A stretch of 64,000 nucleotides of DNA, from the NCBI RefSeq assembly GCF_009914755.1, contig NC_060936.1. One strand, given 5' to 3'. The notes below the pieces were generated by a model that saw only the letters and a program-made list of their open reading frames with translations, had not been told where the DNA came from and searched no databases. The position numbers were made by a program, and so were the translations under genes. Each line of letters opens with the position of its first letter. Within the stretch, counting starts at the first letter, position 1. The DNA comes from the human T2T-CHM13v2.0 reference genome, Homo sapiens. Below are positions 1 to 64,000 of this stretch, piece after piece.

Positions 1-71
1 TCACGCCACTGCACTCCAGCCTGGTGACAGAGCTAGACTCTGTCTCCAAAACAAACAAACAAACAAACAAA
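1..71 (+). mobile_element. Alu 3' end with (CAAA)n tail
   Basis: GCCACTGCACTCCAGCCTGG..GACTCTGTCTC followed by AAAC repeats; cut by the window edge. Confidence 0.9.
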
Positions 72-651
72 CTGTGGTATAGGGCCAGATTCTTAGATAT
101 GAACTGACATACATCTTGAGGAAGATTTCTGAATTTCTTTCATGAAAGACTAAATCCCATAAATATGTAAGAGTAGTCTTATATTTTTAGATATGTAGAG
201 TCATACTGAACAGAATATTAGAATGTATTAAAATATTAATACAAATACTATGTAATATATACTATCTATATACAATATATAATATGTAATATATTATAAT
301 TTATTACCACCAAAATCCAATGAAATAGGTTCTGACATTAGCTTGATTTTCCACTTAGTGGCGTTAAATAATTTGTCCAAGCCATACCTCTTGTAAGTGA
401 TAATGCTAGGAATCTACTGCGGGTCTCATTTCCCGTCCTGCTTCTTAACTCTTCATGGTATTCTGGAACATTGCCAGGACAAGTTTTATGAGAGGGCAGA
501 GGCTGAATGATAAGCTCTGCTGAAGTGGCAGGGCTAGAATGACTGAATTTTTATTTACATAATGTCTAAAAAGCCAAACTCAATGCACACATACACACCG
601 ACAACAAGCAAAAAAGTCCAACAGGATGGCCTGACATCTAATTTGTTATGA

Positions 652-1010
652 TATTAGTTTGCAGGGCTGCTGTAACAAACCAAAAAGTGGTTGGAAATAG
701 AAATTTATGGAGATTAGGACTCCAAAACCAAGATGTCAGCAGGGCTCATTCCTTGGAGGTATTATGAGAGAGAGATCTGCTCCAAACCTCTTTCCTTGGC
801 ATGTAGATGGCCATCTTCATGCTCACATGTTGTTTTTCCTGTATGTGTGTCTAACTCCAGATTTCCACTTTTTACATGAACACCAGTGATATTGAATTAG
901 CACCTCCTAATGATCTCATTTTTGCTCAATTATCCCTGCAAAGATCTTGTGTCCAAATAAGATCACATTCTAAGATACACAGGCATTTTAAGACACAATT
1001 CAACCCATGA
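652..1010 (-). mobile_element. MLT1-type (ERVL-MaLR) solo LTR
   Basis: TATTAGTTT..GGGCTGCTGTAACAAA, CAAGATGTCAGCAGGG, GATCACATTCT and ACAATTCAACCCAT hallmarks. Confidence 0.75.
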
Positions 1011-1909
1011 TAATTATATTGCAAAGACTTTTAGGGATAGTATAATATAACCTATATATTTTTAATTACTAAGGCTTTAATTAGATACACACTGATTAAA
1101 AACATTCTGTTCATTAGAAATAAGCACATTTTCATTCAGAATTCTCTAAATCAAATATAAACTAATATGAATCAAATAGTCATTGTATCAGGGACTCAAG
1201 GAATGAAATTTAGCTTTAGAATATGAGGAAATTTAAGATTTCACTTTTTTTTTTCCATCTTCTTCTTGAGAGTCTAGACTCTTCCTTAGGTATGAGATGC
1301 AGGAATAGAGTCACATGGCAATGTTAAGGCCCTGGCTTCTGTATCCCTATGTTAATTATTAGGGAAGTGAGTACGGTTATGTTATCTCAGGGCAGACAGG
1401 GGAATATCTCTGTGACTAATCATATGAATGACCACTATGGCCTGCCACACACTGACACTCTATTAAGCACATTGCTGACAGGACCACACCTAATCCTCAC
1501 AACAGTTCTGGAAGGCAGGTATGTTTTCCCTACAGATGAGAAATAGAAGGTTCAGAGAGAAGCTGATCATAGTAGTAAATAATAAATTTAGGCCTGTCCA
1601 GTATCTGGGCCCAGGATCTTTCAACTCTGCTAAGTTCTTTGAAGTTGCAGAATAATAACAAGCCACTTCAGTTTCTCTCATCTGACGTGAAAGGACTCGT
1701 AATGTAGTTTCTGCTGGCATATTAGAAAACCCTTTCCTGCCGCCTTTGCTTTCTGAAGTCTAGGCTGTGTTGAAGAGATTGTGGAGGTTGGATACTATTG
1801 CAGGCTCTGTGTTGAATAAAATCTGTTACAATAAAGTTTTTGAGGAATGAATTAGAAATGACTCTTGGTACAAACAAACTCAGCTAATGATAAATTATTG
1901 CTGCCCTGG

Positions 1910-2790
1910 TTTCATTTACTGAATGAATTAACTCGTTGGGTTTTTACTGGGTGCCTACATGACAAACATCTTTTTAGCCACTGGGACCATAATAGTGAAT
2001 GAAGCAATATCTGCATGGAGTGTGCTCATTATCAAGAAGGGGAAGAAACACTGAACCCATAAATATATTCTAATATGTCATTTAGTGATGAGTGGTATAA
2101 AGAAAAATAATGTAGAATAAAAGGAATGGAGAATGAGAGGAGCTGGGTTGCTAACTTAAGCGGGGGCTTAGAAAATGCCTTGGTGATGAGGCGTCATTTG
2201 AGTAGAGACTGAGTGTCCTTGGGAAGCCACCCACATGGTGAAGAGTGTTCAAAGTGGAGGAAATAGCAAAATGTGGCTATTGCACGGAAAGTGAGAGGAG
2301 GAAGGTGATAGAAAGAAGAGGGTGAGGCATCTTATAGGTCATGGTAAAGATGATTTTTTTCATTGACTGTTCTTTATTCTTGAACTTACGTAAGAATGGA
2401 AGGGCTAAGGAAATAATCACTGAGTGAAAGCACCATAAGGGGCAGAACAGCCTGCACTCAACCAACAGCACTGAGCCTCGAGTCACACCATGAGCAAGAG
2501 GTTAGTGAAAAGAGATAGAACCAGCATAGGAGACTGAGGAGGAGCCATGAGTGAGATAGGATGAAAACCAAACCAGGTGAGCTCAGGAAGCCAAGTATGG
2601 AGGGTGCATTGAAGAGTGTGTTGTGCACATGTACCCTAAAACTTAAAGTATAATAATAATAAAATTTAAAAAAAAGAGGACAGAGTGATGGACTGGGTCA
2701 AATACTGCTGAGAAGTCAGATAGGGTGAGAACTGAGAGATGATCTTGAAATTTAGCAATTTGGAGGTCATGAGTGACCTTGAGGACAGTA
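1910..2790 (-). mobile_element. Degenerate L2 fragments
   Basis: Purine-rich L2-like motifs (GAGACTGAGGAGGAGCC, GAAGCCAAG, AATACTGCTGAGAAGTCAGATAGG, TTTAGCAATTTGGAGGTCA). Confidence 0.6.
2620..2675 (+). mobile_element. Tiny 5'-truncated young L1PA 3' end inserted into L2
   Basis: GTTGTGCACATGTACCCTAAAACTTAAAGTATAATAAT plus A tail. Confidence 0.85.
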
Positions 2791-3722
2791 ACCCTTCAGT
2801 CAATCTTAGCTACCCATCTCTCCTTCAAGCAGAGTAGCTTAATCTTTATCTATTTTACATGTTGAGATTGTTTTAAATTAGGATTTTATGGCTAAATGTA
2901 TTTTAAAATTGGGATATAAGTTCACTCTTTTGTAAGTAAGGAAACTCAGCAGGATAATTCAGTGATTTTCCTAAAGTAACAAAGCAAGTTGGAATAGAGA
3001 GAACCTTGGTTTTTGTATCTTGATTCAGGGATTACATCCACTATTATACATCATTAAATATAGATGCTTGCATGTAATAGCACGTGATAATCCATTACAC
3101 ACACAGACACATATTAAGATATCATGAATGCATACAAAGTGTTTTCATTTGAAATTATAAAAGACCATTTCAGAGCCATAAAATCAAGTATGACTCATCC
3201 ATACACTTCAATATGGTTGATAAGTGATTCTATTAAAATTTTGCATTATTTTATATTAATGTCCATTAAGATAATGTGGTTTTAAATCTTTCAATTTTTA
3301 TTTTAAAATTGATGTATATATGTAGTTATGCATTAATTACATATGCATATATCTACTTATACACTTTATGGTTTATTCCAAAAATTATTTTAAACACATA
3401 TATGCCACACACAGGTTGATGTTAGCATTATTACATGTGTGGAATATTTCTGATTTCTGATTGTGATAATTATTCTAAGACAATAAGATATAAAGTGGAA
3501 ATCAATAAGTGTAAAGCCAGAAAATATAAGAAAATCTATTTAGAAGGTGAAAATAAATATTGCACATAAAAATGTAAGAGAGAGGTTTTAAATATCTTTC
3601 AATACTGGAATATATTTTATATAAATACACCAATTTTCAACTGTAAATATATTCATATATTTAATTTAAGAAACAATTTAACGTAGGCCTTTGATGAATA
3701 AATACATTTTATATTTTATCAG

Positions 3723-3802
3723 GCAAACGAGAAGAAAGAATATGCCAGAAAGTGATCATTAAATCGGTCATAAGGAAACAGGACTGTATGAGCCAAAGCC
3801 CT
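3723..3802 (+). CDS. OTOGL: OTOGL penultimate coding exon (start of C-terminal cystine-knot domain)
   Basis: AG at 3721-3722, GTAAGT at 3803. Reads (C)KREERICQKVIIKSVIRKQDCMSQSP, phase 1 to phase 0, and joins the next exon in frame. Recognised as the otogelin-like C-terminus. Confidence 0.93.
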
Positions 3803-4447
3803 GTAAGTGGAAAAATGTCATTTGCTACATAAATGCACACATCTTTTTAGAAAGTATGTGTGTTACAGAAAGAAGTTTGTAAGCCAACAAACTGCCAACG
3901 CTTAACAATATTTAACTGAGATTATTCCTACATTCTAATGTTGCAATATTCTGTTTGTGAAGAAGTATGAATTATTCTTAGCATAATCAGCAGTTCTGAA
4001 TGATGGTTGCAATCCAGAGGGATAGAAATTGAATCTAAATGTATTTGACTACATGTTGTCTTCACTATGCAATTTTACTCAGCAAAAAGAGTTCTGCTTC
4101 TAACTTTGTCCCTTTTAATATGACCTGCAGCGTGCTTGAGCCATGATATGACACAGGTTACAATAGATTAACTATATTGTGATTAACATATTCCATATAG
4201 ATTTATGTTGAGTTATGTGTGCACATTTAATGCTTTGAATGCTATGTTGAGCATTGCCATGAAACGTCCCTTTGACTTATGTGACTGATGTTTCATTTAT
4301 TGTTTTTTACGATCTTGCAACATGCAGAAGCTTGAGGGTTGGAGTGATGAGGAAGAAAGATTTTCATCAGATTTTCTTAGTGGAATCAAATAATAACCAG
4401 TACTTTTAAAAGTTTAAGACTTTTTTTCTCATTGTCACTTCTTACAG

Positions 4448-4648
4448 ATAAATGTTGCATCTTGTGACGGCAAATGCCCATCAGCTACCATATATAACAT
4501 CAATATTGAAAGTCACCTAAGATTCTGCAAGTGTTGTCGTGAAAATGGAGTACGAAACTTGTCTGTGCCTCTGTATTGCTCAGGAAATGGCACTGAAATT
4601 ATGTACACTCTCCAGGAACCCATAGACTGTACATGCCAGTGGAATTAA
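4448..4648 (+). CDS. OTOGL: OTOGL last coding exon (CTCK domain, stop TAA 4646-4648)
   Basis: Acceptor cttacag at 4441-4447. Reads INVASCDGKCPSATIYNINIESHLRFCKCCRENGVRNLSVPLYCSGNGTEIMYTLQEPIDCTCQWN*, with CxGxC, CxCC and CxC cystine-knot motifs of the vWF/mucin/otogelin family. Confidence 0.95.
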   Translation: MNVASCDGKCPSATIYNINIESHLRFCKCCRENGVRNLSVPLYCSGNGTEIMYTLQEPIDCTCQWN

Positions 4649-5110
4649 ACCCTTGGGTTCCAAGAGCTCTATACAACATCATAACGTCAGATAGAATTAA
4701 CTTTTATTGCTATTACTTAGGCATGTGGCAGATTTATGCTGTTTAACAATACTGTATTTTTCAGACTTGGAATGTGGAAATTTAGCAATTTGTACAAAAT
4801 ATATACAGTTTCAATAGCAAAATTAAATTTATTGCTTTACTCTATTTTAGAAAATCAAATGACTGTAAGTTGTTCAGCTGAAATGCTGTTATGTATTTAA
4901 TTACAACTTGGTGCAGATACAGTATATTCTCATCAACTGGAAGGTTATTTTGCAAAATTCCTTCAATTTCACTCAGTAGCTCTTTTTTTCTTAATTTGCA
5001 AAGTCTGCTATAGCTATCCAAATTAAGGTACCCTTTAATATGTACTCCTTAATCTGGTAAATGTGATCAGTTAAAATTGTCATCTAGATAGCAATAAAGA
5101 GTGATATGCT
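4649..5110 (+). other. OTOGL: OTOGL 3'UTR (proximal part; true end not determinable)
   Basis: Follows the stop codon. Candidate poly(A) signals ATTAAA 4822-4827 and AATAAA 5093-5098; the UTR may extend further. Confidence 0.55.
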
Positions 5111-6559
5111 TAGAGATAGATAATGGATTATTTAAAACCTGAATGGTTTATAGAGAAGTCATTATAAATTCCCCTCATTTTGCAGGTGTAACAGATAACC
5201 AGAGAAGCTGTGTGACTCGTACAAATTTATTCAGTGTAATAATATAGTAAATTCATGTTAACAGTTGGATTAAATCCTAGCTCTCTCTTATTCCAGTACT
5301 ATATCACTTTTAAAATCCTGAGCAGTATGTAGTAAGAGTATATCACAGAATCTTTCATTCTTAAAGAGTTTGCATTGGATAGAATTAAGTATTTTAAGTT
5401 TAACATATTTGAAAAATGCCCCCCATACATTGTTATTCCAATAGTAAGGAGCAGGGAAATATAGCATCATTTGCTAAATAGAGGAGATAGATCTTGAACT
5501 GTTATTTTTTATATAATTAAAACTGCTATTAAATGTGTTGTCAGTATTTAACATTTAGTTACTGTCTCATTAATATTTAATTTTGAGGATGTACTTGCAT
5601 ACTGTTGAAGTTGAGTGCTGTTTTGCTGTTAATGCTGCTGCTTTGCCAATGAAGAATGAAATAAATTTATCTGAATGTATCAATAACTTTAAAATGGAAT
5701 GCTGCACTTTTAAAATATGGTAGATTATTGACATTTGCAAGAAGAATGTATTGAGGTCTTTGGAAATGCCCAAATTCTTTGCCACCTATAATTAAAAATT
5801 GTCTGAATTTTCTCCTCAGTATAAAGGAGTGAATGCCCTACTTAGTGTAATTGTATCAAGTGAAGTCAAACATCAACAAAAGAACAGTAAAGTCTCATTG
5901 CAAAGCAGATACTGGGCCTCAAGGGTGGGCTTAGGCTTAAACTAGATTATCTGCTTTCATATACTAATGTTTTCATTTCAAAATCATGTGTCCCCAAAAT
6001 ATTGCAACTTACTGAATATTTTAGATCTCTTGGGTTACTTAAATATGTGTGAAAAAATCAACATTGCATTGCAAATCCCAGTGTTTACTGTATATGCAAT
6101 TGATTTATCCTGTTTGTGCTTAATATAAGTGTTCCTGAGATGTTAACATTTCAATATTCTCTGATTCCTATTAACATATATATATATATAAAATTAAATG
6201 TTTTTGGTTAAAATATATTAATATTTCACTTAAGAGAAAATGTTATGTATTTCAAATAGAAGTAGCTAATGTTGTATATTATCTATTGCCCATTTTTATT
6301 TCCATTTTCTGTAAAATATTCATTATTAAAAATATTAAGTAATCTTTAAACCTATTTGTGGAGAAATGGGAAACATTCTCCTAGAACTTTATAAACATTC
6401 AACAAATACAACAAATAAGCATTTAGGGCCTACATGTGCCAGGCACTATTATAAACTCTTGGGACACAGGCAAAACTAAACAGACACAGTCCTAACTCCC
6501 TTAATTCTTAGAGTCTAGCAAGAAAGCAGGCCTTAAATAGCCATACATATGATATGAGA

Positions 6560-7650
6560 ATGTCCAGAAAGAGATCCCAAAACTTATTAGAATGTGGCAT
6601 ATCATAAAGATGACTCTGAAATCAGTGGAAGAGTGCAAATTAGCTCTTAATAAATGGTGTTGGGACAACTGAATGGTTACGTAGATAAAGAAAAATTTGA
6701 ATTCATACATCCATTGACATTAGGATAACCTCCAAATGAATCAGAGATTTAAATGTTAAAAAACAAAAGAAGATAGGAGTTACAAAAGAAAATAGGGAAG
6801 AAATCTTAGATTGGGGAGAGCCATTCTAATTGTGACTCAGTATCCAGATACCCCAAATAAATGATTCATAGATTTAACAGTTAGAAAACTGAAAACAGAC
6901 AAATTCTGCTTGGTAGAAAAAAGTCAAAAAAAGATAAAAGCAAAGAAACAATATTTGTGACATATCAGTGACACAGTCTAATCCTCCTGTATGTAAAGAA
7001 CTCTTGAAAAAAATAACAAAAGGAAAAAATTAACAACCTGATAGAAAAATGAGCCAAAGATATAAACTGATAGTTGAAAGAAAAATAAGTAAGACTAGTG
7101 GATCCTTTAACAAAAAAGATAACTGAGCACACTTCTAGCTAATAAAAAATATTTCACATTCAATCTACAGAAATTCAATTTCTCACCTACCAGACTGGTA
7201 AAAAAACCAGAAGTTTAATGATACTTTTATTTTTTAAGGCTCTGGGAAGATAAGCACTCTCACATGTCATTGATGGTAACACAAAATTGTAGAAATCCTA
7301 GGGAAAACCTAGAAATGTATACTAATATTAGAAGTGATTTTTGGTTTGACCAAACTGCCTAGAATATATATGCTGTACAAACGCCTGTACAAATACAAAG
7401 TGGTATTTGTGAAGGTTATTAATTGCAGCATTGTTTGTAATAGAAAAGAACCAACAATAGTTGAATAAACTACGTTAATCCACATGTGTAATACTATACA
7501 TCTGTGAAAATAGAATGAAAAGTATATATTGGTGTGGGATGATTTCTAACACATTTTTAAATTGAATAATGTATTGAAATCTAGAACAGCATATTAGATT
7601 TCTAGGTGTTGTAAATTAAAAAGGCCTAAATAAGAAAATATAATCATATT
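6560..7650 (+). mobile_element. Old L1M ORF2 3'/3'UTR fragment
   Basis: AATAAATGGTGTTGGGACAACTG, AAAAATGAGCCAAAGATATAAAC and TTGCAGCATTGTTTGTAATAG motifs. Confidence 0.7.
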
Positions 7651-7819
7651 TACATAGGAAGTAAACAATGAGGTAATAAAATGGCAAAAACCAATGGTGG
7701 AGGTGGATCAGGGTAGATGAAGATTGGGATGCAAACAAGACTTCTCCATGTATATCTTAATATACATTTTGAGTTTTGAATTATGAATGTATTGCATTTC
7801 AAATATTTAAATTTTATGT

Positions 7820-8890
7820 ATATATATACTAATATAAATAAATGAACAATTCTAAGTTATGATACATGCTGCAAGGGAATAGTAGAGGTTGCTGAGACAG
7901 TGACATAGCAAAATCTAATTTGCATTGGGTGAAAAGTAAAGGGAGGCCTCTGGGAAAATGATGTGTAAGCTGAGACCTGAAGGATGAGTGTGAGTCAAAC
8001 AATAAAGCATTTCCAAGAGAAGGGAACAACATGCATCAAGGTCTTTTGAGAGGAAAGGACAAAGGCTGACCAGGGAAATGATAAACAGAATTTTGTTTGT
8101 TTGTTTCTTTGTTTTGAGTAATGGGGAGTGTGGTATAGAATGAGGCTGGTGAGATGAACTGGGAAGCCAAGCAATAAACAAAAAGGCTGTTATGATGCTA
8201 TTGCTATAGAACAGGTGAGAAATGGCAGTGACAGTGCAGATAGGAGAAATTGTCATATATAAGATATATTTCAGAGGTAAAGTCGAGGACTTGGTAATCA
8301 TTATGACACAGAAAAGTGTTTTGAGAATGCCTCTGAGTTTGATCAGCAGCTGGATGAATGGAGGATAGAAACCTTGGACAGAAAGGTGAATTTTAGCTGT
8401 GAGATGGCAACGTTTAGAATCCATTTCTGAGCATGTTGATATGGTTGATTAGACAACTGAGTGAAGTTATCAGAACGTGGCTATCTCTATTGGTTTGGTG
8501 CTCAAAAAAATCTTTGTTGAAGTATTTTTAGGATTTGTTAATATATAAATTGTATGAAACTATGAGAATGAATGAAGTTATCTAGGGCAAGAGTATATAG
8601 TGAGAGGAAAACAGGATCCAACACTGAGTCTTGAAGACCTTGTACATCTAAGGGATTGTATAGAAAAAGAATGGCCAGGGAAAAGGACTGAGAAAGAATG
8701 GCTATAGAGGTTGAAGTAAAGCCTGGAACCTTGAAGGAGGTCATAGAACCAAGGCAATACAAGGCTATACAAGGGACTGGAGTTACGGTCTATCAAATGA
8801 TGAAGAGTCACTGAATGTATAGAAAGAAGAATTGGTGTTTCTTATGGACAAAAGCATAGTGAAGTGGGTTGAAAGCGGATTGGTAGGTGA
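7820..8890 (-). mobile_element. Degenerate L2
   Basis: AGCTGAGACCTGAAGGATGAGT, GCATTTCCAAGAGAAGGGAACAACATGC and related L2 motifs. Confidence 0.65.
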
Positions 8891-8899
8891 TCAATCTTT

Positions 8900-9480
8900 C
8901 TCGATACATGCACCACTCCACTTCTGCTCATGCAGAGATTCGCTTAGGCACATGCTCATAGTTCTGCAGCTGGTGGTGCTGGACCTGCTTCTGCTTGCAC
9001 CTTCATGGTGGATTCTTCCTACCAGGCTATGGACACTGGAAAAGCACCGCGCATGCGCAGCCGACCCAGTCCCCACCATGGGCCTCCTTCCCTTCCTCTG
9101 ATCACTGCTCAGTCTGCTTCTGTGGAGGAAGGACTCCATCCCTGCCCAGTGCCTGCCATGGGAGCTGTAGCTTCCACCACCACTTCTGGAAAGAAGCACG
9201 TGCCCTCATGAATGCCTTGATGAGCTGAGTAATACACCTGGAAAGAGCAGAGGAGTTAATATCCTATGGGGTGAACTCTGACCAAGGAGTAACAGGCCCA
9301 GGAGTCAGCCAGTAAATTGCTCACCGTTGCTCCTCACTCCCAGTGATCTTTCCAAGATGTAGGCGTTCCATTTGGCCTTTCCAGGTACGTCTCTGTGAGT
9401 TGTGTCCTGCTGTCCAACAATCTGCCTTGTACTTGCTTTTGATCCTCTCCTATGTCATCTCACTTTCCTTAAGTTACTTC
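8900..9480. mobile_element. ERVL LTR16-like solo LTR
   Basis: GGAGTTAATATCCTATGGGGTGAACTCTGACCAA...GCCAGTAAATTGCT resembles LTR16-family consensus as recalled; boundaries approximate. Confidence 0.5.
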
Positions 9481-10764
9481 CTCCCAGTCTTCCCCACCTC
9501 AGGCTCTACTTCAACCTCTATGGCCATTCTTTGTCAGTCCCCTTCCTTGGCGGTTCACAGATCTCAATGCTGCGTGTGTGTGTGTGTTTACGTTGTGTAT
9601 ACATACACATACGTATATACTTCCTGATAGGCTCAGAAATAAACATTAAAACTACAAGATGCAATTGTTTTGTTATTAAATCAGTAAAGACTTTTAACTG
9701 TATACTCTGTCATGTTGGGAGGGAGAAGAGTAAAAAACAGACTCTCATGTGTTGATTGTAGAAAGTAAAAACAAAATAGCCACACAAATAATTTATTTCG
9801 AATATTTGTTTATTTATTTTTGCCTTTCTTTCTGCCTCTCCTGATCTTAAACATATATTTCTGTAATTTTTAAGTTCGTAAAAATTATTATATTCTTATG
9901 CATTTTTTCTGCAGCAGAGATTTTATATGCTATATAGTAGTCCATTAAGTGAATATCACAATTGACTTAGCCAGTCTATTAATGGATATTTATTGCTATT
10001 TTTTTATCTAAATAAATCCTTAAGCATGAAGTGGAATTGAAAGATCAAGTGGTATCAACATGTGAAGAATTTCTTTTCCTATTGCCAAATTTGTCTTCCA
10101 CAACTGGTGAATCAACCAGTTTGCTCCCACAAACACTATTTATGAGTTTGTTTCCTTTATCATCATCAATATTATGTAGTAACAGATAAACTAATTGATA
10201 TAATAAGCAAAAAACACCAGCTCATATGATACTAGTATATGTATCTGAGCTTGCCACTGAATTCAAACCTTTTTACATACTTACTGTAGTTCTTTTGTCT
10301 ATTTTTCCTGTGTCTATTTTCTTCCTTGGTAATTTCAAACTATGCCCTATAAGGACAAACAATTTTACAAACTTTAACTTACCTAACACTACCTTTTAAA
10401 GGTTATATTACAATGAATGTAATCTAGCAATTTTGATCCTGTTTTTAAAAGTTGAATTATTAACAAAATAAAACCTGTCATTCATGTTAGTTTTAAGAGG
10501 TGAATCAAATTAATTACTAATTTATCAATTCAGTGAAGCTGAAAAGGAGAAGAGACAGACAGTCTCTTAAGTTGCTATGCCTACCAGCAGAAAAGAGGCT
10601 CTTAATAGGAACTGAAATGTTTTTGAGTTTTTTTTTCAGGCAATTAATTACCATGCAAAGTTTTAGCTTAATGTTCACGTTGCATAGAAAATAACACTAA
10701 ATTTTTGAAATCCAGATATTTCAACTAATTAAAATTGATATATTGAGAAGATTTGTGGTTATAT

Positions 10765-11954
<1,190 letters not shown>

Positions 11955-12744
11955 ACATATAGATTCAGATAATTTCAAAATACATAATAAGTATCATTGA
12001 TCAGAGGGCCTGTAGCTCAAGTGGGTTAGGATTTATATTTGTGCTAATATTCCCAGACAGGGTTGCTGTGAATGGTTGTACAGTCTGGGCATTGTATAAA
12101 AGTGCTTATCTTATATAAGAAAGGTAGTGCTGAATTGTAGGTCAGGCTCTTCAAGCCAAGACGTGTAACTTGACAAGGGGCTGTTTCTACCTAGAGGAAG
12201 GAATGCCTTTTTTTCTTTGCATGAAGATGAAGGCACTGTCCTCTTATCAAGCCAAACACCCAAGTTTGGGGCTGCGTCTTCCCAGAGGGAGGAGCCTGTT
12301 TCCTGTAACTCCTGAGGTTAGAAGCGGAAGCCTTGTTCCAATTCACCCACCAGACATTATGCGTTTTCCTAATATATCTAAGGACACACCATGTGGTAAT
12401 TTGTACAAAAGTTACCTACTGTTGTGTTACTAGCCTTCATTTTTTTTCTAATAAATTCTTATAAATGGATGTAGTGCTTGGAAACTTCCATTTTCATTGC
12501 ATCCTTGCGGAGGGAAAAAAAACTTCTCAGAGTTTATTCACTAACAGCTGCTAATGAGAAAGTTTTAAATGTCTAGCTAAAGACAAAATTATATTGCTAT
12601 AAAAATATCATCTATTTAAAAAATACAATTACAGAAATCTAGGGATGGATAAAAAATAGAAAACTATGTTTTTTATGAAAGAATATGTAATTTAAATTTT
12701 TCTGCATTCATAACAATATGTATTTTGTATCAAAATTATATTTA

Positions 12745-12845
12745 AGCTAATTTTTTGTATTTTTGGTAGAGACAGGGTTTCACCGTGTTAGCCAGGGTGG
12801 TATCAATCTCCTGACCTTGTGATCCACCTGCCTTGGCCTCCCAAG
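12745..12845 (-). mobile_element. Alu fragment (left arm and linker)
   Basis: GCTAATTTTTTGTATTTTT..GATCCACCTGCCTTGGCCTCCCAA; truncated at both ends. Confidence 0.85.
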
Positions 12846-12979
12846 AGTTTTTTCTTTTGCAAAGTAATAAACCTCAGCATTAAAGTCACTGAAGTAAGTA
12901 ATTTTCAAAATATTTTGCCAAATATTTCTTTTAAATATAAGGATTATTTTTCAACTTCCTTATTGTTAAGAATACCACT

Positions 12980-18551
<5,572 letters not shown>

Positions 18552-20816
18552 TTATTTTTAATTATATCTGTCTATATTAATATTTTCTATCAAAAGCCAT
18601 ATATGCACGCACATAAACACACAAAGACATAAATAAGCTCAGTTTTGTAACCCAACCTAATAGTTCTATATGTGAATTAGCTGTAACCCTTACTGCCAGG
18701 CCTAATGTCTCCATTACTGAATTGTTGTTTGCTTTATTTCTTGGTTGCTTGACATGTAATGTCAAGTAATTTTTCTCTGGAAAGGCACATGGATTGTATA
18801 TTCTAAGGTTTTATTCATAGCATAGCATGACAGCTAAGGTCTCAAGTTCTCAGATCAAGTAGGTACAACGTCAAATCTTTATGCAATTATTTGTGACTCT
18901 AAGTAAATTGAACAATTTTACACTTCATATTTTTTCAAATGTCCTATAGAAATAGTGTCAAGCTAATGAGAATAACATATGTAAAGCAGTTAGTAGAACT
19001 TTAAGCACATGGAAAGGACTTGAGATACGTACATATATATATATAATATAATATATATAAAATAGCTGGGTATAAAAATTTGAGGTCATAGTTACTTTCA
19101 AAAAAGCAGACATTGCTTCACTGTGTTTGGATATTTAGTATTCCAAAAGAAAAGTGGTTCTAGCTTATATTTTTTTCCATTATAGATATATTATTTTTGT
19201 TTCCTAAATTATTGCTTATTGAAATTTTCCTTCAAGGTTTGAATTCAACAATATTGTGAAAATGTGTATGGTTATGGTTCTCTATCCATTGATATTCCTT
19301 AAGACGTTTTAAGTCTTTCAATCTTCACATGGTCATTTTCTAAATACATAAAATGTATTCTATTACTAGTATGTTTTATTTGGTATGCTTTCATTTCAGT
19401 TAATCTTGTTTTATACACAGGAACATTATAATTATATTTATGTTGTTTATCTTTCATACTTTTGACATTTTCTCTCATATTTCATCTTTTTGTTCTGTAT
19501 AATTATAGAGGTTTTCAAGTTTTCCTTCCACGGTACCAATTTACTTACTTCAATCAGTGTAGATTATAATTCTGTGAATGCAGAATTTTTAGTTTCCTTG
19601 CATTAATTTTTTATCTAATGTCATTTTTATATCATCCAATTTTTTTAACCTCAAGTTGTTTTATATCTATGCCAGACTGTTTTTTCCTCTAAATATTTTT
19701 CTACATGTCTTTTGCACCCTTTAGAGAAAAACCAAACTCTCCTCTACTTTGTTCCCAAATTTCCCAACACGGTGCTTATATTAATTTGTTATTCCTCTGA
19801 TGTTTTAGGATCCTATTCTCTCTCCGTTTCTTTGTAGTAATATTCCATAGGTTTTATGGCTTATTTTCATGTCATTTTGGCTGTTTATTAGTGATTAGTG
19901 TATATGGTTTACTCTTGGTTATACTCTATTACCACTTGAGGAATTGTCAACTTTTTATTCTCATATTTCCAACTATAGGGCATGATAATAAAGTTGATTC
20001 CCATTTCATTTTCCGTATTTTAGCTAGCATTTCCTAATATTCTCAATTATGCAGAGGTGGCCACTTTTCCAAACTCTATTCATGCTTCTCTAATATCCTG
20101 AATTGTCCAAATATAAGGGAAGTTCCAGTTCCCTTCATGCACAACTACTGTTTTGGGTTTTTGTTTTTCCTGACTCTTTCTAAATCTACCATGTTTGCCT
20201 CATGGTGACCAACTAATAAAATACAGTGGGCTAGAATGTGTTGTTTCCTGGGAGCTATTATCTCTGAATAAAAATAGAAAGCCAGGGAGATAGTTGGAGT
20301 GAGAGAAACTTTAGCTACTTTTAGATATACGGTTGTATAATAATGTGGTCTCTGACCAGTTCCTGTTAGGTGTAGATCCCAAAACTCTGAGTTGAAGAAC
20401 TGGAAATGTAAGATATGATAGATATCTCCTTTCACTTTTCTTGGTTGACTTGTTTTCTATTTTACAGATTTTCTTCTGAACTCAATTTTACTGTTACACA
20501 ATTTTAGTTGTGATTTTGTTTTTGTTTTTGTTTTTTCTATTTTTCTTCAATGTTTAGAGAAACAGTCAGTTTTACATTAAGGAGTACTGTCATGCACACT
20601 TGAAGATGCATTTGAACATTTTTCTGATATCAAAAATTTGGAAACAACTTAAATATTCTATAATTCTATTTTTTGATTATTATATAAATTGTGACATAAC
20701 TTGGATTATTATGCATAATTCAAAATCATATTTTAAAAAATTCTTTACTGACACAAAATATTTTGTGAAAAAACAAGATACATATATAACTGGATTATTC
20801 CTGTCTTGCTAAAAAA

Positions 20817-20818
<2 letters not shown>

Positions 20819-20866
<48 letters not shown>
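20819..20866. repeat. (TA)n microsatellite
   Basis: Uninterrupted AT run. Confidence 0.95.
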
Positions 20867-20870
<4 letters not shown>

Positions 20871-21810
20871 TGCACAGAAAATATCTTGGGAAGAAACACA
20901 TGTATATATTCAACATTGGTTATCTTGGGCTGGTGGTATTTTGAGTGAATTTCTATTTTTTTTACTTGTATGTATATTCGAAGTTACCTTCAATAAGCAA
21001 GTGTTTATTTTGTTTTGCTTTGTTTTATTTTTAAAGAGATAGCAAGGTTCTTAGAAAATAGTGATTTTGGCAGAAGGTTAAAAAACCAAAATTACTCCAA
21101 GGCATAAATTTTACTATTTAAGCAATATGTAAACAATTCTCATTTAATTTTTTTTTTTAGTATTAGCCATTTTGAGTAATACTAACTTCAAACAAGTATT
21201 GCTAACATTTTGCAGAAGAGAAAAACATTGGCTAGCTGAGCAAAGGAGGCTGCATTGTAATTTATGTGGAATTTGTAACTCGTATTTGAAGACAATAATG
21301 TTTGTTTGTATTTAAAAGAGAAACTCCCACTGGCACTTTAAAATCTGCCAACATCATAATGGTTTTGCTTCACTTAAGAATTAGAAAATATTGAAAAAGG
21401 TCACTGCTTATATCTGTCATGGTAAAAACCTGACCATATTCAGCAGCTTGATTTTGGCTAAAATAACATGCATGTGCTGCATGTCTATGTGGCATACCAA
21501 ATTGAAATGGAATATTGTGCTTTCTCCTCAGCTGTGATGAACATTTATTTTGTAGATTTTATTTTCAAGAGAAGAACTATTGTAATTCATATAGTATACT
21601 TTTTTTTGCACCCCAAGTCTTATCACTTGTTTTATTTTAGAACAGCACAAATTTTGAGAATCAAATATCAACATTGTACAAAAGATCCATAAAATTGTGC
21701 AACGGAGTCTTAAGGAAATAATCTGACTGTAATATTAAGATAATAAATGTGTAATCAAATACATGAGAATTATTTGCTGTTAAAATCAGTCTATTAAAAT
21801 CAACATATTT

Positions 21811-21866
21811 GTGTGTATATATATGTATATATATGTGTGTATGTGTACATATATATACATACACAA

Positions 21867-21915
<49 letters not shown>
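21811..21915. repeat. (TA)n/(TG)n compound microsatellite next to Alu tail
   Basis: Direct inspection. Confidence 0.9.
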
Positions 21916-21920
<5 letters not shown>

Positions 21921-21921
21921 C

Positions 21922-22200
21922 TTTTTTTTTGAGGCAAGGTCTTACTTCATAACCCAGGCTGGAATGCAGCCTGCATGGCTCACTGCAGCCTTGACCTCTT
22001 GGGCTCAAGCAATCCTCCCACCTCAGCCTCCTGAGCAGCTGGGACCACAGGCACATGCTACCACACCCAGCTAATTGTTTTGTATTTTTTGTAGAGATGA
22101 GGTTTTGCCATATTGCCCAGGCTGATCTCAAACTCAAGGAAACTGCCCACCTCAGACTCCAAAAGTTTTGGGACTACAGGTGTGAGCCACCATGCCTGGC
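21922..22200 (-). mobile_element. AluJ
   Basis: CACTGCAGCCTTGACCTCTTGGGCTCAAGCAATCCTCCCACC, J-type diagnostics. Confidence 0.88.
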
Positions 22201-22822
22201 AAAATCAATGTTTAGGAAATGATTTCTACCTGTAGAATAAGTACATAGGCTATATACACATATTAAGATATATGCTAAAAGTAGTGCCAGAATACATCTA
22301 GTTATAGTTATATTCATTTCCTTGCTCTAACAGCAGCTGGTTTAATTACATCAAAGAAGAGGAAATTAATTAATCAGTAAGGAGATTCTATAGCTCTTTA
22401 TGTGATTAATGGTAAGGAGACCAGCCTCCAGAACTAGACTGAGTTCAAATCCCAATGATGTTATTATACTTACTTACCCAGGGGAGGTAGTGGTTGTGGT
22501 ATGAATTCACTCCAAGAGATGTACTTCAAAGAGTTTGAGATAAATATTTCCTTCTAACAATAACCAAACTTAACATAGTCAGGAGAGAATGAAATGTCAG
22601 GACTTGAGTGCATTAATCTCTGCTTCTCTTGCTCTGCCAGTTTCATTCTTTCCTACTGCATTGCAGGGTGCTCCATGGGCAACTGCAACTTTGCACATGG
22701 CCCTTTACCTTTGAGGCAACAACCTTTATGTATTTGCCAACAAAAAGGAGAGAACATCTGTCTCTGAGCTTTATTTCATAAAATCCAGTGCAATGACTGG
22801 CCAATCACGGTAACTGTGAGCG

Positions 22823-23366
22823 TGTATTACTTTTCCATTGCTGTGAAACCAAATACCACAAATTTAGTTGCTTTAAACAAAATACATTTATGATCTCAGT
22901 TTCTGTGGCTTAGGAGTTTGGATGTAGGTTAGCTGGGTTCTCTGCTCATGTCTTACAGCCTGAAACTGAATTGTTGGCTGGTTCTGTAGTTTCATCTGAG
23001 GTTTGGAGTCCTTCTCTTCCAGGCTCATTCACGTTGTTGGCAGAATTAAGTTCCTTGTGATTGTAGGACTGAGATCCCCATTTTTTGTCCCCATTTTTTT
23101 GTGAGTGGGTGCATTCTCAGCTACTAAAGGCCATGCTCATGTCCTAACCACTTGGCCTTCTGACATCCTGGCAGCTGACTTCTCCAAAGCCAGCAGGAGA
23201 ACCCCTCTCTTGTTCTGCTGCAATAAAGTCTTATATAATCATGGAAATGACTATCCCATCACATTCACTGGTCTCACCGCCCCCCCCAATAGGAAGAGAA
23301 TAATATAGAGTGTAAGTACCAGGGAGTGGGAATCTTAGGTGTCATCCTAGAATTTTGCCTATCGTA
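22823..23366 (-). mobile_element. MLT1-type solo LTR
   Basis: TGTATTACTTTTCCATTGCTG..ACCACAAATTTAGTTGCTTTAAACAA..GGCAGAATTAAGTTCCTTGTG..ATCCTAGAATTTTGCCTA. Confidence 0.75.
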
Positions 23367-24313
23367 GGGACTAGAGATTTGCACTTGGACCAGCCAGAGT
23401 CATAGCCCATTCCTATGAGCTCACAGAGCTAACTTATCCTCTACTCTTTGCTTCTTTTTTTCTGACATTTCAAAGTGTAAGGATAATGAATCTTATTCTC
23501 TGGATATAAAGCCTTTGCAGTCAGTCAGGGTTTTGCTGTCTTTTCTCTCCTGTTCCTGAATCCCAGATACTTTCATCATCAGAATTTCTCAGTAAATGTT
23601 TGCTGAACTGAATTCATTAATTAAATATGTTAAATGTGCTGATAATCTCTTTGAGAAATAAATTCCCACCTGTCCTGGCATCCACCTTAAAAACATCTAT
23701 TAGGAAAGCTATAAACGGACCAGAGCTCTGAATTACTTCACAACCACCACCAACTCAGACATAAAAACTCTTTTTGTTTAGTCCCAATTTTCAACATGAT
23801 ATTTGAATTTTAACCCACAACAATAAGTCCAAATATTTATCTTGGATTTTGAAGTGAAGCCACTTTATTAAATATGCCATATTCACTCAAAGTAAATTAA
23901 TTTGGATTAATTTGGTTGATTGAATCTCTTTTCATATAAGAACTGTTGCAATAACTATTTTTATACTGTGTAAATGAACATGCTAGAAAAATAATACCAC
24001 AAATTTTTAGGAAATTTTACATTGTAGAAAAGGCCAAGCCTAGTTATAAAACTAAAAAAATAATAAAAAATAAACCTTTTGGCATCACACTTAAGAAACC
24101 AAATATGGATGAAAAATGCTGCTAACCCATCTTTTATTTTCTTTCTCTTATAATTCATGCCACCAAAATAAAGCTTATGAATTTTATAGCAACAATGGCT
24201 TTCCCTTAAATAGTGATAGAAATATGGCTAATTTTGAAATACATTACAGCTTATGAAAATGTTTTGTGGCAAATTTTGAGTAAAATATCTTCTTTAAAGG
24301 AGGACAGTAATAA

Positions 24314-24725
<412 letters not shown>

Positions 24726-25403
24726 TAGTCTTAAATTCTTAAGCATGATTTCATTTTAATCTTACAAAAGTTCAGTTTTCCACACTCTGGAATGTGATGG
24801 ATTTTGGCTTCTCTAAAGAGTAAAGCATCAAGAAAGAAAAATCCCTATGGATATTGGAAAGAATCACATCATAGGTTAATAGTTGCCTCCATTGCCTAAA
24901 TGGCTTTTATCTATGCTTCTCCATCTGAAAAATAAGTTATTTTCTTTAGGAATCATGTTGAAATATCATTAAAGCTATACTTTTTTTTCTCTTGAAAGTG
25001 AAAACCCATAATTCTCTTAAATCTTTCACTTAATTTCTCTATACTTAATTTGTTAGGGCCTAATAAAAGGGTAAGGCAGGAACAAAACCACACTATTTCA
25101 AAGGACATCCTTTAGCAAGGAAAACATTTTGCTTGCTGGTTAGGGAAACCCTATTGATTAGCTTGCTACCTACTTTATTGACCTAATGGAGAGACTGATG
25201 TAAAACACAGGTGATGGTAATATTATGAAGGCTACTTATTTAAAATGACATTGTTTACACAGCAAATGGGAGTCAGAAGGCCATATTGAAAATACGTACC
25301 CATTATTCAATTTACTTAATGGATTTTGAATTTGATCATATTTCTCAAAGCCTAGAAGCTAATTCAATGGTGATAAGATCATTTTGTGGTATAATTGCCT
25401 TGA

Positions 25404-25723
<320 letters not shown>

Positions 25724-26382
25724 AATACCTTCTACTTTTAAAGACTCAAAAGATATGCAGAATCCCCAGGAATTAAAACAAAACAAATATAGTTCACACC
25801 TATAACTGTGCTTGAATCCTTGCCATCATGGAGTTCCTAATCTAGCTGAGTACATAAATGTATAAAAAGTAAATTTTTGTGCTACAGTATAAACAAAGAT
25901 CTACAGGAAAACAGACATGTAAATGTTTATGGCCTGTTACTTCATTGAGGGTACATATAAGTCAGGGTGCCAAGGAGGAGAGGAGAGAGATGAGGTTGAA
26001 AAGTGAATTTGGTGAGAGGTACATTATAGACAACAAAAAGTCACAACAGGCTTTTAAGTACCCTCCATGCATGATTATATAGTATCGTGTGTATTTCAGA
26101 AAGATCACACTGGCTAGTAGTATGTAAGAGAGATTGGGAGTATCAAACATGGAGACATAATCCAAGTGTTAGTGTATTAGCAGTAGCTGCAGTGAACTAA
26201 TGTTGGTTGTCTTTCAATTAAGTTTTTACACTCTACTAAGCACTCTTCAAGCTTACTCTTCACCACAGCCAAATTTTCAAAGAGCTGCTTAGCTAGTAAA
26301 GGGAGCCACAGGATCTGCACTGAGGTACAAAGTCTTAACATGATACATGTTTTCCAGACAGAGCAAAAGTGAGATCGCGCAC

Positions 26383-26414
<32 letters not shown>

Positions 26415-27249
26415 TTTAAAGTTTTCAATTAAGTCTGTAACAGTGGTAATAATGAAGAATTAATCAGCTTAAGAGGCAGTTTAGGAATGGAATCAAAGGG
26501 ATTTGCAGGATAAAGTGGCACTGGATGGTGAGAAAAGGATCTGAGGATGAAGAGGTAGTGATTTTCCTTTGGTTGTTTGGGTGAAGGATCTTTTCCTCAG
26601 GAAGAGCTGGAAAAGGAGTTTATAAATTTAGGTTTGAAAATATGGTTTTGAATCGTTTGTAGGGACATCCAGATGGAGATGCCCATTTTGGAGCTATAAA
26701 TACTTCTCTGAAGCCCTGGAAAGACATGAAATTCAAGATGGAGTGATCGAAGATCTTGAATATGGTAGAATCACAAGAGTGAATGAAGTATTCCACAGTC
26801 AAGGAAGGCACAACGGGTCAACTCAGTTTTTGAGTTGGCAGTGTTGGAGGACACAGTGACGCAGACTAAGCAAATGGAAGCAAGAGGGGAGGGAGATGTC
26901 AGGGAAGCTGAGATCTCGGGGTTCTATCAACATTCTCAAATGCCGCAGAGAACACACACACACACACAGGCACACACACACGTTAACAAGGAGTGTGGCT
27001 TCATACAAAGCCACATATTTGATCTTAAGCCAAAACTGGGCTATTCACAGCCATATAGTCGACTTCTGCTTTTTGTTTTGTTTTGTTTTGTTTTTAAATG
27101 AGATACCAATGTGTCCCACCTCGCGTTCTCCTTCATCGCCCTTCCCTTTCCTCCCTTCTTCTATGCAGAATGCAATTCTCCTCCACATTTCAATGTTTTG
27201 GGACTTGCCTCCCACTCCTCTCCCTTCCCAAGGCTTCCTGTCTCCATGG

Positions 27250-27600
27250 AAACATTCGCTTAATTAACCCAACGCAGGGAGAGGGCATCGCTGGCCCAAA
27301 CGAAAGCCGCCAGAGCAGCTGCAGCAAGAGCTGGAGCAGAGCGAGAGAAGGAGACTAAAGGGAGGCAGGCTGCGAGGTGGGCTGTGACCCAGGAATCGTG
27401 GGCAGCTTGGGCCGCCGCACCCAGAGCAGTGCCAGCACCTCCGGGCCAGTTGCCCTGGCACCCGAAACTTGCAAAGCACAGGCGCCGCGCGGCTGCAGGT
27501 CCGGGTCCGGGTCCAGATGGGGGTCAGGGCGGATTGCAGGGGTGCCGTGGCTCCTGCGACTTCTCAGCCTTGCATCCTCTGCACTTTGACTGTCTTCCAG
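27250..27600 (+). promoter_or_regulatory. GC/CpG-rich promoter-like patch with probable non-coding first exon (donor GAG|GTGGGC at 27376/27377)
   Basis: Non-repeat GC-rich patch with retained CpGs in an AT-rich window, 1.4 kb upstream of the ATG exon. That exon starts directly after an acceptor, so an upstream non-coding exon is required. TTAATTAA at 27260-27267, E-box CAGCTG at 27316-27321. Confidence 0.6.
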
Positions 27601-28791
27601 GTCTCAGCTCTTTCCTTCTTTCTCCACCAGTCTAACCATTCTTTAAACCTCAATCTTTTCGTTTATACTCTGCCTCTCTCTCACTGTTTCAAAAGTTGGT
27701 GCTTTTTGACTCTAAAATAGTGTGCATTAGGACAGGGGCTCTTTACACACTCCCAGGGCAAACACAGTGACTCACAGAATTGAATTTGAGTGGGGGTTTG
27801 GACTTAAAGAGCGGGCATCCTGGAGCTTTCCACTTTCGCATTTGTATTATAGTACACAGCCTTCAAAATTATAGTTTACGCTTAGATTTAGGGGGGAAAT
27901 TAATACCATAGCCCTAGAACACTTACATCAGGTTGCTTGGGAAAATGGGCAAAGTTAAAGCTTTGCAGTTTTGTGGAAGGGTCTGGATTTAACTATTAGG
28001 CATTTCTTTTTGACTGGGTTGCATTTTATCTGAGCTAAACTCCTGCTTAAGAAGACCTAAAGAGGATTCTGTAGGAATAAACTTGCTTTACAGTGAGCTT
28101 TCAGGAGCTTTAAATTTGATCCTGGGGAACTGTTTACTATTAAAATGGTATTTTCAGTTTTAAAAACATATACAAAATACAGGTTTTTTTTCTTTGTATC
28201 TTAAGTTGAATACAAAAGTTTTTAGGTCCTTGGGGGCTCCACGTTCCTATGAAAGGCTAGGCAAGCTTTTTAGATGAATATATTTTAAAAATAAATTGAG
28301 TTGAAACGACTATTGAACGTTGTTTCTATTTAAGTTTCAGTTTCATGTATTTTGAAATATTTTTCATGATGATGGTGTAATTTTAAAATGTGAGGAATTA
28401 GTTCCAAAGAAGCAGCAGTTGCATAGGTGTTCTAGATTTCCATTAATTGAGGTTAAATAATTTCACACAACACGATGTAATTTTGTGTAATTGCCTGATA
28501 ATTCATTTTATTTCTAACACCTCTTTTAAACTTAATTAAAACAGTTTCTAGAAATACGTTATTTTGTTATTTGTTGGAAAGTACTAATGTTTCCAATTTT
28601 ATTTAGTGGAAAAATTATGCAGCACTCACCTATTAATGCCTTAACATTCAATTGGATGAGCAGTCATTCTAAATTGAAAATTCATGACATTAAAATGATA
28701 TACACACACTCCATTTAAAGGATGTCCAATAGTTTAGTTTTGAAGCTAAAAAATACATGTTTAATTGAACTGAATACACTTTACTTTGCAG

Positions 28792-28839
28792 ATGGAGAAA
28801 TTAATTATTCTGCTGCTCTGGTTACAGTATGTTGTTAAG
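28792..28839 (+). CDS. Exon A: start codon and signal peptide MEKLIILLLWLQYVVK
   Basis: ttactttgcag|ATG, donor AAG|GTAAGA, hydrophobic h-region, phase 0 end. Confidence 0.8.
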
Positions 28840-29699
28840 GTAAGACATTTTTGAGTGCACCCTCTTTGGAATAATTAGCTAATGGGCAAGATGTGATTGC
28901 ATTGAATCTATCATTCTGGAAAATAAGGAGTATACTGAAGGGAAATAATGCTAAATATCAGGTTTAGTACCTAAGAAAAAAAATTTTCTTTGCTAGGTGT
29001 CACTCACATATGTATTTTTATAGCTTAAAAATTGTGTTGGAGATAATCATGGAGATAAATCAGAATTTGGGAAGAAGACAGAGTATAATAAGGCATTTCA
29101 GAGTTGTTTTTGGTAGGAATTTTGATACATATATTCTTTTGAAAGTTGAAATTTTTTTGTCATTGAGGGAACATCAAGGGTCTCTGATTCTGTGGTCTAT
29201 CTTACTTTGTTTGCTAATATTTTCATTATGCATAGATGAAATAAGGGTCTAAAATGACTCAGTGTCAAACATTTTGTACCCAAATGTATTTTCTTTGCAA
29301 ACGTGTTGTCAAGAATGTCTGCAAAATAATTCAGTTTTGTAGACATTATCCCCAAGGTTCACAATTGGCACTCCAGGAGGGTTTGCCATGTTTTCTCTAA
29401 GATTTTGAGTCTCTGCCTCTTCCCTTACCCCAGGGATACAATGTTTCTTAGTTAGAGAGACATGGATCTTAAATTTCCATGCTCTTATTTTACTTGCTTT
29501 ACTGAAGTCATTTTCAAAATTATATTTATAAATAGAGTAGCTGACAGAGTAATTCATGTGTAGACACTGATACTGCTGAAATGTTTAAAAATTATAATTT
29601 CATGTATTTTAGGTGTCATTTTAATAAATCTGCTTATAAAATAACAATCAAGAATGCATTTTTACTGTTTTTTACAGTTTTTTCGCTTTTCCATTTTAG

Positions 29700-29837
29700 A
29701 TCTCAAAAAATTTTCATTATATACCAATGAATAAACAAACAACAGAAGTTTTTATTGAATGGGATGAATTTCCTAAGGGAGGAAATCCTGAATTTTATTT
29801 TTTAAAATATCAACTTGTTAATGATTTTGCTCAAAGA
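29700..29837 (+). CDS. Exon B: FN3-like module 1, N-half
   Basis: ccattttag|, ISKNFHYIPMNKQTTEVFIEWDEFPKGGNPEFYFLKYQLVNDFAQR, |GTAAGG; phase 0-0. Confidence 0.8.
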
Positions 29838-30249
29838 GTAAGGAATCTTTTCTTGGTTCTGATAAAAAGTAAGCATAGTGTAAATCTGGTGTTACCAAGT
29901 GCCACATTGTAAATAGGAACCTAATAGTTATCAGGGTTTCTTATTTTATTAATATATAAAATGTTAGCATTTTTTGAAATATATTTAATAAGTAGATGAT
30001 CAAATAATATTTAACTTTTTCATAGGAATGACTATTTGTCTTTTTAGAATGTATATACCAAAGGAGAATAATTCTTTAAAAAATGTCTTTTATGTAGAAA
30101 TAAACATTTCATATATATATTTATATTCCACATTGAAAAACTACTTTTATGAAGGAGATATACAAAAGTCAAATTTTTAATTAATGTGCCTGGCTTAGAG
30201 ATAATGTTCAATAAACATTTCTTAAGCAGATGAATATAATTATTTGCAG

Positions 30250-30385
30250 AATGTAAAAAGTATTCTCGCAGACCCACAAAGATGTCAGAAATTAATAATA
30301 ACACTAAAGGAAAATGAAGATTATCACATCATTTTACAGTCCATGAGATATGGACAAATTTTAAGTGAAAAGTCATTTCAAATTC
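30250..30385 (+). CDS. Exon C: FN3-like module 1, C-half
   Basis: tttgcag|, NVKSILADPQRCQKLIITLKENEDYHIILQSMRYGQILSEKSFQI, |GTAAGT; phase 0-1. Confidence 0.8.
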
Positions 30386-30826
30386 GTAAGTAATGTATAT
30401 GTTGATCAACTATGTAAACTTTCATTACCAGATAATTTAAATTTTACAATGATTAACAGGTATAAAATGGTACTGTAAAATTATAATAGTATTATTTTTT
30501 ACATAATGTAAATCTCAGAATTTAAAGAAAATTATAAACTGAGGTAAGAATATAGTTTTAAGTTTTGGCATTTTATGTGTACTAGTGTGAATGGATAGGT
30601 AGAGTGGAGATTTTACGTGTTATCCAGATTATGTAAAAAATATAATGTGGTTCTGTAATCTAATTCATTCATTCTATGTAGAATAGAAGAAACTCCCATA
30701 TAGTCTAGAAAATATTTTATGGGTAGATAATGTTTTCTCATCATGGTGAATCATGTAACTCAATATCCTTTGTGTTTCATTCAATTTTATTTGAATCTGT
30801 GCTAATTATTCTCCCTGATTTTTTAG

Positions 30827-31084
30827 GTGGAATCTCAACTAGCAATATTAAAACAATAGCAACAAGTACAAGTATTTCTTTTAACTGGAGTGTGCCCTCT
30901 TCCAAAGATATATCAGTGTCAATATCTTTCAATAATTATTCACAAATTATGCAAAATAATGTTATGGTTTATGAGTGGGGTAATTTAAAACCTGCAGCTT
31001 TTTATGCTTTCACATTTGAATTTAAACAGTTACACTTGGATTTCATAAATATATTTCAGAGACTGGATGTTCAAGTTGAAACAG
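30827..31084 (+). CDS. Exon D: FN3 module 2
   Basis: 258 bp, phase 1-1. GISTSNIKTIATSTSISFNWS...WGNLKPAAFYAFTF...VET carries the FN3 W and LxPxxxY motifs. Confidence 0.85.
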
Positions 31085-32459
31085 GTATATAGACATTTGG
31101 TTCATCATTCATTATATATTTATTATATATTTTGTAGATAATGTAGCAGTTGTATTGTATTTCAAAAGAAAGTGATCTGGCCAAGTATTAATCACTGCAG
31201 GCTGCTTGTAATCAAATTAGCATAGTCTCCTTTTTTGACTATATCATTCTGGTATCTGACTGATTATTGAACAAGCTGGACTTAGCGGAGTAATGGTAGA
31301 AACCAACCTAATAACTTTATTTTCTTCCCAGCACTTCCTTTAAACCCAAGTGGGTTCTCTTTTTCTTTACTCTGACAAAGAGTCATACAAATTCCATAGC
31401 GTTTTAGGTTACTTTAATGAGTCAACAAACAGTCTCATTTTCAGGTATTACAAGATCCATTACAATATATTACAAACACACTGATCTTTCATCCTATTTA
31501 AAGCTTCTCTGTTACTCATCTATGATCAGACCTGACCACAATTAGGAAAAGTTTAGGGGAAAGGTGAATGTGTTCAATTTTAGGGTCTTCCTAGTTTCAT
31601 GTCTTTCCTCCACAAGGTGGGAACAGGTAGAAGGGGACAGAATCATAGATAGCTGATGAGGGCAGGACACTCTTTGTGACGGTCTGAGAGTGTCATTTTA
31701 ATATCCCCTACAGGAATAATAAAAAAGATACAACACATGTATTGTACAAGTGAAGTATAGAAACACTCAAATAGGAAGAAAAAATAAAATAAGGTAATTA
31801 AGCGTCCTTTCTCCTGTGGGGAAAAAAAAAGACAAAAGATCTTCAGAACTTTCTCACATATTCCTACTGTGTTGAGTTGAGGCACTGGTAGAATATTAAC
31901 ATGAACTGATGTGCAATATTTTCTCTGAACAGGCTGCTATTTTCTCCAGTCTTTCTGTGGTACATAATCTTGGAGAATAACGCTAAGCAGCCATTCCTGC
32001 TTTTTTTCTGGAAGGTAAACACTTTTGAAGTCAAGTGACTGAGAGCAAAATTTTTAGCAAGCATTGTGTCTAGTACTCCAAAATAAAAAGAAACCTGAAA
32101 TGTGATAAAAAGTTTGCTACCAATACAAAAGTAAGGGAAAAGAAAGGCAATCTAAAGTAAGGTTTTCTTTAGAAAGAAAAACATCGTTTTTTATTTTAAT
32201 AAAGTTATAATTGGACAATAATTCTGCATAACTAATTCTTACAGCTATTTAAAAAACCATGTTAATTGGTGGTAGTTTATTTGCTCCTTGATTAATAAAC
32301 AAAGCTTTAATATTTTTATTGGTTTGAAAGTAGTATAGGGAAGGTGCACACTTAATACTATGAGGTTTTCATAATTAACTTGTATACATATTAAGAAATA
32401 TAATTATGAAATGTTATATTACTGAATTCATCTTTAACAGGGGATTTTTCTTTTGGTAG

Positions 32460-32674
32460 GATCGTGTTCACAAGGATGGGCAGCATTAAAAAATAACTGT
32501 TATAGAATTAACAATGACAGTAAGCCATGGAATATAGCCCAGCAACATTGTAAGTTATCCTTAAGTTCTGCACACCTTGTGGATATAAAAAATGAAGAGG
32601 AAAAAAGTTTTGTATTTTCGTATCTCAGGTCAAACAATCAAATAATAATATGGACTGGTCTTAATGATATGAAG
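32460..32674 (+). CDS. Exon E: C-type lectin-like domain, N-half
   Basis: SCSQGWAALKNNCYRINNDSKPWNIAQQHCKLSLSSAHLVDIKNEEEKSFVFSYLRSNNQIIIWTGLNDMK; CxxGW...CY, W..A...C and WxGL motifs; phase 1-0. Confidence 0.9.
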
Positions 32675-33701
32675 GTCAGTAAATGTAAAGAGATACATAT
32701 ATTGTGATAAATGAAACTTTATTATCTATATTCATTCATGCATTCTTTATTCATTGATTTCTTCCTTCATTAATTCAATACAGTTTCTCTTTCTATAGAT
32801 ACCCAGTTTAATATATTTTTAGGCATCTTTTTTAAAACCTAATTTTCCTTTAATTTTGGTATTCCCCAGACCATTTCTAAGTTCATTTGAGTGATTTCAT
32901 CCATTTCTTCACTCAATTTATCACCTGAACCACCAATTATTCCTAAATTCTTTATCTAGTCTACTTTCCTCTTATGAGTCCAGACATATATCTAATTTTC
33001 TTCTGATTATCCCTCTGGCACTTCTTGCAGACACTGTAACATTGCCAAGACTGAACTTGCCTTCTCCCTCTAATCAAACCTGTTTCACTTCCTTTATTCC
33101 TCATCTCTGCAAACAGTGCAATAATATGAACCCCAAAACATGAAAAGTGTTTTTCCATTTTCTTCTTTTCACTCCACACATCAGTCTTGTGAAGCTCAAT
33201 TTTACTAAAAGCAATACAGAAAGATCTGGAGATTTTATTTAACACTAGTGAAATAAGGAGTGTGTAACATTTTTCTTCAACATTCCTAACACTTTGGAAA
33301 GTCTCATGAAACTTCATTTGGTCAGCATTTTGTAGAGAAACTCAAGACCTAACATAGTCATCTCTGTCTGTCTGTGTTTTCTTCTTGATGATCCACTGAC
33401 TTTTATTTCCTGGCACTCAAAGATAAATATGTTCTCCTTGAGATATCCTTATCTATAGTGAACTAAGGCAGATCCTACCAATTTGATGCCAACTTTCCTG
33501 TGGAGCTTTGCATAAGCTTGGGAAAACCTCTAGGAATCCTTAATTGCATTTTAAAAATTATTATTTTATTGAGTTTTCTTTATCTTTTAATAGGCAATGA
33601 ATGAAATTCTAATAAAGATTCCTTAAATCACAATTCATCTTAGACATCTCAGACTCCCTCTCCCAGCATGCCAGTCTCTTCTTAGCAAGTAGACCAGTTA
33701 A

Positions 33702-33831
33702 TGTGTGTGTGTATATATATATATATGTATATACACAACTATATATGTATACATATATAGTTGTGTGTGTATATATTTGTGTATATATATACACATATAC
33801 ACACATATATATACATACACACACACACACA

Positions 33832-33863
<32 letters not shown>

Positions 33864-33866
33864 TAC
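33702..33866. repeat. (TG)n/(TA)n/(CA)n compound microsatellite
   Basis: Direct inspection. Confidence 0.9.
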
Positions 33867-35223
33867 AGTTGTTTCCTACTGTTAGCATGATATATTAGGA
33901 AATTGGGGCACAGGGAGATTCACTTGCCCATATGGACATGCATCAGATGCTACCCTTAACCATGATATTTTGAGGTTGACATCAAAGTTACCTGCTACAT
34001 CATAATCCCCATGGTAGGTTCAGAAAGTAATTACTCCTTTAAGTAAATCTGTGCTGAATAAGTGCAAAATTGTTACTGGACTTCAAGGATGGAGAGTGTG
34101 TCTTATTCAGCATTCCATTCCTGGCTTCAAACTGGGGTTTGGTACTCAACAGGAACGTAATGAATGAAAGATTAATAGTCTCTTTCTTTCCTTTTGGGAT
34201 GCTTGCATAGGTAACCTTCATTTAGTTTTCACCTTATAGTTGTAGTAGGTGCTATCATTATTCCCATTTTATACAGGAAAATAGATCTTAGAGAGATCCT
34301 GGGGCACATAACTTATCAATGCCCATTCCAGGCCTTGAATTTATATCTGTCTGACCAACTCTCATGCCCTAATCACTTGAAATACTATCACTGATCATAT
34401 GCCTATTTTTAAAACTACAACAATACATATGTAATAAAGCAGACTTTTTGAGGAAATAGTATTTCTTCATTCTGTTAGGTGGAATTTGAATGCATTGTTT
34501 TAAAATCTTTTTAAAATGTCCAGAGGAAACAGGTCTCTTTAATTCTTACCCATGCAGCTTGGTTGGTGCTGTGCTTGATTTTGGGGATGGTCTGATGACC
34601 AAAATATAGACATAGTATCTGTTTTCATAGTGTTAATTATCTCTGTAAGTATTACATTTATTTTTTAAGGAGGTGTTATGTATTCGCTGTATTATAAACA
34701 TACTCTCTAAAACTATTGACAACTATGCAAAGTAGTCATGATTATTTCCATTGCACAGGCAAGAACATTTAGTTTCTAAGATTAGTAGTTGCCCAAGAGT
34801 AGATAGTTAAGTGTCAGAAATATAATTAGTATGCAGGAGTATTTTGTCAAAGCTTATACTTTTTTTCAACTACCCCTTTCAAGAAGGATAGATATATGAC
34901 AGATATTTATTACTTGTGAAAATTGGGTTGGTGACATTCACCAAGGACATCCTTTAGAAGGAAGGTATCAACAACCTCTCCTGACGCATGCAATTTATTT
35001 GATGATTTCAAATGAAATAACTAACATTTAATGAATATTTTCTCTGAGCCTCATTGTGTTGAGCCTTTGAATGTACTGCCTCTTTAATCATTACAACAAC
35101 CTTAAGATGTAGTTTCTATTATTATACTCATTTTACAGATGAGAAAATAGAGGCTTATTGCGAGATTTGCAATTCGCCTGAAGACATATGGCTAATGAGT
35201 TAATGAAAGTGAACTCTGTCTCT

Positions 35224-35358
35224 TGCTGCTGCTGCTGCTGCTTCCTTCTCCTCCTCCTCTTCTCCTCCTCCTCCTTCTCCTCCTCCTCCTTCTCCTCCTC
35301 CTCCTTCTCCTCCTCCTCCTTCTCCTCCTCCTCCTTCTCCTCCTCCTGCTCCTCCTCC

Positions 35359-35390
<32 letters not shown>

Positions 35391-35552
35391 TTCCGCTTCC
35401 TCCTCCTCCTCCTTCTCCTCCTCCTCCTCCTCTTCCTCCTCTTCCACCGCCTCCTCCTTCTCCTCCTCCTCCTCCTCTTCTTCCTCCTCCTCTTCCTCCT
35501 CTTCCACCTCCTCCTCCACCTTCTCCTCCTTCTCCTTCTCTTTTTTCTTTTT
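35224..35552. repeat. (CTG)n-(CCT/CTT)n polypyrimidine triplet repeat
   Basis: About 320 bp of near-pure pyrimidine on the + strand, abutting the tail of a minus-strand Alu monomer. Confidence 0.95.
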
Positions 35553-35697
35553 TGACATAAGTCTTCCTCTGTCACCTAGGCTGAAGTGCAGTGGCTGAAG
35601 CAGAGATCACTGCAGCCTTAAACTCCTGGGCTTAAGCGATTCTTCTGCCTCAGCCTTCCAAGTAGCTGGGATTACAGGCATGAGCCACTGGCCTGGC
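35540..35697 (-). mobile_element. AluJ/FRAM-like monomer
   Basis: TGTCACCTAGGCTGAAGTGCAGTGG..CTGGGATTACAGGCATGAGCCAC. Confidence 0.8.
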
Positions 35698-35884
35698 TCC
35701 AGCTGCTTTATCATGAAGGAAATCTACATAAAAATATTAAACTGGTTGATAATTTTAAAATCTTAGAAAATTTTATAATGAAGTTATGATTATTAAAATT
35801 TTCAAATACACATATTTGAAATGCAGTGACTGAAGATATCACACTTTTCCTTTTAATTGGCTTAATTTGTTCATCTTATTACAG

Positions 35885-36074
35885 AAAGAAGGTCTTCTTA
35901 CATGGGCAGATGGATCATCTTTTGGCCTTAAGAAAAATGAAATATTTTCTTTTTCATTGCTATCCAAGAATGAAACACATTGCTACATTTTACAGCAAAA
36001 TGCAACTGGATCAAACTATTTCTTTACAAGATTTTTCTGTTACGTTCCATTGCCATATGTTTGCGAATATGAAT
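35885..36074 (+). CDS. Exon F: C-type lectin-like domain, C-half
   Basis: KEGLLTWADGSSFGL...THCYILQQ...FFCYVPLPYVCEYE; WxDGS motif and the three C-terminal CTLD cysteines; phase 0-1. Confidence 0.88.
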
Positions 36075-36197
36075 GTAATTATTTTTATTATTCTTTCTTA
36101 TATTCATGCAGCTTTTTATTATTTAATTTTAATTTATTTATTTCATTATGGAATTATAATTTGTAATTAAAAATAATTATCTTTTCTATTTTTTCAG

Positions 36198-36502
36198 TAC
36201 CTTCTCTGCAGGAAAGCTTTTTGCTTTACATAAAGGATGTTGGAACAACTGAAGTTGTATTATTTGGAATAATTTGAATTTTTGGAATAATTTGAATAAG
36301 TGGGTGAAATTGGGATATAATATTATCATTAAATATTCTTTAGATTATACAGAAGAACAATATTTTGAAAGCATGCCCCCAAATACTACAGAAAAAGCAA
36401 TTACCCAACTGTTTCCTGGTCATATTTATATATTTTTACTCTTCGCAATAAATGAATGGGAGGCAAAAACTACTTTAAGTCCAATATTCACTGTAGAAAC
36501 AC
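36198..36502 (+). pseudogene. Exon G: FN3 module 3 with net +17-bp frameshifting duplication (premature TGA 36275-36277)
   Basis: 305 bp. TTTGGAATAATTTGAAT occurs at 36263-36279 and 36281-36297. Removing one copy gives 288 bp, open, phase 1-1 (..EVVLFWNNLNKW..LFPGHIYIF..VET). Confidence 0.85.
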
Positions 36503-36627
36503 GTAAGTTACAAGACACCTGAAAATATAATTTAAAAAATTTTTAATACTGTCATTGGCAGATATTTTATGAGGGTCTGGTATTTTCTCATATAACTCTG
36601 GAGATACCTCTGTATTTAATCATTTTA

Positions 36628-36947
<320 letters not shown>

Positions 36948-38355
36948 TCAATCTGTTTATGCGTTGGTTTTTCTGTTAAACTACAAACCTCATGAAGACA
37001 TGAACTATGTCTTATTTGTCTTACAGTACCAGCTAGAGTAGTGCCTACCTCATAGGGGATGATCAATAAATTTTTGTGGAGCTGTATTTCCGATATGTGC
37101 TGAGAGCAGGAAAGGGACAGCTATGCATCCCTGCCTTTAATAGGCTCACACTGGAGACAATTAGTAAAGAATAAAAATAAAAGCAAACAAAACTATACAG
37201 CAAAAGAATAACCTAAATATCCAACCAGTGGTGCATTTAATAAATGCTGACTTGAATTCATACAGTAGATGACAGGAGAAGACTCATGGAAAGGAGAGGC
37301 TTAGACTGAAATCTGAATGAAGAAAAAGCATGTTGGGAGCAGCAGTGCAGACATAAGAATTTGTGTAAGAAGACTTGTGCAGATTGACTAGAGAAGATAA
37401 TTTCCTTGGGCATGAGGGTAAAATCAGTGTGGGAGGTAGATGGTGCCAGACTTGGGAGTGGCAGGGGTATCTGTCTCAGATGCTTGGACTTGACCTTAGA
37501 AGCAATGGAAATCCATTAAGACTATAGTTTCTAGCACTTGTTTTACATTTTACAAAGCACTTTCAATGCATTATCTCATTCGGTCCTTGCCTCAACCCTG
37601 GGAGTAGCTATATAGAAATGAGAAAACTGAACTTCTGGAATGTTAAGTAAACTGACTAGAGTAACATGCTTTGTTAAGCAACCAAGCCACACAAGAACCC
37701 AGATGGTCTTATTGTAACTCCTGAGCTGTTGCTCCTAGAGAAAGAATCAAGAATGTGTTAGCACATGTATATTGAGGAGTGGGGGATGGATATAGTTTCG
37801 ACGCCATGTGCAAGGTACTATAATAAGAAAATTAATCTGGAAGCATTAATTAGGACAATCACTGGCACTGGATGAAATGGTTAGAGTAGGGAAACAGTTC
37901 TGTAAAAGGATGAGTGCCTGTGTTGCAGTGATAATAAGAATGAAGAGTGAATAACAAAGTCTCTGCCCTCTAGTCTGACAAGGCAGAAGAGGTAAGAGAC
38001 ATATATAATGTATGACCATTAAATGCCATGCACACTGTTTTGGTAGTGAGAATAGTAAAATAATTATTGAACAATAGCGTGTGGCAAACACTGTGCCAAG
38101 TGTTTTACGTTCTTCATCTCATTTAATCTTCACAAAAGCTTTATGAGGTACCTACTAATGTAATTCCCATTTTACAGTCAGAGGGGGTAGGTAATTTTCT
38201 CAGGGAGTGAAACTATAAAGTGGAAGAGCCAGGACTCACCCCCAGTTTTTGTTTCTTTTCCAAGCTAGAGTATTTGGAAATATTGAGAAGTGAGAGAGTA
38301 TTCTGCCAAATCATGTTACTAAGCAACATATTTTTTGGTTGTCTTTATCTCCCAG

Positions 38356-38631
38356 GCCCTTTGTCAGCCCAAAATTTCAGAGTTACACATGTTACCATAA
38401 CAGAAGTATTTTTACACTGGGATCCTCCAGATCCTGTATTTTTTCATCATTACCTTATCACTATTTTGGATGTTGAAAACAATACATCAGAAGAGGTGTT
38501 TGTTGAAAAACGCAACACAGCAACCATAGTTGGAGACCTCAAGTCTTTTCATCATTATCTGGTATATCTATTCAGTGTAGCAGAAAGAGGAACTTTAAGT
38601 TGCTTGGAGAAACCACTTTCAGTCATTACAG
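38356..38631 (+). CDS. Exon H: FN3 module 4
   Basis: 276 bp, phase 1-1; PLSAQNFRVTHVTITEVFLHWDPP...GDLKSFHHYLVYLFSVAERG...VIT; donor GTAAGC. Confidence 0.9.
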
Positions 38632-39142
38632 GTAAGCATGGCTGCGTATTGCCTTCTACTAAAAAATTCTAAACTGATAGTTTCTGTTTCTGTGCAATTT
38701 CACCGTTATGCAATATATCAATGTAACCTGTACACTTATCCCAAAATCTAAAATAATAAAAAGAAATAGTTAACTGCATATTTCAAAATATTATTTTGCT
38801 GATATTTAATTATGTTGATTCTTCATAAGTACAAATAAGTTGAACATGTTTTTGAATGTTGAATCACAATTCTAAGCATGTATTCAAAAATACTAAATTT
38901 ATTTAGATTTACATGAACTCTTTAAACATTATTCCAATCTGCATTTTTTTCTACCAAAGTCCCTAGAAGACATCTTTTTTTGTCATAGCCTTGGGTGGAA
39001 AATAAATTTATCTTTATTTATCATAAGATAAACAAATTATCACATGAATATTAGTTCACCCAGTTTTTTTTAGTAACACTAGACCCAACGAACAGGTCTG
39101 CATATTTTAATCAGTTTTACTTGGTTCTTTATTTTCTCACAC

Positions 39143-39173
39143 TGTGTAATGTATTGACCTCTAGGGGGCAGTC
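39143..39173 (+). promoter_or_regulatory. CTCF-binding motif with possible upstream extension
   Basis: TGACCTCTAGGGGGCAGT (39155-39172) matches the CTCF core; TGTAAT lies a few bp upstream, where the zinc-finger 9-11 motif sits. Confidence 0.6.
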
Positions 39174-41479
39174 TCATACTAGCATTTTTGGCAAATGCAT
39201 TTCTACCCTCCTCTTAACCTCCACATAGCAGTTTTTGAATCCTTGTCCAGAACATAATCATTAAAGTAATCGATTGTTTTAATTAATAATTCTATTTATT
39301 CCATAAAATATAAGGACGTATTTTTAAAAAGATAAAACATTATCTTACAAAACAGTGCATAATTAAGCACATTTTGGTAATATATTCTTATAAGTGTAGT
39401 GTGTGTTGTGTATTTGACATGCAGTGTGCAAAGTTCTTTGGAATTTCAACAGCTAAAATTTAAACACCCTAGAGCTGAAGTAGGTGGAATGGAAAACCTG
39501 CATGTGCACAGATATAGATTAATTAACCTTCCTATACTTATTGGGAATATTTAAGATTCTTTGAAAATAATAACAATAATAGATACAATTTAATGCTTAC
39601 TAAAAGCCAATGCTTAACATACAAGTATTCAGTATTGCAAATCCTAATAAAAATATTTTTCCAATTGGATAGTAGCAGGTGTTTTCTCTTCTCCAAACTC
39701 AGACTAAGTATCCTTCCATTGGCAAATGCTTGGTTTGTTGGGTCCTTTACACTTTAGGAAGGTGCTTTCATTTTTAATTGACAGATGGACTAGGAGGATT
39801 TTTCACAGATTTATTAATTTTGAAGTCGACTTAAAATCTTCTAGGAAATATACCTATTTATTTCATAAAAGGTACAATGTGAATCAGCACTTTTAATTTT
39901 TTGGGGAGTCATTTGCTGTGTATTTTTACTGTAAGCTGATATACAAGTGCATGTCCAGGATTTAGTAATCCAGTGTTCCTTTACTCTCTAAAGCTTGAGG
40001 AATTATTCTTTTTTTCATTCATTATTCACTCAATGAATTATTTTTCAGTATCAGGAACTGAGCTAGGCACTAGAGATACAAAGATGAAGAAGACCTAGTC
40101 TCAGTAAGAATGAGACAAATAAGTTAACAGTGATAGTGCCGCATTATAATTGCCATTAGAGTAGTTATGCTGTGGATACTATGGGAACATAGAGAAGGAT
40201 CAGTTAGCCCAAACTCAGGGTGCCGATGGTTATGGGTAAGTGATGGGCTTAATCATGAAGGAGTAGAAATTAGTCAGCAGGTGACAGTAGGGAGGCAGAA
40301 AGATGCTGCAGGTAGAGCAAGCAGCATGTGCCTAGGCAAAGGACAGAGAAAAGACATTCAACAAAGCTGACCTAGGAAAGCTAGAGAAGCCTTTTTGAAG
40401 ACACTAACATTTGAACATTAGGAATGGCTAGAGAACAGAGGGGCACGTAGGGAGAGTCTAGAAAATGTAAGCTAGGCACAGAATGTGAACACCCTTGATA
40501 CATACTCTGGAGTATATTTTATTTAGTAACACTGAACCTTTTTGGGGTCATGGAGCCTCTTGAGAATTTAAAAAAAATTAACTTTTATGAAAATGCAAAT
40601 ACATGCACAGACAATTTTGTAAGCAAATTCAGCGCTATCACAGACCCACCAAATCCCAGCGTTTCCTCAATCTCTGCTTATATGTGGCATTCGGTAGATT
40701 ACATCTAAGTCCTCCATTGCAGTAAATGTTTAAATAGATTTTTAGGTTTTGCAAGAATATAAGAATAATTTTCTGAAGTTGTTTCACCCTGGAATCTTAT
40801 TGGATAGTGTTTCTAATTGGATTACTCTGGCATTTTCTGATAATTTTACATAAATAATTAATTTAAACATCAGCTACAGTTTTGTGAAATTAAGATATGG
40901 GATGCAGACTAAGGGTTCCACCCAGAATATTTTCCTGAGAAGTTAAAATGTGATATTAAATTGTACTGATAAAGAAGTCAACTTTAAAACGGATAAAAGT
41001 TCAAATAATAGTTTCGGCAAACTATAAAAATCATAGAGAATTCTTTAAAGATTTTTAAAGTAAAACTACTAAAAAGTTTAAAATTGCATAATTATCCTTA
41101 GAGATATGAACTAATGATTATTGTAGCTGAGAACTATTAAAAGATCAGGAAAAACATACTATAGGATAAACAATACTATAAGGAAAACATTTACAATTTC
41201 CAGAAAACTGTATGATAGGAAAAAAATCAGAAGGCTTGGTATTCAAGGAAACGGTGCAAGGAAATAGGCTGAAGTATCATCTTCAGTTATTATTATAAAG
41301 TATCAAGAAGATTCTCCAATGATATTATGCATGAACAGTAAGCATAACCTGCTAATTTCCTCTATATTTCTAATAAATATCACACCTTTCAAAAATCAGA
41401 AAAGTAGTATAAAGTTACAACTGTTTTATAATAAATACCAGCTCTGAAACTTTAAAGACATCTATATGTCAATGACTCA

Positions 41480-42520
41480 TAAAGTTATATCTCTATATAA
41501 CTTTATATAAAGCCTAGACTTTTGTCCCAAACTCCACATTCAAACATCTAACTGCGTATGCATTATTGCTCACTTGGTTATCTATGAGATGTTTTAAATT
41601 TAACATGCCCAAAACTGAACTCCAGGTGTTTCTACCCAAATCTGCTTTATCCACAGCCCTTCTCAGTTCATGGTAATTTTATTCATCCAGTTGTTTAGTC
41701 AAAAGCCTTGAAGTTGTTCTTGACTCTTCTGTTTCTCTCACAACCCATTCCCAACCTGTCAAGAAATCTTGTTTGTTCTGTCTTCAAAATAAATCCAGAG
41801 TCACACTATATCTCCCCACCTCCCTGAGTGCTGTTTTCATCCAGGCAACCATTCCACCTCACCTGGATTATTGGGCTGGCTCCCTATTTCTACCACTGGC
41901 CCTCCATGTGGTCTGTTATTAATGTCACGGCCCAAGTGAGTCTTTAAAAATAGGAATGATCATGCATCTGCATATAACTCAGTAGTTGCTACCCATTTGA
42001 CTTGGAGCAAACGCCTTTGAGAACTTGCATGAACTGGCTTTCTATTTGCCTCTGACCTCATCTTATTCTCTCCTTCATTCATTCTAGCTTTCCTTCCACC
42101 CTTGAACACACCAGATAAGCTCCCACTTTAGGGATTTTACTTAGCTGTTTCTTCAGCTTTAATACTCTTCTTCCAGAAATCCATATGTCTAACTCTCCAA
42201 TCTCCTTCAACTTTTTGCTGAAAACCCTATCTTTTGAAAAACATCTGCCCTGAAATCCCTACTTCATACCACAACTTCCTCCTTAAAGCCACCACACTCT
42301 TCATCTCCCTCACCCTGGTTACTTTTTACTTTTTCTGCAGCACTTATCACCTCTGAAGTTCTATATAACATACGTACTTATTTTATGTATTGCTATTATC
42401 TATTCCACCTATTAGAATATGAACTCCATAAGGACAAGGATCTTTAGTTTTTACTGATGTACTCTACCTGCCTAGAAGAGTGCCTGGCACTTGGTAGGTG
42501 CCCATATATATTTGATTAAA
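41480..42520 (+). mobile_element. L2 3' fragment
   Basis: TTTAACATGCCCAAAACTGAACTCC, CAAAATAAATCCAGAGTC, CCTAGAAGAGTGCCTGGCAC... L2 3'-end motifs. Confidence 0.75.
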
Positions 42521-42830
42521 ACATGAATAATCTCAATAATGGGAACATTACTCTGATGGCACTCTTGAAAGTATGAAGAATTTGCCAAACACTTGAGGAT
42601 TATATTTGTTTCCCCTTGACTTGTAATTTTTACATTTAACCATTTTAATAAATTTTGCATAGTAATAAGAATACACTTTTCTCAAAACTTGAGTGCTTTT
42701 CAAGACATGTTGACATAGCAAACTGTAAAATTTACTTTGAACATTAATATTGAATTATTTTCACTCAATAGCATGAATAATGCTAACTAATAAGCTAAGA
42801 TGTGTGTATGTATTTATTTGTTTACTTAAG

Positions 42831-43004
42831 GTATTAATCCACCTCAGAAAGTTTATGTAAAACCTGAAGATGTGGGAGAAGACCATATAATTCTTCAGTG
42901 GGAACCTTCACAAGATGGCCATGAGATCTACATTCAGATTAAATCCATATCAGATCCAAGTGAAGTCATGAATAGATTCAAGATTGATAATTTAATCCCT
43001 GGAA
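42831..43004 (+). pseudogene. Exon I: 3'-truncated FN3 module 5
   Basis: Acceptor ttacttaag|. INPPQKVYVKPEDVGEDHIILQWEPSQDGHEIYIQIKSI...FKIDNLIPG, then FN3 similarity stops (no Y or F-G strands). Read-through stop at 43034-43036; only a weak cryptic donor GTAGGA at 43005. Confidence 0.75.
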
Positions 43005-46000
43005 GTAGGAAGTCCAAGATGGGCTGCTTGCGATGAATGAAGAAAGGGAGAAACTTAGGCTTTTAACTTGAGTAATTTGGGTGCTTGGTGATGACACTGA
43101 AGAAGAGAAAATTATTGGACCTTACAGTGATTCTAGCTGAAAAAAAAAATTGGTCCAAAAAATTATGCAATGATAATGTCCACACTCAACCAGTGCTAGA
43201 TCTTCCTATTTTATCATCCAAAGACTAAAACTAAATTTATGTCTGGAACTTCCATGCTTAAATTTCTAAGAAAACTACCTAAAGATAATTATAATAAGAA
43301 GTAGTTATAAAAGAGAAAACTAAGAAAGAGATATTACCAAGAAGAATTATTTAATGCCTATAAAACAACCCACTAAATAATTATTGGCATAGCAGTAGGA
43401 GTAAACTGTGAAGTTGGAAAATGATTTTTCTCCTTAGTTCATGTTTTAGCAGTCTGAGGTTAGAGAATGTCCCCATGTTATCCCAGGGTCTGTTTTCTTT
43501 CTCAAAAACTTGAGACATTTAATATATTATTTCTAAATTTCCTTCCAGGTCAAAATCAAAAGCCTCATAATTCTTTGCCTCTAGGGTACTTAGCATATTT
43601 CATCCATCTGCCATCTAAAATGTAAACTTGTTTTGCCTCTGTTTCTAGAGCTCTTGTGAAATCTTGTTCAGCTGCGTATCTCCAGCCTAAATAGAGTTCC
43701 TAGCTCTATGTAATTCAATTGTTTGTCAAACTGGTATTCAACATGGATGCAGAAACACATATTAACATGCAAATCCTAAGAAGAATAGCATTCTGGGGTT
43801 TGAAGTTAGGACAGAGATCTTGCCAATGCTCTCATGTGATATATAATTCCCAGGACAGTGTCTCTGGTCATTCAGGGCTTCTGTAATTCATTTCCAAAAT
43901 TTTCCCCATCATGGACCTAGTCTACTCTCTAGAACATCACAAAGCAAACCCAATCTATGGTTCACACGACAGGCTGCAAATGTTTAGAGACATTCATAAG
44001 GTGTCCCTGGTTCCTATATTTTCTTTCCCTGTGGGTAATTATCTTTAATTCCTTCAAGCACTCCACTATTTCTCGTGGGTGTTCTATCCAGTTCGTAGGC
44101 TTGCTATCAGATTTAGCATCACCAGATTATTTATCAGGCATCATTTGTATTGCCTCAAAAATCCTAAAGCAAATAGTAACCTGTCCCAAGGTGCATAGGA
44201 ACAAGTTTTTTTGCATGCATTCATTCAACAGATATTTATTGATACATATAATTTACCACATTGTATTTCTCTCTCTGCCATATACTTTGAAATAGTCAAG
44301 CAAGAGAGGCATTTGCCTTTTATGGGCATGTAGAAGAAAATATAATTTACACATACTTTTTTTTCCCTTTCCCCTTTGAAACTTATCTGTCTGTGCCTCT
44401 CTCTAATTTGTCCTGAACATAACCAGCAGAACTTGATCTCTAGCTATGATTGTGCACCTGAACCATAAAATGTGCCCTTAGGAAGAAGGCAGTGCTTATG
44501 AGCACAGACCATGGAAACAAATTGCCTGGGTTTGTATTCCAGCTCCATGATTTAGCAGCTTCTTACATCCTTTGCAAAGTCACTCAGGCCCTTTGGGTCC
44601 TCAGCTTCTTTCTCTCTAAAATGGGAATAATAATCATAATCTTATCTGTTTTATGAAAGTAATGTAATTTAAGGACTTGGTGCCTGGCACCAAATAAGTG
44701 CTATGACAGTGTGTGTTGTGATTTTTATTTCTCAATAGGAGTGGAGTGGTGGCCTTGGGGAGCTATGGCCATGCATAGTGGGAAGTAAAGCCATTTCAGC
44801 AGTCTGTGTGATCTCTCTTTGTTGGAGGAATTAACTATACCCAGGTTTTCTTGAGGGAAAAAGAGCTATTGGAGAGTTGGTGTTTGAATTTCCTTTTTTC
44901 CCCTCTTGACACAGGAGAATACATTTTATGATAGGAGCATCCCTCAGACTTTGTTCTACCTTGCCTATAATAAAAGGCTTTGAAATTGGCCTAGTTCAGT
45001 TCACCTCATACTGAAAAAAAAATCTTGTATAGCCCCTGATCTTACCACTTCTTTTGATAAAGCTTTTACAGGAGAGCGGATAAGGATAGAAATCACAGTC
45101 CGAGGTAGAAACTTGACGAAAGTCGCCAGTATGTGGCAATATGTTTCTTTTATTCTTTTTTTTTGTGAAATCTTTTCTCATATGATTTTTCCAGATCAGG
45201 ATATAATTTTTAAGACAAGACAGAACTCTGTCCTATTCTACACCTTTCCAGCCTTGGTGATTATAGTGTCATGCATGACACAGCTTGGCTTATTTTCTAG
45301 GACAGGTGGAAATGATCGAAAATCCCATGCTTACTCCCTAGAGGGGATGACATTGATTTTTACATACTTTTAGAACCTACATTAGACCATGCCTATTTAA
45401 AGTCACCTCTCTTTTTAGAAAATGTCTTCAGTGCCCAAGAACATGGAAGTGAATTGGTTCTATGATTATACTGGTCACTCATTTACCATCCCAAGATCTT
45501 TTAATTCCTGCTTGAGCCATACTTGGAAGCTTTCATAGATCATTGTCCACAGATTCAGATGTATTAGATATGTGTGGGATGTTACTCTTGTCTTGGGAAA
45601 CTCATAGTTACTGTAGGACTTTTATAACTGAAGGGGGCTATGCAGAATTTAAAGAGAAAACCCACAGAAAATATTAGTGATGACGGAAAAATAAAAGTTA
45701 ACATAATATAACTGGAGAAGGAAAACTATGATAAAACTGCCTCGAAACCCAGTAGTACACCATATGGAACTGGTTATGGTTCATTTATTGAACATTTCCT
45801 CATCACCAGCAAGAATTGAAAAGGCAAAAAGTTTGCAAGTTCCAGCTCACAAAAATTTGTGGAGCTAATGCACTGATTTTATGTTCTGAAATTCTCATTA
45901 TAGGTGTGTGTGGACATTCTTTCCTAAAGTACTGGCTCTGGGTAAAGTAGCAGAATAACATTATCAAATATTTAACAGTAACTTGGAACAACTTCCATTG

Positions 46001-47371
46001 TATCAAACCAGATGTCACAAATAAAACTGAAAAGGAAAGGCCATCTAATTATGCTCTGGAGGGAAAAAATTCATTTTCAGATTGTATATTTTAGGAAAAG
46101 ATATCTGCTTGGGAGAAATGCAGGCTTAAGGAAATATTGGATGCTATCCCCATAACCCACAAATCGAATTGAAATTAAAATTGACCTGAGAAAGAAATAA
46201 TGTTACTAGAAATCATCTCAAATTTTAAATCTGCTTTAAATAGCACAGTAGAGAATTGAGGTACAATCAAAATCTTTAGCAGAGTTCAAGGAGAGTGTAA
46301 AATGTAAATGAATCCTTCCTCCAAACTGTTGCCAAAAATGTGTTTCTAAAAATGAAATTACATGCCTGCTCAAAATCCCTGTTGCCTCCAGGATACAGTC
46401 TGACCTCCATAGCATGGCATGCAAAGCCCCTTACAGACACATTCAGCCTCAGAGGTGGCCCTTGTATGCCCAGTCTCATTCCTCTCATGCAGCCTGTCTT
46501 TTAACCACCCAGAGTGCCTGCTGCATGCCTGACACTACTCTAAGTACTTTATATATGAATGCAATTTCTTATGTAATCAGCACAGTGACTCTGCAATGTA
46601 GATGCTAGTCTCCTTCCCATTTTAGAGAAGAAGACCAAGGCAGAGTGGCTAAGTAACTTGCCAAAGAATACCCTGCTATTAAAGGGCTAAAAGAACTTGG
46701 TATTCCTTGAACACATGACAATGTGCTTTTTGGTTTCTATGCCTTGCCCCTGATTTTCTTTTTTTCCTGGAATTCCTTCATTACTCCCTTTTCCCCTTCA
46801 CATGTACTGTTTCTGGTAAACTTGTACTCTTTCAAGACTCAGATAAAACATCTTTAACTCTGGAAAGCCTTCCCCAATTATTTCTGCTGACATTGGTGAT
46901 TTCCTCCTCTGTTCTAAGCAAGTTTTTTTCATGTCACTAGCTCAGGTCTATTTGAGATTCTAGTTAATAATCTATAAATCTCTTTCCTGAGATTGAGAAC
47001 TCTTTGAAAGCAAGAACCTGGCCTTATTTACTTTATTTGAGCACTAATCCTTGTATATAGGTTCTCAAAAACATTTACTTAATAAATAGATTAAAAGGTA
47101 AAAAATAATGAAAAAATCTCAGATTTGTGTTTCTTGCGATTGTTATTGATAATGAATAAATGAAAGTTAATTATGTACTTTCAGTATATATGTATGTATA
47201 GCCTGTCAGAATATCTACCTTTTTTCTCTGTCTATTGCTAACATAGTAGACATAAGTTTAATGCATAAACATTTATATTCTCACAAATTCTGGAACATGC
47301 TAGATAAAATGCAGAGAAATATGATTGACCTTTAAAAGGTACTAATTATAAATCTCGTTTTTATCTTTCAG

Positions 47372-47632
47372 AACCCAAACCAGTCTGGATTGTTATCCCC
47401 TATGAAAGTCATAGTACCTCTGTAATCTTATTTGTTCAAATGCCCAATGTTGAAGTGTTTGATGGACTACATATTGTAATTGAAGGAGGGGCAAATGTGA
47501 CCATGGCTTTACACCATGGTAATAAAATAACTGTTGACAATTTAGCTCCAGACACAGAATATAATTTCTTTGTTTCCATTATCAGTGGGACTAAATTAAG
47601 TGATAGGTATTATGTGCCTGCAGTAAAAACAT
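47372..47632 (+). CDS. Exon J: FN3 module 6
   Basis: 261 bp, phase 1-1; PKPVWIVIPYESHSTSVILFVQMP...VDNLAPDTEYNFFVSIISG...VKT; weak donor GTATTT. Confidence 0.82.
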
Positions 47633-49262
47633 GTATTTTAAGACTTGCAAAGCTTTTTCTTGATTTCAATTTTGTGTACCATTTCAAATAAGTGTCTACA
47701 CTTAGTTTAATGTAACCATTTTCAAGAATCTTTTAAGGTAATTTTAAATGCCTCACTATTGAGCCAGATCTTTAATTACCTGTGTATAGGTAGAGCTAAA
47801 TCTATGTGAAGCTGAAACTCTGTGAAGAATTTTTTTTATCTGTCCTTTCACAAAAAGAAATGCTTGCATTTTAACCAGAACTTTGAATGACTTAATCAAA
47901 GAGCAAGGAATGTGACTAATTTTAAGCCAATTATGAGAAAAAAATTTTATTTTTGAGCCTAGGAGACCTGATAATATCTTAGAGCACATGATCTAAGACT
48001 GTGCTTGCTATTCCCATACTGACATTTGTCTGGAAAAAAGTGCATATTTTCCTAAGCTTTTTGAATATTTAAAATTAATTTTTGTTATTATATATATGTG
48101 CTGTGTGTTTGTTTATATAAATAGTTGCATTTTTAGATTCATATTGTTTTATATTCTCTTTAAATCACTTAAAAATTCTGCATATATTAATATTGAACAT
48201 GTGGAACACATACAATTTACCTAAAATATCCATCCAGTATATGTCGAAATTAATGATGAAGAGTAATAAATGCCATACAAACCAAAATCACATGGAGTCC
48301 TAAAAACGTAATTCTGACTTATAACATGTCCAGGGCCCTCATTATTTGCTCTTCCTGTCTCTATATATATCCACCTAGGTCATTAGGCTACCATGTATCT
48401 TTTCCCTCACAAATTGTAACATTTCCATTTCCGTTGAAATTCAACTTGTCTATAAAATACTCTCAAACTGATGTCAGAAATCACATTACTTTGACAGCAT
48501 TTTAGCATATTTATAATCATTTCAATACCTATTTATATTTTATTTTTGCTTTCAATTTCTATGTACTTTTTATATCTGTATTCTCTGCCTGTCTTCATTA
48601 CTTTATAAATCATTATGGGCTACAGTCTTTATATTTGGCAGTTATTGTCTTTAAACAAAATTACTACATGATTATCTAAATACATCAATATTGTGATATC
48701 AATCAGCAAAATAAATCAATATATAAGATGATAGTTTAAAGCTGCCATTTTCCCCATTTTCTGAAATAATTTTTTCTTATGCTAGATTAAATCTTCAAAA
48801 TGGGAAAAAGAAACATTAACACTCATCAGATACAATTTATTTTTAGCTTCAGCAAATATTTGATACAAAGGGGATTCTTTCACTTACTTGTCTAAAATTC
48901 ATATTTCTTTCTCTGTTGTCTTTTCAGCTTATGCTAATAGTTTTAATCTTTTTGTTTCCTTGAATATTGTGTATTTTCTTCAGTGAATTTGTTCCTGTGT
49001 GGTTTTTTGCTGCAGCACCAAAATTAGCTGTATGTGATGGTGTTTGCAATGGCTTTCAGTATTGGAACTGATTACCGTATTTTATAAACTGTCATTGAAT
49101 GTGTAAACAACTATTTTTAATTAGGATAGAGGCATAGATTAATTAATAAACTATTGTTCTTTTTGACATTATTATGTTTTTTATTCCCTTTTAAGGGATA
49201 AGTTAAAAAAAACAATTAGGAAATTTCCAAGAGGAATTTAAGTTTGTTGTGTGTTTGGATAG

Positions 49263-49393
49263 GTCTGGAAGCACCACTGAATATCCATGAAGGCAAAGTT
49301 ACAGATTCTTCTATAGACATTCTCTGGAATTGAGTTGATGGGAATTTCCAGCATTATGAAATCACATGCATAAACTATGCTGCTGCTTTCATG
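49263..49393 (+). pseudogene. Exon K: FN3 module 7 N-half with in-frame TGA (49331-49333)
   Basis: LEAPLNIHEGKVTDSSIDILWN*VDGNFQHYEITCINYAAAFM; donor GTACGT; phase 1-0. Confidence 0.85.
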
Positions 49394-49563
49394 GTACGTT
49401 ATAAAGGGCTCTTAGAGGAATTAAACTTGAATGTTTCATGCTGAAACCAACATTACTGCATTCTTACATTGGATAGTAGTGAAACTAAATAATTCCCAAT
49501 TGTATTCAGTTGTGGAGCTTTTCTTAAACACATACTTGATAATGTATTCTTTTGGATTGATAG

Positions 49564-49693
49564 GTTCAGAAGGTAGTTCAAGAAACAGCAATATTCTCTA
49601 ACCTGGATCCTGCCACAGTGTACACCTTTTCTATTCGGGCTGAAAAAGAAGGTTTTAAAGACATTACTGCTAACATAAAAGAAATACAGACAG
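49564..49693 (+). CDS. Exon L: FN3 module 7 C-half
   Basis: VQKVVQETAIFSNLDPATVYTFSIRAEKEGFKDITANIKEIQT; phase 0-1; weak donor GTTACC. Confidence 0.82.
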
Positions 49694-50619
49694 GTTACCG
49701 CCTATGTAGGCACCTCAGGAGTTTCTTTCATGTTCAGATATTTCCTTGGTCCTTTAAGGGAAGATTAGTAAGTACTTCATTCCTCCCAGGTTTTCTTTAT
49801 GGGCATTGTCTCTTGTATCTTTTTCTTTTTCCTTGGTATGGGTTATCACAACATCCTTTTAAGTATGTATTGTCAGATGGTAGCATTGCTAACTGCTTAT
49901 GGTCTGGCCAGAGTTTCCATTTGTGATTTAATTACCCCATTTTCCAATGAAGTGCCACCTTGCCAGTGTAAACATTTTATTCCCAAAGGCAGATGGTGAT
50001 ATATCCCATGGTAATCATATGAAATAAAGGATGACTGGGAAGGATGCATGCAACTGTATAAGCTGTCGTATCTAGTAAAGTAAAATTGTCAACTATTCTA
50101 CTAAACTATTTTAGTTATTCTTGACGTTGATGCAATGGGTACATTGATTTATATATTTAGAACCTGGCCATGTCTGGTATTCTTTTAATGTAATAAGAAA
50201 GAATGAGATTGAGAGAATATCTTCACAATTTGATTCCTTTCTCATATATGGGAGAATTTTAAAGAGAAAACAATATGCCCATTATACACTATTTAATTTA
50301 ACTTTTTTTCCTCAGGAAAGAAGGGAGGCATTTCATATTCAGATTGCAATTAACTTTCCTGCTAATTAGACTTGGCACTCCTTGGTATTTAATTAGGATG
50401 AGTCCTAAAAATAATTAAATATTTCTGAAGTCAGTGGTTACACAAGACTAAGGTATGATCTACTTCCTGCATTTTAGAGGCCAGGGACATTTTGAGTACA
50501 ATGCTACTGGGACACATTTTGTACACTTAAAGCACACATGTATTTTATTTCAAAGTTTAAAATAATTCTGGCTTTTTTTAAACAATACTTTTAACTTCTC
50601 ATATCTAGCAGGTAGAATA

Positions 50620-50935
50620 AAAGGAAGCGATTATCCTCAGCAAACTAACACAGCAACAGAAAACCAAACAGTGAATGTTCTCACTTATAAGTGGGAGCTG
50701 AATAATCAGCACACATGGAGACAGGGAGGGGAACAACACACACTGGGGCCTGTCACGGAGGTCGGGGAGGGAGAGCATCAGGATAAATAATACTTGTGGG
50801 GCTTGATACTTAGGTGATGGGTTGATACGTGCAGCAAACCACCATGACACATGTTTACCTATGTAACAAACCTGCACGTCCTGCCCCTGTATCCTGGAAC
50901 TTAAAATTAAATTAAATCAAATTAAATTTTAAGAA
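50620..50935 (+). mobile_element. 5'-truncated older L1PA 3'UTR fragment
   Basis: ATTATCCTCAGCAAACTAACACAG..TGTAACAAACCTGCAC..GGAACTTAAAATTAAA. Confidence 0.88.
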
Positions 50936-51056
50936 AAAGGAGTGCCTTGGTTACCCTCAGGGTTTGCATAGAGTCAATTCCTGAGGGCGGTTCAGGGCTG
51001 GCAGGTGCTTTGTGCTATGGAAAATGTTATCTTACTGTCTGTCTTAAATGATATAG

Positions 51057-51207
51057 CCCCAAGTGCAGCTGAATTTATGAAACATAGCAGAGACCCAAAT
51101 GCAGTAACTGTTAGCTGGCCTTCAGCTAGAAGTCTTCTGGATGGATATATTATTTCAATATCCAGTGAAAGCTTAATGAGAGAAGAAATTCTGCCCTCCA
51201 CTAAAAG
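51057..51207 (+). CDS. Exon M: FN3 module 8 N-half
   Basis: PSAAEFMKHSRDPNAVTVSWPSARSLLDGYIISISSESLMREEILPSTK; phase 1-2; donor GTATGA. Confidence 0.85.
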
Positions 51208-51641
51208 GTATGAAAATATTGAAAAGAAATTATGTCAAGTTACATGGAACACAAAATTAATGTTTTATATATGTTTTTAGAAAGCTGTCTTAATGGGAAA
51301 ATATAAACAGAAATGAGAAAATTTTGCAAGATAATTTCTGGACTACAGTGTGATCAGAATAACTAAGTCTGACATATTGTAACAAATTATTTCTGAAAAT
51401 AAATAATAATGAATTCAGAATGTTATCATATGTATGATATATTCTTTTTTGACTTAAAATGTCTCTGTGTAAGAAGATATGATTTTTAATTGACCATTTG
51501 TGCTTAAGTGCAGCAAATTATTTCCATGATAGTTACTTTAAAAATGAAGCATATAAAAATTTTTCTGCAGGTGAGAAAATGGAGTTCTCCAAATGTGTCT
51601 GAGCTAAATGTTTTAATGTGTCACTTTTGTTTAACCTGTAG

Positions 51642-51748
51642 GACATTCACATTTAATAGCCTTTCTCCAGGGACTGACTTTTTAATTAGTATTATGACTA
51701 ACAAGGGACTGAAAGGAAGCCATCCTACTGTCCTCATGGTTAGCACTT
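51642..51748 (+). CDS. Exon N: FN3 module 8 C-half
   Basis: (R)TFTFNSLSPGTDFLISIMTNKGLKGSHPTVLMVST; phase 2-1, matching exon M; donor GTAAGT. Confidence 0.85.
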
Positions 51749-54075
51749 GTAAGTTCATTTTATATTTAATTAACTTTTCATGGGTAAAAAGAAGAGAGAA
51801 ATTGTTGTATTTAAGGACAATGCCTAATTAGAAATGAATGACTAGGAAGTGGTTTGTGATATGCTGGAAGAGAAGGAGCATTGCATTTACAGGGAGAATG
51901 TCTGAGATATATTCCTGCCTCTGTCACTTATTAATTATGTGACCTTAGGCAAAACAACTGTGTTCTCACCTAGGAAATGAGAATAATTATTCCTGCCTAG
52001 GTAAAATAACCTGTTACTAAAGTGAAATGTGAAACTCTTCCTGAAAGTGTAAAGTACTCTAAAACCCTAAGGTATTATTGTCATGAAATAATATTTCTCT
52101 AGTACTTGGGCTATATTAACATTTTATGAAAATAAACTTGGGGTATGAAAAAAATAGACTTTTTTATTTAAAAATACTGTCTTTTTGATTGAATTATTTG
52201 GGTTCTGTTTGCCTCTTCTGACCTTATTAGCGTAACTTGACATATATGCTTGCTCTGAACATGTGTAGCTATTTCAGAGTCCTTTCACTTGTGGGGCCCA
52301 GTCCTATGAAAGTGTGCTCAAGTACCAAGGTTCTCTTAGTTATGAGAAGAGGCTTGATCTCAGAAGTTGCAGTGCAAAGGAAGGGAAGCACTTAAAATGC
52401 AGCAATGGTCAAATCAATTCTTTGAAATAAACTAAACAAATTGAGGTATGATTATACTCCAGCGTGATATTATGTGCTTTAGTCACTGCATCAACTCTCT
52501 GCAGGCTACTCAAAATGTAGGTTAAGGCTTAGAGGTGTTCATAACTCATTGTTGAAGGTGAGATTTTATCCCGGGTATCTAAAGCTGATATGACCCTGCT
52601 GCCTCTCCTAAAGACCATTAGAAGAAATATCAGAAATAGATGAGAAAAGTTTTCAATTTTTTAAAAAAGATAGCTCATTATTATATATCAGTGAAAGCTT
52701 AGTTGCTGCTTAGATTTGGGTGTTGTTGTTCTCATTGTCACCATCATCATCACCATTGTCATCATCACATTGATTGCATCACATTGAGAGCCTTCATCAG
52801 GTACTCTGCTAAGCATTTTCTATGCTTTATATTGCTTCATTATGAATGACAACCTTTATTCTACCAATCATAATAAGATGTACATTTTTTTACACGTTTT
52901 TCAAATGAAGAAACAACAGAGCCTTAGAGAATTTCAGTCACTTATACTAGATGACAGAAATTTGAATTCACATTTCTCTGACATCAAATTCTGACCTTGT
53001 AACCCTTGTGCTTCAGTGGAAAGGCCACTGTGTTATAGGAAAGACTAACTCTACCCATTCTAGCTCTGCGACTTTGTGAAAATCGTCTTCTGTTTGCACT
53101 GCAAGTTCCTTATTTCTAACCTGGGGTTAATAATAATGCTTTCCATAGTTCGTGATGTTGTTGCCTTTTTGATTGTGTTTTCTTAAACAAGACTGGTAAC
53201 CTTTTTTTAATGTCTTCCATATTGCAATCTGTCTTTTGTCTTCTATTGTATATTATTGATATTTTTATCTTTTTAGTTACCTTCATTTATTTGCAAGTCC
53301 CCTCAAGTCAATTTGGAAGTAGATGGAATATTAATAAATGTACAAAATAGAGTTAAAATATATTATGGGATAATAAATTAATTCTAGTTGTAAGGGAATG
53401 TGCATTATAGAAAAATAGAATATAAAAGAGTATGAGTCAGTGATTCAGGTTAAATCTACCACAGAGATGAATTCTAATAAACTTAAATCAGTAAATGTAA
53501 GTAGAGGCAAAAAAATCCCATTCAAAATTTGAATTTTTAAGGTGAAATTATTTTAATAAAATGTTAATATTACATTTCTTCTAGCAAAGGAAAGCAATAC
53601 AATAGTTTAATTTGCAATATAGGTTTGAAATAGAGGCATGTTACCAATTTGGAAAATAAGCTTCTAGAACCATCTCAGGTAAAGTGGTTACAGAGAAAAG
53701 GAATTTGTGAACTTAAGGAGGGGAGATATATTTCTTTCTTTATGCAGTATATAAATTACAAGTAAACAATACCAATTGTAAGAACTTGAAGTTGGATTCT
53801 GCTGTGAGAAAAATAAATGTGAAAATCCATAATTTTATTATTGGAAAAGGCTTTCCAGAAATTCTTTTTTCTTTTTCATTGTAGATATAGAGAGCCTAGA
53901 CTTGGGGTAAATAGCTTGCACATGGTCACACAGTGCTAAAATTGACTGGATAAGCCTAGGTTTTATGTCTCATATCTAGTACTCTTCAAAGTCAAGGTTA
54001 TTGGTTCAGCCTAGATAACTTAGTGGTAGAAATGTCTTTTAAAAGATGTCCCAGTGTCTTATTTCATTTCTTTAG

Positions 54076-54170
54076 ATCCAGATCCATCAGATTTGCTAAT
54101 CTGGGGGCAAGAAGAAAACACGATATGTTTGTCTTGGAAACTATCAGAAGGAGGGTTTGAAAAGTTTCAG
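54076..54170 (+). CDS. Exon O: FN3 module 9 N-half
   Basis: PDPSDLLIWGQEENTICLSWKLSEGGFEKFQ; phase 1-0; CAG|GTAAAG. Confidence 0.82.
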
Positions 54171-54758
54171 GTAAAGAACACTGCTGCTCTCATACCATCT
54201 TGATGTTTATCCAGGTCTTTATTTCACTCCTTTTTTTTTTGTCCTTCATTTTACATTAATGGTTTTAGAAATTATTGTGCCACTTCGTTAATGTAGGATT
54301 TCTCCCCCAAGTATTTCTTGTATTTACTTCTTTAAAAGTACATAGTTGTTATGGAAAGTATTTAAATATGTGTAAAACTGATATCTGATTTTCGATGAGT
54401 TGGTTTTTTTGGTGGACATAAACAAGTACATATGTAGTACCAAGGAAGTGAATAAAGGAGTGGTGGTGCTGGAGGATAATGCTCCTGTAACAGCACTGGC
54501 TGGCAAAAAGACTCCAGTAGTCACAGCCACGTGATGTGCCACATGCTCTTTCAGTCCCATCCTAGAGATTTAATTGGGTGGAGACTTTTAGCCTAAATAG
54601 CACTTTCCAACTGTGTCTGTTATTCATCAGGTAAATATGTACATTTTCATTGCCTTTTTGTTAATAATGTAATCTGGCAGTGGGCATGAGGACAAATTAT
54701 ACTCGCTCTACATCTTATGGTTTGCAAATGGAAATGCTTCTAGTACAGCATTATTGCT

Positions 54759-54828
54759 TGGTAGTCTGTGGGAGCAATAAACATTTCCAGTGGTAGTCTG
54801 TGGGAGCAATAAACATTTCCAGTGGTAG
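54759..54828. repeat. Perfect 32-bp tandem duplication
   Basis: TGGTAGTCTGTGGGAGCAATAAACATTTCCAG x2 followed by TGGTAG. Confidence 0.95.
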
Positions 54829-56105
54829 GAGATGGTAACTTTAGTTGCAAATAACATAAAACAACCTAAAATAGTTTAAGCAATAAAGAAAAAAATATTA
54901 ATACAAGAGTCCCTTATGAAGACCAATAGAACCGGATGTTGGAAAGAATTGGAATCAGCTATTTCAAGGTCATTGAGAACCCAGGGATTATTTTCTTTTT
55001 GTCTGGCTACTTCTTTCTGCTTATTGGCCTTATTATTATTTTTTTTTTCTGAAGACCAACTTTGTCTGCTGAGCAATCCATGTGGTGAGTAGAAGAATGC
55101 CATACACAACTTCCAAGCACAAATGGGCACCAAGAAAGATAATTTCTCCCTAAATTCCCAAAGAAGGGAATGTAATTATCCCAGGTTGGAATAGAAAGCC
55201 AATCCAGATCCAGTGAAACAAAACAAATGGAGTTGGCCTCTATTATCATGCTTACCATTTAAGATTTGAAGAAATAAGCAACAGGAAATTTTTTTTTTTA
55301 ATGAATGAGGGCATTATGTATGCCTATAGACTTAGTTGAATGATTTTGAGAACAAAAACAGTTTTATTCATTTGAAAAATTCAACATTCAAATTCAAAAA
55401 ATTCATTCCTTCAACAATTTCTTGTTCTCATTGTGCTTATATTCTAAAGAACTAGAGGAAGTTAGATCAAGCCTCTTAATATCTTTATCCTTGGGAAGAG
55501 CAGATAACTCTCTTTCCCTAAAACCAAAAGGAAGGAGTACTATTTGTTAAAGATCTGGTTGATTCATCAATGTAAATTTCAAAAGGGAACAATCTTAAAC
55601 GAATACCTTCTTCAGTCACCAAGTATTATCAATTCTACTATTGCAATGTAAATTCCATTTGGCTCTGCAGGGTCCTCAGAACACCAAACTCTCTAAAAAT
55701 TCTCTAACAATGTAAAATAATGGCATCTGTGCAGCATGTAAGGTCATTAAAGTCTATATTATAGAGAACATAAGGACACACATATCTTAAATTTTTACTA
55801 GATTCACATATATTAAATTCAATCAGTTTTGTTTTTTCAGGAGAAGAAAAATTCAATTTTTTTCAGGAGAATAATTTAGCTCTTAGTGATATACTTGCAT
55901 GCAATATTCTGGTAATAAATTTGATAATACAAGTTTCTTTACAAAACAGATATCCTATTTTGTTTTGCCCAGCATTCTGAGAGTTCAAAAGATAAGGAAC
56001 ATTTATTAGTATGGACAAATGTGAAATTCATTTGAACACCAAATACGTGTTCTAGTGATTAATTCCCTGAAAGTATTAGATTGCTGGCTTTCTTTTCATG
56101 AGTGA

Positions 56106-56297
<192 letters not shown>

Positions 56298-56299
56298 TA

Positions 56300-56643
<344 letters not shown>

Positions 56644-56852
56644 GGAATCTCAGAATTGTAATGGAACTGAAGGCATAGTCTAGTCCAAGCATGAAAATAA
56701 ACATTGGCTTGCATATTTCAGACCCAAAAGAATTCATTGTGAATTTAGAAAACATAAGGTAGTTGACATAGAATATTTATGAAAGTTTGCCATTTTCTTT
56801 CTTATACCTTTCAGCTGTTTTTTATGAGCCTTGAGTATATTTTTATTATAGG

Positions 56853-57325
56853 CAGCACTGTCCAATAGAAATACAGTATTAAGGGAACCACAAAAGTGAA
56901 GCATATGTGTACAATTTAAAATTTCTAGTAGAAATATTTTAAAAAGTAAAAAAGTGAAATTAATTTTAGTAATATATTTTATTTACCTCAATATATTCAA
57001 AATGTTAACATGTAACCAGTATAAGAAGCATTAATGAGATATTTTTATATCACTTTTTCATACAAATTCTCCAAAATCTAGTGTCTGTTTTATACTTAGA
57101 ACACATCTCAGTTGAGACTAAACACATTTTAAATATGGGGAGGGATAGCATTAGGAGATATACCTAATGTAAATGATGAGTTAATGGGTGCAGCACACCA
57201 ACATGGCACATGTATACATATGTAACAAACCTGCACATTGTGCACATGTACCCTAGAACTTAAAGTATAATAAAAAAATAAATAATAGAGACAGGTGGCA
57301 AGTGGCTATCATATTGGACAGCATA
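56853..57325 (+). mobile_element. MER33-like hAT-Charlie DNA transposon interrupted by an L1 3' end
   Basis: TIRs CAGCACTGTCCAATAG ... TATTGGACAGCATAG; internal GTGAAATTAATTTTAGTAATATATTTTATTTA. Confidence 0.8.
57137..57283 (+). mobile_element. 5'-truncated L1PA4/5-like 3' end
   Basis: GGGGAGGGATAGCATTAGGAGATATACCTAATG..GTACCCTAGAACTTAAAGTATAATAAAAAAA. Confidence 0.92.
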
Positions 57326-58079
57326 GTTACAGAGAGTGACTATTGTCATCTGGATTAAATGATAAAGTGGAAGAATGGCAAAAATTGGCCCATCGGTGTC
57401 CGGCTCAAATCCCACTTCTTCCTAGATGCCTCTCTGATCCCATCTGCAGGGAATGACATTTTCTTACACAGAGCTTTTTATGAAACCTCCCTTTAACTTT
57501 TTCTGTGTTACTTTTAACATACTGTCTTTGATTGTTATTAATGATGCACAAGTGCTAACATCCCTATGCCATTTCATCGAGGAATCTTTTAGTTTTCCCT
57601 AAGAGTGGAGTTCCAAAGTTACTATGTACTGAATAAAGCAGTATTTCCTTTTATTTGTCCACAGTTTCTTCCTTCCAGACCTCATGTGGTAGCCTTCTAA
57701 TGCTATGCAATCTTATATACATGTGTACGTTCAGTTTATCTGTAATTTTACAAGTTGTGGTAGGCAGTATAGTACAATGGCCCTGCGATTCCTTGCTTTG
57801 AATTCTGACTTCATTCCCTACTCTGAGACCTTGGGCAAATCTTTATCCTCTTTGGTTCTATTCCTTCATCTGACAAATGAAGATTATTTTTATTACTCTA
57901 TAAAATTGCTGTGAGAATTCCATAAGATAATGCACTTGGCAAATGCTCTGACATGCGAATTTGCTGTAGTCAGATGTTTTGTGTACTTTGGTCATTGTTA
58001 TATACTATTCCTGAGACCAATGTGTGATGCATAGCAGGAGTCAATAAATATTTTGGTGCACGATAGGTTGAATTTTTAG

Positions 58080-58560
<481 letters not shown>

Positions 58561-61500
58561 CATAGTCACTATCCTTTCTTACCAAGACCAGCAGCCTAGA
58601 TGATGGATGATAGCATTTCTCCTCTTAACTGGTTTCTCTGTTTCCGTTTGTGATTTCCTTACAATTCATATAACATTGGTTGAACATCCTCTAGTGGATT
58701 TTCATTGCTCTTCAAATAAAATCTATGCTTGTCATAGTTTCCAAGATCTCACCTGATTGGATTTTTATCTAACTATCCAGCTCACTCAGTTACTATGTCT
58801 CAATCATATGTATCTCTCTCCTCCTCAAACATGCCAAGCACACCCACCCTACATGGTTTTAATGCTTGACATTCCCATTGTACGTGCATCTTCCCTCCAG
58901 TTTTGGTTAACCTTTTTCTGTCACTGAGTTCTCAGCTCGAATATAATCTCCCTATACCCTTCCCTGATTACCAAATCATACCAAAAGATGTGATTCATGC
59001 TCATGGAAAAGAGGTGAGGATATTCTACACTAGCAAGGTCACAAAGTCAGGAATTAGTATTCTATTTGTCATTTGTAAATGTCATTCAGTGATAGGGGCA
59101 TCCTGAATAATAAATCACTCATGAAAAATTCCATCCTTTCCAGAATGATTCAATTCATTCCTATATTCACTATAGGTATTCTGTAGTGAAAACCTTACAC
59201 ATTTTTAATATTAATTGTAAAAGATTTATGTTTCTTAACCTTTTCTGTTTGTTCTAATTCTTACATCTTAAGGCAAATGTCAAATGGAATGATCTTCTAT
59301 GGGGTTAACTGAGGCCATAAAACCATTTTTTGTCAGTTAAATATATATACGATTACTTTTTACTCTATTTGAGCACATTTTTTCAGCGATATAAATTATG
59401 TATGTTATTAAGTGAAACTGATTTTAAGGAAACATATTAATCTTTAAGGTTCAGAATATTACTGACCACATTATATCACTAATGGTTATCTGAGTCTTTC
59501 TTGGCCAGTTAGATTATTTGTTAAATTTTAATGAATTAGGTAACAGTATCCTGGTTGCTTAGCAAAGCGCACTTGGATAATTGGGATCATTTCTCTAATC
59601 ATTTAAAATTAATCATCACATGCCTCCAAAGTATGATTTAAAAGTGGAAATAAAACACAAATTACATTTCTATTAGGCATGTGTATTCTACATAATTTTT
59701 GGAGGGGATAATCCTCTATTTTTTGAATTACATATTAAAAAATTAGTCAAACACTATTATCATTAGATCACTACAGTTTCTTTTCCTTCTACCCTTCGGT
59801 AATGTCTTAATGTGACTATGCCTGAACTTAGCACTTCATTAAGATTATATTCTACTATAATTGCATGATATTTTCTCCTACCATCCTTTTTCATACCAGA
59901 AGTTCTTAGCATTCTACTCACTCCATATGTCAGACAAGTAAGGTAATTATCAGTGACACCTTATGAATCAATAAGCAATGGTATGCTTCTAGACCTCAGG
60001 ATTATCTTCTTCATTAATGAAGCACTTTTCCCACAAGACAGTGATAACTATGTCTGCTTAGGAAATTTGTTTGACTTCTACCATATAATAGCTGTTTTTC
60101 AAAGCATAACAAAGTTTAAATAACTTATAAAGTTGACGTATCTTTCTTTCCATTCTACAAACATGAAGTATGGAATGAAGAAGAATAAAGATTGTTATAA
60201 GTAGCTTTTAATGGATTAAAAAAAGCTCCAGGTTATTGGAAATATCAGATTACTCCACTGAAAATTTCTAAAGGCAATGCTCACTCTCAGAGCTTTAATG
60301 AATAATACATAGACTTGGCCTAGGTTATGATGAAAGATGGACCAGAATGAAATGTGAATTTATCATTTATTCACTAATTTATGCAACAAGAACTGGGAGT
60401 GCCTTTTCTATTTCAGGTGTCTATTATTGTAGTTCTCTCTCGTTGCTTTTTACTACTCCCCTGACTATACTGACTGGCTTTCACTGATATCTGATTAACA
60501 GTTCTTCAAACACTGGCTGTCTCCTGAGGCACATATGTGAGTTTTCTGGAGGACCTTGGAGGTTATTTCCATTGCCTATTTCCTTGACTTGGCAGACCCA
60601 GCTCTGGTTCAACATTTGTAACTCCTATTAGCTCCTTCATCTGGCATCATATCTCACTGGTTTTTGCTGCTAGGTCTTCTTGCACAGTGACAGTGATCTT
60701 GGGTTGGGTAATGGTAAGATGATCCAAGACTGATCACTCTCTGTTGTCATACTTGACCCATGGGAGACTCTGGCATTTTTGTTCAGGCAAAGGTGGGTGT
60801 ACAAATTGCTCCACAGCAACACTTTATTTGTTCTGCTTTCTGTTTCTAGTTTCCCTTTGCTCTGCTCAGTAAGGAATAGGGGCAGAGCAGGAAGTCTGCT
60901 GCCTAAGTACCTGTCCAATTGAGAGATGTCAATCCTTCTAGCAGGCACTCTAGATGTACGGTAGTGATACACATGGGCCCCTCCTCATTTAGCTGGAGTC
61001 AGAATGTGTGCAGAAGCACCTTATTTCCCATTCTGTGGGCAGCCAAGGAAAAGCCATGATATTCTCTGCTAGGCCAGAAACTTGGGACCCCATTGATTTT
61101 CTTCTTTCCCTTCCTATAGTCTTCTGTTTACATGGAGTTGAGAGAGTAGGTCGTAGGTACTATCCATAATGATTAGCTATCTCTAAAATACATTTTTACA
61201 TTTTTTTGTTTCAGGTGTGCAGAAGAGTAAGGCCTACTCTTTATGTAATGTATCTATTATATGCATATACACTTAAAAATCAGTATTTGTGTTTGTATGC
61301 GTATATATACATGTGAAATTTAAAAACACATGGAGTCTATTGGTCTTTTATTACATAAACTTCTAAGACAATCCACTATGCTTATCACTCTGTGAACTTC
61401 ACTGAGTTATTCTGCCTCTACTAGCCTAAAATTATTCCTTAGTGAACATAGGAAGGATCACAACCTCTACCTTGCAGTAGTAATTACTATAAATATGATT

Positions 61501-61561
61501 ATTACGGAATTAGTGCTTTTTAAAGTTTGGAAAATATAAATTTACTTTTCTCTTTCTCTAG

Positions 61562-61727
61562 ATATCATACTGCATGCCATCCAGACAGGAAAAGCTGATT
61601 AAAGTGATTGTTTATGGCAACAAAGCCAAAGTAAAAAAATTGACTCTGGGCATGGACTACATGTTTCAAGTGAAGAAAGTTAAAGGCAAAGGTTACAGTG
61701 TATCTGTAATGAAAAAAGTGCCTATAA
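61562..61727 (+). CDS. Exon P: FN3 module 9 C-half
   Basis: Strong polypyrimidine acceptor; ISYCMPSRQEKLIKVIVYGNKAKVKKLTLGMDYMFQVKKVKGKGYSVSVMKKVPI; phase 0-1; GTAAGG. Confidence 0.8.
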
Positions 61728-62750
61728 GTAAGGAAAGATCATAGGTAGTATTTAGTTTTATAGTTCTGTAACACTTGAAAATATTTTGGCTAAGCATGAT
61801 TATGGTTGTTTTAAGACATAAAAGCTGATAAGTAATGATGATCTTAAGAATATGATTAAGAGAACTCAAAAAACATGTGAATTTAAAAAATTATTTGTAT
61901 GTCTAGATATATTGAGAGCTACACACAGAGTTTTTAAAAATAATCTGAAGCCAAAAGTATGCATATATGTGTGTATGTATATATTGTTATATATGTTAGA
62001 TACATGGAATACATATGTATACACATGTATATATATTATGCCATAATAATATAAGCACAATTCATTTTCTACTGACCTGAGGGTTGATAAACAGAGTAAT
62101 TCTGTTTCTCTTTCCTGAAGTTTGTAAATTTATTATAAATTGGTTTGTAATGTTTTTGGGTGAGGTGGAATAATAGTATTAGTTATCAACAGTTCTCATG
62201 AAAATTTGTGAGGTTGCCTCTCAGTGGAGACTAAATGATAATGCAAGTAGCAACATTAGTTGTATCGATGAACAGATTAAAAATGCAGCAATATAGGAAT
62301 GCTAAAAGCTTTGATGTAACAAGAAGACATTTGGAAATGCCCTTACTCCTAGCCCTCGCTCCCTCTCTAACTTATTCTCTTTCATCTTCATTCGGTATCT
62401 AGCTATGTGCTTGGTGGTAGCTAACAAAATTCTGATTATGTCATATAAGGATATGTATGGCTACAAGCACTCAAGAGGCACAAAGCTAAAGGAATGCCTT
62501 TATCACGAATGATTTATGACTGATGAAGGAAAGATATTTGGGAACTAGAGAGAATATTGTTGTGTCACTTAAATTAAAACCCATATGTAATGTCTTATTT
62601 TTCTATTTGCAGAGATAAACATATAGAACATTATACATGAGTAAATTAAAGGACTGTTACATAGATATTTAAATTATAATATTCATAATTGCTTTATTTT
62701 TACTAATATATGTGTAATTTCTATTTATATATAATTTACCTTTTCATTAG

Positions 62751-63008
62751 AACCATCTAGGATTTGTGGCTTAATTTTGAAAGCTGTGAATATTTCTTCA
62801 AATTTAATGTGGAATACAACAGAGATCAATTTCACCCATTATAAGATTTATATATCAAATAGAACATTTGCAAAAGACTGTCTTATTTGGGAAGTGGTGA
62901 CTGAGCACACAGTTACAGATGTGACTCCTGGTGTAATATATAACATCATGGTACACAGAATAAGAGGCAACCTTGGAGGATGTGGCATGTTTACCAGGGT
63001 TGTTGCAG
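62751..63008 (+). CDS. Exon Q: FN3 module 10
   Basis: 258 bp, phase 1-1; PSRICGLILKAVNISSNLMWNTT...VTDVTPGVIYNIMVHRIRG...VVA. Confidence 0.85.
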
Positions 63009-63152
63009 GTGTGCAAATTCTCTTTGATATTTAAGAAATTCACATTTCTGTTATATATTGTATTGTTCAAGATAAAATTTCAATAGAATTTTTTGAAATT
63101 TGAAAACTTACAGTCTATAGACTATTTGAGAGGATGAAAATGCTCATTTTAG

Positions 63153-63501
<349 letters not shown>

Positions 63502-64000
63502 TAAATTGAATAAAACATTATTTGACACACAGTGATCAATAAATGAGGTTAATATTATATTCAGTTTCACACCGAATTAGAGATCTAGCCAGTGGAATTA
63601 TGTGGTATATTTGGGATCATCTATTCTCCTAAAAATGTGTTCTTTGTCTTTGACATCCTAATATGTGTTATACACATGAAAAAGCATAGTCTTATGATAT
63701 CCACAGCATAATAAAGAATACAAGTATGGAAACACATGTAGTATAAGTCAGTGCAACAGGCGAAGCAATGGAAGTATGTCCAAACTTATTGTAGTTGCAC
63801 AGAAGAGGGAAAGATTAGCCCTACAAACGCAATAGAGAAAGCTCTTTGGGGCTGGTAATGTCTGTAAAAGGATTAGGAATTTGCTAATCAGACTAGAGAG
63901 CATATGGAGTGTGTGAAAAGGAGGACTCCCAGAGGTAGGGAACAGCCCATGCAAAACTATGGAGGTGTAAATGAATATGCTGTATTTGTGGAACTATAAG

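What the first reader, a model, noticed from the sequence alone, without database searches (positions are those of the whole stretch)
28792..63008. Hidden 17-exon gene for an SP-FN3-FN3-C-type-lectin-(FN3)8+ extracellular protein downstream of OTOGL
Seen: 17 exons with AG/GT ends whose phases chain 0-0-1-1-0-1-1-1-(1)-1-0-1-2-1-0-1-1. The bracketed value is exon I's weak cryptic donor. With the 17-bp duplication removed they total about 3022 nt (~1000 codons), start with a signal peptide and carry many NxS/T sequons. Several exons are absent from the ORF track because they are short. Known: canonical PTPRQ and other R3 receptor phosphatases have FN3-rich ectodomains, and I know of no CTLD in canonical PTPRQ. 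I recall PTPRQ lying directly downstream of OTOGL, with reported 5'-extended isoforms, but did not check this. Inference: either an ancestral long PTPRQ ectodomain with an N-terminal CTLD, or a separate FN3/CTLD gene between two deafness genes, now decaying in this lineage.
Basis: partly seen in the sequence, partly recalled or inferred. Interest (0 to 1): 0.92.

Follow-up and report, generated by a model that had tools for sequence, protein, structure and literature searches.

The report
Decayed ancestral front end of PTPRQ
The 17 exons are real: they are the broken human remains of a long, lectin-bearing front part of the deafness gene PTPRQ, which most other vertebrates appear to keep whole, and not a separate hidden gene.

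Summary
The exon chain is real. Each matches predicted PTPRQ proteins of other vertebrates in colinear order.

In whales, ruminants, camel, dog, pig, bats, a marsupial, turtles, birds, squamates, amphibians, sharks and one teleost, PTPRQ is modelled at about 3,100-3,450 aa. Those models start with this block: signal peptide, two FN3-like domains, a C-type lectin-like domain, then FN3 repeats.

Just past the window, an intact exon R encodes the first half of an FN3. Its second half is canonical PTPRQ exon 2. The canonical signal-peptide exon sits between them, so it is an alternative first exon.

The human copy is broken:
- a 1-bp deletion in exon G
- an in-frame TGA in exon K
- one 75-nt exon undetectable
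- neutral-like divergence from chimpanzee

I found no paper describing a lectin domain in PTPRQ. Verdict: a vestigial 5' part of PTPRQ, not a stand-alone gene. Interest is moderate.

The parts
27179..27376 (+). Putative non-coding first exon and promoter remnant of the long PTPRQ form, inside a GC-rich patch at 27100-27700. The boundaries are inferred.
   Evidence: GC is 0.52-0.67 with 25 CpG in 600 bp. The translated 5' leader of the Mustela model P0021 matches 27179-27370 at 42% identity, E 1.5e-4. A possible donor GAG|gtgggc lies at 27376. Exon A has an acceptor directly before its ATG.
28792..28839 (+). Exon A: ATG and signal peptide; phase 0 donor gtaaga.
   Evidence: It matches the start of camel PTPRQ at 78% identity.
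29700..29837 (+). Exon B: first half of FN3-like domain 1.
   Evidence: hhalign of domain 1 against the FN3 blocks gives up to 73.6% probability, in register.
30250..30385 (+). Exon C: second half of FN3-like domain 1; donor gtaagt, phase 1.
30827..31084 (+). Exon D: FN3-like domain 2.
   Evidence: hhalign against the FN3 blocks gives up to 92.7% probability.
32460..32674 (+). Exon E: N-terminal half of the C-type lectin-like domain.
   Evidence: Lectin_C at 27.7 bits against a cut-off of 22.6. 97% identical to chimpanzee LOC100615245.
35885..36074 (+). Exon F: C-terminal half of the C-type lectin-like domain.
   Evidence: Orthologues give Lectin_C over model positions 2-106 of 107.
36198..36502 (+). 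Exon G: FN3 number 3, 305 nt. It carries a 1-bp deletion at about 36262, and the first stop after it is TGA 36275-36277. It also holds the in-frame 18-bp repeat at 36263-36297.
   Evidence: The chimpanzee protein reads through here.
38356..38631 (+). Exon H: FN3 number 4, intact.
   Evidence: fn3 at 24.1 bits. 70% identical to camel.
42831..43004 (+). Exon I: first part of FN3 number 5. It has a 7-residue in-frame deletion shared with chimpanzee. The donor is gtagga.
43005..47371 (+). Intron in which the ancestral 75-nt exon (second part of FN3 number 5) can no longer be found.
   Evidence: The best local alignment score is 26 against 21-33 in 12 control chunks of the minus strand. Neither chimpanzee model contains it.
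47372..47632 (+). Exon J: FN3 number 6; weak donor gtattt.
49263..49393 (+). Exon K: first half of FN3 number 7, with an in-frame TGA at 49331-49333 where the other species aligned have R (mole Q, shark K).
49564..49693 (+). Exon L: second half of FN3 number 7.
51057..51207 (+). Exon M: first half of FN3 number 8; phase 2 donor.
51642..51748 (+). Exon N: second half of FN3 number 8.
54076..54170 (+). Exon O: first half of FN3 number 9, with a one-residue deletion.
61562..61727 (+). Exon P: second half of FN3 number 9.
62751..63008 (+). Exon Q: FN3 number 10, with a one-residue deletion; phase 1 donor gtgtgc. It is the last exon of the block inside the window. Three further parts lie beyond base 64000 (locus L009, window coordinate = L009 + 64000). 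Exon R at 70378-70538 is the intact first half of FN3 number 11. The coding part of the canonical PTPRQ first exon is at 70973-71026. Exon S at 71368-71476 is canonical exon 2, the second half of FN3 number 11, and the common acceptor for exon R and the canonical first exon.
   Evidence: For exon Q: fn3 at 22.1 bits. For the parts beyond the window: exon R is 82% identical to camel and dog with no stop and matches fn3 model positions 2-42 at 26.8 bits. The canonical ATG exon lies between R and S, in keeping with the annotated PTPRQ start at 70862. The camel stretch homologous to R+S is one complete fn3 at 50.8 bits, model positions 2-82 of 84.

Best explanation
The block is the vestigial 5' third of PTPRQ.

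Ancestral form. PTPRQ was transcribed from a promoter about 20 kb downstream of OTOGL. It encoded a receptor of roughly 3,380 aa:
- signal peptide
- two FN3-like domains
- one C-type lectin-like domain
- FN3 repeats 3 to 11
- the known FN3 array, transmembrane segment and phosphatase domain

Canonical short form. The about 2,300-aa PTPRQ of human, mouse and rat starts at an alternative first exon. That exon lies in the intron that splits FN3 number 11. It supplies a new signal peptide and splices to the same acceptor as exon R, so the short protein begins with half an FN3.

Human state. In the lineage leading to humans the long form lost constraint. The upstream exons keep their splice sites but no longer carry an open frame: there is a 1-bp deletion in exon G, a TGA in exon K, a lost 75-nt exon and a 21-bp deletion in exon I. 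In this genome they are pseudo-exons.

Shown: exon orthology, synteny, the split FN3, the lesions, and relaxed constraint. Inferred: that the long form is the ancestral functional one, that the upstream promoter sits at about 27.1-27.7 kb, and that humans make no long protein.
For: 1. Orthology.
- Dog and camel PTPRQ (first 1300 aa) each give 16 of 16 colinear + strand matches from 29700 to 63007. Exon A also matches.
- Talpa P0018, used as query against proteins of 1690-4825 aa, gave 123 hits at E <= 1e-10, of which 120 are listed. Nearly all are named PTPRQ.
- By my reading of that table 111 of the 120 carry PF00059. They come from cetaceans, ruminants, camel, dog, pig, bats, a marsupial, turtles, birds, squamates, amphibians, sharks and one teleost.
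- Camel P0036 has Lectin_C at residues 223-335, 23 fn3 stretches and Y_phosphatase at 3111-3341.

2. One gene.
- Exon R (window 70378-70538) is intact. Together with canonical exon 2 it makes one FN3, and the canonical ATG exon (70973-71026) lies between them.

3. Single locus.
- A search of the whole genome with P0018 gave 15 matches. 13 are at this locus, and the 2 elsewhere are weak, at E 3e-4 and 6.5e-4.

4. Decay.
- There is a frameshift at about 36262 and TGA codons at 36275 and 49331. The 75-nt exon is not detectable.
- Human and chimpanzee differ at 17 of 571 aligned residues (2.98%), 7 human-derived and 8 chimpanzee-derived. That is about what I recall for neutral sequence.
- At sites invariant in 8 laurasiatherians plus devil, turtle and emu, human differs at 29 of 265, chimpanzee at 18 of 151, loris at 40 of 256 and mouse lemur at 18 of 182. 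Dog differs at 14 of 335, camel at 11 of 332 and a bat at 16 of 337.
- The loss is even along the block: 12 of 108 in exons A-F and 17 of 157 in G-Q.

5. No long primate, rodent or lagomorph model appears among the 120 + 21 + 17 listed hits.
Against: - Only one human assembly was seen, so the two frame-breaking lesions could be polymorphic.
- All 17 splice-site pairs and exon R are intact. Because the FN3 exons are phase 1 to phase 1, skipping G and K+L would keep the frame. A shortened long isoform is therefore not excluded by sequence alone.
- All long PTPRQ proteins used here are automatic predictions, and I saw no transcript or protein data. The only hint is one 651-nt database record, P0003, in which exons E and F are joined.
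- About 20 mammals, including non-primates such as mole, mustelids, seals, a pangolin and a sloth, have this block modelled as a stand-alone gene.
- The constraint test uses an all-laurasiatherian reference set, so part of the human excess is branch length.
- The absence of rodent models is negative evidence from a word-seeded search.
Confidence: 0.9

Rival explanations
1. A separate secreted FN3/CTLD gene lies between OTOGL and PTPRQ, as annotated in chimpanzee (LOC100615245) and other mammals ('tenascin-R-like'). In humans it is unannotated or recently pseudogenised.
For: 21 stand-alone models of 153-965 aa contain the CTLD exon, and 17 were found at 493-1572 aa. Pangolin and ferret models end just after the CTLD.
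Against: - The stand-alone models end at different exons, mostly by reading into an intron or by skipping exons. None shows a shared terminal exon.
- More than 100 models in other species run on into PTPRQ.
- The Talpa stand-alone model itself continues into the homologue of exon R.
- Exon R encodes only half an FN3, which is completed by canonical PTPRQ exon 2.
Confidence: 0.04
2. The human block still codes. Either it makes a long PTPRQ isoform that skips the damaged exons (G, K+L), or it makes a short secreted protein with a signal peptide, two FN3-like domains and the CTLD, from exons A-F(G).
For: - Exons A-F are uninterrupted, and the ORF from the ATG runs 354 codons.
- 17 of 17 splice-site pairs are intact.
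- Exon R is intact.
- A GC-rich promoter-like patch is retained.
- Skipping G or K+L is frame-neutral given the phases.
Against: - Human-chimpanzee divergence looks neutral.
- Deeply invariant residues are lost in A-F as often as in G-Q. These include residues next to CTLD cysteines and in the conserved W-x-D-G-S stretch.
- The search with the CTLD exon found no human protein model; the best hit was chimpanzee at 97%.
- RefSeq lists nothing here, according to the hub's table.
Confidence: 0.05
3. Chance open frames or repeat-derived sequence that only look like exons.
For: Single-exon Pfam fn3 scores are all below the curated cut-off. 15% of the window is masked as repeats, according to the hub's table.
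Against: Exon-by-exon matches to orthologues reach E values down to 1e-36 or lower, are colinear and lie on one strand. Lectin_C scores above its cut-off. 97% identity to a chimpanzee model.
Confidence: 0.01

Closest known systems
Predicted long PTPRQ isoforms of other vertebrates (for example camel P0036 at 3383 aa, humpback whale P0028 at 3374 aa, emu P0060 at 3378 aa, and shark P0137 at 3226 aa)
   Same: Same exon series in the same order, the same domain order (signal peptide, two FN3-like domains, CTLD, FN3 repeats), and the same continuation into the known PTPRQ sequence.
   Different: The human copy has a frameshift, a stop codon, a lost 75-nt exon and small in-frame deletions. It is not annotated in human RefSeq (hub table). 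The long forms are automatic models; I found no paper describing them.
Canonical human PTPRQ (RefSeq NM_001145026; the 18-FN3 R3 receptor phosphatase of the literature)
   Same: Same gene and strand. It shares exon S and everything downstream. It also starts with a short signal-peptide exon.
   Different: It uses a first exon at window 70973-71026, about 42 kb downstream of exon A. It lacks the CTLD and ten and a half FN3 domains, so it begins with a half FN3. Reviews describe R3 ectodomains as made of FN3 only (passages read in PMC10815196, PMC9900141 and PMC5336234).
Stand-alone models of the same block: chimpanzee LOC100615245 (555 and 572 aa) and 'tenascin-R-like' in mole, jaguarundi and yak
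   Same: Orthologous exons; 97% identity for chimpanzee in the CTLD exon.
   Different: They are truncated at varying points and are probably artefacts of modelling a decaying or weakly expressed 5' part. The name tenascin-R-like reflects FN3 content only.
Longest PTPRB isoform, with an N-terminal Ricin B-type lectin domain
   Same: Another R3 receptor phosphatase whose longest isoform carries a non-FN3, lectin-type domain at its tip (passage read in PMC9900141).
   Different: A different fold (ricin B rather than C-type lectin-like) and a different gene. No homology is implied.
CTLDs of the mannose-receptor family (PLA2R1, LY75, MRC1, MRC2) and snake-venom C-type lectin-like proteins
   Same: These are the best sequence matches among solved structures: PLA2R1 7qsr_A at E 3.1e-19 for the whole chain, with its second CTLD at residues 356-482. 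The domain is the long form with six cysteines.
   Different: It is a single CTLD embedded in an FN3 array. By my reading it lacks the EPN/QPD and WND sugar- and calcium-binding motifs. Those motif definitions are recalled, not tested.

Membership tests
PTPRQ gene (5' part of the ancestral long form) | Position between OTOGL and the known PTPRQ exons, on the same strand | tested here: met
   The hub's annotation places OTOGL's end at 7482 and PTPRQ's start at 70862. The exons lie at 28792-63008 on the + strand. Exon R is at 70378-70538 and canonical exon 2 at 71368.
PTPRQ gene (5' part of the ancestral long form) | Exon-by-exon orthology to proteins that also contain the PTPRQ phosphatase domain | tested here: met
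   Camel P0036 has Lectin_C at 223-335 and Y_phosphatase at 3111-3341.
PTPRQ gene (5' part of the ancestral long form) | Reading frame and domain continuity into canonical PTPRQ | tested here: met
   Exon Q ends in phase 1. Exon R starts in phase 1 and ends in phase 0. Exon S starts in phase 0. In camel, R+S is one complete fn3 at 50.8 bits.
PTPRQ gene (5' part of the ancestral long form) | Open reading frame in human | tested here: not met
   1-bp deletion at about 36262, with a stop at 36275-36277. TGA at 49331-49333. The 75-nt exon is missing.
PTPRQ gene (5' part of the ancestral long form) | Human transcripts joining these exons to PTPRQ | not testable with these tools
   No expression data are available here. 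RefSeq lists no feature in this interval, according to the hub's table.
C-type lectin-like domain (Pfam PF00059) | Profile match above the curated cut-off | tested here: met
   Human exon E alone scores 27.7 bits against a cut-off of 22.6. Orthologues score 42.6-54.4 bits over model positions 2-106 of 107.
C-type lectin-like domain (Pfam PF00059) | Six cysteines of the long-form fold | tested here: met
   Six cysteine columns are invariant or at least 90% conserved in 33 sequences. All six are present in the human reading.
Calcium-dependent carbohydrate-binding C-type lectins | EPN or QPD motif and WND motif (definitions recalled) | tested here: not met
   I see none of these motifs at the expected places in the human or orthologue sequences.
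Fibronectin type III domain | Profile match for each proposed repeat | tested here: inconclusive
   Human single exons score 13.8-24.1 bits, all below the 25-bit cut-off. Camel gives 23 fn3 stretches. Domains 1 and 2 have no Pfam match in P0017, but they align in register with the FN3 blocks by hhalign at 73.6% and 92.7%. A true FN3 pair gave 61%, and CTLD against FN3 gave 0.1-0.3%. No structure was obtained.
Processed or duplicated pseudogene | Loss of introns, or a second parental copy elsewhere in the genome | tested here: not met
   The introns are retained. The whole-genome search found 13 of 15 matches at this locus and only 2 weak ones elsewhere.

The most novel reading that the evidence does not exclude
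The old upstream promoter is still active in humans. One possibility is a secreted protein of about 350 aa, with a signal peptide, two FN3-like domains and the CTLD, made from the uninterrupted exons A-F(G). The other is a long PTPRQ isoform that skips the damaged, phase-symmetric exons (G and K+L). In either case part of the lectin-bearing tip of PTPRQ would survive as a human protein that nobody has looked for.
Probability: 0.07. Interest if true: 0.7.

Novelty: new member of a known kind. Interest (0 to 1): 0.5.

Why it matters
PTPRQ is a deafness gene (DFNB84, DFNA73). It is described in print as a receptor whose outer part is FN3 repeats only.

The sequence evidence says that the form studied in human, mouse and rat is a shortened derivative. 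Most other vertebrates appear to keep a form about 1,050 residues longer, tipped by a C-type lectin-like domain. That gives a concrete candidate ligand-binding module for a receptor whose extracellular partners are unknown. It also gives a ready test: isoform-specific expression and localisation in chicken, dog or cattle inner ear and kidney.

For human genetics, the 42 kb upstream of PTPRQ contains exon-like sequence that should not be read as coding when variants are interpreted. It is also a fairly clean example of a gene losing its N-terminal third through an internal alternative first exon.

The novelty is limited, because automatic annotation already shows the long form in many species.

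Tried and rejected
- **Lost 75-nt exon.** I searched 43005-47371 in three frames with seven orthologous peptides. The best score was 26 against 21-33 in 12 control chunks, so nothing is recognisable.
- **The 17-bp duplication repair.** Rejected. The repeat has period 18 and is shared by the eutherians compared.
- **Constraint limited to exons A-F.** I tested whether only A-F, the uninterrupted part, keep constraint. They do not: 12 of 108 against 17 of 157.
- **Bacterial-type promoter and terminator scan of 26800-28900.** It found 4 promoter-like sites against 3.7 expected. This is meaningless for a human promoter.
- **Rfam on 26000-64000.** 0 matches.
- **Structure prediction of the pangolin N-terminal module.** The fold of domains 1 and 2 therefore rests on profile comparison only.
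- **Schraders 2010 (PMC2850434).** This paper may describe the human exon structure, but it is not held.
- **Literature searches.** 'PTPRQ' paired with 'C-type lectin', 'lectin domain', 'alternative promoter', 'long isoform' and 'novel exon'; the three terms 'PTPRQ', 'OTOGL' and 'pseudogene' together; and the four terms 'Ptprq', 'hair-cell antigen', 'fibronectin type III' and 'chick' together. None gave a paper describing the extension.
Full report
**What is in the sequence**

Between 28792 and 63008 on the + strand there are 17 exon-like segments, A to Q. Each is bounded by AG and GT. The donor phases are 0-0-1-1-0-1-1-1-1-1-0-1-2-1-0-1-1 and the lengths sum to 3039 nt (the end of exon J was corrected).

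Exon A starts with ATG and a hydrophobic leader, followed by gtaaga. It has an acceptor directly before the ATG, so a non-coding exon should lie upstream.

Pfam on 14 raw ORF pieces listed fn3 in 8 of 14, all below the cut-off. It listed Lectin_C above the cut-off in 1 of 14 (27.7 against 22.6 bits) and nothing in 5 of 14.

**What it is homologous to**

I searched with the lectin exon against proteins of 129-2000 aa. This gave 21 hits among 26 candidates; 20 carry mammalian names and one (P0003) is unnamed. The best was chimpanzee LOC100615245 at 97% identity. The hits are stand-alone 'uncharacterized' or 'tenascin-R-like' models of 153-965 aa. None is human.

I then searched with the longest of these (mole P0018, 965 aa) against proteins of 1690-4825 aa. 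This gave 123 hits at E <= 1e-10, of which 120 are listed:
- Almost all are named phosphatidylinositol phosphatase PTPRQ, at about 3,100-3,450 aa.
- By my reading of the table 111 of the 120 carry Lectin_C, most with the phosphatase domain as well.
- They come from cetaceans, ruminants, camel, dog, pig, bats, Tasmanian devil, turtles, many birds, squamates, amphibians, four sharks and one teleost.
- None is from a primate, rodent or lagomorph.

A third search with the loris model at 493-1572 aa gave 17 hits, again with no rodent, lagomorph or human.

Camel PTPRQ has Lectin_C at residues 223-335, 23 fn3 stretches and the phosphatase domain at 3111-3341.

tblastn of dog and of camel PTPRQ against the window gave 16 of 16 matches on the + strand, in colinear order, at 55-87% identity. 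A more permissive run added exon A.

**Why it is part of PTPRQ and not a neighbour**

The whole genome is held. The mole protein matched 15 places. 13 are at this locus, and one of them lies 6 kb beyond the window. The 2 elsewhere are weak.

In the next 10 kb (L009) there is an intact exon R at window 70378-70538, 82% identical to camel and dog. It encodes the first half of an FN3 and ends in phase 0. The second half of that FN3 is encoded at 71368-71476, which is the second exon of canonical PTPRQ.

Between the two, at 70973-71026, lies the canonical start: an ATG, an 18-residue signal-peptide exon and a phase 0 donor. This agrees with the annotated gene start at 70862.

In camel, the stretch homologous to R plus S is one complete fn3 (50.8 bits, model positions 2-82 of 84). 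Human exon R alone matches positions 2-42 (26.8 bits). Exon S matches only the C-terminal end of FN3-like models.

The canonical first exon is therefore an alternative first exon inside a domain, and the short protein starts with half an FN3.

**Architecture of the extension**

Exons B+C and exon D have no Pfam match in a pangolin model. Their profiles nevertheless align in register with the FN3 blocks of the same protein, at up to 73.6% and 92.7% probability. A pair of undoubted FN3 blocks gave 61%, and the lectin block against FN3 gave 0.1-0.3%.

The order is:
1. signal peptide
2. FN3-like domain 1
3. FN3-like domain 2
4. CTLD (exons E+F)
5. FN3 number 3 (G)
6. FN3 number 4 (H)
7. FN3 number 5 (I plus a 75-nt exon)
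8. FN3 number 6 (J)
9. FN3 number 7 (K+L)
10. FN3 number 8 (M+N)
11. FN3 number 9 (O+P)
12. FN3 number 10 (Q)
13. FN3 number 11 (R+S)

The CTLD has the six cysteines of the long form. Its best solved relatives by sequence are the CTLDs of PLA2R1, LY75 and the mannose receptors, followed by snake-venom lectin-like chains. I do not see the EPN/QPD and WND motifs of sugar-binding lectins. Those motif definitions are recalled, so I infer a protein- or non-canonical-ligand-binding domain.

**State of the human copy**

- Exon G is 305 nt rather than 306. Relative to the chimpanzee protein, one base is missing at about 36262. The frame then closes at TGA 36275-36277, 354 codons from the ATG.
It is in frame and present in all eutherians aligned, but absent from devil, turtle, emu and shark.
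- Exon K has TGA at 49331-49333, where the other species aligned have arginine (mole glutamine, shark lysine).
- The 75-nt exon that completes FN3 number 5 is not detectable in the 4.4-kb interval. Both chimpanzee models lack it too. Its absence keeps the frame but removes the last strands of a domain.
- Exon I has a 7-residue deletion shared with chimpanzee. Exons O and Q each lack one residue. The donor of J is gtattt.
- With X placed at the frameshift, the reading has a single stop in 1013 codons. The damage is therefore light.

**Constraint**

Human and chimpanzee differ at 17 of 571 aligned residues (2.98%). Two of the 17 sit at my repair site or at a model junction. 7 are human-derived, 8 chimpanzee-derived and 2 ambiguous. 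From memory, that is about what neutral DNA would give and several times the usual protein divergence.

At sites invariant in eight laurasiatherians plus devil, turtle and emu, the differences are as follows.

| Species | Sites that differ | Percent |
|---|---|---|
| Human | 29 of 265 | 10.9% |
| Chimpanzee | 18 of 151 | 11.9% |
| Loris | 40 of 256 | 15.6% |
| Mouse lemur | 18 of 182 | 9.9% |
| Dog | 14 of 335 | 4.2% |
| Camel | 11 of 332 | 3.3% |
| Bat | 16 of 337 | 4.7% |

The reference set is all laurasiatherian, so branch length inflates the primate figures somewhat. The losses are as frequent in exons A-F (12 of 108) as in G-Q (17 of 157).

My reading is that constraint was relaxed in primates generally, and that outright frame loss in the human line is recent. 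This is a rough inference, and I did not date it.

**Upstream end**

A GC-rich patch at 27100-27700 has GC up to 0.67 and 25 CpG in 600 bp. It matches the translated 5' leader of a mink model at 42% identity, E 1.5e-4. It has a possible donor at 27376. I take it as the remnant of the long form's promoter and first exon, and this is inferred.

**Literature**

Seven searches found no paper giving PTPRQ a C-type lectin domain or a 5' extension. I read passages only, as follows.
- A 2024 review of receptor phosphatase ectodomains gives 18 FN3 for PTPRQ, and its lone mention of 'C-type lectin' concerns CLEC2 and CD148 rather than PTPRQ (PMC10815196).
- A 2023 review describes R3 receptors as FN3-only. 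[quoted passage not shown]
- Two 2017 evolutionary studies of R3 receptors and uroplakins contain 'lectin' 0 times in the main text (PMC5336234, PMC5242461).
- A mouse hair-cell long-read study reports only Ptprq exons 35B and 35C as new (PMC6424336).
- The paper that set out the human exon structure (PMC2850434) is not held.
- I opened no supplements.

**Verdict**

This is the decayed 5' third of PTPRQ, not a hidden independent gene.

The long, lectin-tipped PTPRQ is visible in automatic annotation of many species. As far as I could find, it is not described in print. The open points are whether the human lesions are fixed, whether the old promoter still fires, and what the long form does where it is intact.

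Noticed in passing
window 36263-36297: Exact 18-bp tandem repeat inside exon G. It adds six residues that all aligned eutherians have, while Tasmanian devil, turtle, emu and shark lack them. It looks like a eutherian-specific in-frame insertion in FN3 number 3.
   Followed up: partly
window 35243-35540: About 300 bp of (TCC)n, 99.7 copies at 81% matches, in the intron between the two lectin exons. It produces long spurious ORFs on both strands.
   Followed up: no
window 33710-33867: Compound (TA)n/(CA)n microsatellite in the same intron.
   Followed up: no
window 54759-54828: Perfect 32-bp tandem duplication, 2.2 copies at 100% matches, in the intron after exon O.
   Followed up: no
protein P0003 (153 aa, from a 651-nt database record): It reads from intron-like sequence into exon E and then straight into exon F of a bovid-like sequence. 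That makes it a partly spliced transcript fragment, and the only hint of expression of the lectin exons seen here.
   Followed up: no
window 30727-31089 (exon D region): Weak Pfam match to Uroplakin_II (E 0.014, 15.3 bits, below the cut-off). It is curious because a 2017 paper relates uroplakins to a different, membrane-proximal part of PTPRQ. Probably noise.
   Followed up: no
G000:C12:10305161-10305307 (minus strand) and G000:C19:58294218-58294553 (minus strand): These are the only matches to the mole protein outside this locus in the whole genome. Both are weak, at E 6.5e-4 and 3.3e-4.
   Followed up: no
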